DNA from: a phage
Strand: one strand, 5' to 3'
Length of the DNA: 64,000 nucleotides
Sequence record: PZ445551.1
Shown here: one piece after another, positions 1 to 64,000 of the stretch
Layout of the letters: each line of letters begins with the position of its first letter
How positions within the stretch are numbered: position 1 is the first letter of the stretch
Notes under the pieces: model-generated
The model's database searches: none
Seen by the model: only the letters and a program-made list of their open reading frames with translations
Told to the model about the DNA's origin: nothing
Made by a program: the position numbers and the translations under genes

Positions 1-44
1 TTGAAGTTCATAAAGCTCTTCTTGAATCTTAGCAACAGAACCAT
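1..44 (-). CDS. hypothetical protein, N-terminal fragment only (gene continues past window start)
   Basis: ATG near 44 with SD-like AAAGAGGAA upstream on minus strand; frame runs off the window. Confidence 0.25.
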   Translation of the reverse strand, partial: MVLLLRFKKSFMNF

Positions 45-94
45 ATTCCTCTTTGCTAATCTCCTTCAAATGATACCCTGCCACTTTAACCCCC

Positions 95-1831
95 TTAGTT
101 TACCAGTTTATTTATATCTGGTAAAAGATTTATTTCACCTAAGAAATCACCTTCACCTTCCTCTAGCCAACTCTCATATGCTTGTGCATGATTATAGTTA
201 CCATCAAAAGAATCTGCAACAAATTTTTCTACAGTTTTTCGAGATGTGCCAGCACCAAATACACCAAGTTTAATACCATTGATCGGTAAAGTGGTACTTG
301 TGGGTACTTTCTCTGTTGCAACACGGTTGATATCTATAATCTCCTGTACGGTTGTGTTCCATTGTAAGCATTTAACACAACGGGTATGCGCTACATACAG
401 TAGGTTTCGCTCTGCCTCTTCCAGTCCTACCCATTCACCAGTCTTTTTATCATAGTTGGAAGGAAAATCATTAGCAACAATAACCTGATCCCACTCCAAA
501 CCTTTAGACTTGTGTGCTGTAGTCAGTGTGACTTTTGCTGTAGGAGAATTTCTATGCGTTCTAAGTGTATGTGCTATAGTGTTTGCCTTACCAGAAACTA
601 CGATGTTTAACAAGCGTTTAGCATCTGGATCAGCCTCTGCACACTCAACAAATTCATCCCAGTCTGCGTAAGGTAATACAGTTTCATGTTTTACTTTCTC
701 AATATCTCCTCTACGAAGAGCATTAACACTATCTACCATAGAGATAAAATCCCTGGTATCTACGTTAATAATAATTTCTTCCCCATCTGCAATACGATCC
801 ATTGCCTCCATAAGCAAGGTTAAATTCTTGCGAAAGATGATAGTGTAAGGTTTTGTATAGTCTACAACATCTGATTTGTAGCTACCTACTACAGTATCAA
901 AGCCTTTACCAACCAAAGGGTGACGCAAAGGTTCTTTATCGCTTAAAATCATATTGGCAATGTTTGCCACTTTGGGGCCAAAACGGAAGCAAGCAGTTAA
1001 TGGAAGCTCTGCCCCATATGTAGATGTTTCCTTCATCATATTTTGGCTTCCACGGAACTGGTAGATGCTCTGATATTCGTCACCCACCACTACTACTTGT
1101 TTTGCAGATTTAGCATTTCGCAGAATAGACAAGAATGCAGGGTTAACATCCTGGAATTCATCACCAAAAATAATATCATAACCAAGATCAGCACCAGACA
1201 ATTCAAACAATTTTACATAGGTGTCATGCGTCATCAAAGTATCTGTGTTAGGATCGATGCGCTCTCGCCACAATTGTTTTGCATACTTAACTACTTCTGT
1301 AATTAGTTTGTGTTCGTTAATACCTTTTCTTTTAATATCTGCAAGATGTACACCAGGAAAATGTTTACGGCTGATAAAAGGATCATCCGAAAATTCAAAC
1401 TTACCTACGGTTTGTTTGATCATTAAACCAATCATAGCACGAGTTAACAGTGTTTTCCCTCGTTTATCAATAAGATTATTAATCTTAAATTTCTTTGCTA
1501 TTTCGCTACCTGTACCTGCAACGTTAACATACTGTCCTTCTGGTCGTGACAGTTTTGCACGTAAACGATGATCCAGGAATTGATAGCAAATAGAATGCAA
1601 TGTACGGCATTCTACATTTAGTGGCATCTTACGCCGTGCTTCTTCTGCCATGCTTTTATTGAAAGCTAAGTAAAGAATGCGATCTTCTGTACTGTTAGCC
1701 AGCAAATAAAGTGTTGACGTTTTGCCTGATCCAGATTTAGCTTGGATAGTTAAAAAGCGATGGTCTGGAAAAGCCTCCTTAATAGCTGTTTGCTCTTCTG
1801 TTGGAGTGAAGCTCAACTCTTTCTTAGCCAT
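95..1831 (-). CDS. UvrD/PcrA/Rep-like superfamily 1 DNA helicase
   Basis: Walker A AKSGSGKTST, DEFQD box, GDEYQSIYQFRG motif, TAHKSKGLEWD; start refined to MAKKELSF with SD GAGAGG. Confidence 0.85.
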   Translation of the reverse strand: MAKKELSFTPTEEQTAIKEAFPDHRFLTIQAKSGSGKTSTLYLLANSTEDRILYLAFNKSMAEEARRKMPLNVECRTLHSICYQFLDHRLRAKLSRPEGQYVNVAGTGSEIAKKFKINNLIDKRGKTLLTRAMIGLMIKQTVGKFEFSDDPFISRKHFPGVHLADIKRKGINEHKLITEVVKYAKQLWRERIDPNTDTLMTHDTYVKLFELSGADLGYDIIFGDEFQDVNPAFLSILRNAKSAKQVVVVGDEYQSIYQFRGSQNMMKETSTYGAELPLTACFRFGPKVANIANMILSDKEPLRHPLVGKGFDTVVGSYKSDVVDYTKPYTIIFRKNLTLLMEAMDRIADGEEIIINVDTRDFISMVDSVNALRRGDIEKVKHETVLPYADWDEFVECAEADPDAKRLLNIVVSGKANTIAHTLRTHRNSPTAKVTLTTAHKSKGLEWDQVIVANDFPSNYDKKTGEWVGLEEAERNLLYVAHTRCVKCLQWNTTVQEIIDINRVATEKVPTSTTLPINGIKLGVFGAGTSRKTVEKFVADSFDGNYNHAQAYESWLEEGEGDFLGEINLLPDINKLVN

Positions 1832-1832
1832 T

Positions 1833-2309
1833 TCAACCTCTCTTAATTTGTTTAACAAGCATAGGAACAAAATCTCGTTTTAAAATTTGTTCAATAATAT
1901 GATCAGGTAGCTGTTGGAAATTATAATTAAAAGCTACTGTCTCACCTTTAGGTGTTTCTACCCGCACATATAACATGTTACGAAGTTTATCCACTTGTGC
2001 TGTGTATTCTAAACCATGTAATTGATGTAATGCAAACATCAAATCATCAGTTTCAGTTTGGAATCTATCCCTTCCCTGCATCAAGGACAAGGAAAAAGGT
2101 AGATTTTCCCTAAGAGCCACCTTCTTAGGCACTAGTGAAGGGAAATACTCCCCAATAACTTCCTGTGTAAGCTGAATACACTCTTTTTCAAGCTGGTTTT
2201 GTTCCTTGAGTTCACAAACACTCTTTTGTAAAGTGTTAACCTCTTTTTGCAAAGCTGCTAGTTGAGCACTTAACTTTCTTTTTTGATTACGACCAAAACG
2301 TTTAGACAT
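1833..2309 (-). CDS. hypothetical protein (158 aa, coiled-coil-like N-terminus)
   Basis: ORF in tightly packed same-strand block; no recognisable motif. Confidence 0.55.
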   Translation of the reverse strand: MSKRFGRNQKRKLSAQLAALQKEVNTLQKSVCELKEQNQLEKECIQLTQEVIGEYFPSLVPKKVALRENLPFSLSLMQGRDRFQTETDDLMFALHQLHGLEYTAQVDKLRNMLYVRVETPKGETVAFNYNFQQLPDHIIEQILKRDFVPMLVKQIKRG

Positions 2310-2317
2310 ATTTCCCC

Positions 2318-2833
2318 CTAGTAAAACCCTTTAACAATCTGTATTAACTCGGCACAACGGTTGACCAACTTTTCCTCATACAATACACGTTGTGGCATAT
2401 GTTGTATAATATACTCCATTTGCTCATGCCATGTCCACTTTTCTTTTTTGTCTGGGATAACATCACTAGCACGAGAATTATCTTTTAATGTTTGTATAAT
2501 CCAATTGCTTGGAAAGTGCTCTCCACCTTTCTTAAATGGTTTATAGTGGCCTAGAGTGAATTGAGAATCCCCTGTTAGAGCACCCAATTTATTTAGATGG
2601 ATAATCAAACTACGAAACACATAGTATTCATAGATGTTATCCACCGTATAGCAAGCATAATATTTCAAGATGCCCTTATCTCGCGGATACTTACCAACAT
2701 CCAGATTGCACCAGTTGACATTTTCTGGATCATAGTGGTGTTCCTTAAGCCATATTTCTCTTTCATCAAAGTCTGGATATATTACCGCTCTGCTTACAGA
2801 GTCAACAAGTGGAGATTGAGCATCAAAAAACAT
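2318..2833 (-). CDS. hypothetical protein (171 aa)
   Basis: ORF in tightly packed same-strand block. Confidence 0.55.
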   Translation of the reverse strand: MFFDAQSPLVDSVSRAVIYPDFDEREIWLKEHHYDPENVNWCNLDVGKYPRDKGILKYYACYTVDNIYEYYVFRSLIIHLNKLGALTGDSQFTLGHYKPFKKGGEHFPSNWIIQTLKDNSRASDVIPDKKEKWTWHEQMEYIIQHMPQRVLYEEKLVNRCAELIQIVKGFY

Positions 2834-2854
2834 TATATTTTCCTTATTGGTTTG

Positions 2855-3220
2855 TTAAACGTTTTCTAAATCTTTTAAGGCATTACCCAACGTTAGAACA
2901 ATAACATCGTTTGCTGCCTCTTCCCCATTGATATTGGTGAAATTTGGTGTGACAAAAGTAACCATATAAAACTCGTCCACCTGGAAGATAGCAATAACAC
3001 CATCCATCTTAACATCTTGACGAAAGGAAAAACCAATCATCTTCTCTTGCAAAGGCATATCCCCTTCCTTCATTACCGCTAGGGAGTTTTCAGGAATGTT
3101 ATATTTATCTGCTCCGATGTAGATGTACGTAATGTTATCTTTATCGTGATGATACAGGGTTGCTTTTTCCATATCTAAACCTGACAGATCAAATACGTTA
3201 ATTTCTTGTGTAGTCTTCAT
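2855..3220 (-). CDS. hypothetical protein (121 aa)
   Basis: Start refined to MKTTQEINV with SD GGGAGGA; short overlap with upstream gene. Confidence 0.5.
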   Translation of the reverse strand: MKTTQEINVFDLSGLDMEKATLYHHDKDNITYIYIGADKYNIPENSLAVMKEGDMPLQEKMIGFSFRQDVKMDGVIAIFQVDEFYMVTFVTPNFTNINGEEAANDVIVLTLGNALKDLENV

Positions 3221-3584
3221 AAATATCCTCCCAAATCCAATAATCATCTGTGTAAGTAGGATGCCTTTTATCCCACTCTGTTCTAGCCCAAGCAACCGCT
3301 GCTACCAACACATCACCATGACAAGGTTGAGGTGAGCAGAAGCAAACTAAGTCTTTCCCTTCTAATTCTAACAAATCCTCAAGAGTGATTTTACCACAAC
3401 GAATTTGTTCCCACAACCACTCTTTATATCTTTGTATAGTTGATCCTCGTGGTTCATCATCCTTTAACTTAAAAGGATTTGCAAACTTTGAGGCTTTTAA
3501 CCCCATATGAGGCATAGCTCTGCCAATGTACACTGCACCTTCAGGTATTACTTTACCTAAGTGGTAAAAATTTAATACTTTCAT
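3198..3584 (-). CDS. DUF4326-like protein
   Basis: Motifs VYIGRAMP, ANPF and LVCFCSPQPCHGDVLV resemble DUF4326 as recalled; TAATATG coupling with upstream gene. Confidence 0.6.
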   Translation of the reverse strand: MKVLNFYHLGKVIPEGAVYIGRAMPHMGLKASKFANPFKLKDDEPRGSTIQRYKEWLWEQIRCGKITLEDLLELEGKDLVCFCSPQPCHGDVLVAAVAWARTEWDKRHPTYTDDYWIWEDIYEDYTRN

Positions 3585-3585
3585 A

Positions 3586-3936
3586 TTAACCCAAACACAT
3601 TTGTGCAATCAAGCCCTGTATAAATTTATTAGCTTCTTTACTGTCGTAGTCAGTCTCTTCTGGATATCCATCTTCATCGTACACAACTGTACCTTCAATA
3701 TACCCTGCCTCAATTAAGGCGCGGATCATATCAAATTGCCAGCATGAGTTACCAAATGGACGTTTACCATTAAAACACTCTTCTTCTCTCCATAACGTAG
3801 AGAGTAGTTGTCGGAAATATTCCCGTACAGTGACAGTACCAAGATCTGAATCCTCAAACATAACATCCAGGGCATCAGGATTGCTTTTCTCTACATAAGG
3901 GATATATTTAACACCATTAATAGTTACATCAAGCAT
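3586..3936 (-). CDS. hypothetical protein (116 aa)
   Basis: ORF in same-strand block. Confidence 0.55.
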   Translation of the reverse strand: MLDVTINGVKYIPYVEKSNPDALDVMFEDSDLGTVTVREYFRQLLSTLWREEECFNGKRPFGNSCWQFDMIRALIEAGYIEGTVVYDEDGYPEETDYDSKEANKFIQGLIAQMCLG

Positions 3937-4299
3937 TTATTTCTCCTTATCATCATATTCTAAGAACATATCTGCACGATATGCTTTACGCTCTTCAAAC
4001 TTAGCAGGATCTACAACAATAAGCAATACAAGGTTAACATCTAAATACTTCTTAACAAATAGAAATAAATCTTTTCCACAGTTAAAACCTACACCAGTAT
4101 AGGCATCCCCATATTGATCTACTGATTTAATCTTCTTACTAACCGTACACTCTATGCTATTCTTTTCTTCTTGGTATAAGGCTTTCCCACCCCAATATGT
4201 AAAGAATTTAGTACCGTCAGCACCAAGTTTAAAACCCTCTGTTGCATGTCCCGCAAATGAAAGTAAACATAACCAAGTGATCATCAGGTACTTTAGCAT
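3937..4299 (-). CDS. putative secreted protein or lipoprotein (signal peptide MLKYLMITWLCLLSFAGHA)
   Basis: Hydrophobic N-terminal signal-like segment; start refined to internal ATG adjacent to upstream stop. Confidence 0.5.
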   Translation of the reverse strand: MLKYLMITWLCLLSFAGHATEGFKLGADGTKFFTYWGGKALYQEEKNSIECTVSKKIKSVDQYGDAYTGVGFNCGKDLFLFVKKYLDVNLVLLIVVDPAKFEERKAYRADMFLEYDDKEK

Positions 4300-4300
4300 T

Positions 4301-4783
4301 TTAACCACCCAATTGCAAATGTTTAGAAAGAACAATATCCCACTGATCACCACAACCGTTATCTATGCGGAACATAATGTACGTATCATCTTCTTCTACG
4401 ACATATAATACCTCATAGGAATTACAACAGCCTTCCCAATTTTTAACAGCCTCTGGTGTATCATGTGTAAAAATTTCATTACCATCATATGACCAAAACA
4501 AAGGGGTAAGGTTTTCGAAGGTCAGTGAAGTAGGGTTTACTTCATCTTTAACTGCTTCCTCATATTCTTTATGCGTTTGTACTGCTTTAGTTAGTGTACT
4601 CATGTCTATCTCCTTTTCTCCTTCTTGACTATGGAGGATAGCAAACTCTCTAAACTCCACTTCACGCCATGTTTTCAGGTAGTGCTTTATAATTTTATCA
4701 ACATCTGCCTGTTCAACATTACTTTTCAAGCAATAGTAATCATGGTCTTCGCCCATTCTACCCCATATGCTATACATTGTCAT
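4301..4783 (-). CDS. hypothetical protein (160 aa)
   Basis: ORF in same-strand block. Confidence 0.55.
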   Translation of the reverse strand: MTMYSIWGRMGEDHDYYCLKSNVEQADVDKIIKHYLKTWREVEFREFAILHSQEGEKEIDMSTLTKAVQTHKEYEEAVKDEVNPTSLTFENLTPLFWSYDGNEIFTHDTPEAVKNWEGCCNSYEVLYVVEEDDTYIMFRIDNGCGDQWDIVLSKHLQLGG

Positions 4784-5051
4784 CTGATTGATCCTTTACA
4801 TTGTTCTTGGCATACACAGGAATAACATCATTGTGATCTTTATTACTTTCATCTGTTAAAGCCCAAAACAACTTACCTGCTGGATGTTTAAAGATGTAAG
4901 CAATAGGTTCCTCTTCCTGGGCTTCTTTGCTACGGATACCATCCCGCCAGGCAAGCCAAGTGTAGATCATCACTTCTTGACGTTCTTCTTCGTTAGGCCA
5001 CATATGTGGTGGAAAGTTTTTATCAAACCATTGCTTAAATTCTTCAGTCAT
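4770..5051 (-). CDS. hypothetical protein (93 aa)
   Basis: ORF in same-strand block. Confidence 0.5.
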   Translation of the reverse strand: MTEEFKQWFDKNFPPHMWPNEEERQEVMIYTWLAWRDGIRSKEAQEEEPIAYIFKHPAGKLFWALTDESNKDHNDVIPVYAKNNVKDQSDDNV

Positions 5052-5061
5052 AGTCTACTCC

Positions 5062-5226
5062 TTAGCGTACAAAGTTAACTTCTGCTTCTTTCAGCTTTGA
5101 CACTTCTACATAACCACCATGATCATCTTTAATCCATTCTTTTCCTTTACGGATGATAACAGGATATGTAGAGTGAGTAAGTTTAGGTACAGATCTTTTT
5201 GTTTTAGTGATAGAAATGTTTTGCAT
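5062..5226 (-). CDS. hypothetical small protein (about 54 aa)
   Basis: Not in ORF track; ATG preceded by strong SD AAGGAGAC on minus strand; coordinates approximate. Confidence 0.4.
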   Translation of the reverse strand: MQNISITKTKRSVPKLTHSTYPVIIRKGKEWIKDDHGGYVEVSKLKEAEVNFVR

Positions 5227-5286
5227 AGTAGTCTCCTTAGTAAATTTTACATAGAGTCTAGATTATTTAGTAGATAGAGTCAATAA

Positions 5287-5553
5287 CTAATTACTGTTAG
5301 ATCTGTATTCTGTCTTCCATTCACAATGGTAAACTTCAACAGGTTCTAACTTCCAATGTTCAGGAACTAATTCAGGGCAATATCTACAAAAGAGAAATAG
5401 ATAGATAACTAAGACAGGTATTAAATAGTAAAATGGTATACGATCATAACCATACTTACGAGATAACATGTAGACATATAGATAGGGTATAACAATTAAT
5501 CCTATAACTATAAGTAAGAAGAGAAGTATAAACCTTAGTGTAGTAACATCCAT
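5287..5553 (-). CDS. small membrane protein (88 aa, two hydrophobic helices)
   Basis: Hydrophobic stretches LLFLLIVIGLIVIPYLYV and LIPVLVIYLFLF. Confidence 0.5.
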   Translation of the reverse strand: MDVTTLRFILLFLLIVIGLIVIPYLYVYMLSRKYGYDRIPFYYLIPVLVIYLFLFCRYCPELVPEHWKLEPVEVYHCEWKTEYRSNSN

Positions 5554-5600
5554 AGTATTCTCCTATACAGTAATATACTCTGTTCCTGCCCCTCCATGAG

Positions 5601-5690
5601 TGACAGGAACAATATCTATAGAGAATACTAACTCGCTTCGCTCGTCACCTTTCAGGTTTAGGGTAGCATGTTTTTCTGAAAAAGTCAATA
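5601..5690. repeat. conserved noncoding element, copy 1
   Basis: CTCGCTTCGCTCG...TTAGGGTAGCATGTTTTTCTGAAAAAGTCAA in intergenic gap of leftward block. Confidence 0.55.
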
Positions 5691-5717
5691 CTCTCCACAA
5701 AACTTTACAAAATACTT

Positions 5718-5990
5718 TTACATAGGTACAACAGAGTCTGTTTTGAAGTCGTACATATGATTTACACCTGTGATTTTTGACATAGAGATTGCACGTTTAG
5801 CACCTGCAATTACCTGGTCTGTCTTCTTAATCTCTTTACGGAACTTACGTACAGTTAAAGAGAAGAAACGATGATCCATCCATTGACGATTCACACGATC
5901 ACGCTTGAAGTGACGGAAATCTTCAATCTGTTTATTGCGCAATCGGCGCAGTACATGCAATAGTTGATAGTAAGGGTGTTTATTTTTCAT
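5718..5990 (-). CDS. hypothetical basic protein (90 aa)
   Basis: ORF in same-strand block; Arg/Lys rich. Confidence 0.5.
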   Translation of the reverse strand: MKNKHPYYQLLHVLRRLRNKQIEDFRHFKRDRVNRQWMDHRFFSLTVRKFRKEIKKTDQVIAGAKRAISMSKITGVNHMYDFKTDSVVPM

Positions 5991-5993
5991 AAT

Positions 5994-6422
5994 TTATTCT
6001 CCAAATCGAAAATCGTCAATATCATCAAACCATACACAATGGCGAGTCCTTTCTTTTTCTGTTGCAGACATTGTTTCAACAGCTTTAGGACTAAGTACAA
6101 CAGGAATGTAACGAACAGGTCGTTCATAATAGTAGCCATACTTTTCTGTATTAGCTGCCTCAAAGACTTTACGGCGTTCTTCAAGATCTTCTATGGTGAA
6201 TCCTACCATATAACCATCATGTTTGCTACCCCATCCTTCCTCACTTTCAACAATCGGGATATAAAAGCCGTTACGCGTCCCTGACGCTGGTTCTTCTTGA
6301 GCCTGAAGGCAAGCCTCCCATCCTGCTTTAAAGACGTTATAGAGCGATTTACGCACGTTATGAGTGCCGCTTTCGCTTGCTGGATAGAGTTCATTAAACT
6401 TGTCTTGGATTTGTTGTGTCAT
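5994..6422 (-). CDS. hypothetical protein (142 aa)
   Basis: ORF in same-strand block. Confidence 0.55.
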   Translation of the reverse strand: MTQQIQDKFNELYPASESGTHNVRKSLYNVFKAGWEACLQAQEEPASGTRNGFYIPIVESEEGWGSKHDGYMVGFTIEDLEERRKVFEAANTEKYGYYYERPVRYIPVVLSPKAVETMSATEKERTRHCVWFDDIDDFRFGE

Positions 6423-6565
6423 ACTCGCCCCTTAGTGATTATTTGACCAGCTAAACAAATAGCTTGTAGTACAATAAAGAAGTAGCCTAATTTTACACTA
6501 CCCAATACCCAGAATGCAATGTTTGCAAACAAACAAAAAGCAATATTAAGTCTAAAGAATAACAT
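6419..6565 (-). CDS. small hydrophobic peptide (about 48 aa)
   Basis: Not in ORF track; hydrophobic sequence, ATGA overlap with downstream gene; approximate coordinates. Confidence 0.3.
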   Translation of the reverse strand: MLFFRLNIAFCLFANIAFWVLGSVKLGYFFIVLQAICLAGQIITKGRV

Positions 6566-6766
6566 TTAATCCCCTTCATATTTAGGTAAAGGCATATATG
6601 CCACAATGGGAGGGTAATCAAAGTGAAAATGATGGTTCACCACAATAATCTTACCAGACATACTTTTATGCACTTCACAATACCCTTTTCCACCATCTTC
6701 CATTACCACCACATACTCACCTAGTGGGATATCGTATGGGTCTTCTACTTTCACCCATTCTGTCAT
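6566..6766 (-). CDS. hypothetical protein (66 aa)
   Basis: Start refined to MTEWVKV with SD GAGGAG; ATGA overlap with upstream small ORF. Confidence 0.5.
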   Translation of the reverse strand: MTEWVKVEDPYDIPLGEYVVVMEDGGKGYCEVHKSMSGKIIVVNHHFHFDYPPIVAYMPLPKYEGD

Positions 6767-6918
6767 TTTGTAAACTCCTCGTAGTAAGGTAAAGCCTTGA
6801 TTAGTTGTTCTGAAGTGCCATTTTGCACCCACGTAACACCATTGTCAACAGAAACATACCCTTTTTTGTCAATAAATTTACGCAGACAGCCAGTGAACTT
6901 ATTTTTGTAGATAGCCAT
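6763..6918 (-). CDS. hypothetical small protein (about 51 aa)
   Basis: Not in ORF track; SD AAGGAG upstream of ATG; approximate coordinates. Confidence 0.4.
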   Translation of the reverse strand: MAIYKNKFTGCLRKFIDKKGYVSVDNGVTWVQNGTSEQLIKALPYYEEFTK

Positions 6919-6930
6919 GTTTACTCCTTG

Positions 6931-7284
6931 TTACATCCACAGATTATGAAAATACTTAGCAAACAAAATACGACCTTCTAAACGATCTTGCCGCTGTTTT
7001 TCATTAACTTCTTCTGGTGGAGTTGAGTCCTTAAAAGAAGACTCCATTTTTTCAAGAATTTCTAACCAGTGTTCTGCTGCTCGTTCTTCCATATAAGGTA
7101 GATAGTCACCTTTAGCGTGTGGGTACATCCGACGAAGTAACCCACTAGGAATTTTAACATTGTTTGTGGCTATCACTTTTGCACGATACGCAGAAAGTGC
7201 ATTGTAGATCAGTTTACTTAGTGTCACATCCAGATCAAGAAGATCACTCTCTTCAAATTGAATTTCATCGTGTACAATTTTCAT
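6931..7284 (-). CDS. hypothetical protein (117 aa)
   Basis: ORF in same-strand block. Confidence 0.55.
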   Translation of the reverse strand: MKIVHDEIQFEESDLLDLDVTLSKLIYNALSAYRAKVIATNNVKIPSGLLRRMYPHAKGDYLPYMEERAAEHWLEILEKMESSFKDSTPPEEVNEKQRQDRLEGRILFAKYFHNLWM

Positions 7285-7568
7285 CGTGCCTTCTCCCGAT
7301 CTGCATCTAATTTCAACAAGAAAGCTGTATACTCTTCCGAACCTTGGTGTAAAAACATGTGATAAGAGCTTACCAGTTTCTTCGTTGTTGTATAACGTTC
7401 CATTTCCCCAACAACACCTCCACCTAGTGTGTAGAGCACAATACCTTCAACTCCAACATAGGTTACTACTTCAACCAAGTCTGTGTTATCCCAATAGTAG
7501 TTAGGTGACACAATAAGATCGCCCACTGCCAGTTTAATGTTTGCTACTTCGTCTTGTGAATAATACAT
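7281..7568 (-). CDS. hypothetical protein (95 aa)
   Basis: ORF in same-strand block; ATGA overlap. Confidence 0.55.
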   Translation of the reverse strand: MYYSQDEVANIKLAVGDLIVSPNYYWDNTDLVEVVTYVGVEGIVLYTLGGGVVGEMERYTTTKKLVSSYHMFLHQGSEEYTAFLLKLDADREKAR

Positions 7569-7580
7569 TTGGTTCTCCTC

Positions 7581-7871
7581 TCACATTAAGACACGTTTTG
7601 TGTTGATGGGTGCATTATCAAACATGTTTATCACTTTGTCAAGTTTGTGTATTAACTCGTTCGTAATGTTCCACTCTTTGTATGATCTCCATTGTTTCTT
7701 ATTCTCACCTACCTGGTGTAAAACTTTGATTGGTGCATTCAAACGTACATTGCGTTCTTTGTCCTCTTCAAAAGAGGCTAACCATTTTTCGTTATGTCCA
7801 TGAACAGCAATAATAATGCCAAAACCATCAAAAGTTTCTGTAATATTCTTAGTTGCTAGTGTGATGTTCAT
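7581..7871 (-). CDS. hypothetical protein (96 aa)
   Basis: First gene of leftward block next to divergent promoter region. Confidence 0.55.
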   Translation of the reverse strand: MNITLATKNITETFDGFGIIIAVHGHNEKWLASFEEDKERNVRLNAPIKVLHQVGENKKQWRSYKEWNITNELIHKLDKVINMFDNAPINTKRVLM

Positions 7872-7929
7872 ATCTAACCTCTTTTGTTACGATACACACA
7901 GAGTACCAGAAATTAATTTCAGATCAAGT

Positions 7930-7958
7930 ATTGACATACTGTTTTATTGTGCTAATCT
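7930..7958 (+). promoter_or_regulatory. sigma70-like promoter for rightward block
   Basis: TTGACA, about 17 nt spacer, TAATCT; followed by SD GAGAGGAG and ATG at 7991. Confidence 0.45.
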
Positions 7959-7990
7959 TAATGCATACACAAATGAGAGGAGATAAACGA

Positions 7991-8542
7991 ATGCAAAACA
8001 CCGATCTGACTTGGATAGAAGCCAAAGAAGCAATGTTAAAAGGCAAACGCGTTAAACATAAATACTTTTGCGAAGGAGAATGGTTTGAAATGCGTAACCG
8101 ATCCCTTGTAGATGAAAAAGGGAATGACATGCAACAATGGTTCAAAAATGAAATTTGGCAGGGAACAGGTTGGTCTGTAGTTGAAGAGCAGCCTAGCTCA
8201 AGCGCACTGTTTAGCCCTATTATGTATCGCGTTATCGGTGCTTTAGTTGTTGATCACAGGATTGCAGTGGAAAAAGAATGCTGGGAAGAGGTATCTTTTT
8301 TCAACCTGGCTTCTTATGCAAAAAGCCATATGCACTTGTTTGAAGAAGGGGATGAATTTGTTCTTCGTATGCGCTATGGCAAAGAATTCAGATTATCACT
8401 TGATAATGATGTAGACACTGTTGTAAAATGGTTAGCAGAGCATTACGCTTACGATGCAATTTGTGGTCGCAGCTTCGGCAACGAACGCTGGGACATGATT
8501 TGTGAAAAATATGATTTTGAGCCGGAGTACGGAGTTTTATAA
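7991..8542 (+). CDS. hypothetical protein with DUF2829-like N-terminal domain
   Basis: N-terminus LTWIEAKEAMLKGKRVKHKYF..GEW resembles the DUF2829 pattern as recalled; start refined to ATG at 7991. Confidence 0.5.
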   Translation: MQNTDLTWIEAKEAMLKGKRVKHKYFCEGEWFEMRNRSLVDEKGNDMQQWFKNEIWQGTGWSVVEEQPSSSALFSPIMYRVIGALVVDHRIAVEKECWEEVSFFNLASYAKSHMHLFEEGDEFVLRMRYGKEFRLSLDNDVDTVVKWLAEHYAYDAICGRSFGNERWDMICEKYDFEPEYGVL

Positions 8543-8793
8543 TGTTAAGTATCAAACCTAAAATGATAACAGAAGACGAAGCAGACTTTATTTTCAAATG
8601 TGGACGTGTATGGAGAGAATTCACAAAAGGAAATGAAGTGGTGGTTGTTGTTGAACACAAGATATCTATTCAGGATCTGTTTGGACAATATGTTGATGTT
8701 ATTAAATTAGGTATTGACAAGGGTTTAGTTGAGGTGTTAACATTAGATCAAGTTGAAGCAGAGCACCTCAATAAAGTAGTGGTTGAATTTTAA
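8542..8793 (+). CDS. hypothetical protein (83 aa)
   Basis: ORF with TAATG coupling to upstream gene. Confidence 0.5.
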   Translation: MLSIKPKMITEDEADFIFKCGRVWREFTKGNEVVVVVEHKISIQDLFGQYVDVIKLGIDKGLVEVLTLDQVEAEHLNKVVVEF

Positions 8794-8813
8794 AATACAG
8801 ACGGGAGAAAGGT

Positions 8814-8987
8814 ATGAGTTTCTTTGTTACAGTATTTATGGCTATCTGGATTGTAGTCTCACTCGTTCTTTTCCTGGTGGGTTGTCTGGAAGAGATTAAG
8901 AAAGCGGTTATTTGCGGTTTCTTTGGCTTTATTATCTCTCCTGCCTGGATGTGGTTCTTCATTATTATTGGTTTCCTTAAAAGGTAA
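8814..8987 (+). CDS. small membrane protein (about 57 aa)
   Basis: Not in ORF track; two hydrophobic helices; SD GGGAGAAAGG upstream. Confidence 0.4.
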   Translation: MSFFVTVFMAIWIVVSLVLFLVGCLEEIKKAVICGFFGFIISPAWMWFFIIIGFLKR

Positions 8988-9001
8988 GTGAGGAATAAAG
9001 A

Positions 9002-9439
9002 ATGAGTAAAACAAACGCAATCGCAGATAAAGCAACTGATGTACTTCTGAACATGGTTAACGTCACTATTCAAACAATGAGTGATGTTGTAGAGTTTGGA
9101 AAACAACAAATTCCAGAAGTAATTCATCAATTATTAGTGTGGAAAGCAGTATCCGCAGGTTTATGGCAACTTTTTAGTATTTGCTTTATGTTTATTACTT
9201 TTATTGCTGTGCGGAACCTCGTAAAAGCAATTAAAGATAAAGAATGCCTGTGGTCACGAGATCGCTATGGTGAAGTATCTGCTTTACCTATTGTTGGCCT
9301 TGTTGTCTGTGCTTTCTTTTTCTTTTTAGGATTTGTTATTTTCTTTTCGAATTTTGATTGGCTAAAAATCATTATTGCACCAAAAGTGTATCTGATTGAA
9401 TTTGCTGCTGATTTAATTCGTTCATCTCAACAAAAATAA
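9002..9439 (+). CDS. membrane protein (145 aa)
   Basis: Multiple hydrophobic helices; SD GTGAGGAA upstream. Confidence 0.55.
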   Translation: MSKTNAIADKATDVLLNMVNVTIQTMSDVVEFGKQQIPEVIHQLLVWKAVSAGLWQLFSICFMFITFIAVRNLVKAIKDKECLWSRDRYGEVSALPIVGLVVCAFFFFLGFVIFFSNFDWLKIIIAPKVYLIEFAADLIRSSQQK

Positions 9440-9451
9440 AAGGGGTTTAAA

Positions 9452-10579
9452 ATGAAATACACGATTTATGGTGATATTGTAAGTGTAAATAAAGATATGG
9501 GCGTGGAATCTAACTATCTTCCACCAGGATTCTATACTGTTAGTCGTGATCCCCTTGGCAATTATTTTTTAAGCCGTGGTAATCTGACAGGTGTACCGGA
9601 TGTTTTGTATGGTGAAACAGAAAAACGAGCAAATCACGTTATCCGTACATTCCATCGCCGGAGTGCACAAGGTAAAAACACAGGCTTGCTTCTGACAGGA
9701 ACTAAGGGCAGTGGTAAAACTATGTTAGCCAAACTCATTAGTCGTGACCTTGTAGAAGAAGGTATTCCAACTATTATGGTTACTCAAGCCTATAGTGATG
9801 CTAATTTCATTGAACTTATTAGCAAGATCACCGACAAAGCAGTGATTATTTTTGACGAGTTTGATAAAGTATATGAGAAGAAACAAGATCAAGAAGCACT
9901 TCTCACTTTGTTAGATGGTACTGGCAGTGGTAATAAACTGTTTATTCTGACTAAAAACAGTGGTTTTATCTCTGAATTCTTTTTAAATCGTCCTAGTCGT
10001 GTGTTTTATAATTTTAATTATGATAAAATCTCACTAGAAACTATGATTGACTATTTAGATAAAAACCTGGATAACAAAGCACACTTTGATAATTTCCAAA
10101 GACTTTGGGATGTAAGTTTAGAGTTGTCCTTTGATGTGATCCAAGGTATAGTAGAAGAACTTAATTTCTACCCTGATTTATCCTTTAAAGAATGTATCTC
10201 TATGATGGGCGTTTCTTTAGGTGGTGGTAATAAATGGGATATCAGCAGTGTTGTTATTAATGGGAAACTTCAGAAAGTTAGCTGGGTATCTAGTTGGCAT
10301 AACTTTACACCTGCAATCTTTTTAGGTGGCTCGTGCACACTAGACGTGTACTTGTCATCTCCAAGTGATGCAGACTCTAAAGAAGCCCTTGCTAATAGCT
10401 CTTACGTGGTTTTTGATGATGAAGGAGATGCTCGAATTCCATTGAATGCGACAAAAATGAAAGCAGATCTTATTACAGGCGGTAAAATCGTTGTGTTTAG
10501 TGATGATCCAGAAGATTCTTTCCGTATTGTTCTGGAACCAACTATCACCAATGGTGCAACTTTGGCAAGTGTGTTTTAA
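9452..10579 (+). CDS. AAA+ family ATPase
   Basis: Walker A GTKGSGKT, Walker B IIFDEFDK. Confidence 0.75.
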   Translation: MKYTIYGDIVSVNKDMGVESNYLPPGFYTVSRDPLGNYFLSRGNLTGVPDVLYGETEKRANHVIRTFHRRSAQGKNTGLLLTGTKGSGKTMLAKLISRDLVEEGIPTIMVTQAYSDANFIELISKITDKAVIIFDEFDKVYEKKQDQEALLTLLDGTGSGNKLFILTKNSGFISEFFLNRPSRVFYNFNYDKISLETMIDYLDKNLDNKAHFDNFQRLWDVSLELSFDVIQGIVEELNFYPDLSFKECISMMGVSLGGGNKWDISSVVINGKLQKVSWVSSWHNFTPAIFLGGSCTLDVYLSSPSDADSKEALANSSYVVFDDEGDARIPLNATKMKADLITGGKIVVFSDDPEDSFRIVLEPTITNGATLASVF

Positions 10580-10595
10580 GTAAGCCAGCAAATAA

Positions 10596-10618
10596 AAACC
10601 CGCTCCGGCGGGTTTTCT
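10596..10618 (+). terminator. rho-independent terminator
   Basis: Hairpin ACCCGCTCCGGCGGGT followed by TTTTCTTG. Confidence 0.6.
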
Positions 10619-10653
10619 TGTATTGATACCAGATTTAATAAGAGGAGTAATAG

Positions 10654-11826
10654 ATGACAGCACCAAAATCATGGGAACAATATAAAGAAGAATTAACACC
10701 CCTTGCTAAAAATCACAATATTCAAATCCTGGGTTATGTTGGTGAATGGAAAGGGAACAAGACTAAACTTAAGCTATCTTGCCCTAAACATGGAGAGTGG
10801 AACACCACGAACATTAATGATTTTAAGAAGGGACGTGGTTGTCCTATCTGTTCTGGTAAGAAGCCGTTAACATGGGAAACAGAATTGCCGATCTTGGAAG
10901 AGATAGCACAGAAGAGGGGGTATCAGGTGTTAGGGTACGTGGGAGAATGGAAAGGGAATAAAACAAAACTTGATTTGTTGTGTCATTGTGGTAATAAATG
11001 GGATACTACAAGTATTAACAATTTTAAACGTGGTAGCGGTTGTCCACAATGTAAGAGGGAGAGACAAACAATGTCCGACGATCAACATATTGCAGATTTC
11101 TTTTCTACAGGGGAATTTAAGGAAGGCACTATCTTCACCAATACAGGGAAACGTAACAAGCGTGATGCAGTATGGATGGTTGAGTGTCCTGTTTGCTCCC
11201 ATGATGAATATGTTCAAGCAGGTGTTTGTGATGGTAAATTTTACTCTGCAGGACATAACCTTAAACAAGGGTATATTCCGTGTCGTTGTGGGAACTATCA
11301 GTATACAGAAGACCAGATCACCTATAGGGTAAAAAAGGAAGTAGAAGGGAAAGGGTATGTCTGGGTAGATTGGATTACCAAACCCTCTTCTATAGGTAAG
11401 TTTAAATATCTTTGTCTTGTGCATGGTGAGCAGATAGGGAGTGCTCGTAATTTATTAAGCCTCGGTCAAGGTTGTCCACAGTGTGCTGGTCATAATCAAC
11501 AGCAATTATATATTAATATTGTTAAAGATAATGATATTATAGTTGCCCTTAAGTTTGGTATATCTAAAGATAGCGATAGACGATTAAACGGTCAAAATAG
11601 CCGTAATCTGTTTTTTATGGAGCGTATTTGTTTATATGATTTTAGCACAGTGAAACAATGTAGGGCTGCTGAAAGAGCTATAAAGAAAAAATTAAAAACT
11701 GGTATTTTAACGGCAAGAGAGTTGAAAGATGGTTATACAGAAACAGTAAGTGTTTCTGATTTGGAAAATCTTCAAAAAATTATTACACAATATGGTGGCA
11801 AATTAGTATACAGTAAGGAGATGTAA
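10654..11826 (+). CDS. zinc-ribbon repeat protein with C-terminal T5orf172/GIY-YIG-like domain (putative nuclease)
   Basis: Four repeats of a CxxC/H..GCPxC unit (e.g. GCPICSGKK, GCPQCKRER, GCPQCAGHN); C-terminus LYINIVKDNDIIVALKFGISKDSDRRL resembles T5orf172 as recalled. Confidence 0.55.
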   Translation: MTAPKSWEQYKEELTPLAKNHNIQILGYVGEWKGNKTKLKLSCPKHGEWNTTNINDFKKGRGCPICSGKKPLTWETELPILEEIAQKRGYQVLGYVGEWKGNKTKLDLLCHCGNKWDTTSINNFKRGSGCPQCKRERQTMSDDQHIADFFSTGEFKEGTIFTNTGKRNKRDAVWMVECPVCSHDEYVQAGVCDGKFYSAGHNLKQGYIPCRCGNYQYTEDQITYRVKKEVEGKGYVWVDWITKPSSIGKFKYLCLVHGEQIGSARNLLSLGQGCPQCAGHNQQQLYINIVKDNDIIVALKFGISKDSDRRLNGQNSRNLFFMERICLYDFSTVKQCRAAERAIKKKLKTGILTARELKDGYTETVSVSDLENLQKIITQYGGKLVYSKEM

Positions 11827-12378
11827 ATGCGGATTACTGATAAGTATGTGTTCTTCTTCTCGGCAAAAGATGAATTTAGCAACTGGTATCTATCATCTTT
11901 TATTGAACCTTTAGCTCCCAAGTATAATAATTCTATTACAAGTTCTGTTGAATTTACTTGTGTGGAACAATATATGATGTGGAGAAAAGCATGTTTGTTT
12001 TATGATTACAACATTGCATCTTCTATTTTAACCGGAGATCTAAGATATACAGGAGAAAAAGAACAAGCATATTATAAGCGACTAGGCAGATTAGTTAAAG
12101 ATTATGATGAAGATACCTGGACTTCTTTACGGGAGAAGATTGTCAAACGTGGTTTGTATCTTAAATACACACAAAATGAAGATCTCAAAAATAAACTTAT
12201 AGCCTACGCAGATAAGGAGTTCGTAGAGGCAAGCCCTTATGATTCTATTTATGGTATCAAAATGGGGATGTGGGATCGGGACGTGGAAAATAAGGATTGT
12301 TGGAAAGGACAAAATCTTTTAGGAAAATGGCATACAGACCTTGCTGTTTATCTAAAAGCACAATCTGATATTTCCTGA
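11827..12378 (+). CDS. NADAR (YbiA-like) domain protein
   Basis: DEFSNWYLSSF, FTCVEQYMMWRKA, and C-terminal D..WG....NLLGK match NADAR signature regions. Confidence 0.75.
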   Translation: MRITDKYVFFFSAKDEFSNWYLSSFIEPLAPKYNNSITSSVEFTCVEQYMMWRKACLFYDYNIASSILTGDLRYTGEKEQAYYKRLGRLVKDYDEDTWTSLREKIVKRGLYLKYTQNEDLKNKLIAYADKEFVEASPYDSIYGIKMGMWDRDVENKDCWKGQNLLGKWHTDLAVYLKAQSDIS

Positions 12379-12595
12379 TATTTTGAAAATTTTTATTTTT
12401 ATAAAAAGGGGTGTGGGTTTCATGTACGGAAATTCACCCTCTGCACAGTATATCCAGAGTAAGTAGTATTCTATACCCTGTTAATAAAGTATTTAATTTG
12501 TTTGTTGGACTATGGTATCTGATCTTTAAAAGGCATACTATCTCTTAACTACTACTTATAACAGAACAGTAAAATCATTTTTATAAAAAGTACAA

Positions 12596-12795
12596 AATTA
12601 TTTAAAGTTTTTACAGATTTTTGGGTACAAATTTTGAAAATGAAAAGTTCAAGTTTGGTCAAAATTATTTAAAGTTTTTGTACGTATTTCTATTCAGATT
12701 TTGAAAATGAAAACTTCAATTTTTTAAAAATTCCCCAGTTTATTTAAAGTTTTTTTGCCTTTTTCCGTAGAAAAATCAAAAATGAAAAGTTCAAT
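12596..12795. repeat. three tandem direct repeats of about 65 bp
   Basis: Each unit has TATTTAAAGTTTTT, a variable segment, then TTTTGAAAATGAAAAGTTCAA. Confidence 0.7.
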
Positions 12796-12816
12796 TTCGT
12801 GTTTTTATAGGTGTGT

Positions 12817-12930
12817 TAATGAGAATCATTTTCGTTTGTAAATGAGAATCATTATCATTTAACTATGTAAGTGATAATCATTCTCAGTAAGAGAATGAGA
12901 ATCCTTAGCAAATGAGAATTTTCTCATTTA
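12817..12930. promoter_or_regulatory. cluster of five Fur-box-like palindromic sites
   Basis: AATGAGAATCATTATCATT, GTGATAATCATTCTC, AATGAGAATTTTCTCATT and related; near-matches to GATAATGATAATCATTATC. Confidence 0.45.
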
Positions 12931-13044
12931 GAGAATAACGCGCAGGGGTGGTGTTTGTCTCGCGCTCCCGTGTCCCCTCGCCATACAATAAGAATAGCAT
13001 AACCAACAACAAAAGCAAGCGATTATTTTTATCTTTACATTTCT

Positions 13045-13458
13045 TTACAAATTTATTTTAGACGAGCTACCGGCGATCAACCTTCCAACCAGTGCCCCCT
13101 GGTATGTTAGCCCCGCCTTTACGCCGTGGGGGTGGCGCTTCCTCTTCTGTATGTAAAACAGTATAAGCCCGATCCCTGGGCTTGTCAAGATTATTTTTTG
13201 TTTTCTTGCCAGGATAGGACACCTAACCAAAAATACATGTCGCCCCGCGCCCCCTGGTGGGATCTTGCTTTCCCCGCCGCCACTGCAAGCCCATAGATAA
13301 CCATTTGCGAACGTATCAAAATGATCTATTTCTTCCACCTTATGATCGCCCAGGTTGAGAACGGTTTCAACCTTTAAGCCCGTTGCGCTTGCTACCTGGT
13401 GCACCGTGCCGCCTTGCCAGCCTAATGAGTGCATGAGGTGTGAAGTAGTATTTGTCAT
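13045..13458 (-). CDS. hypothetical protein on opposite strand in GC-rich island (137 aa)
   Basis: Only long ORF in the island; minus-strand TTGCTA-N17-TATTAT promoter-like element upstream; could be a chance ORF. Confidence 0.4.
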   Translation of the reverse strand: MTNTTSHLMHSLGWQGGTVHQVASATGLKVETVLNLGDHKVEEIDHFDTFANGYLWACSGGGESKIPPGGAGRHVFLVRCPILARKQKIILTSPGIGLILFYIQKRKRHPHGVKAGLTYQGALVGRLIAGSSSKINL

Positions 13459-13725
13459 GGTATCGCCCTTTCTTTGATGTGTGCCCTGGTTGGCGCGGTA
13501 GAAAGATAATAGCCCTTTCCTTTATAGATAGCAAGCAAAAAAGAAATGAAAAAAAGATTAAAAAAGGGGTTGACGTTCCTCACCTGGTAGCGTATTATTC
13601 ATCTTGTCGAGGGGGGCGAGGCACAACGACAATAAACAAAAGGAGGGCGCAATGTAGGACGGGCAAAGGTGAGGATCTCCACAATCCACCGTCACAATAA
13701 CATTACTTATAAAAGGTTGATAACG

Positions 13726-13821
13726 ATGATCAAGAAAGAAAACAGCTTGACGGTTGGAACGATTAACGCTATCATTTTCGCCGTTCCATTTTGGGTTGTA
13801 GTAGCGGTTATTATCTTTTAA
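13726..13821 (+). CDS. small hydrophobic peptide (about 31 aa)
   Basis: Not in ORF track; downstream of TTGACG-N17-TATTAT promoter-like element; weak. Confidence 0.25.
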   Translation: MIKKENSLTVGTINAIIFAVPFWVVVAVIIF

Positions 13822-13829
13822 AAATATTC

Positions 13830-13887
13830 TTGACAACGTTTTTTAATCTGATAAGATGTATCACATAGGGCGGCAATAGTGCCGCTC
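13830..13887 (+). promoter_or_regulatory. promoter + 5' stem-loop cassette
   Basis: TTGACA, 16 nt, TAAGAT; hairpin GGGCGGCAATAGTGCCGCTC begins a few nt after -10. Confidence 0.6.
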
Positions 13888-13909
13888 ATAACAGAAGAGA
13901 GAAATAATC

Positions 13910-14182
13910 ATGGCATCATATAGCGCATCAATGATCGTAACGGGCATCACTGGTAAACCTATGCGCGGTGGCGGATCTTTCGCTAACATCAATATTGATG
14001 GGCGTTTATCCCTGGACGCAGCGATCACAGTGGCACGGGAAACGTTTAAAAAAGAATGTAATTTCAATAAACAAGATTATCTCGGTTTCGCTATTGAAAA
14101 AACCGCGCGCTTTGTTGATTATAAAAGCCCGAAAATGGTTGATACTACACTAAAAGCGCAAGATGTAGCATTTTTGCTTTAA
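13910..14182 (+). CDS. hypothetical protein (90 aa)
   Basis: ORF after promoter/stem-loop cassette and SD. Confidence 0.55.
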   Translation: MASYSASMIVTGITGKPMRGGGSFANINIDGRLSLDAAITVARETFKKECNFNKQDYLGFAIEKTARFVDYKSPKMVDTTLKAQDVAFLL

Positions 14183-14185
14183 GGC

Positions 14186-14245
14186 TTGACACTGAAAAAT
14201 AATTTGGTAATATATACTACATAGGGCGGGGAAATGGTTTCCCGC
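14186..14245 (+). promoter_or_regulatory. promoter + 5' stem-loop cassette
   Basis: TTGACA, 16 nt, TAATAT; hairpin GGCGGGGAAATGGTTTCCCGCC. Confidence 0.6.
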
Positions 14246-14268
14246 CAAATCAAAGAAAGGGTAACACA

Positions 14269-14631
14269 ATGAGCAAGCAAATCAATACTATCATGTTAAA
14301 CCTGGTATCTTTCCGCGATGACGTGAAAAATCTTTCGCGTGATGCAGTGGATGCACGGATCGAAAGCTATCGCTCACAGATCGCAACATTACCGCTAAAA
14401 CGTGATCAACATGCCGCTAATATGATGCTTAATGCTATGCTTAAAAAGATGATTCAATGTGATCTTACCCTGGCTTATGAATATGCTGGCGATCTCTTTG
14501 TAACATACAATAAGCCCGTTCCAGGTATGAGCACAACCGAAGAATTGCATGCCTTAAATCTGCGACAAGATGCATGGGATAATATGCGCCGCGTTATGGT
14601 ATGGGTAGAAAGCGGCAAAATTTACGCATAA
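14269..14631 (+). CDS. hypothetical protein (120 aa)
   Basis: ORF after promoter/stem-loop cassette. Confidence 0.55.
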   Translation: MSKQINTIMLNLVSFRDDVKNLSRDAVDARIESYRSQIATLPLKRDQHAANMMLNAMLKKMIQCDLTLAYEYAGDLFVTYNKPVPGMSTTEELHALNLRQDAWDNMRRVMVWVESGKIYA

Positions 14632-14635
14632 AGGC

Positions 14636-14689
14636 TTTACATTACACGAAAACCTGATAAGCTATCTTAAAGCGGGAATAGTTCCCGCT
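14636..14689 (+). promoter_or_regulatory. promoter-like element + 5' stem-loop
   Basis: TTTACA with weak -10; hairpin GCGGGAATAGTTCCCGC. Confidence 0.4.
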
Positions 14690-14707
14690 TTCATAGGATA
14701 AAACTTT

Positions 14708-14854
14708 ATGAAACAATATGTAATGAGTATTCACACCAAAAACGGCGCTACTGTTACGACTCCGGCACGGTTTGCACTTGTAAACCGTTGCAAGAGACTA
14801 AAACGAGAGTTAAAAAATAACCGTGCAACGGGCTTTAAACGCTGGGGAGGATAA
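14708..14854 (+). CDS. small basic protein (about 48 aa)
   Basis: Not in ORF track; ATG after stem-loop; approximate coordinates. Confidence 0.4.
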   Translation: MKQYVMSIHTKNGATVTTPARFALVNRCKRLKRELKNNRATGFKRWGG

Positions 14855-14856
14855 TC

Positions 14857-15117
14857 TTGTTTTTTCTAAAAGTTTTTGATAATGTGATCGCTTTTGAACA
14901 TGCTACAACGTTCGACCTAGCGAGATACGCTATCAGGTTTAAAGATAATGTTTATCCCCGTGCTGGAGGCGGTTACACTATTTTTAATCATCGTAACGCT
15001 CAATTAACGGATATAACTAATCCAGATCCTGGAGTGTATCGCATAGGCTGGCTACCGTCAAAAGACGCGGCAAGCATGTTTAAGGTGTGTAAACTACTAA
15101 CAGAAGAGGCAAATTAG
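14857..15117 (+). CDS. hypothetical protein (86 aa), probable TTG start
   Basis: SD GGGGAGGA 7 nt upstream of TTG; no in-frame ATG near start. Confidence 0.45.
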   Translation: MFFLKVFDNVIAFEHATTFDLARYAIRFKDNVYPRAGGGYTIFNHRNAQLTDITNPDPGVYRIGWLPSKDAASMFKVCKLLTEEAN

Positions 15118-15118
15118 C

Positions 15119-15664
15119 ATGGGGCGTGAGTATGTGATCCAGTCCTGGGTAAAGCATGACGCTAATGATCCGCGCATAATACCAGATGACATGATCGATC
15201 ACATGGTAGGGTATAGCGGGGAGCAGATAGGAAATCGAGCGGCAAAGAGCAACGGCAACACAAAGGCGCGATCCGTTCGCCCTGGTTGGCTGGCAAATGG
15301 TAACGCTGACATTGCAAGCGCCGCAGATCCAAGCGATGACGCTAAAAATAATCCCTTATACAGCATTGATCCGGCTTTTAAGGTGTTAGAAGAGTATCCC
15401 GCTAAATTAGCCGCACTAGATAAGGCATACGAAGAAAAGCGCATGGCATGGACGGTATACAACACCGCTAAAATGGTGCTAGATGCAAAATTGATTAAAG
15501 CCCAGGAGAAGATCAATAAACTTGTTGCAGTAGCGCAAGAGGAAGACCAGGAGGAAGAGGAAGAAATCATGCCTACCCTGGAAGAGGAAGAGATCCAGCC
15601 ATACATGCCGACGGAAGAGGAAAAAAGACAAGCCCTAAAAAATTATGAAAATTGCATTGTGTAA
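15119..15664 (+). CDS. hypothetical protein with highly acidic C-terminus (181 aa)
   Basis: C-terminal QEEDQEEEEEIMPTLEEEEIQPYMPTEEE tract. Confidence 0.55.
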   Translation: MGREYVIQSWVKHDANDPRIIPDDMIDHMVGYSGEQIGNRAAKSNGNTKARSVRPGWLANGNADIASAADPSDDAKNNPLYSIDPAFKVLEEYPAKLAALDKAYEEKRMAWTVYNTAKMVLDAKLIKAQEKINKLVAVAQEEDQEEEEEIMPTLEEEEIQPYMPTEEEKRQALKNYENCIV

Positions 15665-15667
15665 GGC

Positions 15668-15725
15668 TTGACATATGCAAACAAGCCCCGTAATATGTAC
15701 CACATAAAGCGGGGCAACGCCCCAT
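15668..15725 (+). promoter_or_regulatory. promoter + 5' stem-loop cassette
   Basis: TTGACA, 17 nt, TAATAT; hairpin GGGGCAACGCCCC. Confidence 0.55.
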
Positions 15726-15745
15726 AAGGTGAAATAAAAAATCAC

Positions 15746-15773
15746 TTGACACCTGAAATCAGTAAGCTATAAT
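15746..15773 (+). promoter_or_regulatory. second tandem sigma70-like promoter
   Basis: TTGACA, 16 nt, TATAAT directly upstream of small ORF at 15811. Confidence 0.5.
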
Positions 15774-15810
15774 GCTTATATAGATTGAAACATTACTAAG
15801 GAATAAAAGC

Positions 15811-15990
15811 ATGGCTATTATTGCAAAAACTGAGATCGTAGGTTTAGATTCTATCATCCTGGCATATGAGGAAGCTATAGAAATGTATGTAGTGACCTAT
15901 GGTGATTATGTGCGTGAATACGAATACATTGATCTTGCTTTCGAATGTTACATTCGCCAGGTCAATAAAGCCTATGATGATTATCGTTAA
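15811..15990 (+). CDS. small acidic protein (about 59 aa)
   Basis: Not in ORF track; ATG after SD AAGGAATAAAAGC. Confidence 0.4.
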   Translation: MAIIAKTEIVGLDSIILAYEEAIEMYVVTYGDYVREYEYIDLAFECYIRQVNKAYDDYR

Positions 15991-16085
15991 AAGTTTTAGT
16001 CTTGTGCTATTGACAACGAACGATAGTACAAGCATAATAACTTTTATCGGGAATACTCCTAACTAATCAAAAGAGATTAAAGACT

Positions 16086-16451
16086 ATGGCTAAAAATATC
16101 AATGTTTCTGCTTATGCTACCCTGGCTAACACTGCTAAAATTGAACTATCCAGCATTGAAGCGGTACATATTAGCGCCCGTCGCTGGTTTCAAAAGTCTT
16201 ATGGTAATACTTATTTCTCTTTGATGGTTGACGTTGAGATCGGCGGTAAACTGATTGAAGTCGTTAACGTTCCGTTTCACTATGGCTACGGGGATCATTT
16301 TGATACCGTTGCCCTAGAAGAGTTTAGCAAGGTTGTCAACCTGGAAGGTAAAGAGTTTTCAAATTATGCCTACCTTTCCCGTTTTTGCCGTGATAATGGG
16401 ATCGCTGTATACAGTCATGCAAGCGATGTTAAACGTAAAAAAGATTTATAA
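16086..16451 (+). CDS. hypothetical protein (121 aa)
   Basis: ORF with SD AAAGAGATTAAAGACT. Confidence 0.55.
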   Translation: MAKNINVSAYATLANTAKIELSSIEAVHISARRWFQKSYGNTYFSLMVDVEIGGKLIEVVNVPFHYGYGDHFDTVALEEFSKVVNLEGKEFSNYAYLSRFCRDNGIAVYSHASDVKRKKDL

Positions 16452-16457
16452 AAAGCA

Positions 16458-16516
16458 TTGACAGCACGAATAAAAAGCATATAATACTTATATCGAGAGC
16501 GGGAATAGTTCCCGCC
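16458..16516 (+). promoter_or_regulatory. promoter + 5' stem-loop cassette
   Basis: TTGACA, 16 nt, TATAAT; hairpin GCGGGAATAGTTCCCGC. Confidence 0.6.
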
Positions 16517-16540
16517 TCACTGAAAAAAGAGATTAACATC

Positions 16541-16780
16541 ATGGCTAAATCTAAAATGTTCTTAGGTCACAAAAACAAAACTCATTGGAATGTAAGCCTT
16601 TGGATCAACAACGATGAAGGTTTTTATAATCTTGCGCGTGAATTTATCGCAGCTAACACCAATAAGAATGACGCAGCGCGTGATATGATGTTATTTCTTG
16701 AAAGTATGGATCAAGATAAAACGCCAGACGGTTACAAGTTCAGTAAAACTGCGATCCGCGCCGCGATGGTTGGAATGTAA
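16541..16780 (+). CDS. hypothetical protein (79 aa)
   Basis: ORF after promoter/stem-loop cassette. Confidence 0.55.
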   Translation: MAKSKMFLGHKNKTHWNVSLWINNDEGFYNLAREFIAANTNKNDAARDMMLFLESMDQDKTPDGYKFSKTAIRAAMVGM

Positions 16781-16873
16781 AGGAGACATAAAAATGAAAC
16801 ATCGTTCGACCTATCTCACAAAACGTTTTAGCTTAGATCATAAATTGGGCTATTACGGAAGAAATAGAAAATA

Positions 16874-16934
16874 ATTTGACACTGTTTAAAATTCTGGTAT
16901 AGTTTATCACATAGGGCGGGAAATGGTTTCCCGC
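16874..16934 (+). promoter_or_regulatory. promoter + 5' stem-loop cassette
   Basis: TTGACA, 16 nt, TATAGT; hairpin GGCGGGAAATGGTTTCCCGCC. Confidence 0.6.
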
Positions 16935-16957
16935 CAAATGAAAGAAAGGTTATCATT

Positions 16958-17185
16958 ATGGCTATCGTTATTGTTCGCGTATCCGGCACGGTTGGAATCT
17001 CCCAGGTAGTAGCAGTTATCACCGAGAAGAAAGGGGATGATCTTCACTCTTCCTTGAATAGCTGGGCGGTCGCTAACTTCGGGCAATGGTCGAGCGTTGA
17101 GTACATCGAATCCTACCAGGTGCCAACGATTAGCCTAACCGATCTAAATGTTGATCGCTTGTTGTGCCTGGATCAATTAAACTAA
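16958..17185 (+). CDS. hypothetical protein (75 aa)
   Basis: ORF after promoter/stem-loop cassette. Confidence 0.55.
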   Translation: MAIVIVRVSGTVGISQVVAVITEKKGDDLHSSLNSWAVANFGQWSSVEYIESYQVPTISLTDLNVDRLLCLDQLN

Positions 17186-17192
17186 AAATAAT

Positions 17193-17251
17193 ATTGACAA
17201 GATAACTAAAATCAGTAAAATGTAATGCATAGGGCGGCAATAGTGCCGCTC
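17193..17251 (+). promoter_or_regulatory. promoter + 5' stem-loop cassette
   Basis: TTGACA, 16 nt, TAAAAT; hairpin GGGCGGCAATAGTGCCGCTC. Confidence 0.6.
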
Positions 17252-17272
17252 CTAGTGAGAGAGATTATCAAG

Positions 17273-17488
17273 ATGGCTAATATCCGCACACTGTTAAAAA
17301 ATGCAAGTCAAGTTTTATTTTCAGATGACGAGTATTTCAACAAAGACATTACAGGCGTGAAAAATTTAAAAGACGTGAAGGATGTTATCGGTATTCGTGG
17401 ATCTTTACGTAAAGGTGACATATACGGTAACAAGGTGCAATATAAACTGTCAAAAGATTATGATTTTACTTTGACATTTATTTCATAA
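17273..17488 (+). CDS. hypothetical protein (71 aa)
   Basis: Start refined to MANIRTLL downstream of stem-loop. Confidence 0.5.
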   Translation: MANIRTLLKNASQVLFSDDEYFNKDITGVKNLKDVKDVIGIRGSLRKGDIYGNKVQYKLSKDYDFTLTFIS

Positions 17489-17493
17489 AACCG

Positions 17494-17555
17494 CTTGCAA
17501 TACTACAAAAATAAAGTAAACTGTATTCATCAAGGCGGTGGAATAGCCCACCGCC
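17494..17555 (+). promoter_or_regulatory. promoter-like element + 5' stem-loop
   Basis: TTGCAA, 17 nt, TAAACT; hairpin GGCGGTGG..CCACCGCC. Confidence 0.45.
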
Positions 17556-17579
17556 TAACAAAGAGAAGAGGAAAACATC

Positions 17580-17750
17580 ATGATCACTTTTGCTACCCGT
17601 GAAGCCGCTCGCAACGTTGCACGTAAAGTTAACGCCGCCAACCTGGGCGCTACGCTTAAAGCCCCGGTAAAAGATGAATCAGGGAAATGGATCTTCCCTG
17701 GTCTGCGTCACGCTGATAAGCTGGGAACATTAACGTTAAAAAATAAATAA
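17580..17750 (+). CDS. small basic protein (about 56 aa)
   Basis: Not in ORF track; ATG after SD GAGAAGAGGAAAAC. Confidence 0.4.
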   Translation: MITFATREAARNVARKVNAANLGATLKAPVKDESGKWIFPGLRHADKLGTLTLKNK

Positions 17751-17756
17751 TATCCG

Positions 17757-17816
17757 CTTGACAGTAGCATGATTTATAAGTAAAGTAACAACAACGGCGG
17801 GAAATGGTTTCCCGCC
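17757..17816 (+). promoter_or_regulatory. promoter + 5' stem-loop cassette
   Basis: TTGACA with TAAAGT-like -10; hairpin GGCGGGAAATGGTTTCCCGCC. Confidence 0.55.
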
Positions 17817-17836
17817 ATCAATAAAGAGATAAGATT

Positions 17837-18196
17837 ATGAAATCAGTAAAAGCAATTAAAACTTACATTTTGTCGGCTATTTCTTTTGATGGTACTACAA
17901 CCGAAAAAGAAAAAATCACCGAACTGATGCGCCGTTTTAACTCTGAATACTGGTATCCCGATAATCAAAAACGTTACAATTATAACGTGATTAAGGCGAT
18001 AGCCTCATGGTTACAAGGTTTACCGTCAGAAATCAATATTGCTTTTGATTATAACGAGATCGATCACTTGTTAATTGAATGGAAGTACATAAAAGAAACA
18101 AGCAAAGAAACAACCGTTACCCGTGAGCGGGAAAATTATTGGTTATATATTGCAAGCATGATCGTAATCCTGGCAAAACAGCATAACGTGGCGTAA
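17837..18196 (+). CDS. hypothetical protein (119 aa)
   Basis: ORF after promoter/stem-loop cassette. Confidence 0.55.
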   Translation: MKSVKAIKTYILSAISFDGTTTEKEKITELMRRFNSEYWYPDNQKRYNYNVIKAIASWLQGLPSEINIAFDYNEIDHLLIEWKYIKETSKETTVTRERENYWLYIASMIVILAKQHNVA

Positions 18197-18211
18197 TTAA
18201 GAGGAAGAAAC

Positions 18212-18349
18212 ATGAACGCATCACAGCAGATCGAAAAATTCAACCGCAGCAAGGCGCGTAAAGATTGGAACGAAGAGATCACCAAAAAAGGCGACAAGCG
18301 GAACAAAACAAAGAGAGATCGCAGCACAAAAAGATACTGGAACGAATAA
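18212..18349 (+). CDS. small Lys/Arg-rich protein (about 45 aa)
   Basis: Not in ORF track; SD AAGAGGAAGAAAC; followed by terminator. Confidence 0.4.
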   Translation: MNASQQIEKFNRSKARKDWNEEITKKGDKRNKTKRDRSTKRYWNE

Positions 18350-18353
18350 CAAA

Positions 18354-18378
18354 AAGGGCGCAATAAGCGCCCTTTTAG
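18354..18378 (+). terminator. rho-independent terminator
   Basis: Hairpin GGGCGCAATAAGCGCCC followed by TTTTAGC. Confidence 0.6.
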
Positions 18379-18466
18379 CTTATATAGAGGCTTGTTACCC
18401 ATAGGCAATGGTAACGCCAGGATAAGCCTATAAACCACGTTAGACAGCTTTACAGGAGCTTTAAAA

Positions 18467-18649
18467 ATGAAATTAGACGAAATAAGCAAGGCACTAGCCC
18501 AGGGGCAAAGGTTATGCGCCCGATATCGTGATCAATATGGCTTCATAACTAGCGGCGTGATCCTGGGGATTGAAGGCAATAAGATTTTTATTGACACGTT
18601 GAAAAACGTTGTATATAGTGACAATATAATCTCAATAAAACATATATGA
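18467..18649 (+). CDS. hypothetical protein (60 aa)
   Basis: ORF with upstream SD ACAGGAGC. Confidence 0.5.
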   Translation: MKLDEISKALAQGQRLCARYRDQYGFITSGVILGIEGNKIFIDTLKNVVYSDNIISIKHI

Positions 18650-18657
18650 GGCAAGAA

Positions 18658-19059
18658 ATGAAAAAATTATTGATCGCTGGTTTAATCTCTTTTGGCATGG
18701 TTGGAACATCTAGCGCGGCGATATCCTCCACAGTAGCAGAATTAAGCGCCGTTGATGCAATGGAAAACGTCATGCTTATTAATAACGCGATCCCCGATGA
18801 AATCATGGAGGATTCACACATGATCGCTTATGGTGCTGTTACACAACTAACGGCAAAAATAGATAAATCTATTGTTAACGGCTTAAATGAAGATGTGCCA
18901 TGTGAAATTATTACCAGTGTGCTGACTACTCAAAATTTTACGCCGTGGTTAAAAAGTATTCAAAAAGTACACAGTACAGCCGCAGATCGTAGCAATGAAA
19001 AACTAGTGTCAGCACTTGCAACGTATACCCTAGCAAAATGCACCGAGATAAAAGATTGA
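18658..19059 (+). CDS. putative secreted protein (signal peptide MKKLLIAGLISFGMVGTSSAA)
   Basis: Start refined to MKKLL with SD GAGG; N-terminal signal-like hydrophobic segment ending in SSA-A. Confidence 0.55.
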   Translation: MKKLLIAGLISFGMVGTSSAAISSTVAELSAVDAMENVMLINNAIPDEIMEDSHMIAYGAVTQLTAKIDKSIVNGLNEDVPCEIITSVLTTQNFTPWLKSIQKVHSTAADRSNEKLVSALATYTLAKCTEIKD

Positions 19060-19106
19060 CAACATAGAAAGCACGTTATAAGATACACACAACAAAGGAG
19101 AACTAC

Positions 19107-19409
19107 ATGAACGGCATAGCTAAAACGTTTTTTCTTTTTTCTGGTGTAAATGATCCATCAATAAAAGTCGATAGTGTAAAAGAAAACAATACTATCACCG
19201 CTAAATTGTTTCAAGATGAAACAAATAACGTGCTAATCATTAATCTTAAAGAAGTAACTAAAGGTTATTATACTATTGCTTACCATGCGATTTATCATGC
19301 TGGTACTAGTGAGGAAGTGCAAACAAGCAACAACGAAAGCGCGGCGCTACCTGGTGATCTGGTGCTGGGCGTTATCAGTTTAATTGTCAATGATTTTTTT
19401 AAGGAGTAA
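19107..19409 (+). CDS. hypothetical protein (100 aa)
   Basis: ORF after TTGACA/TATAAG promoter-like element and SD AAAGGAGAA. Confidence 0.55.
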   Translation: MNGIAKTFFLFSGVNDPSIKVDSVKENNTITAKLFQDETNNVLIINLKEVTKGYYTIAYHAIYHAGTSEEVQTSNNESAALPGDLVLGVISLIVNDFFKE

Positions 19410-19413
19410 AACC

Positions 19414-19509
19414 ATGCCCTATTTACATTTATTTTTCGGTATCTTATTGACAGGATCTTTTTTCTTCTGTATGCTTGTTTCTATTGTAAACCACGTTTTA
19501 AGACATTAA
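19414..19509 (+). CDS. small hydrophobic peptide (about 31 aa)
   Basis: Not in ORF track; SD AAGGAG upstream; weak. Confidence 0.3.
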   Translation: MPYLHLFFGILLTGSFFFCMLVSIVNHVLRH

Positions 19510-19518
19510 GGAAACAGC

Positions 19519-19638
19519 ATGAAAATTATTCCCGTACAATATAGCGTAATAAATCCAGCATACGAGGAAGGAAGGAAAACAAGCATGGCTTTATGTTGTA
19601 TTGCTACTATAGCCATGTTGTTATATATTGTGTTTTAA
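19519..19638 (+). CDS. small hydrophobic peptide (about 39 aa)
   Basis: Not in ORF track; SD AAGGAAACAGC; weak. Confidence 0.3.
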   Translation: MKIIPVQYSVINPAYEEGRKTSMALCCIATIAMLLYIVF

Positions 19639-19738
19639 TAGGTTTTATAGTTGTACGCTTTAAGGGCTTGACAATTTTTTGTTATGCTTTAAACTATATC
19701 TTGAAAACGGCAAAGGCCGCAAACAAAAGGGTAAAATT

Positions 19739-20062
19739 ATGAAATCTGTGATCGGTGTTTATTTGGATAACTCTGATTTTTTCTATCATCGCGCTCGTTT
19801 CCTTGATGCGATTGAAATGATAGAATCAGGCTTTAAAGAGTATCGCCTTGCACATGATGACCTGGAAGCATTACAGGGCAATAGTGTTTTTACATTGCAA
19901 GCTAAAGCACTATGCAAAAGCCGGATCGACATTGCGAGCAAAAAGATAGAACGCGGCATGTCCTGGTTGCGCACCGCAGAAATCAACATGGGGCAATGGT
20001 ACGGCGAAAACTTAGAAAATAAACATACTTTTGTCAATGTAGAAAATATTGAAGATTATTGA
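19739..20062 (+). CDS. hypothetical protein (107 aa)
   Basis: Start refined to MKSVIGVY downstream of TTGACA promoter-like element. Confidence 0.5.
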   Translation: MKSVIGVYLDNSDFFYHRARFLDAIEMIESGFKEYRLAHDDLEALQGNSVFTLQAKALCKSRIDIASKKIERGMSWLRTAEINMGQWYGENLENKHTFVNVENIEDY

Positions 20063-20124
20063 TTGACAGCACACCTAACGGGTAGTATATTGTATCTCAT
20101 AGAGCGGGGAAATGGTTTCCCCGC
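20063..20124 (+). promoter_or_regulatory. promoter + 5' stem-loop cassette
   Basis: TTGACA with TAGTAT-like -10; hairpin GCGGGGAAATGGTTTCCCCGC. Confidence 0.55.
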
Positions 20125-20144
20125 CTTAAAAGAAGAGATAAGCT

Positions 20145-20429
20145 ATGAAGATCACAAAAGCACTTTCCAACTATGCAGCACGTCGCGGATTATGTTTAAC
20201 CGTTGAAAATTTAGGGAAAGAAGATTTTTTGTGCTTTTGGGAGCTTGAGAATGATAATGAGTGGATCTTCTCTTATTCTATCTGCGAAGATCAAAACGGT
20301 TGTTTATTAACCTGGCGCGGTAATATCTATTTACCGGAAGAAATCAAAGAAGAATTACCAGGCACGATCATGACTGAGAAACAGCTTAAGGAAGTGATCA
20401 ATTTTGTAGGGCAAAACATTAAAAAATAA
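20145..20429 (+). CDS. hypothetical protein (94 aa)
   Basis: ORF after promoter/stem-loop cassette. Confidence 0.55.
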   Translation: MKITKALSNYAARRGLCLTVENLGKEDFLCFWELENDNEWIFSYSICEDQNGCLLTWRGNIYLPEEIKEELPGTIMTEKQLKEVINFVGQNIKK

Positions 20430-20430
20430 T

Positions 20431-20488
20431 TTGACACTAGGCAAACAACGTAGTAAAGTTTATCACATAGGGCGGCAATAGTGCCGCT
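20431..20488 (+). promoter_or_regulatory. promoter + 5' stem-loop cassette
   Basis: TTGACA with TAAAGT-like -10; hairpin GGGCGGCAATAGTGCCGCTC. Confidence 0.55.
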
Positions 20489-20510
20489 CATAACAGAAGA
20501 GAAACAAATC

Positions 20511-20681
20511 ATGATCCCGACTATGTTTTATGTATCGCGCAAAGGTCACAATATTTTTTGGTCTGAAGATTTAAATGAAGCTATGACGTTTGCCCGTGAT
20601 CGTGTCGCTATCGGTGGCGTTAACATCACTGTAACCGATGAAAACGGCATTGAATACTATAACGGCGACGATGAAGAGTAA
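20511..20681 (+). CDS. hypothetical protein (56 aa)
   Basis: Start refined to MIPTMFYV downstream of stem-loop. Confidence 0.5.
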   Translation: MIPTMFYVSRKGHNIFWSEDLNEAMTFARDRVAIGGVNITVTDENGIEYYNGDDEE

Positions 20682-20725
20682 TCAACAAGGCGGGATTAAT
20701 CCCGCCTGTATTAAAGGGTAATATA

Positions 20726-20863
20726 ATGAAAACTTTCAACGCAACAGCCTCGACAATTGGTTATATTATTACAGTGCAAGCCGTTGACCTGGTAGCGGCA
20801 GCAAACAAGATTAAAAAGATGATCCCAACAGGCAGCGAATTTTCCGTTTGGGAAGTAAAATAA
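20726..20863 (+). CDS. small protein (about 45 aa)
   Basis: Not in ORF track; preceded by palindrome GGCGGGATTAATCCCGCC and SD-like AAGGGTAA. Confidence 0.4.
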   Translation: MKTFNATASTIGYIITVQAVDLVAAANKIKKMIPTGSEFSVWEVK

Positions 20864-20865
20864 AT

Positions 20866-20924
20866 CTTGACAATAGTTTATTACTTGATAGAATGTATTT
20901 CGTAGGGCGGCAATAGTGCCGCTC
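20866..20924 (+). promoter_or_regulatory. promoter + 5' stem-loop cassette
   Basis: TTGACA, 16 nt, TAGAAT; hairpin GGGCGGCAATAGTGCCGCTC. Confidence 0.6.
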
Positions 20925-20945
20925 ACAACTAAAAGAGAAATCATC

Positions 20946-21140
20946 ATGGCGCTTAAAAAATTAACAAGCAATACTCGTTGGGATGAAATCGACGGGGAAG
21001 TATACATTTTCGCCCGTAAACCAGGTGATCAAAAATGGTCAAAGGCTTTTACTTGCCACCCTGCAACAATAGATCTAATAAAAAGTAAAGGTTTACGTGA
21101 AGCAGTAGCGAGAAGTTTACTGATCCCTTATAAAAAATAG
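20946..21140 (+). CDS. hypothetical protein (64 aa)
   Basis: Start refined to MALKKLTS downstream of stem-loop. Confidence 0.5.
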   Translation: MALKKLTSNTRWDEIDGEVYIFARKPGDQKWSKAFTCHPATIDLIKSKGLREAVARSLLIPYKK

Positions 21141-21141
21141 T

Positions 21142-21203
21142 TTGACAATATGCTGTTATCTGGTAAAGTGTACGACATAGGGCGGGGCAATAAGGCAACG
21201 CCC
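21142..21203 (+). promoter_or_regulatory. promoter + variant 5' stem-loop
   Basis: TTGACA with TAAAGT-like -10; GC-rich imperfect hairpin GGGCGGGGCAATAAGGCAACGCCC. Confidence 0.45.
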
Positions 21204-21221
21204 ATTAATGAGGGTAGAATC

Positions 21222-21326
21222 ATGTTAGAGAAAATTTTCACGGTTGTAGTAGTTGGCCTGGCGTTATCGGTTGGATTGGTTGCAACTATGGCTAACATGA
21301 TCCTATCTTCCCACGGTATTGGATAA
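21222..21326 (+). CDS. small hydrophobic peptide (about 34 aa)
   Basis: Not in ORF track; single predicted TM helix. Confidence 0.35.
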   Translation: MLEKIFTVVVVGLALSVGLVATMANMILSSHGIG

Positions 21327-21336
21327 GGTGAATCAA

Positions 21337-21552
21337 ATGATCACGAATAAGACAGGTAAAACAGAATTTTTACGCGGCTTGCAAATAGGTAAACCTGAGA
21401 TCTGGCATTGCACTAAATCCGCGCATAATGAAATGAAAGATTTTACCGCTACTTTACAACGTGTTAAAATATCTATCACGCAGAAAAAAGCCTTGTTAGT
21501 AGTAGAAAACGAGATACCGCAAACCATTATTATTGTCGAGCGTACAGCATGA
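21337..21552 (+). CDS. hypothetical protein (71 aa)
   Basis: Start refined to MITNKTGK. Confidence 0.5.
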   Translation: MITNKTGKTEFLRGLQIGKPEIWHCTKSAHNEMKDFTATLQRVKISITQKKALLVVENEIPQTIIIVERTA

Positions 21553-21935
21553 AAACTGAAATCATTATTGAAATCATCAACGGTTATAAAGAAGCCTTTA
21601 TTTTTGCTGAATCAGCCAGGGATCATGAAGGCTATTTTATTGATAACTTAGACGATTATGATTTTTCAGATCAAGCCCATCAGCGGATCATTCATGACGT
21701 AGCGGCTTATTGTGATGCCAATGATGCTGCTATCTCTGAGGCAATGAGCGACGGCGCTACAGCAAACCAGATCGGGAATGATTTACATTTTACCCGTAAC
21801 GGTCACGGCGTAGGCTTTTGGGATCGCCCTGAAATATACACTACTAACACCGCCAACCGCCTAACAAATGCAGCTAAATTAATGCCATCGGTGCATGCTT
21901 ACATTGGTGAAGATAATTTGATTTATATTGAATAA
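21549..21935 (+). CDS. hypothetical protein (128 aa)
   Basis: ATGA overlap with upstream gene. Confidence 0.55.
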   Translation: MKTEIIIEIINGYKEAFIFAESARDHEGYFIDNLDDYDFSDQAHQRIIHDVAAYCDANDAAISEAMSDGATANQIGNDLHFTRNGHGVGFWDRPEIYTTNTANRLTNAAKLMPSVHAYIGEDNLIYIE

Positions 21936-21941
21936 AAAGTA

Positions 21942-22000
21942 TTGACACCGATCCCCCATATGGTATTATTTACCACGTAGGCGGGAAATGGTTTCCCGCC
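21942..22000 (+). promoter_or_regulatory. promoter + 5' stem-loop cassette
   Basis: TTGACA with TATTAT-like -10; hairpin GGCGGGAAATGGTTTCCCGCC. Confidence 0.55.
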
Positions 22001-22023
22001 AGGTAATCAAAAAGGTAAATACT

Positions 22024-22413
22024 ATGCGCAACCTGGTTTCTGTTTCTAACGTTGAAAAATTTCAATCCTTGCAGGGTATCGTTAACAACGTAGCGCCTTT
22101 TTTAGTCAATGGCTTGATTGCAAAGATGAAAAATAAACATCATGCGGCATGGTCTGCTTACTGCTTTGATAATGATGAAAAAGCGGCTGAAATGATGTTA
22201 GATATGCTGTTAAATAGTGTAGAAACATCTTTACCGGAAAACATCGCAGAAGAGATCACCTATCGTTATAATATGGCGATCACTTACCAGGAGGTTGCGC
22301 AATTTAATATGATGGATGATGACGAACAACAGGATCAGGAAATGTTTTGGGAGTATGCAGATCGTCAATCGGCTTTTGATGAAAAGTTAGCGATGTATTA
22401 TAACGAATATTAA
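22024..22413 (+). CDS. hypothetical protein (129 aa)
   Basis: Start refined to MRNLVSVS downstream of stem-loop. Confidence 0.55.
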   Translation: MRNLVSVSNVEKFQSLQGIVNNVAPFLVNGLIAKMKNKHHAAWSAYCFDNDEKAAEMMLDMLLNSVETSLPENIAEEITYRYNMAITYQEVAQFNMMDDDEQQDQEMFWEYADRQSAFDEKLAMYYNEY

Positions 22414-22426
22414 TACACGGTAAAAG

Positions 22427-22455
22427 AAAGGGGCGCACTAAGCGCCCTTTTTTGT
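22427..22455 (+). terminator. rho-independent terminator
   Basis: Hairpin AGGGGCGCACTAAGCGCCCT followed by TTTTTTG. Confidence 0.65.
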
Positions 22456-22799
22456 ATTCTTTTTTCACGATGGAAGTAACACGTAAAGAATAAACGTAAA
22501 AGGTGGTGTAAAACAGCCTAAAACCGATTATAACCGCTTAAACAAGGTAGTAATGACTAATCACCTTGCCAGGATGAAAAAGCTGTTATAAAGCTATTTA
22601 GAGCGTTTAAAGCACATAGGAAATAATTTGCTTTTTATCTTGCCTTTTATCCTGCTTTTGATTATTATTATGGAACGGGCGGCACCTGGGGACAGGGGAA
22701 GGTAATCACCGGAAGATCCCGCTATATATTGATAGCTAATATCTATTAAACAACAAAACATCAAAGGAATAAACTATCAAATCTTTACAATTCTACCTA

Positions 22800-22859
22800 T
22801 TGACACAGGATCACCCTTATAATAAGATGTATCCAGTAGGGCGGGAAATGGTTTCCCGC
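22800..22859 (+). promoter_or_regulatory. promoter + 5' stem-loop cassette
   Basis: TTGACA, 17 nt, TAAGAT; hairpin GGGCGGGAAATGGTTTCCCGC. Confidence 0.6.
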
Positions 22860-22878
22860 TTGATATAGGAATCATACC

Positions 22879-23112
22879 ATGATCGAACAAATTAAAAGCA
22901 CTACACCAAATGTTAACGGCAATGTTTCACACTTTATCGGGGATAATGAAAGGGGTACACCATACGCCGCCGTAACCGTGCAACCTAATGGCGATTATTG
23001 GTTTACCGTGTACGGATCATATTCTTTCGGACGCCCGGCACATGATAAGATCTTGCAAGCGGTTAAGCCTACTGGGAAGAATATCACAGCAGAAAAATTT
23101 TATAAAAAATAG
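22879..23112 (+). CDS. hypothetical protein (77 aa)
   Basis: ORF after promoter/stem-loop cassette. Confidence 0.55.
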   Translation: MIEQIKSTTPNVNGNVSHFIGDNERGTPYAAVTVQPNGDYWFTVYGSYSFGRPAHDKILQAVKPTGKNITAEKFYKK

Positions 23113-23113
23113 C

Positions 23114-23142
23114 TTGCTTTATAGTCTCTGTTAATTTATAGT
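23114..23142 (+). promoter_or_regulatory. sigma70-like promoter without stem-loop
   Basis: TTGCTT, 17 nt, TATAGT. Confidence 0.45.
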
Positions 23143-23187
23143 TATCGTGTAGGGCAAACAATTTTAAACGGTAAACGAGGAATCACC

Positions 23188-23571
23188 ATGAGCAATATCA
23201 GCAACCTGGCGGCTACTGTAAACGGTAAAGATTTTAACGGCGCTGTAGATCGTGATCCTATGTGGTGCTTATCAGTGTTTAAAGGCGATCTGGTTGAAGT
23301 TAGAACAACCGAAGGGTATAGCGATGATTATAAATGCGAGATCCATTTACACAACTGGTACACGGGTAAAACTTATGCGCTGAATCATGCGTTTATCGGC
23401 AAGGTTGAATATAGAGAAATGATCGACGAAGAAACGGGGCAAGATTTTAGCGAGCATGTTTATATTCGTTCCGAGACATTAGCCGAACGTTTGATCGAGA
23501 AAATGAAAGCAAAAAATAAAATTAATTTATCTCATTGGATTGATATAACAAACGATCCAGCTTATCAGTAA
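23188..23571 (+). CDS. hypothetical protein (127 aa)
   Basis: ORF with SD AACGAGGAATCACC. Confidence 0.55.
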   Translation: MSNISNLAATVNGKDFNGAVDRDPMWCLSVFKGDLVEVRTTEGYSDDYKCEIHLHNWYTGKTYALNHAFIGKVEYREMIDEETGQDFSEHVYIRSETLAERLIEKMKAKNKINLSHWIDITNDPAYQ

Positions 23572-23585
23572 ATAACATTTCATAC

Positions 23586-23615
23586 CAGGGCGCACAAAGC
23601 GCCCTTTCTTTTTAC
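23586..23615 (+). terminator. rho-independent terminator
   Basis: Hairpin GGGCGCACAAAGCGCCC followed by TTTCTTTTT. Confidence 0.6.
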
Positions 23616-23817
23616 CTAAATAAAGATGATAGCTTTTACCTATCAAAAACGTTCACCGAAAAAAGTGAATAGATCGCGGTATCGAGCTAATCAAGGAGCA
23701 GATGAACAACCATACCATGAAGATCATAAGGCGCTTACAACGTGTTTTAGACCGCTTATTTTTAATTTCTCAATGTAACTATCTGGCAAAAACAGCCTTT
23801 TTCTTGTCTTTCCTCTT

Positions 23818-23895
23818 AAATGATAATCATTCTTATTTATAGCTGATTATTTATGCAATAAACTGAATAATGCAATAATGATAATCATTCTTAAC
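23818..23895. promoter_or_regulatory. two Fur-box-like sites
   Basis: AAATGATAATCATTCTTA and AATAATGATAATCATTCTTAAC. Confidence 0.45.
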
Positions 23896-24260
23896 TTATG
23901 ACCATCTAACCTATAAAATAATAAGTTATCTAACTAAATTAAAACTAATTATCTCACCTTTATTTATAACTTACTGTTACTATCTCATTGATAACCTTAT
24001 ATTAAACAACAATAACCAATATAAATCATTACTAAGCTAAATATAATCTATCTAACCTTTAAAACTATAACTATAATCTATCGAATTGTTGCACAAAGTA
24101 ACTATTAAATTGTTAGTAACATTACTAAATAATTAATATCCTATCTATTTATGATCTAATCTTTATCTTCCTATCTATTACCTAAATAATCATTTCATAC
24201 AGTAATCATTTCATACAATAATTATAACAAGAAATATAATTCGCAAGCGTATCATTAGCA

Positions 24261-24430
24261 GCCTATGCCGGACACATAGGCGGCTAATAATAACGCAACT
24301 ACACACCCCACATAATAACCATCACCGATAGTTATTATTTGTGCTTATGTAGCTTGCAACAATTGCAAGCGCAACAATATACATGGTATATTGTATCCCT
24401 TACATTGTTGCGGTGCGTTATTATTAGCTA
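24261..24430. repeat. nested palindromes flanked by perfect 15-bp inverted repeat
   Basis: GCTAATAATAACGCA ... TGCGTTATTATTAGC enclosing GCTTGCAACAATTGCAAGC and CAATATACATGGTATATTG; also GCCTATG..CATAGGC. Confidence 0.6.
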
Positions 24431-24757
24431 ATGTTTAGAACATTGGCTATAATATAAGCTAAGTAATAAGCTATGCAATAATAAACATGGTGAATAATGA
24501 CATTGATGATCATAATGCGCCACCTTCCAGGGGGCGCTATGTGAACACAAAGAAATCTTTCTTGTCAAGAAAAAATATTGCCATTATTGCGCAAAATTAT
24601 TTATATCTGAATAGATGATTTTTCATACTATTGCCCCATATAACATACCTCATTTGTTGAGCATAGTTATAGCCTATTTGTTGAGCCTACTTTCTTAAAA
24701 GCGCAATAAATCAGAATTATCTTGATTTTTAGTCTGTTTTATAGTATAGAAAGTATG

Positions 24758-24778
24758 CAAATGATAATCATTATCAGC
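24758..24778. promoter_or_regulatory. Fur-box-like site (best match)
   Basis: CAAATGATAATCATTATCAGC, about 17 of 19 matches to GATAATGATAATCATTATC. Confidence 0.45.
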
Positions 24779-24940
24779 TATCTTCCACGGGTAGCACTAT
24801 TTCACGCCAGATCATTTCATTTGGCAAGGTGTATATAGATGTTTAGACTTGCCAAGCCATTGATTTACTTAGAATTTATCTGTTTTGTTGTGAGTAGAGC
24901 CTTTCTTGCTCAGAAAATAATCAAAAGTCTTATAAGTCAT

Positions 24941-24977
24941 TGAATGATAATGCAAATGATAATTATTCTCATTGATA
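24941..24977. promoter_or_regulatory. Fur-box-like palindromic site
   Basis: TGAATGATAATGCAAATGATAATTATTCTCATTGATA. Confidence 0.4.
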
Positions 24978-25090
24978 TTTGAGGGGGACGGTCGGCAGAA
25001 ATCGGGGGGCGCTGAAAATCGCGTTAAGCACCTCTCGCAAGCGAGCAGTATTTTGCGGCAAGTTATTGATATTATTGGCTTTACGCTTAT

Positions 25091-25195
25091 GAAAAGGGGG
25101 TGTGTCGAAATAAATCGGGTATACCGGAAAATTTTTGTGGCATAGATATTTATTTGTCTATATTATGTACAAAAGGGTGTGTTAAAAATATTAGG
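25091..25195 (+). promoter_or_regulatory. two tandem copies of AAAAGGG(G)TGTGT-AAATA-GGTATA motif (candidate phage-specific promoter)
   Basis: GAAAAGGGGGTGTGTCGAAATAAATCGGGTATACC and CAAAAGGGTGTGTTAAAAATATTAGGTATATA, about 80 bp apart, upstream of cluster starting 25333. Confidence 0.35.
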
Positions 25196-25332
25196 TATAT
25201 ATAGAATAATTGATAGGGAAATCCTATACTAATTCCTCCATTAATGATGTTTCTATGTTACTGTTCTTGTAACAGATGAAAAGACGCTGTATGATGTGTG
25301 GCATGAAACGTAAATTTATAAAGGAGTCTGAT

Positions 25333-25692
25333 ATGTGTGTTCCTCTTAGCAGTCCACTGCTGTTAGAATTTTACAAAGCATGGATGGAAGATCATTCCTC
25401 AATGCATCGTGAGAATGTTGGTTTGTGTAATTGCCTTATGGATTACCTGGCAACCACTATGTCAAAGAAAAAACCTACGGAAGAAGATATAGAATATTTC
25501 AAGATGGTTCGTAGCAAAACGCTGGAAGAGATGAAACTGCAATTCACGTGTGCTGGGCTATCCTCCTTTCTACCCTTTAATTATGATCTTCTGTGTTATG
25601 AAGATGAAGGTAAGACACATTCTTGCCATACCAACCCAAAGAGATTGCAGTGGGTGAAAGATCGTATTGCCGATTCATGCAAGGGTGTGTAG
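25333..25692 (+). CDS. paralogous family A protein (Cys/His-rich), copy 1
   Basis: Shares L.FY..W, GLC.CL.D, F.CAGL...PFN and CH.N..R.QWV.DRI with ORFs at 25839, 28130, 29408; start refined with SD AAAGGAG. Confidence 0.6.
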   Translation: MCVPLSSPLLLEFYKAWMEDHSSMHRENVGLCNCLMDYLATTMSKKKPTEEDIEYFKMVRSKTLEEMKLQFTCAGLSSFLPFNYDLLCYEDEGKTHSCHTNPKRLQWVKDRIADSCKGV

Positions 25693-25693
25693 A

Positions 25694-25849
25694 ATGTTGG
25701 AATTGATTGGGATAGTTTGGTTAATGATAAAAGCAGGTTTCGTCGGTTTCGGACTTCTTATAATTTTGTGTATGTTCCTTAGTGCAATACAGGCATTCTT
25801 TTATCTGCTAGGTAGAATACTTAAGTTGGGAGGTGATAATGAAAAGTAA
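25694..25849 (+). CDS. small membrane protein (51 aa)
   Basis: Two hydrophobic helices; start refined to MLELIGIV. Confidence 0.45.
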   Translation: MLELIGIVWLMIKAGFVGFGLLIILCMFLSAIQAFFYLLGRILKLGGDNEK

Positions 25850-26207
25850 TATTCCGTTGAGTAGTGCAGCTTTAATACGATTCTATAAAGCATGGATTGC
25901 CAACCATCCTGCAATGAATCGCACAACGAGTGGCTTATGTGGTTGTCTGGTAGATTATGTAGATGATTTTGTTGGTGAGATAACTAGAGAAGAAGATAAA
26001 AGATGGCGTGATCGTTTGTTGGATAGTTTGAAATACGAAATGAGGAAACAATTTACATGTGCAGGACTGGACTACAATCTTCCGTTCAATGCAGATTGCA
26101 TGGATTACCTTTCAGAGTGTATAGACTTGGCGTGTCATACCAACACGTTACGTCTTCAATGGGTGAAAGACAGAATCGAAGATGCAAATAATGCTTGCAT
26201 TGAATAG
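25839..26207 (+). CDS. paralogous family A protein, copy 2
   Basis: Conserved family A motifs; SD GGGAGGTG upstream. Confidence 0.6.
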   Translation: MKSNIPLSSAALIRFYKAWIANHPAMNRTTSGLCGCLVDYVDDFVGEITREEDKRWRDRLLDSLKYEMRKQFTCAGLDYNLPFNADCMDYLSECIDLACHTNTLRLQWVKDRIEDANNACIE

Positions 26208-26277
26208 AAATGTCTGTACACTGTGTTCCATAAGATATACAATATCGCGCATAACAAACTACTAATGAGAGGTGTAA

Positions 26278-26736
26278 ATGAAAACTGTATCTTTGTATCT
26301 TGCTAACACGGAGCGTGTACATAATCTTGTAAAAGAATGCGGTGTGAGTGTTCAATTTAATACAGGAAAGCCTTCCGTGGTGACAGGCAGTGAGATATGT
26401 GTTATTGATTTCCTCAATGAATATTTTCGTGGAAAACCTATTGCTCGTCACTTCATTCAAGAAATGCGAGATGTACTACAGGCTTATGAATTCTACCCTG
26501 AAGTTTGTGAACGCTATGAAACGATTCTTAGCTCTGTAGAAGATCCAGATACTAGTGAAACAGGTGCTTCCCACTTGCTGTGGATGTTGAATGAAATTCA
26601 GGATGGGTGTAATGGTATGTCTGAAACCAAACGCCATCGTTGGCTAGGCTATATTCAGGGTGTTATGGTTATGAAAAACCTTATTACAGTGAATGATGAA
26701 CGTAACGCTACACGCCCAGTCTTTAATGGAGCATAA
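26278..26736 (+). CDS. hypothetical protein (152 aa)
   Basis: ORF with SD TGAGAGGTG. Confidence 0.55.
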   Translation: MKTVSLYLANTERVHNLVKECGVSVQFNTGKPSVVTGSEICVIDFLNEYFRGKPIARHFIQEMRDVLQAYEFYPEVCERYETILSSVEDPDTSETGASHLLWMLNEIQDGCNGMSETKRHRWLGYIQGVMVMKNLITVNDERNATRPVFNGA

Positions 26737-26737
26737 C

Positions 26738-26953
26738 ATGAAAAGCATTAGGGTGTGTATCGAAAATAATTGTGGTTATCTGGGGTTGACACACGTCGCT
26801 TTCCCTCTTATATTGGATGCCGATATAGCTTACAGCGGAGTTGCTTATGTGTCATTCAAAACAATGAGCCAAGTACCTGGCTGGAATTGGGAAGTGGTTG
26901 ATGTTGTTGAAGGAGAAGACTATGTTTTCCTTCCACACGAATATACAGTTTAA
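26738..26953 (+). CDS. hypothetical protein (71 aa)
   Basis: Start refined to MKSIRVCI. Confidence 0.5.
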   Translation: MKSIRVCIENNCGYLGLTHVAFPLILDADIAYSGVAYVSFKTMSQVPGWNWEVVDVVEGEDYVFLPHEYTV

Positions 26954-26967
26954 AAGAGGAAAAGAAG

Positions 26968-27144
26968 ATGGATAAACAAACTACTATGTACTTAGTAACA
27001 AAGAATACCCCAGGCTGGAGCCAATGCAGCACTGTTCCTTATAAGATCTGTGCAACATTAGAACTAGCACAACGTGCAGAAGCAGAAGTGAATGCCATGC
27101 AATACAGCTATGGTGAAATCATTCCTTTTACTCTTGAACAATAA
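26968..27144 (+). CDS. small protein (about 58 aa)
   Basis: Not in ORF track; SD AAAGAGGAAAAGAAG. Confidence 0.4.
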   Translation: MDKQTTMYLVTKNTPGWSQCSTVPYKICATLELAQRAEAEVNAMQYSYGEIIPFTLEQ

Positions 27145-27155
27145 GGATTTGTGTA

Positions 27156-27608
27156 ATGTTTGAAATTGGTAAAGTGTATCGTTTTAAGAACCCATCTTAT
27201 ATCCGTAAGTTTGCTAACGTGTCTGAGTGCAATAGCAGGATTGCTTCTTTCTTAGGTGATTCTTATTTTCGTGTATTAGATGTGGATGATTGGTATGGTG
27301 TCACTGCTTTGCAATCCTTGGCAGGAGAACAAGAAATTATCGCTCAAAATGAAGGAGACTTTCTTCAGTGTTACACGTTGCTTGCAAAAAGTGAGTTTGA
27401 GTATTTTGTAGAAGTCTTAGAGGAAGCACCAAAAAGTAAACACGAAGAGAAATACCTGCTTGTAGTGGATGGAGTTCCGATCATGGAAACCATCTCCCGT
27501 GAGGAAGTTGAAAAAGAGGCGAAACGTTACAAACTGGATCGTACACAGAGTGTAGTTGAAATCTATTCTCTTGTTGGTGTTGCAGATATTAGTGTGAACA
27601 TCGTATAA
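27156..27608 (+). CDS. hypothetical protein (150 aa)
   Basis: ORF with SD AAGGATTTGTGTA. Confidence 0.55.
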   Translation: MFEIGKVYRFKNPSYIRKFANVSECNSRIASFLGDSYFRVLDVDDWYGVTALQSLAGEQEIIAQNEGDFLQCYTLLAKSEFEYFVEVLEEAPKSKHEEKYLLVVDGVPIMETISREEVEKEAKRYKLDRTQSVVEIYSLVGVADISVNIV

Positions 27609-27611
27609 TAT

Positions 27612-27824
27612 ATGTGTAATGACAGATACATTCTCCGTGTATCTGATAAGTCTCCTATGTTTGACTGGCGGGGCTGGTGGCTACTAGCTCCGATGCAAGG
27701 TCTGACAGACGTGGAAAAGGAGGCTTATGTGTATACAAAAGAAGAGATAGAAGATAGCCTTTATTTGACAGATAACATTAAGAATGGTATCTTTGAGTGT
27801 AAATTGAAAGGAGAGGAAGAATGA
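27612..27824 (+). CDS. hypothetical protein (70 aa)
   Basis: ORF in same-strand block. Confidence 0.5.
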   Translation: MCNDRYILRVSDKSPMFDWRGWWLLAPMQGLTDVEKEAYVYTKEEIEDSLYLTDNIKNGIFECKLKGEEE

Positions 27825-28120
27825 CTATTACAGAAAAACTGCGCTGTATTGCAAAGCAAAGTGGAGAAGGTTTATGGTTTCCTATTGAGGAAATTATTCA
27901 GGACTGTTATGATCAGGCTAAGACTGGCAAATACTCCAAAGCATTTAAACCGTCTGTTTTCGGTTTGGATGACTATCCAAAAAATGAACAAGCAAAGAAA
28001 CGACAAGTTGATTTGATTGATCTTGCTATGGAAGCACTACGAGAGCATGGGCTTAGTAAGGTGTATGCTTTAAACACCAAAGAGGGCTTTGTAGATTCAG
28101 TGATCGTAGACTGGTATTAA
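27821..28120 (+). CDS. hypothetical protein (99 aa)
   Basis: ATGA overlap with upstream gene. Confidence 0.55.
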   Translation: MTITEKLRCIAKQSGEGLWFPIEEIIQDCYDQAKTGKYSKAFKPSVFGLDDYPKNEQAKKRQVDLIDLAMEALREHGLSKVYALNTKEGFVDSVIVDWY

Positions 28121-28129
28121 GGAGAAGCC

Positions 28130-28498
28130 ATGCAAGAAAATAATAAAGTGTGTAACATGAAAAGCAGCCCCTATTTGCTACAATTTTATGAGTGGTGGTT
28201 AGAACAAGAAGATACAAACTTTAGCAAAAAGCATTATGGTCTTTGCACGTGTCTTGTAGACTTCTTATACAATATTGCTTGGATAAAAGATGTTGAGAAT
28301 GTAGCAAACCTCCAGTCCTCTGTACGAGAGGAAATGAAGGAACAGTTTAAGAAAGCAGGTTTGAACCATTTACACCCATTTAATACAGATTTCTCACATT
28401 ACTTTACGGAAACAGAGTTAGGCATTGCACACCTTAACAAAGAACGTGTACAATGGGTGATTGATCGTATTCGTGATATGGAGGAATATAATGGTTAA
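28130..28498 (+). CDS. paralogous family A protein, copy 3
   Basis: Conserved family A motifs (LLQFYEWW, GLCTCLVD, PFN, QWVIDRI); SD AAGGAGAAG. Confidence 0.6.
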   Translation: MQENNKVCNMKSSPYLLQFYEWWLEQEDTNFSKKHYGLCTCLVDFLYNIAWIKDVENVANLQSSVREEMKEQFKKAGLNHLHPFNTDFSHYFTETELGIAHLNKERVQWVIDRIRDMEEYNG

Positions 28499-28700
28499 GT
28501 TTAAAACTTTCTGTGCAATCTCTGTTTGTCTTATTCTTGCATACGTGTTATTCTCTAGTATCATTCGTTTAGGTGAGTATATGGCAAGAGAAGCTCGTGA
28601 AAGTGAAGCTAAAAAAGAACAGTGCATCGTGTTAAAGCACCAAAGGGATGCTGAAAAATTTCTTGAACAGGATTGTGGGCGCTATGTGAATTATAATTAG
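28491..28700 (+). CDS. small membrane-anchored protein, family B copy 1
   Basis: TM helix plus KEQCIVLKHQRDAEKFLEQDC motif shared with ORF at 33489; SD GGAGGAA. Confidence 0.5.
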   Translation: MVKFKTFCAISVCLILAYVLFSSIIRLGEYMAREARESEAKKEQCIVLKHQRDAEKFLEQDCGRYVNYN

Positions 28701-28709
28701 GAGGGAAGT

Positions 28710-28958
28710 ATGTTAGATATTTTTACCTTTGATCGTGTTGGTACACCGATTACCGAAGAAGAACGTACCAAAATTGAACAAGAATTGGATGCTTTACGTG
28801 CGTCTCTTACAGACACAGCCTCACTACAACGTGAAGCTGCACATCTCACAGAGATCACTGGTATTCAGTGGAGCACGGAGTGGGTTGTAATTACAATTGA
28901 AGCGGATATTTGGGGACATGAAGAGACGCTACGTACCGGAGTAGTAACGGTTTGGTGA
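28710..28958 (+). CDS. hypothetical protein (82 aa)
   Basis: SD AGGAGGGAAG upstream. Confidence 0.55.
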   Translation: MLDIFTFDRVGTPITEEERTKIEQELDALRASLTDTASLQREAAHLTEITGIQWSTEWVVITIEADIWGHEETLRTGVVTVW

Positions 28959-29004
28959 TAGATGTTATTCTTTTGTGTTTCTTGATATATAAATAGGAGG
29001 GTTT

Positions 29005-29229
29005 ATGGTAAAACGTCTGGAATGGGATGCGTGTACTGCTCACGCTTGTCACTGTAATATTGTGGAAGATCCTAATGGAGAAATGGTGTATTATGAGGAT
29101 TACGAAGCATTGCATAATGCTGTGATCGCTTTACTGGATGATATTAGCTCACGCTATCCAGGACAACAGTTTACGTGTCCACATATCCAACTATTAGCCA
29201 AACTTACGGAGTATCCAAGTGTTTCATAA
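29005..29229 (+). CDS. hypothetical protein (74 aa)
   Basis: SD AGGAGGG upstream; TATAAATA octamer immediately upstream. Confidence 0.55.
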   Translation: MVKRLEWDACTAHACHCNIVEDPNGEMVYYEDYEALHNAVIALLDDISSRYPGQQFTCPHIQLLAKLTEYPSVS

Positions 29230-29230
29230 T

Positions 29231-29398
29231 ATGGGTGTCCCTGAACAACTCCTCTTTATTGTAGGATTAGTGGGCTTATTAGCGGCTGGAGCCAAAGCCG
29301 CTTCTCACACGCATCACATAATGTTAAGATTTCTGTTCCTACTCCCTTCTATCCTTGTATTATTAGTCATATTGATTGATAACATTTTTCACAATTAA
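29231..29398 (+). CDS. small membrane protein (about 55 aa)
   Basis: Not in ORF track; two hydrophobic helices. Confidence 0.35.
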   Translation: MGVPEQLLFIVGLVGLLAAGAKAASHTHHIMLRFLFLLPSILVLLVILIDNIFHN

Positions 29399-29407
29399 GG
29401 AGAGGTT

Positions 29408-29992
29408 ATGAGTAAAATTATACCAAGCAGTTATGAATTATTGCAGTTTTATGTATATTACTTAGACTGGGTTAATAGATCGAATGTTAAAGACAATGCG
29501 ATGTTTAGTAAAAACATCTGTTTAACAGAAAGTATCTTCCGTTATTGGCACACAGGCAGAAAGTGTACACACAGTGAAGCTATGCGTATTGTAGGTGAAT
29601 ACCTGGAGCAATTGCAAAAAGCAGAACTTCCTGTCCTTCACCCATTCAACGAATCTAAAGAAGAATTAGAACAAGAGTGTAGAGAAGGTAAGTGCCATTT
29701 AAATGAAAAACGTATCGAATGGGTGAGGCAACGTTTAGCCGATGCAGGAAAGACTCCTAGTGACTCTGACTATACGTGGTATGATGTAGAGGGTTTAGTT
29801 CAAGGTTTTGAGGCTTGTGCTATAGATAATACCAACTTTGCCAAAGTTTTATGTGAGGCTTATGATCTGGCAGATAAAATCCGAAATCACGGATGGAAAC
29901 AAGAGCATAAAGAATCATATGAACGCCTTGACAAGATTTTCAAACAGATCTATTCTAACCACAAGAAGATGTTCCAAATGGAGGATGTGTAA
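29408..29992 (+). CDS. paralogous family A protein, copy 4, with C-terminal extension
   Basis: Family A motifs in N-terminal 120 aa (LLQFYVYYLDW, PFN, EWVRQRL); SD AAGGAGAGG. Confidence 0.6.
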   Translation: MSKIIPSSYELLQFYVYYLDWVNRSNVKDNAMFSKNICLTESIFRYWHTGRKCTHSEAMRIVGEYLEQLQKAELPVLHPFNESKEELEQECREGKCHLNEKRIEWVRQRLADAGKTPSDSDYTWYDVEGLVQGFEACAIDNTNFAKVLCEAYDLADKIRNHGWKQEHKESYERLDKIFKQIYSNHKKMFQMEDV

Positions 29993-30678
29993 TGAAAGAG
30001 ATTATGTTTGAAGGGCATTGTTACGAAGTTCCAGACAATGCAAATTTCATGGCTCGTGATATCACTGGAGATGTGTTCTGGTTTGAAGATGAACCTATGT
30101 TTTCTTCGAACAAACACTGGTTTTCACAACAATCTTCTTCGGAAAATATGACTTTTGGCTACGTAGAGTCTAAAGTACGTTGCAAAGCAGCTTCTTCTTT
30201 GGTAAAAATTTCCCAAGATGACCAAGAAAATACTCAAGATGTTGTTAGTGCGCTACTGAAGTACATTGCAGAACTTGAGAAGAAAATTAAAGAAGCAGAA
30301 ACTAAGGTGAAAGCACGATCAGCAATCATCGAAACTATGTCTGAACGTATTTTAGAACTAGAAGATTTGTGTGGAGAGGCTTATCAAGTGGTTGGTGCGC
30401 TGGCGTGTGAAGCACAAATGTTTGAAACTTCAGAACAAGTTTCGCATATGTTAGATAATTTGAGTGAATGTAAAATGATTCATGATGATGTATTGCCATT
30501 TTGTTGCAATGTTAACAAAACAGAGCAAACACAAGATTCAGAAACAGTTTATGTTCCGCTAATGTGTGTTCCAGATCATCTAAAAGGTGTATTCTCTTGT
30601 AAATGGTCGCTGTTGAGCGTTACTAATTGTGGTGAAAACTATTCTGCCAACATTGAATTGCTAAAACACGTTAAATAA
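29992..30678 (+). CDS. hypothetical protein with central coiled-coil (228 aa)
   Basis: ATGA overlap; heptad-like charged segment. Confidence 0.55.
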   Translation: MKEIMFEGHCYEVPDNANFMARDITGDVFWFEDEPMFSSNKHWFSQQSSSENMTFGYVESKVRCKAASSLVKISQDDQENTQDVVSALLKYIAELEKKIKEAETKVKARSAIIETMSERILELEDLCGEAYQVVGALACEAQMFETSEQVSHMLDNLSECKMIHDDVLPFCCNVNKTEQTQDSETVYVPLMCVPDHLKGVFSCKWSLLSVTNCGENYSANIELLKHVK

Positions 30679-30688
30679 GGAGAGTAAT

Positions 30689-31093
30689 ATGTGGTCTGTT
30701 AAAATCAAATATAATGCGCAGTATTATGGTGGAAAGCCTTACGAAGTTGTTATTTGTGATTGTATCTCTAAAGAAGTTGCACAGCTTTGTGGCGCTGGTG
30801 TTAGTGAAGCTATGAACAAAATGCATAACTCTACTGTGCGTTACTTGGATCAAGATATTCCAGAAGATGTAAATGACTATGCTTACGAAGTTATTTACAG
30901 TGAAGGTAAGAAGCTCTCTATTGAAGATGCACTTAAAGCACTACCTGCTATGTGCAGCCCAACACCAAAAGCAGTTAAAGAGATTTTACCAGAATCCAAC
31001 CCCGATGAATATGCTGCTATGGTTGCTTCGGACATGTGGAATCTCTGTCGAGAAACTATGATTAAAAATCTGGTGGAAATGGCGCATGAGTAA
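30689..31093 (+). CDS. hypothetical protein (134 aa)
   Basis: SD AAGGAGAG upstream. Confidence 0.55.
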   Translation: MWSVKIKYNAQYYGGKPYEVVICDCISKEVAQLCGAGVSEAMNKMHNSTVRYLDQDIPEDVNDYAYEVIYSEGKKLSIEDALKALPAMCSPTPKAVKEILPESNPDEYAAMVASDMWNLCRETMIKNLVEMAHE

Positions 31094-31304
31094 AACGCAC
31101 TTTATACATCCGTTTGATCCAAAGAACAAGGCGGTTATACACCGCCGTTGGACTGAAACGCGCATTACAAAATGTCCTGTGCCAGCAGCACAGGAATATA
31201 ACAAAACATATAAAGCAGAATTTGTGGAGTACACCTTTGTAAATAACAAAGGGAAGGAGGTTTATGTTCCAGAATACTGCCTTTGGATAAAATGGGAGGA
31301 ATAA
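31086..31304 (+). CDS. hypothetical protein (72 aa)
   Basis: Overlapping start in same-strand block. Confidence 0.5.
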   Translation: MSKTHFIHPFDPKNKAVIHRRWTETRITKCPVPAAQEYNKTYKAEFVEYTFVNNKGKEVYVPEYCLWIKWEE

Positions 31305-31471
31305 TGCAAACATTTTTTATCGACAAGTTCAATAAAAGTATGAACACGTGGATGGCAACATTCACTATGCAATTTGCGTCATTTAAAGAAGCTCAAGAAT
31401 GGTGCGATCAACACAAGGATTTTGATTTTTACTATCAAGTTAATGCAAACCTTTCTCCAGAGGAGAAATAA
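31304..31471 (+). CDS. hypothetical protein (55 aa)
   Basis: Start refined to MQTFFIDK with SD GGGAGGAA. Confidence 0.45.
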   Translation: MQTFFIDKFNKSMNTWMATFTMQFASFKEAQEWCDQHKDFDFYYQVNANLSPEEK

Positions 31472-31472
31472 T

Positions 31473-31817
31473 ATGTTGGCTGATATTGAAATCCTTATGT
31501 ACCGACAAGGTATGATCAAAATGTGGCTAGATTCTTTTAGCAACATATACTGCACAGTACGATCAGCAGACGAGCGTAAAACGCTTATTTTATCTGCTAT
31601 TGTTGATAAACAACGTTTCTTCAAAGAAATTTTGCAAACAGGCTTCTCCGATGCAGGAGTAGAGATTGCAACGCTTAGTCTTGGAGTGCTGTCTTACTTG
31701 GAATCCGTTGTTTTATATGTCTTCTCTTTAGAAGAACACTTGCAATTTGAAGCATTAAAACTTATCTTAGATGCTGCAATTGACATAGAACAAAATCGAA
31801 TTGATTCTTTTGAATAA
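31473..31817 (+). CDS. hypothetical protein (114 aa)
   Basis: Start refined to MLADIEIL with SD GAGGAGAAA. Confidence 0.5.
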   Translation: MLADIEILMYRQGMIKMWLDSFSNIYCTVRSADERKTLILSAIVDKQRFFKEILQTGFSDAGVEIATLSLGVLSYLESVVLYVFSLEEHLQFEALKLILDAAIDIEQNRIDSFE

Positions 31818-31833
31818 AAATAAGGAGGAAACT

Positions 31834-32292
31834 ATGCAAGAGGTTAAACATTATCCACATGGTCGTAGTTTTGTAGCTGTATGGCATGTTCCTGCTCGTA
31901 ATGAACTATTTTGCGCATCTTTTCATTACAAAGATGGACAATATTTCACCTATGACGAGACGATGGATGATTTCATCCCAGAGTGCGATCATGGGTATAC
32001 ACCAATGTTCTTTAAACGTATGAAAGCTCGTTTCTTCGTTACAGATGTTGATGGTGAACCTACTTGGCACATCGAAGAAGATTGGCAAGATTCTGTGGAT
32101 ATTAAAGAAGCCCCAGAATGGGCTACATTACTGGTACACGTCAAAACCCCTACTCTTGACGTTATGGCGTGGGTTAATCATGATGATACCCATTACCAAT
32201 ACATAAATGGTAGCACAGAGATTTCTGGTGAGATTATTGGTCGTTGGAAGCCTACGAATCAGGTTGCTATTGTCGGGTATAAGACAGTATAA
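31834..32292 (+). CDS. hypothetical protein (152 aa)
   Basis: Start refined with SD AAGGAGGAA. Confidence 0.55.
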   Translation: MQEVKHYPHGRSFVAVWHVPARNELFCASFHYKDGQYFTYDETMDDFIPECDHGYTPMFFKRMKARFFVTDVDGEPTWHIEEDWQDSVDIKEAPEWATLLVHVKTPTLDVMAWVNHDDTHYQYINGSTEISGEIIGRWKPTNQVAIVGYKTV

Positions 32293-32293
32293 T

Positions 32294-32488
32294 ATGAAAA
32301 ATAGTGTAGATTGGGATGATTTATCCGATTTTGAAAAATGGTTCTTAGGTAGTGGTTGTTATGCAGATGGGGATCTCGAAAGAGATCCTTCTGGAAACTA
32401 CACTATGCCATTAACCCAAGGTTTTTATGAGTGCTGGTGCGCAGCACAAAACAACGTACTGAATAAGGAGACAACACAATGCAATTAA
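32294..32488 (+). CDS. hypothetical protein (64 aa)
   Basis: Start refined to MKNSVDWD. Confidence 0.45.
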   Translation: MKNSVDWDDLSDFEKWFLGSGCYADGDLERDPSGNYTMPLTQGFYECWCAAQNNVLNKETTQCN

Positions 32489-32718
32489 ACATCGGACAAC
32501 CAATTTTTGATGCAGATACTGGTCAATATGCAGTGATTGTTGCTCGTATGAGCGGTGATGACCTTATTGTTTCAGAACTACTCGGATCAGATCCGCAACT
32601 GCGCGTAGTATGTGACCTATATCTTCGAGACGAAAGTGATCGCATTGCACTGAAAGAAGATGGTATGCTCTACTATACCTGGACTAGAGATCCTGGGGTA
32701 ACGGAGGTAGAGGTATAA
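32479..32718 (+). CDS. hypothetical protein (79 aa)
   Basis: SD AAGGAGACAACAC upstream. Confidence 0.55.
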   Translation: MQLNIGQPIFDADTGQYAVIVARMSGDDLIVSELLGSDPQLRVVCDLYLRDESDRIALKEDGMLYYTWTRDPGVTEVEV

Positions 32719-33017
32719 TGGTAAGGAATAGGGGTTTACATAAAAGAAGACACCTTACTTACTGGCATCGTAAAGTACATGAACCTGTATCAAAGAAAGA
32801 ATGGCAATATCTGCCTTATGGGAAGGAGCGAAGAAAGTACCTGTTAGCTCACTTAAGGGTACATGGTTCTCTTCCTGTTAACAGTAAGTGGCAATTGCAA
32901 ACAGCTTATGACGAAGATATGAAATATCTGTTAAAGAGAGGCATTATTTGCCTTGTTAAGATAGGACGATGGAAATCTCGTCAATCTTATATCGTACTTA
33001 AACAGGAGAAACGATGA
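32718..33017 (+). CDS. hypothetical basic protein (99 aa)
   Basis: Lys/Arg-rich; SD GGAGGTAGAGG. Confidence 0.5.
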   Translation: MVRNRGLHKRRHLTYWHRKVHEPVSKKEWQYLPYGKERRKYLLAHLRVHGSLPVNSKWQLQTAYDEDMKYLLKRGIICLVKIGRWKSRQSYIVLKQEKR

Positions 33018-33265
33018 ATATCAAAGATGTTGTAGCATACGTAGAAGATGAAGTTAAAAACCATACAAGTTTACTGAAAGTAATGGTTGTGGTTAAAGAT
33101 GGTATTGGACAAGTAAACGTACAACATGTCTTATCTGACACTGTATATAATGTGTTTGAATGTAAAGAAACACCTCATGGAGTACGTGTGGTTTATATTG
33201 ATAACAATTTCAAAGAATGTGTGAGACATACCTTAGAAAATGAACTAAGGATCACAATCTTATGA
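33014..33265 (+). CDS. hypothetical protein (83 aa)
   Basis: ATGA overlap. Confidence 0.55.
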   Translation: MNIKDVVAYVEDEVKNHTSLLKVMVVVKDGIGQVNVQHVLSDTVYNVFECKETPHGVRVVYIDNNFKECVRHTLENELRITIL

Positions 33266-33435
33266 GTTATTATGTTGTACCTTATGCCAATAAGTGGAGA
33301 GTAAGAGAAACTTGTTTTCTATTCTCTTGGTGGGCTACGTTCGGAGATGGTTGTGGAAATGATACAGGAAAGCCTGTAGAGTACGACACAAAAGAAGAAT
33401 GTGAACAGTGGATAAAATTAACACAAAGATGTTGA
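33262..33435 (+). CDS. small Cys-containing protein (about 57 aa)
   Basis: Not in ORF track; ATGA overlap with upstream gene. Confidence 0.35.
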   Translation: MSYYVVPYANKWRVRETCFLFSWWATFGDGCGNDTGKPVEYDTKEECEQWIKLTQRC

Positions 33436-33488
33436 CACGATCTTAACTTCTTGTTAGTATCAATGTGTACTAACGATAAGGAGGGTTT

Positions 33489-33713
33489 ATGAAGTCTGTA
33501 AACAAGTTGCAACAATTTTTGTTATCAACAGCAATCTTTTTGCTTTTGTTAATTGGTATTCTGTATGGTGCATCTAACTTATACAATCTACATAATGATG
33601 TAGAACAGAATAAAGAGAAGTGCATCATTCTAAAACACAAGAAACAAGCAGAAGATTTCTTAAAGAATAAGTGTTACAACTACATTGATTATGAGGAGAC
33701 AAACAATGATTAA
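33489..33713 (+). CDS. small membrane-anchored protein, family B copy 2
   Basis: TM helix plus KEKCIILKHKKQAEDFLKNKC motif; SD AAGGAGGG. Confidence 0.55.
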   Translation: MKSVNKLQQFLLSTAIFLLLLIGILYGASNLYNLHNDVEQNKEKCIILKHKKQAEDFLKNKCYNYIDYEETNND

Positions 33714-33948
33714 AGAATTAGGTATGCGAGTATACAGTGAGTGGACTCCAAGCAATGGCCCAGGAGTTGTTGCAGCTAAATGTATCAATGGTCGTATTGA
33801 GTACCTGGAAGGGTATGAAGATAATGAAGAGTTAGTAGATTATGCTAAATCTTTTATTGAAGATGATACAGACTTTATTGTATTATATGATACAGGAGAG
33901 TTAGAGTATGGGTATGATGGAGATGGGGATATCTTTGAACTTCAATAA
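33706..33948 (+). CDS. hypothetical acidic protein (80 aa)
   Basis: Start refined to MIKELGMR with SD GGAGAC. Confidence 0.5.
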   Translation: MIKELGMRVYSEWTPSNGPGVVAAKCINGRIEYLEGYEDNEELVDYAKSFIEDDTDFIVLYDTGELEYGYDGDGDIFELQ

Positions 33949-34039
33949 GAGTAGTAAGTAAGGTATAAAGAGTATATAGTTAGTTATAGAGTTAGTAACA
34001 TTACATATACTCTTTCCATGTATAACATGGAATATTCTC

Positions 34040-34115
34040 TACCTCGCTATCGCTCGGTATATAAGATTAGGGTAGCATGTTTTTTACGAAAAGTAAAACT
34101 GTTTATACCGATTGA
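34040..34115. repeat. conserved noncoding element, copy 2
   Basis: CTCGCTATCGCTCGG...TTAGGGTAGCATGTTTTTTACGAAAAGTAAAA; 18-nt core identical to copy at 5601-5690. Confidence 0.55.
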
Positions 34116-34155
34116 TAGCAGGTTTTTAATAGATTCTATCTATGAGGAGTAGAAA

Positions 34156-34374
34156 GTGTACAAATTATATAAAGGAAAAGATAAGTTTACGGGTAATACA
34201 TCTGGTTTCTATGTAACACCACGTGGCGTTGCCGTATTTGATTGGATTCCTGGTACTCCAGATCGTGAAATGATCTCTCTTGTAAAACTGTCGGAACAAG
34301 AGTACACTTACGGTGACATTACAACATTCTATTCTCGTGCAGAAAATCCAAAACTGATTGCGGAGTGGGAATAA
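34156..34374 (+). CDS. hypothetical protein (72 aa), probable GTG start
   Basis: SD GAGGAG upstream of GTG. Confidence 0.5.
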   Translation: MYKLYKGKDKFTGNTSGFYVTPRGVAVFDWIPGTPDREMISLVKLSEQEYTYGDITTFYSRAENPKLIAEWE

Positions 34375-34637
34375 TGGTTACACGATATGATTTAGAGGTG
34401 TACAGCCAAGGTGCTGCTGGTCAATGTGATATTGTACCAGATCCAGAAGGAGACTATGTTCTTCTTGCTGATTACAACAAGCTAGAAGAAAGACTTCTGG
34501 CTGTGTATGCTAAAGAGAACAAAACAATCTGTCCTTATTGCAATGGAATGGGTTGGGTGGTTGCAGATGTTGGACAAATGTATGAGTGTGTACCTTGTAA
34601 AACCACAGGCTTTATTGAAAAGGATACTGACAAATGA
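34374..34637 (+). CDS. zinc-ribbon protein (CxxC..CxxC)
   Basis: ICPYCNGMGW ... CVPCKTTGF; TAATG coupling. Confidence 0.5.
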   Translation: MVTRYDLEVYSQGAAGQCDIVPDPEGDYVLLADYNKLEERLLAVYAKENKTICPYCNGMGWVVADVGQMYECVPCKTTGFIEKDTDK

Positions 34638-34882
34638 CTGTAGCAGATAAAATGAGAGAACTGGCAGAAAACGCAGAACTTAACAAAGCAAAGGAGAGTT
34701 TACAAAACATCTACGCGTATATTGAAAGAGCAGCTAAAGATGGAGACAGAGAAGCCGCTATATACACGCTTTATCCAACTTTTGTAAAAGTTAGTTTGGA
34801 TGCTGAAGGTTTTTCAACTTTTATTGATACAGAAACATCTCATTACGATGAAAACTTTACTCGAATAGTTATTCGATGGTAA
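34634..34882 (+). CDS. hypothetical protein (82 aa)
   Basis: ATGA overlap. Confidence 0.55.
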   Translation: MTVADKMRELAENAELNKAKESLQNIYAYIERAAKDGDREAAIYTLYPTFVKVSLDAEGFSTFIDTETSHYDENFTRIVIRW

Positions 34883-34987
34883 ATTTCTGATATTTATGCG
34901 CCCTGGTTACCTGGGCGTAATAAATTCAGCTTATATTTGATCCGCGCCTTCGGCGCTTAGGCAAAGCCACGCCACACAGGAGAGTTT

Positions 34988-35398
34988 ATGTTCAAATGGT
35001 TAAAAGAGTTTCTAACATCTTTGGTAGAACCTAAGCAAGACGTTATTAAAAGCTCTATCACAGGAAAACCGCTTGTTATAGTTACAGGCGGCTTTGGTCA
35101 TGGGTTTTCTCTTAAACAAACAGATATAGGTTTACAGGGATCTTTGATTAGTTTTAGAATCACTCAATTAGGAGATAATAGACAAACAATCTTAGACCTT
35201 TTCAATGGGGAATTTGATGACTATTTATCCAAGAGTGGTAAAGAACGTCTGATCGAGCATATAAAACACCGCTATGAGCATGGTGGTTACTACTTAGATA
35301 CAAAACGTAATGCACAAGGTGATCTTGACATAGTTCGTATAGCGTGGGATAATGAATTTAAAACTAAACTTGGTAAACTTCTGGAGGAGTTATGGTAA
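34988..35398 (+). CDS. hypothetical protein (136 aa)
   Basis: SD CAGGAGAG upstream. Confidence 0.55.
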   Translation: MFKWLKEFLTSLVEPKQDVIKSSITGKPLVIVTGGFGHGFSLKQTDIGLQGSLISFRITQLGDNRQTILDLFNGEFDDYLSKSGKERLIEHIKHRYEHGGYYLDTKRNAQGDLDIVRIAWDNEFKTKLGKLLEELW

Positions 35399-35574
35399 AT
35401 ATTAAAACAGGTGATATTGTACGTCTTGCTAGTGAAGAAATGTTAATGACTGTAATGGTATCTACCTACGATACTTGCGAAGTGGTATGGTTTGATGTTA
35501 ATGAACAACTACAGAAAGCTACATTTGATAAACGTATGCTTCGTAAAGTTGAAGAAGTGAAGGAGGAAGAATAA
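35392..35574 (+). CDS. hypothetical protein (60 aa)
   Basis: Overlapping start; SD GGAGGAG within upstream gene end. Confidence 0.5.
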   Translation: MVNIKTGDIVRLASEEMLMTVMVSTYDTCEVVWFDVNEQLQKATFDKRMLRKVEEVKEEE

Positions 35575-35575
35575 T

Positions 35576-35788
35576 ATGACAATGTTGCTTCGTATGTTTG
35601 TGTTTCTTATGTTCTGGATTATCGTTGGTAACGGTATTGTGTTTTTGATTTTTCCTGAAGTAATGACAGGTAATGAAAATAAGGCAGTGCCTTACATTAT
35701 GCTTATCGGTTACGGTATTGGTACACTCGGATTACTGTTTGCTGACTGGTTAGTCAATACTTTGTTCTCTAAGTACAGGAACAACTAA
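35576..35788 (+). CDS. small membrane protein (70 aa)
   Basis: Two hydrophobic helices. Confidence 0.5.
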   Translation: MTMLLRMFVFLMFWIIVGNGIVFLIFPEVMTGNENKAVPYIMLIGYGIGTLGLLFADWLVNTLFSKYRNN

Positions 35789-35789
35789 T

Positions 35790-36062
35790 ATGTCGGAAAA
35801 ATTACCTAATGTTTTCTTTTGTTTTGTAGATTGTGTTACACAAGAAATTATAGTTGACGAAGAAGGTATGTTTACTTATTTTGCATCTGAAGAAGAGGCA
35901 AAACTGTCAGCTATGAAATGTATAAGCCAATTGTCAGTACCTGCTGTCAACAGGTTCGGTATTGCACAGGTGTATAAAACAGTAACAGAGTTTACACCAG
36001 ATCGAAAACTAACTTTTCTTAACGTTCACTTTGTTTGTAAGTTTAGTGAACTACGACATTAA
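35790..36062 (+). CDS. hypothetical protein (90 aa)
   Basis: ORF in same-strand block. Confidence 0.5.
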   Translation: MSEKLPNVFFCFVDCVTQEIIVDEEGMFTYFASEEEAKLSAMKCISQLSVPAVNRFGIAQVYKTVTEFTPDRKLTFLNVHFVCKFSELRH

Positions 36063-36075
36063 ATCAGGAGTGAAA

Positions 36076-36675
36076 ATGAAAGAATATTGGAGTGGTGAGA
36101 AGGGCTTACTAAAGCCAGGAATGCTTTTGCGAGTGAAGAACATGTTGATCACACAAGATTACATAATGCCTAATCCTGGAGCATTAGTAGAATTCCTTAC
36201 TGCGCGAGATCAACCTGGGGTTGGTGAAATGTGGATTGTAACGTGGATATCTCTCGATGGTAAATTGCGCGTTGCTCCTATTGACCCAAAACACCTAGAA
36301 TCTCCTTACGCCAGTATTGATCCTCGGATCATAGATTTGGCTAGAGTTTATAAAGCTCGGACTGGTGTAGAATTAAATGTGGAAATTTTAAATCAATGTA
36401 TTGACTTCTTACCGGAAAAAGTGCATAATGCTCAACAAGAAGGTAACGGTTTAGAAGTTGTTCTTCTTAATGATGGGATGTTCTCTGGTTTGGCATCCGT
36501 AGATTTTCCAATAACATTAAGATTGTTACCTGGAGAATATGTACTGGATGAAGATACTATTGCTATATCCTCTAAAATTTTAGAACTCATTCCAGGTGCA
36601 AGGTGTGTTGGTGATACATCTTCCTTGCTGTTTACTCTGAATGAAGAAGCCATTATAGTTAAAAAGGAGAAGTAA
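36076..36675 (+). CDS. hypothetical protein (199 aa)
   Basis: Start refined to MKEYWSGE with SD CAGGAGTG. Confidence 0.55.
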   Translation: MKEYWSGEKGLLKPGMLLRVKNMLITQDYIMPNPGALVEFLTARDQPGVGEMWIVTWISLDGKLRVAPIDPKHLESPYASIDPRIIDLARVYKARTGVELNVEILNQCIDFLPEKVHNAQQEGNGLEVVLLNDGMFSGLASVDFPITLRLLPGEYVLDEDTIAISSKILELIPGARCVGDTSSLLFTLNEEAIIVKKEK

Positions 36676-36780
36676 ATGATGACGTTTATTGTTGGTGTTG
36701 TTGTTGGTTATTTTGGTCACAAGTACCAGGATGTTATCATCGCTAAAGTTGACGAAGTAATCGAAAAATTTAAACACTAA
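36676..36780 (+). CDS. small peptide (about 34 aa)
   Basis: Not in ORF track; SD AAGGAGAAG; weak. Confidence 0.3.
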   Translation: MMTFIVGVVVGYFGHKYQDVIIAKVDEVIEKFKH

Positions 36781-36831
36781 TTTTTTAAAAGGCTGTACTG
36801 CTGTGCAGCCTATCTTTCAAAGGAGAGTAAA

Positions 36832-37005
36832 ATGTTCAAAGATACCAATTATAAATGTGTACATTGTGGTAAATCTTTTGGTGATCACAAAGCTAAAACA
36901 TTCAATTGTCCACGAAAAGGGCGAGGTAGCTTTAAAGGTTTTAATCCATCCCACGTTTATTCTCCCAACTACGAGAAACCAGAAGAAGAAAAATTTGTAA
37001 TCTGA
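36832..37005 (+). CDS. small zinc-ribbon protein (about 57 aa)
   Basis: Not in ORF track; YKCVHCGKSF ... FNCPRKG; SD AAAGGAGAG. Confidence 0.45.
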   Translation: MFKDTNYKCVHCGKSFGDHKAKTFNCPRKGRGSFKGFNPSHVYSPNYEKPEEEKFVI

Positions 37006-37014
37006 GGAGGCAAT

Positions 37015-37302
37015 ATGGAACTAGTGCAAGAAGTTTATGAAAAACTGAAAGAAGAGAATCTTGATTGGCCTGAACATGCTCTTATTGTCGTCAAAGATAC
37101 TAATGGTGAAATAAAATTCTCAAGTGTAAGTGAAGATGATGTTGTTTTAAGTCCTACAGGATATTATATGAGAGGTGTTACGTGTCTATTCAACACCAAA
37201 GTGTATCCTGAAATTAAACTTAGTTACGGTGAACCTGATCATCCAGAAATCGTTACACGTAATGAATATGAAAATTATTATTTTGCTCGTGAAAGCAAAT
37301 AA
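37015..37302 (+). CDS. hypothetical protein (95 aa)
   Basis: SD TGAGGAGG upstream. Confidence 0.55.
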   Translation: MELVQEVYEKLKEENLDWPEHALIVVKDTNGEIKFSSVSEDDVVLSPTGYYMRGVTCLFNTKVYPEIKLSYGEPDHPEIVTRNEYENYYFARESK

Positions 37303-37310
37303 GGAAAACT

Positions 37311-37634
37311 ATGCAAAAAATAAACACTGGTTCTCGTCCTAAACAGAAGCAAACAAAAGCAAGGGTATCTTATGTTGACAACTCTTGTTATAATTTCAAA
37401 AATGTTAAAGAAGTTATCATTGATGAAAAAGAAGGTTTGATTCACATTTCATCTGAACGTTTGAAAGGTAGTGTTACTCTTCGTGAGAATGTATCTATAC
37501 CTATGAAAGTTGTGGCTACACTCTGTGTTGATAAACCAGATGTTGTTAACTACTATGTGTTCCGTGATAGTTGTATTTCATTACATAATAAGATTTTTAA
37601 ATCTTCGCACGTTAAAACAAAACACATTGTATAA
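37311..37634 (+). CDS. hypothetical protein (107 aa)
   Basis: SD AAGGAAAAC upstream; followed by terminator. Confidence 0.55.
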   Translation: MQKINTGSRPKQKQTKARVSYVDNSCYNFKNVKEVIIDEKEGLIHISSERLKGSVTLRENVSIPMKVVATLCVDKPDVVNYYVFRDSCISLHNKIFKSSHVKTKHIV

Positions 37635-37639
37635 CACAT

Positions 37640-37665
37640 AAACCCGCTTCGGCGGGTTTTCTTGT
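37640..37665 (+). terminator. rho-independent terminator
   Basis: Hairpin CCCGCTTCGGCGGG followed by TTTTCTTG. Confidence 0.65.
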
Positions 37666-37708
37666 ATGTGTGTTTTTATTTGTCTTAGCATAAACAATAG
37701 GAGGTATT

Positions 37709-37930
37709 ATGTCTGTAGTTGTAGAAGGTAGTATTGGCTTCTTAGTAGATAACCCTCACCCTTTCGTGGTTAAGGTTCATATTCAAGAAAAGGTAAGCAA
37801 CAATACGTGGTTGTGCTTGTTAGATAGTAAGATACACTCTTACACAGAGGTTTATCTTCATACTTGGCAAATTGGTACGATAACAGCAGAGGATGAATTG
37901 ATAATTGAATTATATGAACGAGATCTATAG
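37709..37930 (+). CDS. hypothetical protein (73 aa)
   Basis: SD TAGGAGGT upstream; last gene of rightward block. Confidence 0.55.
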   Translation: MSVVVEGSIGFLVDNPHPFVVKVHIQEKVSNNTWLCLLDSKIHSYTEVYLHTWQIGTITAEDELIIELYERDL

Positions 37931-38009
37931 ATGACTTTACTAGAGAGTATCGTAGTGTTAATCATCTTTATCATTGTTGTCATAGGATATTTTACAGAAG
38001 ACTAAAATA

Positions 38010-38040
38010 AAGCCCCCTAGAAGCGATTCTAGGGGCTTTT
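38010..38040. terminator. bidirectional terminator at convergent block junction
   Basis: Hairpin CCCCTAGAA-GCGA-TTCTAGGGG flanked by A-run upstream and T-run downstream. Confidence 0.65.
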
Positions 38041-38106
38041 GTTTGCATTAGATAGGGAAACGTATTACTAAAATAAAAAGTGCGTTAGAATGCGTTACAG
38101 GAGGTT

Positions 38107-38364
38107 TTAGGAATGCATAAAATCTTCTTCAGGGCAGGTTGAGAGATAAGAGATGCACGTTGGGACAACAACAACATTATCTTTAAGGTTTGCAACCAAG
38201 CCTTTTGTAATTCCAGCCACTGCCCCGTTAATATCTGCTTGACGGATACCAAAACCTTGTTGTGCGGATAGATAACAAAATCCCTCACCTTTCTGTTGAT
38301 TATTATTGAAGTAATAAACGTAGTGCATCATAAAATGGTCTTTAACGATTTGTTCTGTGGTCAT
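38107..38364 (-). CDS. hypothetical protein (85 aa)
   Basis: ORF preceded on minus strand by hairpin + T-run + SD GGAGAA. Confidence 0.5.
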   Translation of the reverse strand: MTTEQIVKDHFMMHYVYYFNNNQQKGEGFCYLSAQQGFGIRQADINGAVAGITKGLVANLKDNVVVVPTCISYLSTCPEEDFMHS

Positions 38365-38382
38365 AATATTCTCCTATAAGAA

Positions 38383-38402
38383 AAAAGGGGCTTTCGCCCC
38401 TT
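38383..38402 (-). terminator. hairpin + U-tract module directly upstream of SD
   Basis: GGGGCGAAAGCCCC then TTTTTTCTTAT on minus strand. Confidence 0.5.
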
Positions 38403-38409
38403 GGTCAAG

Positions 38410-39222
38410 TTACTTAGTCAAATGATCTTCTATCATTTTTATGAAAGCAGGATTGCTAAAAGCATCTGCTGCCTTTTCTCTATAAACAAAGACTCCTCTA
38501 TCTTCGTAAAGAAGAGTTTCTTCGTAATTAATTCCTGGGTTAACAACAATCATTTTTATACCCATAGTAAGTGCAGGGAATAATTCCCAATTAAAATTGA
38601 TAACTTGGTTTGAACATCCTACTACAACAACCAAATCTTGCATGGTCAAAGTATCAAACAAGTGAGCCATATCTGCATACAAAGGTGCAGCCTCACCAAA
38701 AAATACAACATTAGGCTTCACCCAGTTATAATCATCTATGTTTATACTATTGTAACCAATGTCTACCAGTGTTTTGTAATCTCCAGGGTGCATACGGTAA
38801 ACTACTTCAGGAAGATACCCGTGCACGTGAATAACAGAATCCCTGTCCACACCTGCTCGCTCTAGTAGATCATCAACGTTTGTTGTCAAGTTTACTACTT
38901 GGTTAGGATATTCCTTAAACCACTTTGCTATTTGAATATGTGCAGCATTAGGTTGTACATCTTTAAGCTCAACACGTCTTTTGTTATAAAATTCGTGTGT
39001 TTTGGCATACAAGTCCATACCGTTCTCGTCTACACCACCGACCACTGGAAGATCTGGAGATGTTCTCACACGATAACCTGCTTGGAAAGCTCCAATATCG
39101 CAGACCTCTTCTAAATCATATTCTTCCCACAAGGCACGACCACTATCTGTGTCTGTTCGGAATGTTCGAATCCCACTGTCTGCACTTAAACCTGCGCCAC
39201 TAACAAAAATTACTCTTCGCAT
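38410..39222 (-). CDS. Sir2-family NAD-dependent deacylase or ADP-ribosyltransferase-like protein
   Basis: GAGLSADSGIRTFR, TTNVDDLLERAG, HVHG, VVFFGE, LVVVVGCS; no CxxC zinc-binding pairs. Confidence 0.8.
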   Translation of the reverse strand: MRRVIFVSGAGLSADSGIRTFRTDTDSGRALWEEYDLEEVCDIGAFQAGYRVRTSPDLPVVGGVDENGMDLYAKTHEFYNKRRVELKDVQPNAAHIQIAKWFKEYPNQVVNLTTNVDDLLERAGVDRDSVIHVHGYLPEVVYRMHPGDYKTLVDIGYNSINIDDYNWVKPNVVFFGEAAPLYADMAHLFDTLTMQDLVVVVGCSNQVINFNWELFPALTMGIKMIVVNPGINYEETLLYEDRGVFVYREKAADAFSNPAFIKMIEDHLTK

Positions 39223-39764
39223 TCAATATCCTCTTCGTAATCATCATCCCAAGAAGATGCGTCGTAACGCTCTTCCTCTTCGAAATCCCAATTAATTTCT
39301 ACTCCAAAATCTAAAAACAATTTAACAATGTTTTCTGTAGAGTAGTATTTATCATAAGCGTCAGCTAGTTCCCAATACTTGTCACTCAATTTTTTATATT
39401 TAGGATCATTATAGTCATAATCTACTTTATAACCATAATCATACATCTCTTGTTCAGCTTTAAGCATAGCTTCTGGTGTAAGAAGATTAGGGAACGGACG
39501 ATTTCTTTCTTTTAACTTAGAAACAATCCAGTTTGCAACATTTGCCACTTCACCATCTTGATTATCACCTAAACAACTTGCATAATCTCCATCTTCGTAA
39601 GTGCCTAAATCCCCACAGACCACATGTACAATACTTGAATACGATCCACACGTTTCACAATCTGAAAAAGTGTCTACTGTTGTAATATCAATAGATAAAA
39701 CTGGTAAAGCCATAGCTTCTTTCACACAAGCCTCCTCATATAATAACATATCATCAAAACCCAT
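39210..39764 (-). CDS. highly acidic Cys/Tyr-rich hypothetical protein
   Basis: Start refined to MGFDDML with SD GGAGGA; C-terminus WDFEEEERYDASSWDDDYEEDIECEE. Confidence 0.5.
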   Translation of the reverse strand: MGFDDMLLYEEACVKEAMALPVLSIDITTVDTFSDCETCGSYSSIVHVVCGDLGTYEDGDYASCLGDNQDGEVANVANWIVSKLKERNRPFPNLLTPEAMLKAEQEMYDYGYKVDYDYNDPKYKKLSDKYWELADAYDKYYSTENIVKLFLDFGVEINWDFEEEERYDASSWDDDYEEDIECEE

Positions 39765-39783
39765 ATATCCTCCACACAAATAA

Positions 39784-39803
39784 AGCCCCTGATTGGGGCT
39801 TTG
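39784..39803 (-). terminator. hairpin + U-tract module upstream of SD
   Basis: AGCCCCAATCAGGGGCT then TTTATTTGT on minus strand. Confidence 0.45.
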
Positions 39804-39818
39804 GTTAAGTTTTACGGA

Positions 39819-40427
39819 TTATACCAGACTTTTAAGGTACTTGTCAAGGGCTTCTTGATCACCTTGACAAACATAGCAACGGAAGTCTTGAGCAGAAGGT
39901 TCTTTGTCCTCGTCCCAATCCCAATAGACAGTACCTTTATAACGTGAGCCTGGGAACTCGAAATATGCTGTATGAGTAATATGATGTGGGCCACCCCAAA
40001 ACTGTGTAAAAGTAAATTGAGGATACGCTGCTTTAACTGTATTTTCAAACCAAGTTTTACGATCTAATGCTTCGTTTATAAAATAAGCATGGCGTTCCAT
40101 TTCATCCCAGTTTTTCCAAACGCATTTTTCATCCAGAGAAAAAACAAAATCTTCACTGTTGAATTCATCTGTATCTTCCAAAATATCATAATCATGTGCA
40201 CTAGGTATCCACCATCCAGCTTCTAATAGTGCTTTCACGGGTACAAAACCTTTTTCAGCATATTGATCAAATTCTTTTACTCTACGTACAGTGCAGTATT
40301 CATCTTCACCACCAATGTCCAGTAGAAAAGCACCTTTGCGTCTTGCTGCAAGACCATGTGTATCAAAAACTACAACACTACCTTCACCATCTTCACGATC
40401 TACTTGATATGCAACTTTTTGAGTCAT
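39819..40427 (-). CDS. hypothetical protein (about 202 aa)
   Basis: Start refined to MTQKVAYQ; longer track ORF starts at a TTG. Confidence 0.5.
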   Translation of the reverse strand: MTQKVAYQVDREDGEGSVVVFDTHGLAARRKGAFLLDIGGEDEYCTVRRVKEFDQYAEKGFVPVKALLEAGWWIPSAHDYDILEDTDEFNSEDFVFSLDEKCVWKNWDEMERHAYFINEALDRKTWFENTVKAAYPQFTFTQFWGGPHHITHTAYFEFPGSRYKGTVYWDWDEDKEPSAQDFRCYVCQGDQEALDKYLKSLV

Positions 40428-40551
40428 ATTACCCCCCAATGTACATGGGAAATTAACCAAAAGATAAATTCCCAAAAACACCAACCAAGAAAAGTTAATG
40501 GAATTATAAAAGCTATCAGAGCAGTCTTCCAGCCTTTCCACAATGTTTCCA

Positions 40552-41541
40552 CTATTCCTCCATACATTTAAGAATATGTGCAATGACAGGTATAGTCCAA
40601 CCGTTACCTAACATCTTATATGCTTGTGTGTTACTACTCACTTTAAAGTAATCATCTGGAACACCTTGTAAGCGGCAACACTCTTTAACCGTTAACTTTC
40701 TATAATGTACGCCTTCACTCAATTTTTCAAAGGCATCTAGATATCTTCCAGGTGGAATGTAGGCTAATAGTACGTCTTTAGGCACAGTCGTGAGGCAACG
40801 AGTTTTTTCACTGTCCTGAACTTCCAAACAATGTACCAAACGATCAGTTTTAGATGTACTACGTTTGCCATTTTCATTAATTCTACGCCCATATATTGCT
40901 GCCGGATAAAAAACCAGTTGTCTGCGACTCTTTTCAAAATACTGTTCTATATTACCACCTTTGGCATAATTTGCATCTATGCAATAAGCCTTATCTCTGT
41001 CTACAATACTATCATCTTCAATTATATCTTGCAACACTTCATTGGTAATCTCCCAGGGTTTTATTTCCCAGTTGCACCAGTATAAACGTTGTCTATTCTG
41101 TGCCGTGAAATCTGCGGAGTTAATGAATACGGGATCAACACCTAAGTAACTTGTGATCACGTTTTCCCACTCCATTTTCATCTTAACGTTTTCAAGCATG
41201 AACTTAACATTAGGATTAAACTTTTTAATATGTTCAAGAATTTCAACATATTCGAAGAATAGCTTAGATCGTGGATCTTGAAAGTTCAAACCCTTACCAG
41301 AAGAAGAGAAGCCTTGACACGGACTACCACCTAACAAAAGATCAATTTCTCCCCACGGGATATCCCATTCTCTCCATTTTGTAACATCACCTAACTGAAT
41401 AATATCTGGAAAATTTGCTTGGCTTTCAGCTACGGCAAATTTGTCTAATTCTGAAGCGTAATATGTATCTACTTCAATACCTGCACTTTTTAGCGCAAGC
41501 ATTCCTCCTGACATACCATCAAAAAGACTTAAAACTTTCAT
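40552..41541 (-). CDS. dcm: DNA (cytosine-5)-methyltransferase
   Basis: Motif I LFDGMSGG, motif IV GSPCQGFS, motif VI ENVKMK, QNRQRLYW, GNGWTIPV. Confidence 0.85.
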   Translation of the reverse strand: MKVLSLFDGMSGGMLALKSAGIEVDTYYASELDKFAVAESQANFPDIIQLGDVTKWREWDIPWGEIDLLLGGSPCQGFSSSGKGLNFQDPRSKLFFEYVEILEHIKKFNPNVKFMLENVKMKMEWENVITSYLGVDPVFINSADFTAQNRQRLYWCNWEIKPWEITNEVLQDIIEDDSIVDRDKAYCIDANYAKGGNIEQYFEKSRRQLVFYPAAIYGRRINENGKRSTSKTDRLVHCLEVQDSEKTRCLTTVPKDVLLAYIPPGRYLDAFEKLSEGVHYRKLTVKECCRLQGVPDDYFKVSSNTQAYKMLGNGWTIPVIAHILKCMEE

Positions 41542-41543
41542 TA

Positions 41544-41954
41544 TTACTTCTTCTCCTTAACACTAGCTGGTAATTCTGCCTTGAGGCAGAAGTTTAAACG
41601 GTAAGCCTCATTCTCATTTAAAAGTACAGATTCACACGATAACCAGAACAAGAGATCCTCAATACCAGGACTGTTAAGCCAACAGTGCAGAAGAGAATGT
41701 TGTTCTATATCAATGTAATTTAGTAACAAGGCTTGTAAGGCGTAACTAGTTCCTGTCGTTTTTGCTTTTTCAAGGATGATATTGTGTTTACTAACAACTT
41801 TCTTCCTAAGACCAAACCATTTATTAACAACAACAGTCTCTTCTTGTAGTTGTTTTCTTATTTTCTCACATTCTTTAACTACAATCTGCATCTTATCCAC
41901 TGCTGATTGAAGTTGTTCTTTTGTTGGGTTTACAAAATAATCACTATAATACAT
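41544..41954 (-). CDS. hypothetical protein (136 aa)
   Basis: Preceded on minus strand by terminator, TTGACA-N17-TAGACT promoter-like element and SD GAGGAG. Confidence 0.55.
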   Translation of the reverse strand: MYYSDYFVNPTKEQLQSAVDKMQIVVKECEKIRKQLQEETVVVNKWFGLRKKVVSKHNIILEKAKTTGTSYALQALLLNYIDIEQHSLLHCWLNSPGIEDLLFWLSCESVLLNENEAYRLNFCLKAELPASVKEKK

Positions 41955-42007
41955 GCTAAACTCCTCTTCTGTTTTTCTGTAGTCTATTCGAAAAAACTGG
42001 TGTTGTC

Positions 42008-42033
42008 AACAAAAAACCCGCCGAAGCGGGTTT
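42008..42033 (-). terminator. rho-independent terminator
   Basis: ACCCGCTTCGGCGGGT followed by TTTTTTG on minus strand. Confidence 0.6.
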
Positions 42034-42036
42034 ATA

Positions 42037-42294
42037 TTATTCTACAGGAACTTCTTCACCAAGAGAAACTTCTAAACGGAATGCTTTACTTTCAATACAT
42101 TCACTACCTTTTAGAAAATCAAATTGCACTATAGACTGACTTAATAGGATAGATAGAATCACATCACAATCTTCACTAGGAGCTAGATGTTTGTATTCTT
42201 CCTTCAAGGTAACATCATAAAAACATAAATCCCCTACTCCTAGTTCATCCCATCCTTCCCACGCATCTACAAAGTTAAACTCTAAACCTTTCAT
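42037..42294 (-). CDS. hypothetical protein (85 aa)
   Basis: ORF in same-strand block. Confidence 0.5.
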   Translation of the reverse strand: MKGLEFNFVDAWEGWDELGVGDLCFYDVTLKEEYKHLAPSEDCDVILSILLSQSIVQFDFLKGSECIESKAFRLEVSLGEEVPVE

Positions 42295-42815
42295 ACAACC
42301 TCCTCGTAATTGTTATTGTGTTTTACTGTCTCAACATACAATAAAGATTCCATCTGTAATACATTACCAGAAATAATAAACCCATAAGCCATTTCAGATG
42401 TGTCTATATCATATGCCCCGTCTTCCGGTTTAGCAAAGTGTAAAACTATTTCATCTGGGTTTTCTTCATCCCATAGTTTAGAAATTTTCCGAACCAGAAT
42501 GTTAGCTAAAATAGTTGACATTCGGGATAAAGCTGTATCCTCATATCTTTTAAAACCTAGCCAATAGAGGTTAAGAATTTCTACTTCTTCTTGTGTTAAG
42601 TTTTTGTCTAAAGTAATCAGATCTGTAGAGCACGGCGTTTTTGTTGAACCTACGGTTACAAAACCTGGAGTGTTATGAAAAACAATCTTAACTTTATCAC
42701 GTATAAAGTTTAAACCTTGTGCCTCAACTATATATTGTATTGTAGGTACAATATCGTTTGTTACATCAATAAAACTATCTTTAATGACGCTTATATTATT
42801 TCTGGACAAGACCAT
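42291..42815 (-). CDS. hypothetical protein (174 aa)
   Basis: ATGA overlap. Confidence 0.55.
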   Translation of the reverse strand: MVLSRNNISVIKDSFIDVTNDIVPTIQYIVEAQGLNFIRDKVKIVFHNTPGFVTVGSTKTPCSTDLITLDKNLTQEEVEILNLYWLGFKRYEDTALSRMSTILANILVRKISKLWDEENPDEIVLHFAKPEDGAYDIDTSEMAYGFIISGNVLQMESLLYVETVKHNNNYEEVV

Positions 42816-43374
42816 TCTCCTCTAAAATAGGCTTAATAAACTCGAAAATTTGTTTTTTACTTTTACCTCGAATATTAAAACAAGGAACATTAAACTTTTT
42901 AGCCAACATCCAAGCTGTTCTTGTACCACCTAAAGGATCTCCATTTTTATCTGTATTTGCACAAGCTAAAAGAAAACAAGATGGTTTTGGATTCTCAAGA
43001 TCTCTTCCAAGAACTTGGTGAATATTTCTTTGATGTAATTTTTTAGAACCTTGAGATAATCTGTCCCAAGCTGGATGCAATTCTTTTGCATATTGCAAGG
43101 TTAGAGCATAGTTTACACTATCTGGTCTGTCAAGAACAATAACCTCTCCCTCTATTTCATTACCTTTAAACGAGAGCCAAGGGATGTATATTTCTTTCTT
43201 TGTATTGTTCCCACTATCATATACCCCGCATTCAAATGCGGAATCTGCACCTGCTGCTTTACCAGATCGCAAAATGAACCATGTAGATAACCATTTTGCA
43301 ACAGATACCATAGTATCCCATTCTTCGTCTGTAATATCTCTGCTACCAACACCTGTGTAGAATAAATCGCTCAT
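42796..43374 (-). CDS. DprA/Smf-like (SLOG superfamily) Rossmann-fold protein
   Basis: TGVGSRDIT, SGKAAGADSAFECG, HQRNIHQVLG, GGTRTAW pattern resembles DprA Rossmann core; start refined with SD AAGGAG. Confidence 0.5.
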   Translation of the reverse strand: MSDLFYTGVGSRDITDEEWDTMVSVAKWLSTWFILRSGKAAGADSAFECGVYDSGNNTKKEIYIPWLSFKGNEIEGEVIVLDRPDSVNYALTLQYAKELHPAWDRLSQGSKKLHQRNIHQVLGRDLENPKPSCFLLACANTDKNGDPLGGTRTAWMLAKKFNVPCFNIRGKSKKQIFEFIKPILEENGLVQK

Positions 43375-43384
43375 GGTTTTCTCC

Positions 43385-43705
43385 TTAACAAGTAATATTG
43401 GGAGTAACAATTGGATTAACAATTGGAGTAATAGGGTACGTAAACCAAGGGCTTCCAATTTCCCAAGGATTATAAGGTCTACGAGGATCAAATGGAGGAG
43501 TTACTTCAGGCTTTTTCCAAATCTCCGCTAGTTGTTTCTTCCATTTATCCCTTGCTGTCTCATTATCTTCATCCAACTGTTCATCATTATCTTTTATTTC
43601 TGGTTTTGGAAATAAAAGCTCTTTGACTAACTCAACATCTTCCGTCTCAATAGTAGTTTCTTTCGTAAGTTCTCCTACTGTTTCTTTAATTGTGATTTTA
43701 TACAT
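43385..43705 (-). CDS. hypothetical protein with Pro-rich C-terminus (106 aa)
   Basis: ORF in same-strand block. Confidence 0.5.
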   Translation of the reverse strand: MYKITIKETVGELTKETTIETEDVELVKELLFPKPEIKDNDEQLDEDNETARDKWKKQLAEIWKKPEVTPPFDPRRPYNPWEIGSPWFTYPITPIVNPIVTPNITC

Positions 43706-44448
43706 TAGTCCTCCTCTAAAGTAGAATAAAATTGTAACGTATTTGAATCATCAAAATATGCAAAGGTTAAATTACCATTGAAGCAAGATCCTGTGTCCAT
43801 ATATACCCTATTACTGCTAATCACAGGTTTAGGAACATAAGAATGCCCGTGAAATACATAATCTACTCCTGAAACCCTAGGGAGAAGAATTCCTTCAAGT
43901 GCGCAATCTATCATATCACGATCCCACATTAAAGATTCTGTGAATCGAGAAACTTGCTCTTTATTCATATTCAAACAAAATGGCAAAACTTCTGTCACTG
44001 GTAAATGTTTCAAAACTGAAGGATACCCACCGTGAATAAAGCCTAGTTTCATATTACGATAATTGACAACAAGTACAACAGGTAAATCTTCTAGCATCAA
44101 AGCAAGAGCAGTTGCACCCTCTTCTCCACACTCGTCTAGAACTGTATGGCCTCCGTTCTGAAACCAACATTCGTAATATCGTCTATCACCTTCTAGCAAC
44201 CCTTTAATCATCATATCTTCATGATTTCCACGAATACCATAACGATTTAGCTTTCTGGTGAATTCAACAACACAACGAAAATTCTGCTTGCCGCGATCTG
44301 TAAGATCTCCTAAAGATACAACAACATCTTGATCTCGGATACCTAAAGTATTAACACCTTTCTGGTACAAATCAAAGCAACCATGTAAATCACCAATAAT
44401 AAACAGGTCTTGATCATCTTTTACACTAATTTCTTGATATACTAGCAT
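43705..44448 (-). CDS. serine/threonine protein phosphatase (PPP / lambda-PPase family metallophosphoesterase)
   Basis: GDLHGC, GDLTDRG, GNHE, GHS motifs; start refined to ATG overlapping upstream stop. Confidence 0.85.
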   Translation of the reverse strand: MLVYQEISVKDDQDLFIIGDLHGCFDLYQKGVNTLGIRDQDVVVSLGDLTDRGKQNFRCVVEFTRKLNRYGIRGNHEDMMIKGLLEGDRRYYECWFQNGGHTVLDECGEEGATALALMLEDLPVVLVVNYRNMKLGFIHGGYPSVLKHLPVTEVLPFCLNMNKEQVSRFTESLMWDRDMIDCALEGILLPRVSGVDYVFHGHSYVPKPVISSNRVYMDTGSCFNGNLTFAYFDDSNTLQFYSTLEED

Positions 44449-44774
44449 CAACTCTCCTCAAAATCCATAAGTATAAAGATATTAACTTTACCTTCTATAT
44501 TATGTTCTACAACAAGATCTGCAAATTCTTTGTAGGCTTTTTCTTCTATTTGTTCAATGTGAGACGCTACATCTTTGTATATAGCGTCACCATCTACTTT
44601 AACAAGGAGGAATAGAGATCTTACTTCAATCTCTTTATTTTTACGGGGTAGAAAATCGACGGCTTCTTGTATACGCCAGCCGAGATACCCTGGAGTCCTT
44701 TGAATATCCTCCAAATGACTTTCTAAGATTTCCCTTCCTTTGTCTATTAAAGCCTGTTCTGTCGTTATTTTCAT
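44448..44774 (-). CDS. hypothetical protein (108 aa)
   Basis: ORF in same-strand block. Confidence 0.55.
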   Translation of the reverse strand: MKITTEQALIDKGREILESHLEDIQRTPGYLGWRIQEAVDFLPRKNKEIEVRSLFLLVKVDGDAIYKDVASHIEQIEEKAYKEFADLVVEHNIEGKVNIFILMDFEES

Positions 44775-44784
44775 CCCCTTCTCC

Positions 44785-45357
44785 TTAATGTGTTAATGAA
44801 ACTGCGTAACTAAACACAGGTTCAGATATTACATCGGCTACAGTAATAAAAACGTCTTCGTCTTGAGTTGTTTCTACACGACATACAGTTACACCATTCA
44901 CCACGAATTCAACGCAATGTGGAATATCTTCACAAACGAAGGTAGTGTAAGTAACACCCAAAGCATCATACAAAGATTTAACAGTGTTTGCAAGTGCCGC
45001 AGTTTCTTCTTTTTCTGAGACAATGAATGCTGTAACAACAAGATTGTTTGCATAGTTTAGACTGTCCTCTATAGCCAATGATTTACAAGGTAGTAATGCA
45101 AAATATTTACCTGGTTTAATCAGACCTGCTTCCCATTGATTCAAAATTGCTTGGGATGGTTTAGTAATATAAAACAGATTTTCACTTGGGTTATCAATAT
45201 TACTTCTGGCGATACAACGTGAAGGATTATTAATATCAAACACATGATCAAAATCTACACAAACTGGTAAACTGAAAGGTGTGAATTTTTTACCTAATAA
45301 TCCTACTGCTGACAATATGTTTGCTGTGCTTATCTTCCCGTTAAAAGCTAAACGCAT
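44785..45357 (-). CDS. hypothetical protein (190 aa)
   Basis: ORF in same-strand block. Confidence 0.55.
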   Translation of the reverse strand: MRLAFNGKISTANILSAVGLLGKKFTPFSLPVCVDFDHVFDINNPSRCIARSNIDNPSENLFYITKPSQAILNQWEAGLIKPGKYFALLPCKSLAIEDSLNYANNLVVTAFIVSEKEETAALANTVKSLYDALGVTYTTFVCEDIPHCVEFVVNGVTVCRVETTQDEDVFITVADVISEPVFSYAVSLTH

Positions 45358-45368
45358 ATTTAACTCCT

Positions 45369-45572
45369 TTAACTAGCAACCGTAACTTCCGAACTTTCTT
45401 CTTTCGTACTGTCTACGATATGCCTGGTGGCAATATACGAGACTTGCCAGTTACCATCTGGTGTAGTCTCAATAAGTACCCTATCTACTTCGAGAAAATG
45501 CAAAAATTCAACCATCGCTCGCTTCGATAGGAATTGTTTTTTAACAGTCTCCTCAAAAGATTGAACTGCCAT
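45369..45572 (-). CDS. hypothetical protein (67 aa)
   Basis: ORF in same-strand block. Confidence 0.5.
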   Translation of the reverse strand: MAVQSFEETVKKQFLSKRAMVEFLHFLEVDRVLIETTPDGNWQVSYIATRHIVDSTKEESSEVTVAS

Positions 45573-45581
45573 GTTTCCTCC

Positions 45582-46244
45582 TTATTTAATATTCAATTTT
45601 GCACAAAGACGTTGTACCGCTTTGGCATCGAACAAACTCCCACGAATAGTTCTCTTTCCTGATTCATTCAGATGTTTTGCAATCGTCATATATGGCGTTT
45701 TACAAGCTCTGTATGCAACTAAAGAATCTTTTAAAGAAAGCGCAAACTCTTTTGAGCGTTTTGCTTCTTCCGTTTTCGTATAATCTGTTCTTTTGTATTT
45801 AGGGTTTGCTGCACCAAGAAGCGTTCCCTTCGCTTTTGCTACTTTAAGGCTCTTCTTAACACGATCAGATATTGCACGAGCCTCTTCTTCTGCCAGAACT
45901 GCTAAAATATTTATTATCATATTTTCAGCGGAGGGCATAGTTGCTATTCGTACATTAATCATCTCTAACAAGGTTGCAACAGAAGCTGTGTTACGTCCAA
46001 GACGGTCAACCTTAGCAACAACAAGTGTAGCACCTGTTTCTTTGCAAAGATTAACAGCTTTTACAAGCTCTCTACGTTGCTTCCAATCGCCTTTACCCGA
46101 ATAAAACTCTGCAAAGCTACCTACAATAGTATAATTTTCTTGTGAATCCAGGAAGCGTTGGATATCTGCTTCCTGTGATTCTATACCATACTGGTTGCCT
46201 TGTTGTTTCTTCTTAGAAAGTCGATGATACAGTACAAACTTCAT
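45582..46244 (-). CDS. serine recombinase (resolvase/invertase family)
   Basis: N-terminal YHRLSKKKQQ with catalytic Ser context, VVAKVDRLGRN motif; own TTGACT-N17-CATACT promoter-like element upstream. Confidence 0.7.
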   Translation of the reverse strand: MKFVLYHRLSKKKQQGNQYGIESQEADIQRFLDSQENYTIVGSFAEFYSGKGDWKQRRELVKAVNLCKETGATLVVAKVDRLGRNTASVATLLEMINVRIATMPSAENMIINILAVLAEEEARAISDRVKKSLKVAKAKGTLLGAANPKYKRTDYTKTEEAKRSKEFALSLKDSLVAYRACKTPYMTIAKHLNESGKRTIRGSLFDAKAVQRLCAKLNIK

Positions 46245-46301
46245 AATACCCTCCTGTTCTGTTACAGGAAGTATGCACTACCTTAACGTTAAAGTCAACA
46301 G

Positions 46302-46505
46302 TTAAGTAGTGGTAATATCATCTTCTTGAATATCAGGATCAACTTCTGCAAAGATAGCTTCTACAGGAATTTCTTCACCTGCTATTCTAGAAAGAAGCAC
46401 TGAACCAATAGCTTTTGCGTGTTCTTCGGATTCCGCATAAACATTAGTCCCTGTGTCTTTTTTCTTAGTTTCGTTAAAATATACCAGATAGTAATTGTAT
46501 GCCAT
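46302..46505 (-). CDS. hypothetical protein (67 aa)
   Basis: Start refined to MAYNYYLV (TAATG coupling). Confidence 0.5.
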   Translation of the reverse strand: MAYNYYLVYFNETKKKDTGTNVYAESEEHAKAIGSVLLSRIAGEEIPVEAIFAEVDPDIQEDDITTT

Positions 46506-46756
46506 TATTCTTCCCAATCGTTGTTACGAGCATTTTCAAGAACCTTGACAACTTCTGCATACTCTACAGCTAAACCAGCACACACTTCAGCTTGTTTTGC
46601 AATTGCTTGTTTAAAGAACATAGCGATTGCAACACTCTGTGTTGTGTGAATGTTATCTGCTTTAGTTGATACGTGAAGATCAAAATCTTCTTCATCAAAG
46701 GTGAGTTCCATAGTAACAATAAATTTCTCGGTCATAAAAATGCTCCTCTTAAACAA
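46505..46756 (-). CDS. hypothetical protein (83 aa)
   Basis: ORF in same-strand block. Confidence 0.5.
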   Translation of the reverse strand: MFKRSIFMTEKFIVTMELTFDEEDFDLHVSTKADNIHTTQSVAIAMFFKQAIAKQAEVCAGLAVEYAEVVKVLENARNNDWEE

Positions 46757-47258
46757 AATAGAAAGGTTGAGTTAAACCCAGCCTGTTTTTTGGGTCGTAG
46801 ACGTACCAAGCATATGCTGTCTTATCAGTACCACCTGCAACAAAAGATGGTCGTTCAGAAAGAACAATCAAATTTGTTGGTGGATTCTGTTTATGGAATT
46901 CCCTTCGTTTAATAGACTCTAGGAAACCAAGACGCAACAAGTATATGCAAACGTCTGCTTCTTTTAAGCTCTTTTGCAAGAACTCAAGTGCAAGTTTGAA
47001 TGGGGGATTTGTGATTATAATATCCGGCTTAGTATGCCATTCGTGGTTAAAATAATCTTTCCCTTCTTCTAACTCACAATATTCTGATCCTTCTGGAAAA
47101 TGTTGATAAATTGCAGCAGCAGCGCCTTTACACGGTTCTGCAAAAATAAAACCTTCTTCTTTAAGGTTATTAAAATCTATTACACTAAATAATGCATTTA
47201 TACATTTTTGTGGAGTAGGATAGTAATCAGTTGGTGGACGATCATACTTATTTGCCAC
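46749..47258 (-). CDS. small phage Dam-like DNA N6-adenine methyltransferase
   Basis: DYYPTP and IIITNPPF (NPPF catalytic motif); size typical of small phage adenine MTases. Confidence 0.6.
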   Translation of the reverse strand: MANKYDRPPTDYYPTPQKCINALFSVIDFNNLKEEGFIFAEPCKGAAAAIYQHFPEGSEYCELEEGKDYFNHEWHTKPDIIITNPPFKLALEFLQKSLKEADVCIYLLRLGFLESIKRREFHKQNPPTNLIVLSERPSFVAGGTDKTAYAWYVYDPKNRLGLTQPFYFV

Positions 47259-47676
47259 TACTTAAAATCTCCTCTTTTGTGATTTCAGGGTCTTCTTCAA
47301 AAACCATAATATCTCTTAAGAACGTTAATTCTTCCATAGATACTGGTATTGTATCTTCTTCTGTTTTTCGTTTACATAAATCGTCAAGAAAGTTTTTAAA
47401 GTTTTCTGACAAATCGTAAAATTTCAACAGTTGATAATCACAGGAGGAGATCCTATCTAGTTCTAACATTCTTTCTAAGATATTTTCTGTGTTGCCATAC
47501 AGCACACGAACTTCTCCGAAAGGGTTGACTGAGTATTGTGAAGTTCTGAACCATCCCTTTTTAGATACAGTGTAACGCTGTTCTGCTAAACTTTCAATAA
47601 AATTTTTAGCTCTTTTACAGTTTTGTTCTAAAGAGTAGTAGGCTTTTTCTACAAAGGTTACAGGTACTGGTAACAT
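47248..47676 (-). CDS. hypothetical protein (142 aa)
   Basis: Preceded by hairpin and SD AGGAGGAG on minus strand. Confidence 0.55.
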   Translation of the reverse strand: MLPVPVTFVEKAYYSLEQNCKRAKNFIESLAEQRYTVSKKGWFRTSQYSVNPFGEVRVLYGNTENILERMLELDRISSCDYQLLKFYDLSENFKNFLDDLCKRKTEEDTIPVSMEELTFLRDIMVFEEDPEITKEEILSSGK

Positions 47677-47688
47677 ATCTCCTCCTAA

Positions 47689-47708
47689 TAACCCCCTTGC
47701 GGGGGTTT
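47689..47708 (-). terminator. hairpin + short U-tract upstream of SD
   Basis: ACCCCCGCAAGGGGGT then TTATT on minus strand. Confidence 0.4.
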
Positions 47709-47716
47709 ATACTAGA

Positions 47717-48370
47717 TTAATTATCAGAGGACACTTTATCAAGTTTTTCAGAGACTGTCAATACTTTTTCTTGTGATTCTTTCATTTCTGCTAAAATACT
47801 TTCAGCTTCATCACTATCAGGATCACCAGTCAACAGCATACTAATTAGTTGCTCCTTGCTGAAGTTCAGAATATCTTCCGCTGTTAGCTCCAGTTGTTCT
47901 TCGATCTCTTCAATAAAAGTTTCACCGCCGGAAAAAGCATCTCGTAGTTTTGCAACTTCCATCGCTTCTTCTGGAGTTGCCCCTGCATCTAAAGCTGCTA
48001 AAGCAAAATCTGCCCCACTACCAACAGCATAATAATCTTCAGTTAAAGGATATGCTCGCGTGGGATTATTACCCTCGTGCATATAAATTTTACCGTCTGG
48101 GTGAACAACCAATGCCACAAATTCTTCATCTTCTTTATCAGGATCTGACTGGATCACCAAACCTGGGATTGTCTCTTGTGCTGCTTGGCATTGTAAGTTT
48201 TGTTCGAACCAAGAAAAGAAAGTCAGGATAGAAGACAGACGTCCTGCACCACCAACAAGGTAGTCCCCAATTTTACGCACTTTCTTGAAATTTAAAGTGT
48301 CTACACGACTACCTACTGTTACTTTACCGTCAGACAGAATTTTGTTACGTGTTGCAATAATTGTTGTCAT
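47717..48370 (-). CDS. hslV: HslV-like (proteasome beta-type) peptidase with acidic C-terminal extension
   Basis: N-terminal MTTIIATR (Thr nucleophile after Met), KKVRKIGD, AVGSGADFALAALDAG align to HslV. Confidence 0.75.
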   Translation of the reverse strand: MTTIIATRNKILSDGKVTVGSRVDTLNFKKVRKIGDYLVGGAGRLSSILTFFSWFEQNLQCQAAQETIPGLVIQSDPDKEDEEFVALVVHPDGKIYMHEGNNPTRAYPLTEDYYAVGSGADFALAALDAGATPEEAMEVAKLRDAFSGGETFIEEIEEQLELTAEDILNFSKEQLISMLLTGDPDSDEAESILAEMKESQEKVLTVSEKLDKVSSDN

Positions 48371-48861
48371 TGTACTTCCTCCTGTAGTGTTTTAAGGACT
48401 GCTTTACCACCGCTTACATATTTACGGAGGTAATCAATAGCTCTTAGTGTTTCTTTATCCACAAGAATTTTATTAGTTCTTGTTAGTGGATGATTTAGTA
48501 AATCACTGCAATTTCTTACTAACATAGATTTCTTGTGAAAGATACTGCTAAGAAAAAGAAGTTTAGAATCTTCTTCATCAATCAGGAGTAATTCTGAATT
48601 AGACCCAGCTATATTTATTATACACTCAAACAAGCCTTCTTGACTATCAGATAATTCCTGGTAATATTTAGTTAGCCAATCCTCGCCTTTTAACCAACTA
48701 AAAAACATCTGAACTTTTTGCAAAGTTGTCATGTTCTCTAAACGAAGAGATATTTCTTTTTCAATCTTGTCAATATAAATCTGTCTAAACTCATTCGGCT
48801 TAACTAAGCCAGCTTGATAGCATTCATCAATACCATTGCGATCAATCTCAATTAGCGTCAT
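48367..48861 (-). CDS. hypothetical protein (164 aa)
   Basis: ATGA overlap with hslV-like gene. Confidence 0.55.
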   Translation of the reverse strand: MTLIEIDRNGIDECYQAGLVKPNEFRQIYIDKIEKEISLRLENMTTLQKVQMFFSWLKGEDWLTKYYQELSDSQEGLFECIINIAGSNSELLLIDEEDSKLLFLSSIFHKKSMLVRNCSDLLNHPLTRTNKILVDKETLRAIDYLRKYVSGGKAVLKTLQEEVQ

Positions 48862-48897
48862 TTAACCTCCATAACAGGCATCCTTGCCTTGTAATTA

Positions 48898-49650
48898 TTA
48901 ATATACTTCCGTGATGAACTGAGACAAACGGGAACGTTGGTTATCAGCAGTTGTCATTTCAACATAACCAATAAAATCCACAATAGCTTCCCTTTCTCCT
49001 TCTTCATTAATAGGAACAACACGATCTAACAAATCACCTAACCCGTTAGCTCTTCGTTTAATTGCATATGTTTGATTAACATCACCCATAATGACAATAC
49101 GTGTATTAAGACCTGCTCGCTCAAGGAGAAGTTTTACTGTATTTGGTGACATAAGTTGAACTTCATCAATAAGAATAATGCTGTTATCCCACGTAGCACC
49201 TAGTGCATAGTTTGGAATATTAAGTTCAATTTTGCCACTTGCAATATCGTTTTCCAATTTATTTGCAGTCATAAACTGTTGGAAAATTCTTTTAGTTGAT
49301 TCGTAGTGTGCTGCTAGTTTATCAGTCTTATCTCCAGATAAGAAACCAATTTGATCATCACCTACTTCTGTCGGGTTTTTAAGGAAAATCAACTTTCTGA
49401 AATCACCAGCTTTAAGCATTTGCAATGCTTTCCACAGTGCTGTTGTCGTTTTTCCTGTTCCTGCTGGGGCATTAACAATGGTTAAATCATTCCAAACCAT
49501 GCTTCTTACAATAGCTTCTTGATTCCCAACAGGGGTAAATTCATCAAGACGGTAATCATCATTTCCTACTGCTTTAGCCGCATAACGACTGGCACGTTTG
49601 TCATCATTGGCTGCTGATTGACGACGAGCCTTTGCGGTTTTATTTCCCAT
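48898..49650 (-). CDS. phoH: PhoH-like ATPase
   Basis: NAPAGTGKTT Walker A, IIDEVQLM Walker B, IVIMGDVNQ. Confidence 0.8.
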   Translation of the reverse strand: MGNKTAKARRQSAANDDKRASRYAAKAVGNDDYRLDEFTPVGNQEAIVRSMVWNDLTIVNAPAGTGKTTTALWKALQMLKAGDFRKLIFLKNPTEVGDDQIGFLSGDKTDKLAAHYESTKRIFQQFMTANKLENDIASGKIELNIPNYALGATWDNSIILIDEVQLMSPNTVKLLLERAGLNTRIVIMGDVNQTYAIKRRANGLGDLLDRVVPINEEGEREAIVDFIGYVEMTTADNQRSRLSQFITEVY

Positions 49651-49661
49651 GTTTGCACTCC

Positions 49662-49686
49662 TTATAAAAGGGGCTTTCGCCCCTTT
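49662..49686 (-). terminator. hairpin + U-tract module between lysozyme and phoH
   Basis: GGGGCGAAAGCCCC then TTTTAT, then SD GGAGTG on minus strand. Confidence 0.5.
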
Positions 49687-49688
49687 GT

Positions 49689-50189
49689 TTAGTTATAAGC
49701 GTCTAATGTTCCAGTTTTAAGTACCTGAATTACACGCTCTGCGCGATTAGGCGTTTGGCGATACCATTTACTTTTACGTAAATTTATAGAGGCTTGAGTA
49801 TAATATGAATTACTCACTAAAGTCAAGCTATTTTTGAAAGATTCTGCACCTTTCAATCCCATTTGAAATACCATATTGATAATAGCCATTTTACGATTAG
49901 GACTTACTTTATCGTAAATAGGAGATAATATGGTACTTGAATGGATTTGTTGTATCGCTTTCTTTACGTCACTTTCAAAGATTCTTCTAGCTTCCGCTTC
50001 AGTAATAACTCCATTGGTTTTTCTACCTACTAAGTTATCAAGAATGCGTATAGCTTCTGCTTTATCTTTGAGTTTTGTCAGAAGGTGTCCAATACCAACT
50101 GTCCAATACCCTTCGGTATCAGGATATACAGTTAGCTTTAGTCCTTCATCAAAACGTAACATATCAAACACATCAACTACTTTAGCCAT
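49689..50189 (-). CDS. e: T4-type lysozyme (endolysin, GH24)
   Basis: MLRFDEGLKLTVYPDTEGYWTVGIGHLLTK and INMVFQMG, WYRQTPNRAERV align to T4 lysozyme. Confidence 0.92.
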   Translation of the reverse strand: MAKVVDVFDMLRFDEGLKLTVYPDTEGYWTVGIGHLLTKLKDKAEAIRILDNLVGRKTNGVITEAEARRIFESDVKKAIQQIHSSTILSPIYDKVSPNRKMAIINMVFQMGLKGAESFKNSLTLVSNSYYTQASINLRKSKWYRQTPNRAERVIQVLKTGTLDAYN

Positions 50190-50201
50190 GTTTTCCTTAT
50201 A

Positions 50202-50345
50202 TTAGTCGCCCTCCCCATGATCTAGCTCTTGAAACAGTAGGTGTTCAGGAGACATTTCACGTTTAGGCTTCGTCTTTTTAGTTTGGGACTTAAGCTCTGT
50301 TGCCAAAGCACGAGAAAAGATTTTACGTTTCTGTTTACCTTTCAT
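50202..50345 (-). CDS. small Lys-rich protein (about 47 aa)
   Basis: Not in ORF track; SD GGAG upstream; approximate coordinates. Confidence 0.3.
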   Translation of the reverse strand: MKGKQKRKIFSRALATELKSQTKKTKPKREMSPEHLLFQELDHGEGD

Positions 50346-50349
50346 ATTG

Positions 50350-50610
50350 TTACTCCGCAATCTGAGCCATGAATTCACGTAGTTCAGAAAAACCTCCTAC
50401 GTGGGTTAGCTGTTCACCATCTTCCACAAAAATCTGAGGAAATGTGCGTGGTAGAACACCTGTTTTCTCTAAAACCAGATTCTGAATCTGATCTAAAGAA
50501 TAGTCTTCATCTAAGGTAAGGTATTTAAAATCCTGTTCACGCTGTTCTAGTAGAATCTTAGCGTTAGTGCAGAAAGGACAATTTGGTTTACCGTAGATAA
50601 TAAAATTCAT
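50350..50610 (-). CDS. glutaredoxin-like protein
   Basis: Active-site KPNCPFC; start refined to MNFIIYG with SD AAGGAG. Confidence 0.7.
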   Translation of the reverse strand: MNFIIYGKPNCPFCTNAKILLEQREQDFKYLTLDEDYSLDQIQNLVLEKTGVLPRTFPQIFVEDGEQLTHVGGFSELREFMAQIAE

Positions 50611-50612
50611 TT

Positions 50613-51443
50613 TCACTCCTTGTTTAAAAGTATAGTTAAAGTTCTTACAATACCGCTATCAACACTTCGCGGATTTAAAGTAGGATCTGTTTTTAAATAA
50701 GATGTTGCTGGTCTGACTGCTTTTGAATTATAGGTTGAAGCAGATACAGGATTAACTGTAACAGATAAATCTATAACAAGAAATATCTTTCGTGCAAAAT
50801 CATACCAAGAAATATAATCTGCACCTGCATAGTGTACAATTTTACTATTTACACCATCTTTTACAAGTTTAAAAATTGTTTCTGCAAGATCAGGTGCATA
50901 AGTAGGACATGATAAATGATCACATACTACATTAAATTCTTTTTGACCACCGTTGTAGCGTTCCAACATAGTTTTCAAAAAGTTATGTCCAAATTCACTA
51001 TAAACAGAAGCTGTTCGGATAATAAGTGCTGTAGGACAAACTGTTTGTACTAAAGTTTCACCTAATTGTTTACTATAACCGTAGGTGTTCAAGGGGTTTG
51101 TTTTACTATCTTCTGTACCAGCAACATGCCCATCAAAAACATAGTCTGTTGAAATATGTACAAACTGTATCAGTAAATCATTACATGCTTTGGCAATGTT
51201 TGTTGCACCGTATGCATTAACATTTATACAGGTGTTAACATCTTCTTCAGCTTTATCTACTGCCGTGTAAGCCGCACAATTCACAACAACATCAGGCACA
51301 TGCTGTACAAGACTATTCATAACATCTTTAAAGTTGGTAATGTCTACATCACTTGCTTCAATCAAAATAACATCTTCGGGCGCAACTTTTGCCAAAGACT
51401 GTCCTAATTGACCTTTTGAACCAAAGACTAAAAATTTTGTCAA
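50613..51443 (-). CDS. rmlD: dTDP-4-dehydrorhamnose reductase
   Basis: GSKGQLG, AAYTAVDKAE, STDYVFDG, YGYSKQLGE; probable TTG start with SD AAGGAG. Confidence 0.88.
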   Translation of the reverse strand: MTKFLVFGSKGQLGQSLAKVAPEDVILIEASDVDITNFKDVMNSLVQHVPDVVVNCAAYTAVDKAEEDVNTCINVNAYGATNIAKACNDLLIQFVHISTDYVFDGHVAGTEDSKTNPLNTYGYSKQLGETLVQTVCPTALIIRTASVYSEFGHNFLKTMLERYNGGQKEFNVVCDHLSCPTYAPDLAETIFKLVKDGVNSKIVHYAGADYISWYDFARKIFLVIDLSVTVNPVSASTYNSKAVRPATSYLKTDPTLNPRSVDSGIVRTLTILLNKE

Positions 51444-51994
51444 AATATGATCTCCTTTAGTGTTTTGGCTTCCTGATCTTTTTGTGACAAGATAGGTTTA
51501 AAATTAATATCATTAAAGATTAAATCAAAACCCCAATCTATATTGATATCTGGATCATTCCACGCAAGACTACACTCTGAAGTCGGATCGTAATATTCTG
51601 TACATTTGTATTCAAAATCAGCAATATCACTAATCACAACAAAGCCATGAGCGAAACCAGGAGGAATCCAAAATTGTGTTTTATTCTTTTCAGATAAGAG
51701 AACACCTACCCATTCTCCAAATGTTGGACTACCAACCCTAATATCTACAGCAACATCATAAACTTCACCACGAACACAGCGTACTAACTTCCCTTGTGGG
51801 TTTTTCTTTTGAAAATGAAGCCCACGTAGAACTCCTCGGATAGAACGTGAATGGTTATCTTGGACAAAGTTTTGTTTACCTATGTATTGATCATATAAAG
51901 CCTGATTAAAACTTTCTAAGAAAAAGCCACGTTCATCTCCATAAACGTCAGGTTGAATGATCAACAAGTCTTCGATTTTTGTTGCTTGAATCAT
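51440..51994 (-). CDS. rmlC: dTDP-4-dehydrorhamnose 3,5-epimerase
   Basis: GDERGFFLESF, RGLHFQ, KLVRCVRGEVYDVAVDIR, IPPGFAHGF. Confidence 0.9.
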   Translation of the reverse strand: MIQATKIEDLLIIQPDVYGDERGFFLESFNQALYDQYIGKQNFVQDNHSRSIRGVLRGLHFQKKNPQGKLVRCVRGEVYDVAVDIRVGSPTFGEWVGVLLSEKNKTQFWIPPGFAHGFVVISDIADFEYKCTEYYDPTSECSLAWNDPDINIDWGFDLIFNDINFKPILSQKDQEAKTLKEIIF

Positions 51995-52006
51995 TTAATT
52001 CCCCTT

Positions 52007-52876
52007 TTATTTTAATTTAAGTAAATACTTACCGTAGTCTGTTTTACTTAAAACCTCTCCAGAACTTTTTACAGAGTCTAAAGTAATCCATTCATTTTTA
52101 AAAGCAATCTCTTCCAGGCATGCAACCTTCATACCTTGTTGCTTCTCTATTGCATGAACAAATTGAGATGCTTCCATAAGACTTTCATGTGTTCCTGTAT
52201 CCAGCCAAGTGAAACCTCTTCCTAGCTTACAGACACGTAAAGCCTTTTCTTTCCAGTACATCTCATTTATATCTGTGATCTCTAACTCCCCTCTAGCAGA
52301 AGGCTTAACGCTTTTAGCTTTCTGTATAACAGAATTATCGTAAAAGTACAAGCCTGTAATTGCATAGTTGCTTTTTGGTGCTTTTGGTTTTTCTTCAATA
52401 CTTACCACTGTACCTTCAGAATCAAACTCAACAACACCAAATCTTTCAGGATCATTTACGTGATACCCAAAAATATTAGCTCCACCATTCTTTTCAATAT
52501 GTTCTTTAGCAGAATCTAAAATGCTACCAAAACTCTGACCAAAGAATAAATTATCACCTAGCACAAGTGCTACAGAATCTTCACCAATAAAGTTCTCACC
52601 AATAATAAACGCTTCTGCTAAACCTTTTGGGCTATCCTGTACTGCATACTGTAGGGAAATACCAAAAGAAGAACCGTCACCTAGAAGATTTACAAAATTA
52701 ATTTGATCTTCTGGTGTTGTAATTATTAGTATTTCCCTAATTCCAGAAAGCATTAGGACAGAGAGTGGATAATAAATCATAGGTTTATCGTAAATTGGTA
52801 ATAGTTGTTTACTAACCCCTTTAGTAACTGGGTAAAGTCTTGTTCCACTACCACCTGCTAAGATAATACCTTTCAT
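52007..52876 (-). CDS. rmlA: glucose-1-phosphate thymidylyltransferase
   Basis: [36 protein letters not shown]. Confidence 0.92.
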
Positions 52877-52884
52877 ACTCCTCC

Positions 52885-53874
52885 TTAAACTTTATTTTCC
52901 CACCACTCTTTGTTATCTACATACCAATCAATGGTTGAATAAAGTTTTTCTTCAAATGTGCCTTTAGCTTTCCACCCTAATTCCTTTTCAATCTTATAAG
53001 GATTCACTTCATATCTTAGATCATGCCCAGGCCTATCTGTAACCATCTCAATGAGGCTACAAGCATCTGTTTCAGATGGATATACCGCATCCATATAATC
53101 ACAAATCATATAGATTACATCAATATTAGTTCTAGGGTTTCTGCTCCCAATATTATATGTTTCTCCAGATTTGCCTTTAGTTACTACTAGGTGTAATGCT
53201 TCTGCGTGATCGTCAACGTATAGCCAGTCTCTTACTTGAAGACCATTACCATAAACAGGGATTGGTTTATTCATTAAGATATTTGTTATCGTCTTAGGTA
53301 TTAGTTTTTCTGGATGATGATATGCTCCAAAATTATTTGAACAATTTGTTATAACTGTCGGAATACCATAAGTACGATGCCACGCTCTTACCAAATGATC
53401 GCTTGCAGCTTTAGATGCAGCATATGGACTACTTGGTTTATAAGGATTCTGTTCTGTAAACGGATAATCCCCTTCTTCCAGATCACCATACACTTCATCT
53501 GTTGAAATATGATGGAACATTTTAAGATTTGATTTATCTCCCATTAAACGAACAGCTTCTAGAAGATTAAATGTCCCAACAATATTTGAATTTATAAAAA
53601 CACTCGGTGATGCTATTGAATTATCTACGTGACTCTCTGCTGCAAGATGCATTATATAATCTGGATTAACATCTGCCACAATCTTAGCAGTTAACTGCGC
53701 ATTTGTCAAGTCAACACGACAAAACTTTACATTAGGTGTTTCTGATAAATTCCTAGGGTCTGAAGCGTAACCCCATTTATCTATAACGTAAATATCATTC
53801 TTAGTATTTTTAGCTAGGAAACGAACTACCGCACTTCCAATAAAGCCTAAACCACCTGTTACTAAGTATTTCAT
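52885..53874 (-). CDS. rmlB: dTDP-glucose 4,6-dehydratase
   Basis: [37 protein letters not shown]. Confidence 0.92.
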
Positions 53875-54068
53875 TTAGTCTCCTTCCAATTATTCCCTTC
53901 AGTAAAAATAATACCTTCATAAAACAACCATCTGGAACCTTTTTCAACAGGAACAGGAAGCTCTTCTTCAGTAAAGTTATAAACCTCTCTAGCATCTTCT
54001 AAAAGTGATGCAAATGTTTTTGGACTTACTGTTACGCGAGGAGCATTGATCAGTTGATCTAGCATCAT
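53871..54068 (-). CDS. hypothetical protein (65 aa)
   Basis: Start refined to MMLDQLIN with SD AAGGAGG; ATGA overlap with rmlB. Confidence 0.5.
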   Translation of the reverse strand: MMLDQLINAPRVTVSPKTFASLLEDAREVYNFTEEELPVPVEKGSRWLFYEGIIFTEGNNWKETK

Positions 54069-54081
54069 TCTACTATCCTCC

Positions 54082-54408
54082 TTACCAAACGTGTTGAGAA
54101 ATAATAGTTTCCGTTTCAATGTTATATTTTTCAAGAAGTTGTGCATAGGCTTCTTTTGCATTTTTATTTAGTTGCTCAAGATCTACAGCTACACTTCCTT
54201 CGCCACCTTCTAAATAAATGCCATATATGCAATAAGATTCATCAGCATCATAGAAAGGAGAGATACGACTTAAATCAAGACCTTCTTGTAAGAACCAGTT
54301 AAAGTCTCCATCAAATTCTTCTTCAATTCTAGGATCTTCTCCTACAGCTTCTTCCCATTTATTAAAAGGTGCGCCCTGTAACATACGCCATTCAATATTA
54401 GTCCCCAT
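54082..54408 (-). CDS. hypothetical acidic protein (108 aa)
   Basis: ORF in same-strand block. Confidence 0.55.
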   Translation of the reverse strand: MGTNIEWRMLQGAPFNKWEEAVGEDPRIEEEFDGDFNWFLQEGLDLSRISPFYDADESYCIYGIYLEGGEGSVAVDLEQLNKNAKEAYAQLLEKYNIETETIISQHVW

Positions 54409-54538
54409 TATCTTCCTCTTCTTCTTCAGTATGAACGAAACCTAAACCGTTACAATTCCAACAAGGAATAAATTGTTCCATACTAACAATAAAATTCCCA
54501 GTACCACCGCAGATAGGACAAATACTTACATCATCCAT
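54398..54538 (-). CDS. small zinc-ribbon protein (about 46 aa)
   Basis: Not in ORF track; CPICGGTG ... CWNCNGLG; overlaps downstream start. Confidence 0.4.
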   Translation of the reverse strand: MDDVSICPICGGTGNFIVSMEQFIPCWNCNGLGFVHTEEEEEDNGD

Positions 54539-54540
54539 TA

Positions 54541-54747
54541 TTAAAGCTCCTCAATCTTTTCTAACATCTGTTTTAACTCATTCTCTGTTAACAGAATTTC
54601 TGTGATACCATCATAAGTTTCTACCATCAGAGTAAAACATTTCTCTCCATCTGAACACACAAAAGCACCACCTTCATCTTCTGTTAAGTCAGAATTAATA
54701 TCTACATCAACAAAATCAATCATCTTTTTCTCCTTTGATAATTTCAA
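54541..54747 (-). CDS. hypothetical protein (68 aa)
   Basis: ORF in same-strand block. Confidence 0.5.
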   Translation of the reverse strand: MKLSKEKKMIDFVDVDINSDLTEDEGGAFVCSDGEKCFTLMVETYDGITEILLTENELKQMLEKIEEL

Positions 54748-54934
54748 ACTTGGCTACACCATTAACTATAATGTGACCGCAAGACATAACTCCTAGCCAA
54801 TGATCACCATTCTTTTTTAAACGTTTACCGTAAACATCACAGAAACCATTCTGTAATTCGGAAGCCTCATAAGAGGCTCCCTTTTCGAAAACGTCTTTGA
54901 AGTCAGAAATTAATCCAACACAAAGTAGTTTCAT
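54716..54934 (-). CDS. hypothetical protein (72 aa)
   Basis: ORF in same-strand block. Confidence 0.5.
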   Translation of the reverse strand: MKLLCVGLISDFKDVFEKGASYEASELQNGFCDVYGKRLKKNGDHWLGVMSCGHIIVNGVAKFEIIKGEKDD

Positions 54935-56019
54935 TAAAAGTCTAACTCCTCGTCATCACTTACATCTTTATTTGCTGAATTCAGTTTGTAAGCTGTAATT
55001 TGGATCTCCTGTGCTGCTGCTTGAATTTGATCTGGATTTAACCAAACATCCATCCAAGGCAGTGGACTTTTCTTCGGTGCACGGAATTTGTGTTTCATTT
55101 TCAGTCTGCGATAGATAGGCGCAGCATTGAAGTAAACCCAAAGTTTGAACAACTCTGCGTTACCACCAACGATAATCCTTCCTTCACTAAACAGATAGTC
55201 ACACCAATCTTCCTCTTGTCCAACTACCGTGTCAAGAATTTCTGTCAGAACGTCGATATTATCTTCGTATACTTTTCTCCAGACAGGATCTTTCAGCAGT
55301 GCATCAATAATAGCATAATCCATTTTAACGTGCAATAGTTCATCCAACATAATTTTTTGAATGAGTTTAGCTGCACCTACAAACAGTTGCTGCTCTGCTA
55401 AGGCAAATGTTGCAGCAAAAGATGATATGAATTGAATGCCTTCCAGACCGATAAGTGCAATCATTCCTTTCAGAATCAGTAGACGAAGGTTATCATCCTT
55501 CTCAATCAGACCTAGAGCATATTTATGCCCTGCCTCTGCCAGATCACTCATTATCTCTTCAACTATACCCATCCTCTGGAAGATTCTTTCGTTCTCCATA
55601 ATCTGATCGATAACTTCATTTGGATTAGGGATACACTGACGAATAATTTCAGAATATGTCAAAGCGTGTAAAACTTCCATTTCTGATTGCTTCATCATCA
55701 TTGCACATGCTTCGTTGTTGCTTAAAAATGGTGCAAACAAAGTGATGATTGATTTAGCAAGTGAATCATTTTCCCACTGGAAAGATAGGTTTTTGATCAT
55801 AACATCATAGTTGCTTTTAGAACAAGCTACGAAATCTTTTCGTGTCTGATCTAAGTTTACTTCGTTTTCATCCCAGTCTTGCTGTTTTTGTAGTTTGTAC
55901 AGACGATGCATTTCTGGGTATGTTACATTAATAGAATCAAAAATACCTAACTGTTCTCCCAAAAACACAGGGTAGAAACCTTCTTTGTAAGTGTCGTTGT
56001 ATAAGTTAATTGCTGCCAT
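54934..56019 (-). CDS. nrdB: ribonucleotide reductase class Ia beta subunit
   Basis: Length and C-terminal PWMDVWL...DDEELDF align with NrdB; adjacent to nrdA. Confidence 0.85.
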   Translation of the reverse strand: MAAINLYNDTYKEGFYPVFLGEQLGIFDSINVTYPEMHRLYKLQKQQDWDENEVNLDQTRKDFVACSKSNYDVMIKNLSFQWENDSLAKSIITLFAPFLSNNEACAMMMKQSEMEVLHALTYSEIIRQCIPNPNEVIDQIMENERIFQRMGIVEEIMSDLAEAGHKYALGLIEKDDNLRLLILKGMIALIGLEGIQFISSFAATFALAEQQLFVGAAKLIQKIMLDELLHVKMDYAIIDALLKDPVWRKVYEDNIDVLTEILDTVVGQEEDWCDYLFSEGRIIVGGNAELFKLWVYFNAAPIYRRLKMKHKFRAPKKSPLPWMDVWLNPDQIQAAAQEIQITAYKLNSANKDVSDDEELDF

Positions 56020-56027
56020 TTAAAAAT

Positions 56028-56048
56028 TCTCCTCAATAAAAAGGGGCC
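56028..56048 (-). terminator. hairpin + U-tract module upstream of nrdB SD
   Basis: GGGGTTTCGGCCCC then TTTTTTATT, SD GAGGAG on minus strand. Confidence 0.5.
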
Positions 56049-56063
56049 GAAACCCCTTGATGT

Positions 56064-56720
56064 TTAGCCTTGGAACACTGTTTTTGTTTCTGCCAAGTGA
56101 TAGTATAAATCTGCCTTGTTTATAAGAGTGTTGTATACCTCTTGACAAAAATGTTCTTCCTCTTTGTAACGATTCGCTGTTTCCCTGATCGACTTGGCTT
56201 TATCTTTTAACCAAGCGAAGTGTGCCTCTTCCTCTGTAGCGAAATAGCCTAAATGCTTGCTTTTGCTTCCAGAAGTTTTGGCATAAATCTTGCCATCTTT
56301 CCTAATATGCGCTCCGAGTAAGTATTTCCTTTTATGTCTCTTGGCATAACTTAAAAGTGTATTGATATAGGGAGGAACAAACCTACAATATTCAGGACAA
56401 TAGACAGTATTTCCCTCAAGAACAAGATCTTTGTCTAAAACAAAACCTTCGACATTGTGTTCTTGATACCAATTATCAAAATTTGAAAAAGTAAACCAAG
56501 CATCACAGACGGTAACATCTTTATACCCTGGTCTAATATCTTCCATCTTATATGCACGATGAAACATGCCTTTCCAAGCTGCATAGGAAGGGTCTATGAA
56601 TGTGTTAACCCTTTTCCCGTTGACAACGCCACCTTCCCACAATCTACGTTCAACATCCACAATCAAGGGGATTTCTCCCCTCTCTGTGAGAACAGTAACT
56701 TTACGTTTACCCTTCTTCAC
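56064..56720 (-). CDS. putative homing endonuclease (AP2-like DNA-binding segment) between nrdA and nrdB
   Basis: HLGYFATEEEAHFAW AP2-like segment; position matches intergenic homing-endonuclease insertions in T-even nrd loci. Confidence 0.45.
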   Translation of the reverse strand: MKKGKRKVTVLTERGEIPLIVDVERRLWEGGVVNGKRVNTFIDPSYAAWKGMFHRAYKMEDIRPGYKDVTVCDAWFTFSNFDNWYQEHNVEGFVLDKDLVLEGNTVYCPEYCRFVPPYINTLLSYAKRHKRKYLLGAHIRKDGKIYAKTSGSKSKHLGYFATEEEAHFAWLKDKAKSIRETANRYKEEEHFCQEVYNTLINKADLYYHLAETKTVFQG

Positions 56721-56728
56721 CTGTCCTC

Positions 56729-58993
56729 CTACATTTTACAGGCGCTACACCCCTCGTCTTCAGAATCTTCTTGAGCGAGTGAGGATGCCGATTTTGTTCT
56801 GCTATTTAGATAGTACAAAGATTTACCACCAAGTTTTGCAAACTGAAGAATATATTGCATTTCTGATTTAATGGATAAACGACCACCTTCCATCTTAGAG
56901 TAGTCAATCCACTTATCACATGATGCACCTTGATCTAAGAATTTAGTCAACAGGCCATATGCTTCAGCCATATCTTTATCTGGCGTATCCCAAGCCGATT
57001 GGTAAATATCTTTTAGTTTATCGTAATCTGGCACAATAAACAGAACATTACCTTTTTGGCTTTGTTTATAAACTATAGTATCACGTACAGGATACACAGA
57101 GTTAGTCGTATTACTTACAAGACTACTGGACTCATTTGGAGCAATAGCTGCTAATACGCTATTTCGGATACCACCTTGTGCAATGATATCTTGTCGTAAA
57201 CCTTCCCAATCCATTTTAAGTTTAAAATTGCCAATATCGTCTACAGCTTTAGCGTAGGTGTCAATAGGCAACCATCCTTCAGGCCATTTGGTTTTATGCA
57301 TCCATTCTGCATTACCTTTCTCTTTTGCCAAACGAAGAGAAGCTCTTGCTAACCAATAATAATGTCTTTCTGCTAATTCGTGAATTAGTTTTTTGCCGTA
57401 AGGATCTGAATAAGTAACAAAATTACTTGCCAGATAATGTGCAAGGTTTGTAATACCTACACCGATAGACCTACGTGCTTTAGCAGTGATTTCGTTATGT
57501 TTAAACGGATACTGCATTGTTTCAATAACATTATCAATAGTCAGAACGGTATAATATGCAACATCTTCATATTCTTCTGGTGTAACACGACCAGCTACAA
57601 TAGAAGACAGGAAGCATAATGCCAATTCTTGATCTTCTGTATTCTCACCTGTGAAAAGATCAGTCATATTGTGAAATGCTTTCGTAGGTAAGAAAATTTC
57701 TTGGCACAAGTTTGACTGGTAAATAACATCCTTAAACGGAGTATGTTTATTAGCATTATCCGCAAAGAACATATAAATACGTCCTGTCTCTGCTCTTTGT
57801 GTAATAATTTCTGCCAGAAGATCTCGTGCTTTTACAAACTTCTTCTTAATTCGTTTGCGACTAACTTTTTCATATACTTCTTCAAACTCTTCCTCGCTTT
57901 TATAAAGCGCCTCATAGAGTTCTGGTGCTTCGTCATAACTGACTAGCATCCAATCTTTACCTTTTGCTGCACGGCGCAGGAAAGCATTGTTTACTACAAT
58001 AGAGTAATCAAGTTTATCTACTCGTTTTTCACTAACAGTAGTTGGGTTTTTCAAACGTACCAGATCTTCAAAATCAGGTTCTAGTATTGTAAACGTTACT
58101 GTTGCACTTCCACCACGGCTTGCTTGTTTTGATGCTCCAACACTTGTTTCCATCCATTTCAGATATGGTAAAAGACCACCGTGAACGATACGGTTGTTCT
58201 TAACACCTTGTCCTGTAGCACGGGTTTGGAGGTTAACACCAATACCTGCATTATTCAATGTATATTCATGAGCAAGATAGTTAGCAATTGCTAAAGATTC
58301 TGCTGTATCATCTGCTCTAAACAGGCAACAAGAAGCACTACCTTTAATCTTAGTACGCAAAGTTGTTAAATAAGGTGATGGTAAGTTAATCTTAAGATCA
58401 CTTACGTAGGTATATAGACGTTTAATGTCTTCTACTCTGCGATCTTTTGGTTGAATTTCCATTACCTTCATTGCTACACCAATGAATAAAAACTGTGGTG
58501 ATTCAAAAACAACATCATTGATCGCATCTTTCACAAGATACTTATCAACCATCTGGCGCAGTACGGAATAACCATAAGTTAGGTTTTTATCGTGATTGAC
58601 AATTTTACCAATCTCAATAATTTCTTCTTCTGTATAATCCATTTTTCCCCAATAGCCTTTACTTACAGCCATATTGTAGAAATCCAGGAGGGAGGGGATA
58701 TTATGATATCCCCCATGAGCCTGTTTATAAATCATACCAAGAAGTAACCGACCTGCCATATCACTATATGCCTGATCTTTCTTATCAATACATGCTGCTA
58801 TCATAGCTTTATGTAAATCACGAGTAGGCACACCGTCGTAACAACGTTTAACAGCTTCAAGTTCAATTTCAGACCAATTTAATTTACCAGCAGCAAACTC
58901 TGACCATTTACGAAGTTTTTCTGGATTAAATTCTTCTTTCTTGCCGTTTGTTTTTGTTACATAACGGATAGATTTGCTTAGATACTGAGTCAC
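56729..58993 (-). CDS. nrdA: ribonucleotide reductase class Ia alpha subunit
   Basis: 754 aa; SNLCQEI, TGRIYMFF, C-terminal GCSACKM Cys pair; probable GTG start. Confidence 0.93.
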   Translation of the reverse strand: MTQYLSKSIRYVTKTNGKKEEFNPEKLRKWSEFAAGKLNWSEIELEAVKRCYDGVPTRDLHKAMIAACIDKKDQAYSDMAGRLLLGMIYKQAHGGYHNIPSLLDFYNMAVSKGYWGKMDYTEEEIIEIGKIVNHDKNLTYGYSVLRQMVDKYLVKDAINDVVFESPQFLFIGVAMKVMEIQPKDRRVEDIKRLYTYVSDLKINLPSPYLTTLRTKIKGSASCCLFRADDTAESLAIANYLAHEYTLNNAGIGVNLQTRATGQGVKNNRIVHGGLLPYLKWMETSVGASKQASRGGSATVTFTILEPDFEDLVRLKNPTTVSEKRVDKLDYSIVVNNAFLRRAAKGKDWMLVSYDEAPELYEALYKSEEEFEEVYEKVSRKRIKKKFVKARDLLAEIITQRAETGRIYMFFADNANKHTPFKDVIYQSNLCQEIFLPTKAFHNMTDLFTGENTEDQELALCFLSSIVAGRVTPEEYEDVAYYTVLTIDNVIETMQYPFKHNEITAKARRSIGVGITNLAHYLASNFVTYSDPYGKKLIHELAERHYYWLARASLRLAKEKGNAEWMHKTKWPEGWLPIDTYAKAVDDIGNFKLKMDWEGLRQDIIAQGGIRNSVLAAIAPNESSSLVSNTTNSVYPVRDTIVYKQSQKGNVLFIVPDYDKLKDIYQSAWDTPDKDMAEAYGLLTKFLDQGASCDKWIDYSKMEGGRLSIKSEMQYILQFAKLGGKSLYYLNSRTKSASSLAQEDSEDEGCSACKM

Positions 58994-59004
58994 TTCCTCT
59001 CCTA

Positions 59005-59265
59005 TTAATTATGCATATTTAGAACATCTACATCATAACCGCCACGCATCTCGTTATATAAGCCATTTGCGTATAGAAAACCTTCAAAATGATCTATACC
59101 TTCAAAACCTTTTGCCTTTGCTTTGCGGTCTGCTTCTTGTCTTTTTGGAGATAATCTTTTAGATGTATCAAGGATAACTGTTACATTGCAACCTAATGTT
59201 TCATCAAAATAGACTTCAATTTCACAGCCTTCATATTTATTACTTTCTGTCATTTGGCCTCTCAA
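59005..59265 (-). CDS. hypothetical protein (86 aa)
   Basis: ORF in same-strand block. Confidence 0.5.
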   Translation of the reverse strand: MRGQMTESNKYEGCEIEVYFDETLGCNVTVILDTSKRLSPKRQEADRKAKAKGFEGIDHFEGFLYANGLYNEMRGGYDVDVLNMHN

Positions 59266-59676
59266 TTAGAATTCAGAATCATCATCTCGTGATGGATCAT
59301 GTTCATTTCCGAAGTCTTCCATTTTGATATGAGAGCTACCCCAACCTGTAAAATCTTCTTCTCCAAAGTGCAAAATATCCACACCTTGATAGATTCGTTT
59401 ATATTTATAGTCTTGACGAACTGGGAAAGTATACAATGTAGTATTTGCAAACACCACACGTCGATTGTTGTTACTACGAATATTAACACCACGTTCTACT
59501 GTATAATGTCCATCGGTAGACATACCAAGCATTACTAATGCTGCTCGCAATGTAGTGTTATGATACTCGTGAGGAATTTTTCCTCCGTGCTTTTTAGCCA
59601 TTTCTTTCCAGATCGGTGTAGCCTTAATGGTAGACATACTTACGGTCGCCCAAATGGTTGTATTAATTAGTGACAT
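59266..59676 (-). CDS. hypothetical protein (136 aa)
   Basis: ORF in same-strand block. Confidence 0.55.
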   Translation of the reverse strand: MSLINTTIWATVSMSTIKATPIWKEMAKKHGGKIPHEYHNTTLRAALVMLGMSTDGHYTVERGVNIRSNNNRRVVFANTTLYTFPVRQDYKYKRIYQGVDILHFGEEDFTGWGSSHIKMEDFGNEHDPSRDDDSEF

Positions 59677-59773
59677 AAATTCTCCTTCTCTCTTTTAAGG
59701 AGAGCATAGCTCTCCTAACGTTAGCCTATACTACACGAATCTCAATTAAAAGTCAACTATAATTTTAAGTTGA

Positions 59774-60745
59774 TCACCATTTTGTATGGTTAGTCAAAAG
59801 TTGACGATGTTGAATCCAACCACAGAAGTTTCCACTCCACAAACGATGTTTACGATCCATATGTGTAATACCTTCTTCCCAAGAGGAAGGGAACGGAGGA
59901 ATATTAATACCACCTTTCTGTTGTTTTAATCCTGACAAATCCATTTCTTTCATTGGCGTTGCCTGGTGTTCAAACGGAGATGCATGTACCTTTTGTCCAG
60001 ACAGCAAACGAGAATAGATATCCAATGCTTTATCTTTAGTATCATTCAACTTACGATAACTTACCTGAGCGCAACAAGAAGCTGAAATAGCTTTTGCTTC
60101 ATCTTCTGTCAACATTTTCTCGTTGGAGAAGGTTTCACCCAAGAAATAACGGATCATACCAGTTTCTGGATCTCGATCACGATTAACGTAAGGTGTATGC
60201 CACTCCCCTGGGAAAAGAAGATATGGTTCAGAAGATTCATACAGTTTTTTAATTTCTTTAGCAAGAGCCTCAATAGTAGGATCTGCATCAGCATCTACGC
60301 GCAACCACAAGAAGTTTTCTAATTCTGTAGTGGTTACTACAGTCTTCATACGCTGGAATGGTTCTAGTAGTCGGTTTGCAACCTGTTTATGATAACCAGC
60401 AAGGGCAAACTCTTCTGCAAAACGTGCAGCACTTAGTGCAGCCAAGTCCCACCATTCTTTTGCAGTGTAACCTGCATCAATCAGGGCATCGTGATCTGTG
60501 CCTTTATCTTGCATACCTGGTTGGTTAGCACCAAAACGATAAGGACGTGCTGGAGATTGCCGTACCATTTCAATCAGGGTTTTAACAGGGATAGCTCGAC
60601 TTGATGCGGCATTACGAGAAAACAAACGATGCGTCATCAACTCAGAGTGAATGATTCGAGGATATTCAAGTTCAAAGGTAACAATATCCTTACCTTCAGA
60701 TGTTTGAGAGTGTGCAATAATTTTTGCTGAAATAGAATCTGTCAT
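59774..60745 (-). CDS. thyX: ThyX-like (flavin-dependent thymidylate synthase family) protein, divergent
   Basis: IVTFELEYPRIIHSELMTHRLFSRNAASSRA aligns to ThyX core but reads THR where canonical motif is RHR; 323 aa, longer than typical. Confidence 0.6.
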   Translation of the reverse strand: MTDSISAKIIAHSQTSEGKDIVTFELEYPRIIHSELMTHRLFSRNAASSRAIPVKTLIEMVRQSPARPYRFGANQPGMQDKGTDHDALIDAGYTAKEWWDLAALSAARFAEEFALAGYHKQVANRLLEPFQRMKTVVTTTELENFLWLRVDADADPTIEALAKEIKKLYESSEPYLLFPGEWHTPYVNRDRDPETGMIRYFLGETFSNEKMLTEDEAKAISASCCAQVSYRKLNDTKDKALDIYSRLLSGQKVHASPFEHQATPMKEMDLSGLKQQKGGINIPPFPSSWEEGITHMDRKHRLWSGNFCGWIQHRQLLTNHTKW

Positions 60746-60754
60746 TGTTTCTCC

Positions 60755-61345
60755 TTAAGGTAGTAAAATACTTTCAATTTCTTCCCACTGATTATCTAAA
60801 CCAGTGATAATTACATTAGGAAGTTTCTTTAACTCTTCCAAATATGGATCTTCGTAAATAGTGTTGAAATATATTTTCAACGTTTCATCTGGAAACAGGA
60901 CAAGATTTTCAGCCCTATCATCAATAGTTACGTCGCAAGGCAATAAGTATTTTTCTTTTGTTGCGAAAAAACCATTACCAGATGTTCTACTAAAATCCAC
61001 TTTATCTAAAGACCGTGTTACGTGTCTATATTTAGAACTAAGGTGTCCACCCTTAGTGTGGCTTGCTATAGATATATTAGCTCCATTTGCAATTATACGA
61101 TGAACAACATCTGTACTATTAGGTACTACTCCCATAGTATCATATAGATGTTGGTTATCCCAAAAAGAGTAAGGATCAACACCAAATTGCTTTTTAAAAT
61201 CAGGGAAATATTTCGTAATATCATAATGCACAGTTTTATGTGTATTATCAAATTTGATATTAGATCTACTTACCGCATTTAACCAATTTAACCACTCTAT
61301 ATCCGCAGGAGCTATTACTAAATCCCAATCACATACTAGACGCAT
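60755..61345 (-). CDS. putative 5'(3')-deoxyribonucleotidase-like HAD-family protein
   Basis: Start refined to MRLVCDWDLVIAP with SD AGGAG; C-terminal LPCDVTIDDRAENL resembles NT5C-type motif. Confidence 0.45.
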   Translation of the reverse strand: MRLVCDWDLVIAPADIEWLNWLNAVSRSNIKFDNTHKTVHYDITKYFPDFKKQFGVDPYSFWDNQHLYDTMGVVPNSTDVVHRIIANGANISIASHTKGGHLSSKYRHVTRSLDKVDFSRTSGNGFFATKEKYLLPCDVTIDDRAENLVLFPDETLKIYFNTIYEDPYLEELKKLPNVIITGLDNQWEEIESILLP

Positions 61346-61892
61346 TATTTCTCCTGTTATAACATTTTCTACACATTGTTTCGTAAATGTCTTCTCCCCC
61401 AATAACAATCTGTTCTTTAGAGTCGATAAGTCTAGCATTGAAAATAGCTTTTCTTCCACATTTACAAATGCTTTTCAATTCTGTAATTGAATCTGCTATG
61501 GCTAATAACCGTTCAGAACCTTCAAACAATTCTGTAGCAAAATCTGTTTTAAGTCCATAACAGAATACAGGAATATCGTAATTATCTACCACATCTCCAA
61601 GAATGTCAACCATATCTTTAGTTAGGAATTGTGATTCGTCCACAAATACTGCATCTACTGGATTTTCTTTAAGCTGTGTATAAATTTCCAGCATATCTTC
61701 TTTTGTTTTAACTGGTTTTGCTTCCTCTTTAATACCTATCCTAGAAGCAATAGCACTACCAGATCTGGTATCTAAAGCTGAAGTTAAAAGAAGAACTTTC
61801 ATATTTCTTTCTTTATAGTTCCAAGCTGTTTGTAGAAGATGTGTGCTTTTACCACTGTTCATTGGACTATATCGGAAATAAAGTTTAGCCAT
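61329..61892 (-). CDS. tdk: thymidine kinase
   Basis: MAKLYFRYSPMNSGKST, FVDESQFL, CYGLKTDF, CKCGRKA...CRKCY. Confidence 0.93.
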   Translation of the reverse strand: MAKLYFRYSPMNSGKSTHLLQTAWNYKERNMKVLLLTSALDTRSGSAIASRIGIKEEAKPVKTKEDMLEIYTQLKENPVDAVFVDESQFLTKDMVDILGDVVDNYDIPVFCYGLKTDFATELFEGSERLLAIADSITELKSICKCGRKAIFNARLIDSKEQIVIGGEDIYETMCRKCYNRRNNASSM

Positions 61893-61937
61893 ATTTTCTC
61901 CTCTAACGCTCCCATTTGTGGGAGCGATAATACTTTA

Positions 61938-62513
61938 TTATTTCTCTTCGTCAAGAAGAATTTTTACTATCTGTTTTCTTCGCTTATTTACTGTACTTTC
62001 TGGTGAAATTCCGCGCTTCGTTAGCCAATTTTTATCCTTTTTAGACTGGCACAAAGCTATCGCTTCCTTCTCCGCTTTTGCTTCCCTGAATGTCATATCG
62101 TGCTTGTCAGCATAAGCCAGGATAGCGTTACACTGCTTACAAACTACACGCAGGTCGTCTTCTGTTACATACAATAGGCGTAAAACAAAACTTGGGATAT
62201 CTTCATAACAGGTTAATGTACCTGCTGCATTAATATGGTCTACTTGAAAGTCTTTCATACCTCCTGTGTGTCCACACAATTCACATTTACAATTCCAAAC
62301 CTGTTTCGGTTTGCCTGTTTTCTTATCTAAAACTATATTGCCATCTTTATCCAATCTATCGGCTTTAAATCGTACAGATTGGATCTTTTTTATCTTATTC
62401 GGGTGTCTCACCCATGCTTTCCTTAAGCAACCCCTTAAATATGTATAAAAGGCTGCTTGAGTTTTCCAAGGTGTTCCATCTCCCCAAATAACTTTAGGTT
62501 CTTTATTTTCCAA
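61938..62513 (-). CDS. HNH endonuclease
   Basis: CELCGHTGGMKDFQVDHINAAG ... VVCKQCNAI HNH motif. Confidence 0.65.
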   Translation of the reverse strand: MENKEPKVIWGDGTPWKTQAAFYTYLRGCLRKAWVRHPNKIKKIQSVRFKADRLDKDGNIVLDKKTGKPKQVWNCKCELCGHTGGMKDFQVDHINAAGTLTCYEDIPSFVLRLLYVTEDDLRVVCKQCNAILAYADKHDMTFREAKAEKEAIALCQSKKDKNWLTKRGISPESTVNKRRKQIVKILLDEEK

Positions 62514-62697
62514 TAGTGCTCACCTTTTTAGCTACATAATCTCCAGGTGGAATGTTATACTTAAAGAAAAGCATACGGTCTAAACCAGCCTTACACATGT
62601 TTTCTGGGATTGTGATTGTATATAAGAGTTTATCTCCACGTTTATTGTATATTTTATATACTTCACCCTCTCCGTATTGTTTACCGTGAGAAGCCAT
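62503..62697 (-). CDS. hypothetical protein (64 aa)
   Basis: ORF in same-strand block. Confidence 0.5.
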   Translation of the reverse strand: MASHGKQYGEGEVYKIYNKRGDKLLYTITIPENMCKAGLDRMLFFKYNIPPGDYVAKKVSTIGK

Positions 62698-63082
62698 CTA
62701 CACTCTCCTTCAATTGTTCAATAGCATCTGCTGCTTCAATGTACTTACCTTTATACATTGCTTTTAAAGCCTTACGAACAAGATCATCGTCTGTGTATAA
62801 ATCAATTAGCTGGTTAGCTAACTCAATTTTTACAGGGTTTTTTAGATTAGGGTAGGCTTCATACAACATATTGTAATACTTATCACTTAATTCTTTTTCA
62901 ATATGAATAACGTGAATCGCTTTGTTTAGGTTGATCACACGATCACCTTTGTTTCGACAAGCATACTTAGCTAACTTAGTGAAACAAGGAGTTGCACCAA
63001 TTAGATATGCAAGTTCCAAAGGTTGCATACGCATACGTTTGTAGTGATCACCATCAATTTGAATATCCAGTGCTGTAGTCAT
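62681..63082 (-). CDS. hypothetical protein (133 aa)
   Basis: Preceded by hairpin + T-run + SD GGAGGA on minus strand. Confidence 0.55.
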   Translation of the reverse strand: MTTALDIQIDGDHYKRMRMQPLELAYLIGATPCFTKLAKYACRNKGDRVINLNKAIHVIHIEKELSDKYYNMLYEAYPNLKNPVKIELANQLIDLYTDDDLVRKALKAMYKGKYIEAADAIEQLKESVDGFSR

Positions 63083-63095
63083 AAATCCTCCAAAA

Positions 63096-63118
63096 ATAAA
63101 GGGGCTTTCGCCCCTTTT
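63096..63118 (-). terminator. hairpin + U-tract module upstream of SD
   Basis: GGGGCGAAAGCCCC then TTTATTTTT on minus strand. Confidence 0.5.
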
Positions 63119-63120
63119 TA

Positions 63121-64000
63121 TTAAATTCCAATAACAGTGTTTACACGCTTCTCTTTGCTACGCAAATTAACACGTCCACGAGACAGGCTATTACATGATG
63201 TGCATCTTAGCACTTGGAATGTACTAACCGCTGTTGTGTAAACCTTACCAGGAACAACTTCAAGGTGCTCTTTACCGCAACGAGGACAACGAAGTTTTTC
63301 ATCGTCATAGAATGCAGATACGTTAGGATGTTGTGGAATCCATGCACGAAGTTTGATGTAAAGATCTCTAAGAGAAACAACATCACCATCATTGTATGTT
63401 TGCATACGGAAGAAGGCATGTCTATCTCCTTCACAACATGCTTTCCACAAAGGAAAACCTTCATTATCAAGTTTAAAGTTTTCTGTATCAAAATACAAAC
63501 ACATTTCTTTAAGCGCATTAGAAGGTAGTGCAAACTGCTTCTTAGCTGCCTTGAGTGTATCAATTACAACATAATGTGATGGTGGCTCCATACCGTGAAA
63601 AGCAAAACGTTGGTTAATATAAGCCTTATCAAACTTAATACCATTGTGCGCGATCACAATATCTGCATCGTCAAGTAAGTGCCAGAGATCTTGACATAAT
63701 TCCCAATCATCTGTATGATCTATGTCAAACAAAGGGTAATTGCTAAGGTTCTTACCTTCTACTTCCCCTGTTTCTAAATCAGCAGATGAATAGGAAAGCA
63801 AGTAACCTCGACGAATAACTTGTTCAGGTGCAATAAAGGCTTTGAAACGTGAGAAGCTATACACAATCTCCGGTGCTGTCTCTACGTCAATAATTTTAAT
63901 TACTGGCCCACCTTTATCTTGCGGAGCACCGCGATGTGGTGAATTTACACGAGCTAAGTAATCATTTACTGTGCTCTTCTTAGTAGAACTTCCCAACACC
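63121..64000 (-). CDS. DnaQ-like (DEDD) 3'-5' exonuclease, 5' end at or beyond window edge
   Basis: Exo I IIDVETAPE, Exo II AHNGIKFDKAY, Exo III YVVIDTLKAAK. Confidence 0.65.
   Translation of the reverse strand, partial: VLGSSTKKSTVNDYLARVNSPHRGAPQDKGGPVIKIIDVETAPEIVYSFSRFKAFIAPEQVIRRGYLLSYSSADLETGEVEGKNLSNYPLFDIDHTDDWELCQDLWHLLDDADIVIAHNGIKFDKAYINQRFAFHGMEPPSHYVVIDTLKAAKKQFALPSNALKEMCLYFDTENFKLDNEGFPLWKACCEGDRHAFFRMQTYNDGDVVSLRDLYIKLRAWIPQHPNVSAFYDDEKLRCPRCGKEHLEVVPGKVYTTAVSTFQVLRCTSCNSLSRGRVNLRSKEKRVNTVIGI

Follow-up and report, generated by a model that had tools for sequence, protein, structure and literature searches.

Phage ICP1 encodes five proteins combining CapR homology with a T5orf172 domain, Gp165 and Gp130 among them, which have been named putative homing endonucleases (Netter 2021; PMC8096241). 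The same study describes CapR, the repressor of the ICP1 capsid operon encoded by the satellite PLE, as being derived from a homing endonuclease gene (HEG), with its four cysteines required for DNA binding. The T5orf172 putative HEGs have been surveyed by Barth, Dunham and Seed (2023; PMC10448857), who found CapR/DUF723/DUF4397 zinc fingers in 200 of 229 of them, often with several per protein, and who described both repeat gain and loss and domain shuffling. Their genome set took in Muut and Inny, sister phages of the one examined here, for which Odn-like genes joining RepA_N to T5orf172 were reported. That survey also cites I-TevI as an autorepressor. For Odn (Gp88), the origin-directed nuclease of ICP1, the substitution E180A results in loss of cleavage both in vitro and in vivo (PMC8263062).

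The phage DNA analysed here (sequence record PZ445551.1, 64,000 nucleotides, referred to as the window) possesses a gene for a protein of this type at 10654..11826 on the + strand, a complete ORF that runs from ATG to TAA and codes for 390 aa. PHROG 681 ('endonuclease') matches the protein at 1.3e-86 and relatives are present in 515 phage records, while no family for it was found in NCBIfam or PADLOC. Given this family, its 515 records and the 200 of 229 surveyed HEGs, the architecture of a zinc-finger array with a T5orf172 domain is already known and common. A preliminary description made from the sequence alone is confirmed as an observation and partly supported in its interpretation. It had placed the gene at 10654-11826, which are exactly the limits of the ORF, and read it as four tandem zinc-ribbon units followed by a T5orf172-like C-terminus; Pfam bears out the four modules and the C-terminal domain (PF21817, E-value 3.9e-43; PF10544, 20.6 bits). 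Its view that the architecture is unusual is refuted, this being the standard build of the T5orf172 putative homing endonucleases (Netter 2021; Barth 2023). Annotation as a CapR-type zinc-finger/T5orf172 endonuclease can be made with confidence, and GenBank and UniProt-style names already say so.

The protein is collinear with ICP1 Gp165 (28% identity over aa 1-319, E-value 5e-31). For the nuclease domain, identity is 41.6% with its counterpart in ICP1 Gp130/tcgB and 36% with a T5 protein of the same build. The Gp165 of ICP1 isolate 2019_Dha_007 (L013:1501-2619, 372 aa) ends inside the T5orf172 domain, stopping before the helix of the catalytic Glu and the DG-x-TET motif, and looks like a decayed or nuclease-dead HEG copy. 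Three records labelled 'Campylobacter phage', A150, B15 and A140 (MG065639.1, MG065650.1 and MG065674.1; hits H46, H53 and H118), match this E. coli phage group, A150 with 95% DNA identity, B15 with about 72% and A140 with a weak protein-level match to the endonuclease alone; the host labels of these records look doubtful.

The gene and its neighbours

The 4 kb surrounding the gene has 100% identity with Escherichia phage VivaForever (PP925843.1), a phi92-like myovirus of the genus Justusliebigvirus infecting E. coli, and the 390-aa protein is identical to its XNS40687.1, there annotated 'endonuclease'. Only one copy of the gene is present, in the window as in the whole genome, and neither tblastn nor custom HMMs of the nuclease domain and the zinc-finger module found paralogues in the 64 kb. 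Two signals precede it:

10595..10616, + strand: intrinsic-terminator hairpin, 9-bp stem followed by a U tract (fold z-score -3.5)
10641..10647, + strand: ribosome-binding site AGAGGAG, read from the sequence, 6 nt 5' of the ATG

The terminator, the equivalent of which is annotated in Schickermooser, ends the upstream AAA-ATPase gene, with the endonuclease gene lying just downstream. The ribosome-binding site is free in the predicted fold, no hairpin occluding it being predicted. A promoter scan of the 74-nt spacer upstream of the endonuclease gene gave no convincing sigma-70 promoter.

The AAA-ATPase gene (9452-10579, + strand) codes for a protein that is 99.7-100% identical across the genus (dS 0.07-0.11, dN/dS ~0) and is under very strong constraint. 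Each genome has another region matching it as well, which suggests a paralogue. On the other side, a NADAR-domain gene (11827-12378, + strand) has its start codon directly after the endonuclease TAA. Its product matches PF08719 (E-value 2.5e-36) and the PADLOC candidate family PDC-M42C (E-value 1.8e-34), and related phages annotate the gene as 'YbiA-like N-glycosidase'; we take it to be a candidate counter-defence enzyme that could act against DNA ADP-ribosylation. The non-coding stretch 3' of this gene holds a 67-bp tandem repeat (12593-12723, two copies of 81% identity, with weaker copies across 12575-12797), which is annotated as 'repeat_region' in phage alia. ARAGORN identified no tRNA or tmRNA genes in the whole window (1-64000).

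Domains of the protein

The coding region divides as follows:

10654..10863, + strand: zinc-finger module 1, aa 1-70 (PF21817 46.8 bits; putative ligands C43, H46, C63 and C66)
10732..10770, + strand: 39-nt direct repeat, copy 1, with its partner 201 nt away
10864..11067, + strand: zinc-finger module 2, aa 71-138 (PF21817 61.0 bits; putative ligands C110, C112, C130 and C133)
10933..10971, + strand: 39-nt direct repeat, copy 2, 82% identical to copy 1
11068..11301, + strand: zinc-finger module 3, aa 139-216 (PF21817 52.6 bits; C178-x2-C181 ... C210-x-C212)
11302..11502, + strand: zinc-finger module 4, aa 217-283 (putative ligands C254, H257, C274 and C277)
11503..11823, + strand: T5orf172/GIY-YIG-like nuclease domain, aa 284-390 (PF10544 and domain model)

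PF21817, the CapR homology domain, matches the whole protein in four stretches with a total of 145.9 bits (E-value 3.9e-43), and these are overlapped by weaker Pfam matches to DUF4379 and DUF723. When the four segments were each scanned alone against the gathering score of 24.2 bits, module 4 fell below it with 21.1 bits, though its ligands are conserved. In the alignments each of the four modules has two Cys/His knuckles supplying four putative zinc ligands. Modules 1 and 4 share the spacing C-x2-H ... C-x2-C, while module 2 has C110-x-C112 ... C130-x2-C133. The ligands of module 1 are invariant or nearly so in the homologue alignment, and C110, C130 and C133 of module 2 are invariant among 57 homologues. 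Module 3 is 78 aa long and the most CapR-like of the four, with C192 also invariant. Modules 1 and 2 share 51% identity over 67 aa (E-value 8e-27) and module 4 matches these two with E-values of 8e-7 and 6e-5, a similarity far beyond chance. The repeat unit was originally given as approximately 45 residues; this describes the conserved core, but an N-terminal helix also belongs to each unit and brings the actual period to about 67 aa (201 nt). Likewise, the repeat motif proposed with it holds for modules 1 and 2 and loosely for module 4, but not for module 3, with its CxxC...CxC. A MAFFT alignment of the four modules had suggested module 3 to be permuted; this was dropped, as the Pfam coordinates give it as collinear, with a longer spacer.

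Structure prediction of the array had been proposed as a check. The AF2 model of the whole protein (mean pLDDT 89.4, pTM 0.43) shows in each unit a helix and then a small sheet on which the two knuckles sit, and predicts a string of beads, the domains being well defined with their mutual orientation undefined. Sequence searches of the PDB returned nothing, or zinc-ribbon matches at chance level only.

For the C-terminal domain, the expected T5orf172 profile match was found, with PF10544 scoring 20.6 bits in the whole protein and 22.8 bits (E-value 1.4e-4) with aa 281-390 alone. This is a marginal pass of the cut-off of 20 and covers profile positions 10-69 of 101. The related profile MUG113 is the sole other candidate, and 16 of 46 homologues also match PF10544 at an E-value of at most 0.01. 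Because the match is marginal, aa 281-390 were modelled alone from a 46-sequence alignment, giving a complete GIY-YIG-type alpha/beta fold (pLDDT 96.6, pTM 0.89). A Foldseek search of the PDB with the whole protein had shown nothing significant, with Slx1 and At-HIGLE matching weakly; it was uninformative because the multi-domain model has a pTM of only 0.43, a problem solved by modelling the domain alone. Predicted viral structures that match the domain carry the names 'CapR homology domain-containing protein', 'GIY-YIG domain-containing protein', 'Homing endonuclease' and 'Bacteriophage T5 Orf172 DNA-binding domain-containing protein'.

Across 57 homologues, the most distant with about 25% identity, nine residues of this domain do not vary, namely Y286, K300, G302, R310, Q314, E340, G360, E363 and T364. 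Alignment assigns Y286 as the conserved Tyr of strand 1, R310 as the catalytic-type Arg of helix 1 and E340, which aligns with Odn E180, as the catalytic-type Glu. E363, within the DG-x-TET motif, was considered as the equivalent of I-TevI E75 and rejected, as the Odn alignment places the essential Glu at E340; both are invariant. His and Tyr are both absent from the first helix of the domain, as reported for Odn.

These features bear on the possibility that the protein is a nuclease-dead, CapR-like DNA-binding repressor retaining a degenerate T5orf172 domain. Such a regulator would have precedents in CapR, itself a HEG-derived repressor (PMC8096241), and in the autorepression by I-TevI (cited in PMC10448857), and the weak Pfam score of the domain would fit it. 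The invariance of Y286, R310, E340 and E363, a nuclease-domain dN/dS of 0.13-0.30 and the completeness of the modelled fold all speak against degeneration, making this reading very unlikely.

Conservation of the locus and mosaicism of the array

The gene order ATPase, endonuclease, NADAR is kept in phages VivaForever, alia, PD06, phi92 and EmilieFrey. It is also kept in phAPEC8, Schickermooser and Ro121c4YLVW, all Phapecoctavirus phages, where a further two small genes are present. The gene is thereby at the same locus in all eight annotated regions inspected, across two genera. An IMG/VR scan with the flanking ATPase gave four loci, too few for a presence/absence survey, and identity-band counts were used instead. 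Over the phage collection, the flanking ATPase occurs at 99% identity or more in 56 records and the nuclease domain at 80% or more likewise in 56, these being counts compared as totals and not record by record. No empty ATPase/NADAR site was found in the 56 genomes of the genus by these counts or in the sampled Phapecoctavirus genomes, and the gene is apparently at the same locus in all 56.

A homing endonuclease gene that has become fixed in a population is expected to decay. The gene could nonetheless be an active, purely selfish free-standing HEG, cutting the ATPase/NADAR junction of genomes lacking it and being copied in by recombinational repair. This would agree with the designation of the family as putative HEGs in both published studies (PMC8096241; PMC10448857), with a nuclease domain which by homology and fold is joined to a DNA-binding domain, as in free-standing HEGs, with a gene standing free between two others behind a terminator and with its own ribosome-binding site, and with a sequence discontinuity centred on it. 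The sporadic presence and absence of a mobile HEG was not seen, as ATPase and nuclease-domain genomes are equal in number and every sampled Phapecoctavirus genome has a gene in that position too; in place of the expected decay, the gene is undamaged and its dN/dS lies well below 1, and the flanks are free of co-conversion tracts, the divergence being inside the gene. A purely selfish element is accordingly a possible but doubtful explanation. From these sequence comparisons, the gene appears to be a fixed resident of the Justusliebigvirus lineage, intact and under purifying selection.

Comparison within the genus gives identities of 98.9-100% for the ATPase and NADAR proteins and 92-98% for the nuclease domain. 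The array reaches only 60-84% and consists of three, four or five modules (proteins of 325, 390 and about 465 aa). Nucleotide identity is low between ~10,700 and ~11,460 and rises again where the nuclease domain begins. One IMG/VR locus (L005) is 98-100% identical otherwise and is missing exactly the interval between the two copies of the 39-nt repeat; it appears to have lost one module by recombination, and the direct repeats would be a substrate for the in-frame loss or gain of one module. Longer orthologues or other homologues of 486-669 aa, with five to six or more zinc-finger modules, are the Schickermooser protein (L001:5229-6689) and P0022, P0028, P0035 and P0060, with P0028 (669 aa) looking like two arrays in tandem.

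Synonymous divergence is higher in the array (dS 0.18-0.92) than in the flanks (0.07-0.15). The array has a dN/dS of 0.27-0.49, compared with 0.13-0.30 for the nuclease domain and 0.00-0.07 for the flanks. Positive selection was rejected as the cause of array divergence, since a dN/dS of less than 0.5 together with a strongly elevated dS points to imported alleles and not simply to fast evolution. Modules 3 and 4 of phi92, of the same genus, are 40% and 48% identical to those of this protein, while those of phAPEC8, of the other genus and with flanks of only ~62-65% identity, are 74% and 72% identical. By a coarse typing of modules, the same module strings are paired with different nuclease lineages. 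The array is a hypervariable mosaic shuffled across genera between almost invariant flanks, and this agrees with the domain shuffling of Barth et al. (PMC10448857).

This pattern may also be explained by a domesticated nuclease that benefits the phage, a retargetable weapon of the Odn kind against co-infecting phages or satellites, with shuffling tracking its targets. In two genera the gene is fixed at a single locus, every sampled genome has it intact, and purifying selection acts on both domains. Deep array lineages persist among near-identical genomes, with elevated dS and modules shared across genera; Odn (PMC8263062) and the RepA_N-T5orf172 genes of Inny and Muut (PMC10448857) provide precedents. 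Against this, the analysis found no target and the protein has no PADLOC match. Two pattern scans of limited sensitivity, aimed at possible satellite-borne copies lacking the nuclease, found no relatives of the array in 185,579 representative bacterial and archaeal genomes, and array mosaicism can arise neutrally by repeat recombination. Domestication is for these reasons put forward tentatively, and is rated about equal to the purely selfish element.

A more specific form of it, a selectively maintained and naturally retargetable zinc-finger nuclease whose modules are traded between Justusliebigvirus and Phapecoctavirus to shift its specificity against co-infecting phages or an E. coli satellite, is rather unlikely. 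If true, array alleles such as A-A-B-C, D-D-B-C, A-B-C, A-A-A-B-C and others would have distinct, predictable targets and amount to a modular recognition code.

Proposed function and comparison with known systems

Taking together the domain identities, the fold, the conserved residues, the homology to Gp165 and Gp130, the conservation of the locus and the mosaic hypervariability, the protein is probably (a probability of about 0.8) a site-specific DNA endonuclease of the T5orf172 putative homing family, within the GIY-YIG superfamily, with an array rebuilt by recombination. The four independently folded CapR-type modules, which we infer to bind zinc, would jointly read an extended DNA target, and the C-terminal T5orf172 domain would cut nearby by means of Tyr286, Arg310, Glu340 and the DG-x-TET motif with Glu363. 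Repeated rebuilding of the array through the gain, loss and swapping of modules, even across genera, would most likely have the consequence that alleles differ in target specificity. In a mixed infection, such an enzyme may cut related phage genomes or other mobile elements having a sensitive site, with recombinational repair then favouring the genome that carries the gene.

The protein is ordinary for its family and matters little as it stands. What is added here is the apparent fixation at the same locus across a genus and the hypervariable mosaic of three, four or five modules, and it is this pairing of a fixed, intact gene and a variable array with flanking genes of 99-100% identity throughout 56 phage genomes which may be of interest to specialists. 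There are many natural alleles in easily grown E. coli phages, including the BASEL members EmilieFrey and PaulScherrer, and the locus is therefore convenient for two questions, namely whether homing by T5orf172 enzymes is real and how DNA specificity arises from CapR modules in tandem.

Two of the comparisons are with GIY-YIG enzymes outside the T5orf172 family. In I-TevI and the GIY-YIG homing endonucleases of T4-like phages the nuclease domain is N-terminal, whereas in this protein it is C-terminal; the I-TevI type of layout (N-terminal GIY-YIG, linker, minor-groove helix and helix-turn-helix) was not found, there being no helix-turn-helix, and neither His nor Tyr lies in the first helix of the catalytic domain. 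The resemblance is at the level of the fold only. Slx1 and At-HIGLE, structure-specific GIY-YIG nucleases with only 14-16% identity, are repair enzymes of eukaryotes that have a RING/PHD partner domain; their biology is unrelated.

Odn shares the T5orf172 domain, with Glu-dependent DNA cleavage having been shown for it (PMC8263062), but binds DNA through a RepA_N domain taken from its satellite target, whereas this protein would do so through its putative zinc fingers. No Pfam match to RepA_N was found in the protein, and in this respect it is unlike an Odn-type anti-satellite nuclease. With PLE CapR, after which PF21817 is named, it shares the zinc-finger DNA-binding module, and module 3 in particular has the CxxC...CxC of CapR, the cysteines of which are needed there for DNA binding (PMC8096241). 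CapR is a transcriptional repressor without a nuclease domain, however, while this protein has four modules and an intact nuclease domain.

Close counterparts are ICP1 Gp165, Gp130/tcgB, Gp174, Gp121 and Gp53, all with the same build of N-terminal tandem CapR-type modules and a C-terminal T5orf172 domain, and the array seems to gain and lose modules by recombination between them in the way described for gp174. The differences lie in genomic context. There is a single copy in this phage compared to at least five paralogues in ICP1, and the gene, unlike the ICP1 T5orf172 HEGs, is not beside terminase, capsid or nrd genes. It is also fixed at its locus in every genome sampled, whereas several of the ICP1 HEGs are variably present or frameshifted.

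Follow-up and report, generated by a model that had tools for sequence, protein, structure and literature searches.

A NADAR-domain gene of a phi92-like phage encodes an orthologue of AdfN-Bas60, a counter-defence protein directed at DarTG1

Introduction

Does the NADAR-domain gene at positions 11827..12378 of the phage DNA studied here (64,000 nucleotides of sequence record PZ445551.1, referred to below as the window) protect phage DNA from ADP-ribosylation, and if so, against which lesion, and alone or together with its neighbours? The toxin DarT1 attaches ADP-ribose to the N2 position of guanine (PMC11543638), and NADAR proteins acting on this lesion are found both in DarG1 and as stand-alone proteins of phages. 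A sequence-only reading of the locus had proposed that the gene product counters DNA ADP-ribosylation of the DarT type, and had counted the neighbouring genes for an AAA ATPase and for a nuclease-like protein as support for this role. We compared the protein, its predicted fold, its relatives and its genomic surroundings with NADAR proteins of published activity.

Results

The open reading frame at 11827..12378 lies on the plus strand, starts with ATG, ends with TGA and encodes a product of 183 amino acids. Its ATG follows the TAA stop codon (11824-11826) of the upstream gene with no nucleotide in between, and within the 3' end of that gene a Shine-Dalgarno motif, AAGGAG, is read in the sequence on the plus strand (11814..11819), at a distance of 8 nt from the ATG. 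The product matched the Pfam family NADAR (PF08719, DUF1768) with an E-value of 2.5e-36 and a score of 125.8 bits (cutoff 35.1), the match extending over residues 13-168 and model positions 9-154 of 163. Further matches were obtained with PHROG 1017 (3.5e-50) and with TIGR02464, the model for riboflavin biosynthesis intermediates N-glycosidase (109.8 bits; cutoff 73.7). The product is thus unambiguously a NADAR-domain protein, and the sequence-only reading had located its gene to the nucleotide. In the records of Escherichia phage VivaForever and of dozens of phi92-like phages, the gene is labelled either 'hypothetical protein' or 'YbiA-like N-glycosidase'. The protein is also matched by component C of the PADLOC candidate system PDC-M42 (1.8e-34), for which a literature search found no paper.

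An AlphaFold2 model computed from an alignment of 61 homologues reached a mean pLDDT of 97.4 and a pTM of 0.91. Only two PDB entries matched the fold of this model significantly, namely 8bau (TM 0.77, E 7.6e-10), the ADP-ribose-bound NADAR protein of Phytophthora nicotianae (PnNADAR), and 2b3w (TM 0.69), YbiA of E. coli. Searching the PDB by sequence yielded the same ranking as searching it by fold, with PnNADAR (E 9.5e-13) ahead of YbiA (E 0.033).

In PnNADAR, ADP-ribose is contacted by E43, K50, R79, W89, R93, E125, D130 and W133 (Schuller et al., PMC11543638). Guanine de-ADP-ribosylation by the NADAR of E. coli C7 depends on the residues equivalent to K50 and E125, and the rescue of cells from DarT1 requires those equivalent to E43, K50 and E125 (PMC11543638). 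By alignment, the eight contacts correspond to E47, K54, R88, W98, R102, E134, D139 and Y142 of the window protein. Conservation of these positions is high: E47, K54, W98, E134 and D139 are invariant in 61/61 homologues, R88 is found in 59/61, and position 142, equivalent to W133 of PnNADAR, is always Trp or Tyr, with Tyr in the window protein. A profile match, a YbiA-like fold and ADP-ribose-binding residues, the features by which the NADAR superfamily is recognised, thus all occur in the window protein. The NADAR proteins of Stephanstirmvirinae differ from shorter homologues by two inserted stretches, one at residues ~28-40 and one at ~73-83.

The window matches Escherichia phage VivaForever, one of the phi92-like Justusliebigvirus phages of the Stephanstirmvirinae, at 100% identity, and the region is 95-99% identical to that of many phi92-like Justusliebigvirus phages, among them Bas60 (PaulScherrer) and Bas62 (JohannJBalmer). 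At the protein level, the product of 11827..12378 differs from its counterpart in Bas60 (QXV83846.1) at two positions (181/183 identical; N62S and A178T) and from that in Bas62 (QXV81452.1) at one (182/183 identical; D96T). None of these substitutions falls on a position contacting ADP-ribose. Genomes of the Bas60 type carry one copy of the gene, as indicated by tblastn (one place per record) and in agreement with their annotations.

The name AdfN-Bas60 was given to the NADAR protein of the BASEL phages Bas60, Bas61 and Bas62 (Johannesman et al., Nat Commun 2025, PMC11825919). This protein most probably corresponds to bas60_0111, given that a single NADAR was found in those genomes, and it shares with the window protein its length, its genus and its position behind an ATPase gene and an endonuclease-like gene. 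With one or two differences in 183 residues, none of them at a contact position, and a single NADAR per genome, the window protein is by sequence comparison an orthologue of AdfN-Bas60, as well as of phi92 gp223, and hence of an already characterised type of counter-defence protein.

What this type does in cells has been published. When AdfN-Bas60 is expressed from a plasmid in uninfected E. coli, the toxin DarT1 is neutralised, and plasmid-borne AdfN-Bas60 restores the full titre of phages RB69, T5 and Bas25 on a DarTG1 host, while it has no effect on the growth of T5 on a DarTG2 host (PMC11825919). The only protein purified and assayed in vitro in that study was AdfN-T4. An anti-ADP-ribosylation function is therefore already known, since a 2025 publication reports it for a protein that is 99% identical. 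These experiments bear out the proposal that the NADAR gene acts against DNA ADP-ribosylation by DarT-type toxins, but they narrow the term anti-DarTG in which it had been cast: the activity extends to DarTG1, which modifies guanine, and not to DarTG2, which modifies thymidine.

Next we considered to which kind of NADAR protein the window protein belongs. The DarG1 proteins of E. coli C7 and Geobacter lovleyi share its fold and hydrolyse the guanine-N2-ADP-ribose made by DarT1, in the manner of a type IV antitoxin (PMC11543638). DarG1 (BC4488 subfamily) is defined by an N-terminal extension that binds DNA (PMC11543638, PMC11825919), which the window protein lacks, its domain beginning at about residue 6-13 of 183; assignment to the DarG1-type antitoxins was therefore rejected. 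The two also differ at the second catalytic position (E125 of PnNADAR), which is Asp in DarG1 and Glu (E134) in the window protein and throughout its clade. Consistently, no DarT gene was found beside the window NADAR, whose neighbours are the ATPase gene, the CapR/T5orf172 gene and non-coding repeats, and neither the loci of 80 bacterial relatives nor the best 80 viral loci revealed a recurrent ART-like or DarT-like neighbour.

AdfN-T4 (T4 gp30.3) and the other T4-like NADAR proteins are likewise stand-alone erasers of guanine-ADPr in DNA that are encoded by phages and counter DarTG1 and not DarTG2. Membership of this type was rejected as well, as the position of E134 is occupied there, by published descriptions, by His, and the T4-type proteins form a separate clade. 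BLASTP and PSI-BLAST searches started from AdfN-T4 miss the Bas60 protein, and AdfN-T4 is unable to neutralise DarT1 alone and needs the context of infection by a T-even phage, whereas AdfN-Bas60 acts by itself (PMC11825919). In our tblastn search (E<=1e-3), no T4-like phage appeared among the 40 records listed, and the 117 matching records of Escherichia phages are approximately what phi92-like and phAPEC8-like phages alone (140 records) would lead one to expect.

The closest protein of known structure is PnNADAR, which is the best match by both sequence (~28% identity) and structure and has a Glu-type active site. All of its ADP-ribose contacts are conserved in the window protein, with W133 replaced by Y142, while the two proteins have different insertions around their YbiA-like cores. 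With YbiA of E. coli, the window protein has the core fold in common, but direct sequence similarity is weak and confined to the C-terminal part. YbiA removes guanine-ADPr in vitro but does not shield cells against DarT1 (PMC11125620). Together, these comparisons place the window protein among the stand-alone NADAR proteins of the Glu type. This membership explains why it passes the cutoff of TIGR02464, a model that evidently captures Glu-type NADAR proteins in general, and why GenBank records call it a YbiA-like N-glycosidase.

The genes that precede the NADAR gene had been recognised correctly. On the same strand, 9452..10579 encodes an AAA-type ATPase (PF00004, 1.5e-9; PHROG 2376, 6.6e-108), homologous to phi92 gp221 and annotated elsewhere as 'FtsH-like protease' or 'ATPase'. 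It is followed at 10654..11826, also on the plus strand, by a CapR-repeat and T5orf172 endonuclease-like gene, the homologue of phi92 gp222, whose product matches CapR (3.9e-43) with three zinc-ribbon stretches, PHROG 681 'endonuclease' (1.3e-86) and, weakly, T5orf172 (6.4e-4). The possibility that this gene is a homing endonuclease that arrived recently as a mobile element found no support, as it is present in 62/62 matching relatives and varies only in length. Between the stop of the ATPase gene (10579) and the start of the endonuclease-like gene (10654), a terminator scan detected a strong terminator-like hairpin on the plus strand, AAAACCCGCTCCGGCGGGTTTT at 10595..10616, with a 9-bp stem containing 5 GC pairs and followed by a T-rich tail. 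The endonuclease-like gene and the NADAR gene are probably co-transcribed. As the sequence-only reading had stated, the NADAR gene closes the block: on its 3' side lies ~1.5 kb of repeat-rich sequence holding only one small minus-strand ORF. ARAGORN found no tRNA in the whole window, this gap included, and a search of the gap for structured RNA with Rfam returned one sub-threshold match at the level of chance.

Justusliebigvirus phages share the order ATPase-nuclease-NADAR, as do those of Phapecoctavirus, where two additional small ORFs are present. Klebsiella phage 05F01, a member of the same subfamily, lacks this order, and neither Mydovirus NDO71 nor Kayvirus A5W has it. Among the 80 best viral NADAR loci in IMG/VR, homologues of the window ATPase occur in 4/80 and of the endonuclease-like protein in 5/80, and those loci belong to Stephanstirmvirinae. 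Given this restricted order, the low counts, the hairpin behind the ATPase gene and the fact that AdfN-Bas60 needs no phage partner, the neighbourhood is synteny specific to a lineage and does not count as evidence of function. The functional support that had been drawn from the block does not hold, and the correct conclusion of the sequence-only reading came from the domain.

Homologues of the window protein are widespread, with tblastn detecting them in at least 725 phage records, including many Herelleviridae of Staphylococcus, Listeria, Bacillus and Enterococcus, Klebsiella phages and jumbo phages. Within the clade, a NAMPT gene lies within 5 kb of the NADAR gene in 21/80 of the best viral loci, and within ~120 nt in 7 of those; PRPP-synthetase-like genes were found in 13/80 and NMNAT+NUDIX genes in 7/80. 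On contigs resembling jumbo phages, the NADAR gene adjoins NAD-salvage genes, and an NMNAT-like gene ends 7 nt before it. In 20/80 of the best viral loci, the adjoining gene encodes a macrodomain-like protein of ~170-190 aa. This protein had no Pfam match, but by sequence it matched the PDB macrodomains 2fg1, 2afc and 5e3b (E 1e-6 to 1e-5), and it shares 35% identity (E 2e-25) with the C-terminal domain of the macrodomain protein of Bas62 (bas62_0068), which is itself Pfam-positive. The entry 5e3b is SCO6735, a hydrolase of thymidine-ADPr in DNA (Toxins 2026 table, PMC12945103). The SCO6735-related macrodomain that adjoins NADAR in about a quarter of the viral loci might thus, judged by its sequence relationship, possibly be an eraser of thymidine-ADPr.

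The closest bacterial relatives, retrieved by a genome scan with a 12-sequence alignment, are 33-43% identical to the window protein and come from Burkholderiaceae, myxobacteria, Paenibacillus, Bacteroidota and Clostridia. Adjacent to these bacterial NADAR genes (80 loci) we found NrtR in 11, a microbial-type PARG in 8 and NAMPT in 4. The lineage of the window, Justusliebigvirus, also encodes SIR2 and macrodomain proteins, with the genes for NADAR, the macrodomain homologue and SIR2 dispersed. In this phage, no NAD-salvage or ADP-ribosyltransferase gene lies beside the NADAR gene; a trio of macrodomain, PRTase and HAD genes and the SIR2 gene are located 20-26 kb away.

Discussion

We propose, with a probability of about 0.85, that the protein encoded at 11827..12378 is a stand-alone NADAR ADP-ribosylglycohydrolase that reverses the guanine lesions made by DarT1 in phage DNA, acts without a partner, and leaves the thymidine lesions of DarT2 untouched. 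In an infected E. coli cell carrying DarTG1, DarT1 would place ADP-ribose on guanine N2 of the phage DNA, and replication would be blocked. The enzyme would bind the ADP-ribose moiety, with K54, R88, W98 and R102 holding the phosphates and E47 and E134 the distal ribose, and would cleave the bond between ribose and guanine, so that unmodified DNA is regained and the phage can replicate. It would be the lesion and not the toxin that is targeted, which would make a partner protein unnecessary, and thymidine ADP-ribosylation by DarT2 would not be reversed. For the orthologue, the phenotype in cells has been published; for the window protein, this chemistry is deduced, and DarTG1 is likewise the presumed natural target in VivaForever.

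Could the NADAR gene instead be one part of a module whose three products work together, for example by recognising ADP-ribosylated DNA, cutting it out and cleaning it? The ATPase, nuclease-like and NADAR genes follow one another on a single strand, the latter two abut, and Phapecoctavirus shares their order with Justusliebigvirus, apart from the two small ORFs. Such cooperation is nevertheless very unlikely, as the order is missing from 05F01, NDO71 and A5W, the partners recur in only a handful of the best viral loci, a terminator-like hairpin stands behind the ATPase gene, and in uninfected E. coli AdfN-Bas60 acts unaided (PMC11825919). Equally improbable is a housekeeping role as a YbiA-like N-glycosidase that destroys reactive intermediates of the riboflavin pathway. 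The TIGR02464 score well above the cutoff would fit such a role, as would the label 'putative YbiA-like N-glycosidase' in the GenBank records of Bas60 and Bas62 (BASEL annotation) and the designation 'GTP cyclohydrolase II' in some other records. Against it stand the far closer relationship to PnNADAR than to E. coli YbiA, a single-domain architecture with neither riboflavin genes (RibA/RibD) nearby nor the context of a LexA operon, and a published phylogeny that groups AdfN-Bas60 with bacterial NADAR proteins that are neither YbiA nor DarG1 (PMC11825919). Moreover, protection from DarT1 is provided by AdfN-Bas60 and not by E. coli YbiA (PMC11825919, PMC11125620), and it is not obvious how a lytic phage would benefit from such an N-glycosidase. 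A third reading, to which we likewise give very little credence, dispenses with catalysis and sees the protein as an ADP-ribose binder that blocks another defence, as was reported in 2024 for a phage NADAR-type protein that inhibits Retron-Eco1 through binding of ADP-ribose. In favour of this reading, the ADP-ribose pocket of the window protein is intact, but no catalytic residue varies within the clade, a pattern suggesting that catalysis is under selection, and AdfN-Bas60 neutralises DarT1 with no known requirement for binding the toxin.

Reversal of DarT1 lesions could also be one manifestation of a broader ADP-ribose eraser tied to NAD and ADP-ribose metabolism, a view that overlaps with the proposal of a DarT1 lesion eraser and does not exclude it. 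We consider this possible, though on balance not probable. Candidate substrates of such an enzyme are cytidine-ADPr, guanosine-ADPr in RNA, ADP-ribosylated small molecules and lesions set by other ADP-ribosyltransferase defences. The removal of cytidine-ADPr is credited only to NADAR-type and YbiA-type enzymes and not to the NADAR proteins of T4 or DarG1 (PMC12945103), and the window protein has Glu at the E125 position of PnNADAR, as do the types hydrolysing this substrate. Guanosine-ADPr in RNA is removed by all NADAR types tested (PMC11833690), which is compatible with a wider substrate range here too. The same view is favoured by the NAMPT, macrodomain-like, PRPP-synthetase-like and NMNAT+NUDIX neighbours of the viral relatives, by NrtR, PARG and NAMPT beside the bacterial ones, and by the SIR2 and macrodomain proteins of the phage lineage itself. 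On the other hand, gene neighbourhood is only circumstantial, the window NADAR adjoins no NAD-salvage or macrodomain gene, and the sole phenotype demonstrated is the one against DarTG1 (AdfN-Bas60, PMC11825919). Since the bacterial kin adjoin NrtR, PARG and NAMPT genes and the viral kin are often found in NAD-salvage clusters, DarT1 lesions may be one substrate among several, or may not be the main natural one.

A related and somewhat doubtful suggestion concerns the origin of the Glu-type clade, which might have been recruited from bacterial NADAR proteins of NAD and ADP-ribose housekeeping, linked to NrtR, PARG and NAMPT, and not from DarG1, and might form part of a toolkit of large phages that combines ADP-ribose erasers with NAD salvage. 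If this were true, the enzyme would erase cytidine-ADPr or RNA guanosine-ADPr as well and so counter ADP-ribosyltransferase defences beyond DarTG1, and the adjoining macrodomain would be the anti-DarTG2 partner of NADAR.

For the NADAR gene itself, the assignment to AdfN-Bas60 brings no new biology, but it allows the annotation as a DarTG1 counter-defence gene to be transferred with high confidence to VivaForever and to dozens of phi92-like phages that are candidates for therapeutic use. The homologues in Herelleviridae of Staphylococcus, Listeria, Enterococcus and Bacillus direct attention to hosts in which defence by DNA ADP-ribosylation has barely been studied. What is new here, on circumstantial evidence, is that in other phages NADAR is linked to genes for macrodomains and NAD salvage, and the recurrence of this link in jumbo phages suggests cassettes directed against both ADP-ribosylation and NAD depletion.

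NAD and ADP-ribose genes in NADAR-bearing phages

Gene neighbours were counted at the best 80 viral loci (IMG/VR; L096-L175) of the NADAR clade, i.e. the relatives of the NADAR encoded at 11827-12378; examples are L111:5482-6045, L132:4072-4983, L162:3698-4744 and L108:3623-4480. A NAMPT gene was located within 5 kb of the NADAR gene in 21 of these best 80 loci and a macrodomain-like protein adjoined the NADAR in 20, with a PRPP-synthetase-like gene present in 13/80 and an NMNAT+NUDIX gene in 7/80. These counts suggest that large phages carry ADP-ribose-eraser and NAD-salvage genes joined as cassettes.

Beside its NADAR, VivaForever encodes a 270-aa sirtuin (SIR2 family; 38410-39222, minus strand; PF02146, E = 1.3e-22), whose counterpart in Bas62, a phage of the same genus, is annotated as 'sirtuin family protein'. 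This protein is a further putative NAD-consuming or ADP-ribose-related enzyme of the phage. At the Bas62 locus, approximately 20 kb to the left of the NADAR gene and outside the window, three consecutive genes (bas62_0068-0070; L014:6867-9082) encode a macrodomain protein (PF01661), a ComF-like PRTase_3 protein (PF15610, E = 1.1e-41) and a HAD hydrolase. The C-terminal part of the Bas62 macrodomain protein is homologous to the NADAR-adjacent macrodomain of jumbo phages (35% identity, E = 2e-25), and on account of this homology it is a candidate thymidine-ADPr eraser and possibly an anti-DarTG2 factor.

NADAR insertions and bacterial relatives

Compared with homologues of 157-165 aa from other phages and bacteria, the NADARs of Stephanstirmvirinae contain two insertions, at residues ~28-40 and ~73-83. 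For other NADARs, it has been proposed that extensions flanking the core create a groove for binding DNA (PMC11543638). The window NADAR matched the PADLOC model PDC-M42C, which describes a NADAR belonging to a candidate defence system, with E = 1.8e-34. Its match to the NCBIfam model 'DS32_2 NADAR family anti-phage protein' was weak, at 26 bits, and the cutoff of 240 is far higher. Based on these two matches, NADARs of this type may also be part of bacterial defence systems. No paper on PDC-M42 was found in the literature.

The nearest bacterial relatives of the window NADAR share 33-43% identity with it (80 loci, L016-L095; e.g. L054:4308-5000, L050:5464-6357 and L092:3484-4971). Their flanking genes included NrtR (11/80), microbial-type PARG (8/80) and NAMPT (4/80), whereas DarT was not a recurrent neighbour at these 80 loci. 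In Burkholderia and Caballeronia the NADAR gene was situated in a prophage-like setting together with genes for a Gp3-like recombination directionality factor and SbcCD-like proteins.

Sequences flanking the NADAR gene

The nuclease-like gene directly upstream (10654-11826) encodes three CapR zinc-ribbon repeats and a weakly matching T5orf172 domain. Across close relatives its product measures 332, 390 or 467 aa, with the genes on either side unchanged, and these size differences apparently reflect gain or loss of repeats.

An AT-rich, non-coding stretch with many repeats (12379-12935) begins directly after the NADAR stop codon. It contains three direct repeats of ~70 nt (12577-12797), three exact AATGAGAATC iterons (at 12818, 12841 and 12894; 0.24 expected) and a pair of tandem sites similar to the E. 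coli Fur-box consensus. Window-wide, this consensus had five matches with at most 3 mismatches (0.10 expected), the remaining ones being located at 23874 and, on both strands, at 24757. The stretch could be an origin or a regulatory region, or could hold sites responsive to host Fur.

Beyond the repeats follows a locally GC-rich segment (12940-13900), in which searches turned up neither an Rfam family nor a tRNA; ARAGORN detected no tRNA across the whole 64-kb window. The segment includes a small ORF on the minus strand (13192-13458), homologous to bas62_0108 of Bas62, and each of its strands contributes to a set of several strong matches to sigma70-like promoters.

Follow-up and report, generated by a model that had tools for sequence, protein, structure and literature searches.

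A conserved pair of GT-rich elements preceding the first left-end operon of Escherichia phage VivaForever, a putative promoter/operator region

Two neighbouring GT-rich elements of Escherichia phage VivaForever (sites 2 and 3, Table 1) most likely represent a putative promoter/operator region of the operon at the left end of the virion DNA. A third, similar string (site 1) forms the 5′ arm of a hairpin in the RNA, located at the 3′ end of the operon upstream of it. A preliminary description of this DNA had joined the three strings into one motif that might define a temporal class of promoters. With site 1 assigned to a hairpin between convergent genes, and with the element of sites 2 and 3 found at a single genome locus and once per record in every relative, the three-site 'temporal class' motif is removed as a false lead.

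Results

Genomic context

The window, i.e. the entire stretch of 64,000 nucleotides that was analysed (record PZ445551.1), is the reverse complement of sequence from VivaForever, a phi92-like Justusliebigvirus with a genome of 146,096 bp. In the record of phi92, a direct terminal repeat (DTR-L) is annotated at positions 1–343, and phi92 positions 1–562 align to 24684–25243 of the window with 97.9% identity. The position of the terminal repeat is thereby now fixed in the VivaForever genome, whose circularised assembly contains it as a single collapsed copy. Its left boundary is straddled by a 24-bp tandem repeat (24645–24692), and conserved blocks at 24668–24784 and 24932–25030 span both boundaries.

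Repeats, inverted repeats and Fur-box-like palindromes crowd the 1.76-kb terminal noncoding region, which shows synteny between Justusliebigvirus and Phapecoctavirus. Comparison of the terminal region with 5,426 E. coli genomes (blastn) yielded short, weak matches only. Sites 2 and 3 are located at the 3′ end of the noncoding region, 66 and 145 bp from the right edge of the left terminal repeat and 160–240 bp upstream of the gene at 25333, on the same strand. The earlier proposal that the motif stands at the heads of noncoding regions thus holds for site 1 but not for this pair, whereas the placement of the pair directly upstream of the 25333 gene cluster was borne out by a conserved cis-element at that position. 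The gene at 25333 begins a run of small plus-strand genes that reaches approximately 37.9 kb. No informative match and no candidate DNA-binding protein was obtained when the first ten proteins of the left-end operon were scanned against Pfam and PHROG.

Table 1 Coordinates (window numbering) of the features at site 1 and at the left end of the virion DNA
Feature	Position	Strand	Basis
Site 1 stem-loop, 14-bp; 5′ arm GGGGTGTGGG, 3′ arm CACCCTCT	12407–12442	+	RNA folding
Counterpart of the phi92 343-bp direct terminal repeat	24684–25026		phi92 annotation and alignment
Site 2, upstream copy of the repeated element, AAAAGGGGGTGTGTCGAAATAAATCGGGTATACC	25092–25125	+	Sequence; alignment to site 3
Site 3 GT box AAAAGGGTGTGTTA, variable-length G-run followed by TGTGTYA	25171–25184	+	Alignment of relatives
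39-bp block, indel-free, proposed core promoter (approximately −36 to +3)	25179–25217	+	Alignment
Two overlapping candidate −10 hexamers, TAGAAT and AATAAT/GATAAT	25202–25210	+	Position-weight-matrix scan, alignment
ATAGGG, predicted transcription start region	25213–25218	+	Alignment and matrix scan (predicted)
Gene at the head of the left-end operon, 119-aa product of unknown function	25333–25692	+	ORF

Occurrence of the GT-rich motif

All three strings of the preliminary description were found: AAAAAGGGGTGTGGG at 12403–12417 (site 1), AAAAGGGGGTGTGTCG at 25092–25107 (site 2, starting one base to the left of the 25093 given before) and AAAAGGGTGTGTTAAAA at 25171–25187 (site 3). A search for AAAG{3,5}TGTG over both strands of the 146,096-bp genome gives exactly three matches, namely these sites, all on the plus strand of the window. 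In simulations with a first-order Markov model of the whole genome, the mean was 0.37 matches and none of 300 runs reached three; these odds are optimistic, since the pattern was set after the sequence had been read. The core GGGTGTG is not enriched (10 genome copies against about 7 expected from a back-of-envelope calculation on base composition). In the form AAAAGGG(G)TGTGT of the preliminary description, the leading AAAA lacks conservation: AAAGGGG stands at site 3 in most relatives, and the G-run ranges from 3 to 6.

No extra copy of the full element of sites 2 and 3 was detected in the 146-kb genome with up to 5–6 mismatches, nor in core-pattern searches. A fourth look-alike (AGGTGTGTTAATGAG at 12806) was set aside because it is not conserved beyond Justusliebigvirus. 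Pattern scans of IMG/VR and metagenomes yielded close relatives only, and no recognisable counterpart was seen in the noncoding region of rV5 or in Klebsiella phage phi1_175008. The promoters reported in the rV5 paper are of the sigma70 type or belong to a late motif, TggTAaAAtA, only. The Rfam search returned nothing at gathering thresholds or at E ≤ 5, and the tRNA search found none.

Sites 2 and 3 are copies of one element

Sites 2 and 3 are identical at 28 of 42 aligned positions, an alignment score that was matched by none of 2000 shuffles. The downstream arrangement AAATA...GGTATA noted before is indeed common to both. Site 2 is a second copy of the −35-side half of site 3, with the consensus GGGTGT(GT)Y[GA]AAATAAT of about 18 bp. 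Within Justusliebigvirus the core shared by the two sites reads GTGTCGAAATAAAT and GTGTTAAAAATAAT; within clade A of Phapecoctavirus it reads GTGTCGAAATAATC and GTGTCAAAAATAATC. Clade A phages, ZCKP1 and ECML-183-2 among them, also carry the site 2 core GGGTGTGTCGAAATAAT. In clade B the GT core of site 2 has decayed, which counts against a promoter. The lengths of the G-run and of the TG-repeat vary in the GT box; close relatives have 3–5 G at site 3 and as many as 6 at site 2. At site 3, GG.GTGT is the same in all of 15 sequences from three clades. Site 2 lies 77–79 bp upstream of site 3. Between the genera the spacing of the two sites is 77 bp against 56–57 bp, a difference of about 20 bp or roughly two helical turns.

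RNA folding gave no significant structure at sites 2 and 3 (z = −1.6 and +0.1). The deposited record calls small CDSs at 25100–25204 and 12411–12548. A ribosome binding site with a GTG start at the GT motif was considered and rejected, because AAGGGG abuts GTG with zero spacing and because the 34-aa ORF across sites 2 and 3 has frame-shifts in both phi92 and a relative from IMG/VR and is absent from curated relatives. A comparison by eye with the consensus sites for CRP, IHF, ArcA, FNR, sigma54, sigma28, sigmaE, the marbox and IscR showed no fit.

The conserved block at site 3

Site 3 leads into a 39-bp block, GTGT[TC]AAAAATA[AT][TC][AC]GGTATATAT[AG]G[AG]ATAATTGATAGG, most positions of which are the same in all of 15 sequences taken from Justusliebigvirus and two Phapecoctavirus clades. 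Between the two genera it is the best-conserved stretch (83–84%) of the terminal noncoding region. It is unique in the VivaForever genome and, across Justusliebigvirus and Phapecoctavirus, occurs once per record in about 125 records (those covering at least 80% of the query). Indels flank the block on both sides, in the form of variation in G-run length on the left and a 12-bp duplication, CCTATACTAAT, on the right. Its end lies 116 nt upstream of the ATG at 25333, in the orientation of the plus-strand operon. The genes that follow differ between phages; phi92, for example, departs from the window after approximately 25243.

Two overlapping hexamers of the block resemble a −10 element (close to TATAAT, the second base being A and the sixth T): TAGAAT at 25202–25207, which scores 5.5 bits, and AATAAT/GATAAT at 25205–25210. 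The promoter totals for these two candidates are 6.4 and 5.7 bits. The former becomes TGGGAT or TGGAAT in Phapecoctavirus. In the latter, ATAAT is invariant in the 15 sequences, and the Phapecoctavirus variants have TGn in front of it. Together with the A/G changes in TATAT[AG]G[AG]ATAAT, this invariance suits either of two −10 readings, of which one is TG-extended. Conservation ends at ATAGGG, a string that also follows the −10 in six sigma70 cassettes. The place expected for a −35 is occupied by GTGTYA, whose distance to the candidate −10 is fixed at site 3 in all clades.

The window contains about 24 perfect-TTGACA promoters, each of at least 12 bits, within 13.5–22.8 kb. Sites 2 and 3 differ clearly from the format of these cassettes (TTGACA-N16/17-TAnnnT, 12–14 bits), in agreement with the earlier distinction between the two. 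No hexamer near TTGACA was found 16–18 bp upstream of the candidate −10, the best being GTGTTA (0.4 bits) and TTAAAA (1.8 bits). The total for site 3 with the sigma70 matrix is 5.7–7.4 bits compared with 12–14 bits for the cassettes, and the matrix scan gave no canonical sigma70 promoter at the head of the 25333 gene cluster. The low score counts against a promoter, as do the ambiguity of the exact −10 hexamer at site 3 and the weak −10 candidate (GAAAAT or GATATT) that is all site 2 offers at a comparable distance. A transcript start based on the GT box and the upstream hexamer TATTAT (25161–25166) was rejected, because equivalent hexamers are not conserved and the final T is missing in Phapecoctavirus clade A.

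Site 1 belongs to a hairpin

The motif at site 1 begins 25 bp past a stop codon, and the hairpin starts 29 nt past the stop of the NADAR/YbiA-like gene (11827–12378), between convergent genes. Its folding energy is −16.4 kcal/mol (z = −3.5), and none of 200 shuffles reached this stability. Phage muut carries a one-sided change, U to C, that replaces a G-U pair by the stronger G-C (−19.2 kcal/mol); Phapecoctavirus has a different hairpin with a T-run at this position. Site 1 shares an 11-mer only with sites 2 and 3 and does not have their downstream arrangement. A GC-rich 14-bp hairpin after the stop at an operon end is reminiscent of intrinsic terminators and of 3′ stabilising stem-loops. However, it is followed by GCACAGUAUAUCC without a U-tract and therefore fails the definition of an intrinsic terminator; the terminator scan gave no plus-strand site there. 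The region 12380–13060 had no blastn match in 5,426 E. coli genomes.

Discussion

Proposed function of the pair

We give roughly an even chance to the combined reading that sites 2 and 3 make up the cis-regulatory region for the transcription unit that comes first inside the left virion-DNA end and that site 1 is an unrelated hairpin arm. In favour of this reading are the location and orientation of the pair, the conservation of the block whichever gene follows, the substitutions in the −10-like hexamers, the lack of a canonical promoter at the head of the gene cluster, the core shared by both sites within each clade, and the finding that the pair is neither structured RNA nor coding. The suggestion of a promoter or regulator-binding site accordingly survives for the pair, as a candidate, and lapses for site 1. 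From the sequence we infer a transcription start at site 3 and the binding of a factor to the box. Site 3 would form the upstream edge of a compact promoter, with GTGTYA at −35 followed by the overlapping −10 hexamers TAGAAT and RATAAT. Transcription would start at approximately 25213–25218 and run rightward into the small-gene cluster from 25333. Since the −35 is non-canonical and each clade retains one box of about 18 bp at its two sites, a protein probably recognises this box. It may be sigma, through weak binding by region 4, but a dedicated activator or repressor is more likely; the box would then set the strength or timing of a single left-end promoter. That the box is the site of a factor, either carried by the phage, made early by the phage or supplied by the host, which replaces −35 recognition at a 'first-entry' promoter is a bolder proposal, which we consider quite doubtful. 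If true, phi92-like and phAPEC8-like phages would possess a separately switched left-end operon. This operon would stand apart from the constitutive sigma70 promoters, roughly 24 in number, that lie at the opposite genome end, and its switch might also be coupled to DNA entry or packaging.

The predicted arrangement resembles that of the T7 promoters A1, A2 and A3, which are likewise few, in tandem, a few hundred bp in from the left terminal repeat, inward-pointing and at the head of the first-expressed genes, presumably for host RNA polymerase in the present case. The T7 promoters are strong canonical sigma70 promoters, whereas a G-run and GTGTYA take the place of the −35 here and the matrix score is low. 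A second parallel is offered by the T4 middle promoters (MotA box, AsiA/MotA), which pair a −10 of the sigma70 type with a conserved, specific box replacing TTGACA; T4, however, has dozens of them instead of one locus, and its MotA box (TGCTT) is unrelated to the box described here. A TGn-extended −10 can function without a good −35. The Phapecoctavirus block, TGGGATAAT or TGGAATAAT, is TGn-extended in the manner of the E. coli extended −10 (TGnTATAAT), but Justusliebigvirus, including the window, has TA in place of TG, and the neighbouring TAGAAT would therefore need to serve as −10.

Alternative explanations

The main rival to the promoter reading is a terminase recognition site. Sites 2 and 3 would then be a packaging or terminus-recognition signal, at which the small terminase subunit or another end-binding protein positions the terminal-repeat cut. 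The pair is unique and adjoins a terminal-repeat boundary, as expected of a terminase site, and each genome has it at one locus, which is a requirement for a packaging signal. It consists of two direct repeats close to the right boundary, is kept whatever gene comes next, and its change in spacing between the genera would preserve relative helical phase. Lambda cosB, with the R sites of gpNu1, is similarly a unique locus of short repeated motifs, about 50–170 bp from the cut and before the first gene of the left arm. Its sequence is not similar to sites 2 and 3, its cohesive ends contrast with a 343-bp direct terminal repeat, and promoter-like −10 hexamers are a property of the present block. 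The −10-like invariant positions, the end of conservation at the would-be transcript start and the presence of other repeats nearer the cut sites (the 24-bp tandem repeat and the conserved blocks at both boundaries) render a packaging signal rather unlikely.

A replication origin or another DNA-level element, to which an initiator or a nucleoid protein might bind, for example, would suit the repeat-rich and syntenic surroundings of the pair. Yet the terminal repeat separates the pair from the repeat-rich part, there are two copies without iteron-type multiplicity, and the pair points toward and immediately precedes the first gene, which makes this explanation highly improbable. The least probable explanation, to which we attach hardly any weight, is that the motif marks phage-specific promoters, middle or late, that form a class spread over the genome, with site 1 as a member, and are read by a modified host RNA polymerase. 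It draws on the statistical rarity of the motif, on the noncoding location of all three copies on one strand and on the position of the box, where T4-type middle promoters have their −35 substitute. A temporal class requires many promoters, though, and the full element has a single locus. Site 1, moreover, has a different downstream sequence, is explained by the hairpin, stands before no gene that it could drive and has been lost from clade B of Phapecoctavirus.

Significance

Phages of the phi92-like and phAPEC8-like groups are broad-host-range therapy candidates; a literature search on Stephanstirmvirinae found no transcriptome or start-site study. The first left-end operon does not have the canonical promoters used elsewhere in the genome. 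In their place, a unique element that is conserved in both genera stands upstream of it. The pair is a useful annotation and no new type of system. Positions 25090–25220 provide a concrete 130-bp target for start-site mapping, reporter assays and engineering.

Two further features of the noncoding DNA may matter more than the GT pair. Conserved arrays of near-consensus Fur boxes were observed in both large noncoding regions of this virulent phage, and a noncoding element of about 230 nt is common to the phage of the window and Vequintavirinae.

Origin of the sequence and position of the motif sites

Positions 23500-25700 of the window are 100% identical to the minus strand of the Escherichia phage VivaForever record (PP925843.1, 146,096 bp), in which window position x corresponds to 112201 - x. 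Close relatives, at 94-98% identity, are members of Justusliebigvirus (subfamily Stephanstirmvirinae, phi92 group). Four GenBank records that are 96% identical to the window phage over the query region (MG065639, MG065645, MG065656 and MG065689) are labelled 'Campylobacter phage' with C. jejuni as host, which is probably a mislabelling or contamination.

In its record, phi92 begins with an annotated left direct terminal repeat of 343 bp. Based on the alignment of phi92 1-562 with window 24684-25243 (97.9% identity), the window contains this repeat as a single collapsed copy. Two of the three GT-rich motif copies, sites 2 and 3, are found 66 and 145 bp to its right and, as had been noted, both precede the first left-arm gene (ATG at 25333). 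This gene opens a long run of small plus-strand genes of unknown function. The preceding 1.76 kb (23572-25332) are noncoding in curated relatives; a comparable 2.6-kb noncoding stretch occurs inside the small-ORF cluster of rV5 (PMC3606486). The VivaForever annotation fills both noncoding regions (window 23700-25205 and 12411-13000) with 'hypothetical proteins' of 30-46 amino acids (CDS0158-0165 and 0204-0206). Of these, 25100-25204 was tested and proved frame-shifted in close relatives; the remaining ones are not called in curated genomes, indicating that these small CDSs are probably over-predictions.

Features of the two noncoding regions (window coordinates)
Feature	Position	Strand	Remark
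Site 1	12403-12417
Hairpin at site 1	12407-12442		14 bp
~70-bp direct repeats	12577-12797		three copies, between site 1 hairpin and Fur-box array
Near-consensus Fur-box arrays	12815-12930; 23816-23895; 24757-24775; 24946-24976		consensus matching
~230-nt noncoding element	about 12920-13160	-	adjoins first Fur-box array
TTGACA-N17-TATACT, promoter-like	13188-13160	-	upstream of ~230-nt element
Nested inverted repeats	24219-24428
37-bp unit	24497-24533; 24755-24791; 24950-24986		three copies
24-bp tandem repeat	24645-24692		across inferred left terminal repeat boundary (24684)
Terminal repeat	24684-25026		placed by phi92 alignment
Site 2	25092-25107
Site 3	25171-25187
Conserved block	25179-25217		opened by site 3
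TAGAAT, candidate -10	25202-25207	+	inside conserved block
RATAAT, candidate -10	25205-25210	+	inside conserved block

Occurrence of the motif and conservation of sites 2 and 3

All three motif strings named in the preliminary description were found, although site 2 starts one base to the left of the start reported there. When the whole VivaForever genome was searched on both strands, AAAG{3,5}TGTG matched exactly three times, at these same sites, compared to 0.37 matches expected from Markov simulations (none of 300 reached three). The bare core GGGTGTG (10 copies) is not enriched. Since AAAG{3,5}TGTG was picked after the sequence had been read, the statistics alone are not decisive, and our argument is built on sequence comparison between phages instead.

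Sites 2 and 3 are identical in 28 of 42 aligned columns, a score not matched by any of 2000 shuffles, and at the sequence level they are real repeats. Within each clade the two sites have a core in common: GTGTCGAAATAAAT and GTGTTAAAAATAAT in Justusliebigvirus, GTGTCGAAATAATC and GTGTCAAAAATAATC in Phapecoctavirus clade A (the labels A and B are our own). In clade B the GT core has decayed at site 2. The distance from site 2 to site 3 measures 77 bp in Justusliebigvirus; in Phapecoctavirus it is 56-57 bp, shorter by roughly two turns of the helix.

In an alignment of 15 sequences from GenBank, IMG/VR and metagenomes, covering Justusliebigvirus and both Phapecoctavirus clades, the conserved block at site 3, GTGT[TC]AAAAATA[AT][TC][AC]GGTATATAT[AG]G[AG]ATAATTGATAGG, was mostly invariant and free of indels. 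Directly to its left, the G-run has 3 to 6 bases, and the TG repeat differs in length by one unit. Directly to its right follows a 12-bp unit, CCTATACTAAT, which is duplicated in some phages; as CCTATACTAAT(C/T) at window 25219-25235, it forms a tandem duplication in some Justusliebigvirus genomes (relatives L003, L013 and L027). Beyond this unit, the first genes differ from phage to phage. Between genera, no other piece of the entire terminal region is as well conserved as the block (83-84%). A 55-nt query around it matched at a single location in each record (80% or more of the query was covered in 125 records), and in records beginning at the physical end the block lies 200-540 bp from that end.

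Promoter-like layout and interpretation of the site 2/3 pair

In Phapecoctavirus, the second candidate -10 inside the block, RATAAT, becomes a TG-extended -10 (TGGGATAAT or TGGAATAAT). The conservation of the block ends with ATAGG, where a transcript from either candidate -10 would begin. This ATAGG resembles cACATAGGGCG, found after the -10 in several canonical promoters of the phage. A sigma70 matrix scan yielded about 24 TTGACA-N16/17-TAnnnT promoters of 12-14 bits on the plus strand, all within 13570-22830. These near-perfect promoters precede small genes, and many are followed by cACATAGGGCG(G) at the predicted start. The same scan found no canonical TTGACA-type promoter in front of the 25333 cluster, and the best promoter readings of site 3 reach only 5.7-7.4 bits, because GTGTTA takes the place of a sigma70 -35. 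The distinction drawn in the preliminary description between this control region and the sigma70 cassettes is therefore correct.

Its further proposal of a separate temporal class was not borne out. Mismatch-tolerant searches of the 146 kb with the block (6 mismatches at most over 24 positions), the GT-to-GGTATA segment and the cores GTGTYRAAATA and TGTYRAAATAA revealed no further copy of the block, the segment or either core. A temporal class of promoters would require many members. A genome-wide promoter class, contradicted by these searches, is highly improbable.

With moderate confidence, we regard the pair as the promoter/operator of the left-end operon. It would control a single promoter driving this operon, and the GT box, which occupies the -35 position and extends upstream of it, would act as a putative protein recognition element. 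Transcription would then start on the plus strand at 25213-25218, perhaps with a second start downstream of site 2 near 25135-25140. The main competing reading, a signal for the terminase or for end recognition, agrees equally well with the single locus and its closeness to the cut site; however, other repeats and conserved blocks are located nearer to both repeat boundaries, and we consider this rival unlikely. A replication-related DNA element appears less likely still. The closest analogue in function is the set of T7 left-end early promoters and the closest in architecture the T4 middle promoters, in which a box replaces the -35, while lambda cosB is the closest system for a terminase signal. 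Given the missing sigma70 -35 and the single occurrence, we class the pair under the broad heading of 'phage early control region', as an uncharacterised member and not as a new kind of system.

Several other candidates for the motif regions were rejected: a ribosome-binding site with a small ORF at sites 2 and 3 (the frame-shifted ORF 25100-25204), RNA structure at these two sites (folding test), known RNA families (Rfam searches) and host-derived DNA (comparison with E. coli genomes).

Site 1

Site 1 is located between the convergent genes 11827-12378 (plus strand) and 13045-13458 (minus strand). It lacks the AAATA...GGTATA arrangement and instead forms a hairpin arm, which separates it from the motif to which it had been assigned. 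GGGGTGTGGG pairs with the downstream CACCCTCT, and the resulting hairpin has a folding energy of -16.4 kcal/mol (z = -3.5; no shuffle out of 200 was as stable). A U-to-C change in phage muut replaces a G-U pair by G-C (-19.2 kcal/mol). At this position, Phapecoctavirus has another hairpin, with a T-run behind it; as the counterpart of the motif, clade A carries AAAGGTGTCAC, and clade B has none. Site 1 is best read as the 3'-end stem-loop of the upstream operon, though not as a canonical intrinsic terminator, since a U-tract is missing.

Other elements of the noncoding regions

Both large noncoding regions also harbour arrays of near-consensus Fur boxes. Compared to GATAATGATAATCATTATC, 14 sites match at 15/19 positions or more (1.2 expected) and five at 16/19 or more (0.13 expected). 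The strongest matches all fall within 12815-12909 or 23874-24775, with GCAAATGATAATCATTATC (17/19) and GTAAATGAGAATCATTATC (16/19) as examples. VivaForever, which carries these arrays, is a virulent phage. The corresponding Phapecoctavirus regions also contain Fur-box-like sites, and Vequintavirinae phage SSE121 (Seunavirus) has a weaker 14/19 palindrome, AATGAGAATCATTCTCATT, at the same position. No description of such phage arrays was found in the literature searched; the only coliphage paper found to mention a 'Fur box' does so for the sit operon of lambdoid prophages (PMC6969025).

The ~230-nt element is largely invariant in an alignment of nine phages from two subfamilies, Stephanstirmvirinae and Vequintavirinae, which took in SSE121, EspYZU08, GE_vB_MG, pEa_SNUABM_55 and KP13-16. 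It has no Rfam match and shows almost no covariation (RNAalifold). The deposited CDS 13045-13434, not called in curated relatives, covers part of it. Both this element and the Fur-box arrays merit follow-up of their own.

The ~70-bp direct repeats (TTATTTAAAGTTTTT...TTTTGAAAATGAAAAGTTCAA) have counterparts in Phapecoctavirus, and SSE121 features a different triple repeat. The ~70-bp repeats of the window are arranged like iterons and may mark a replication origin. The 24-bp tandem repeat (ATACCTCATTTGTTGAGCATAGTT / ATAGCCTATTTGTTGAGCCTACTT) may form part of the site at which the terminase cuts. Two of the three copies of the 37-bp unit combine ATGCAAATGATAAT (a Fur box) with a -10-like TATCTT or GATATT and a G-run, the same layout as in Fur-repressed promoters; two copies of the unit are located inside the terminal repeat. 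The nested inverted repeats include perfect 15-nt arms (GCTAATAATAACGCA / TGCGTTATTATTAGC) 116 nt apart, and about 24220-24374 of this stretch is ~75% conserved with Phapecoctavirus.
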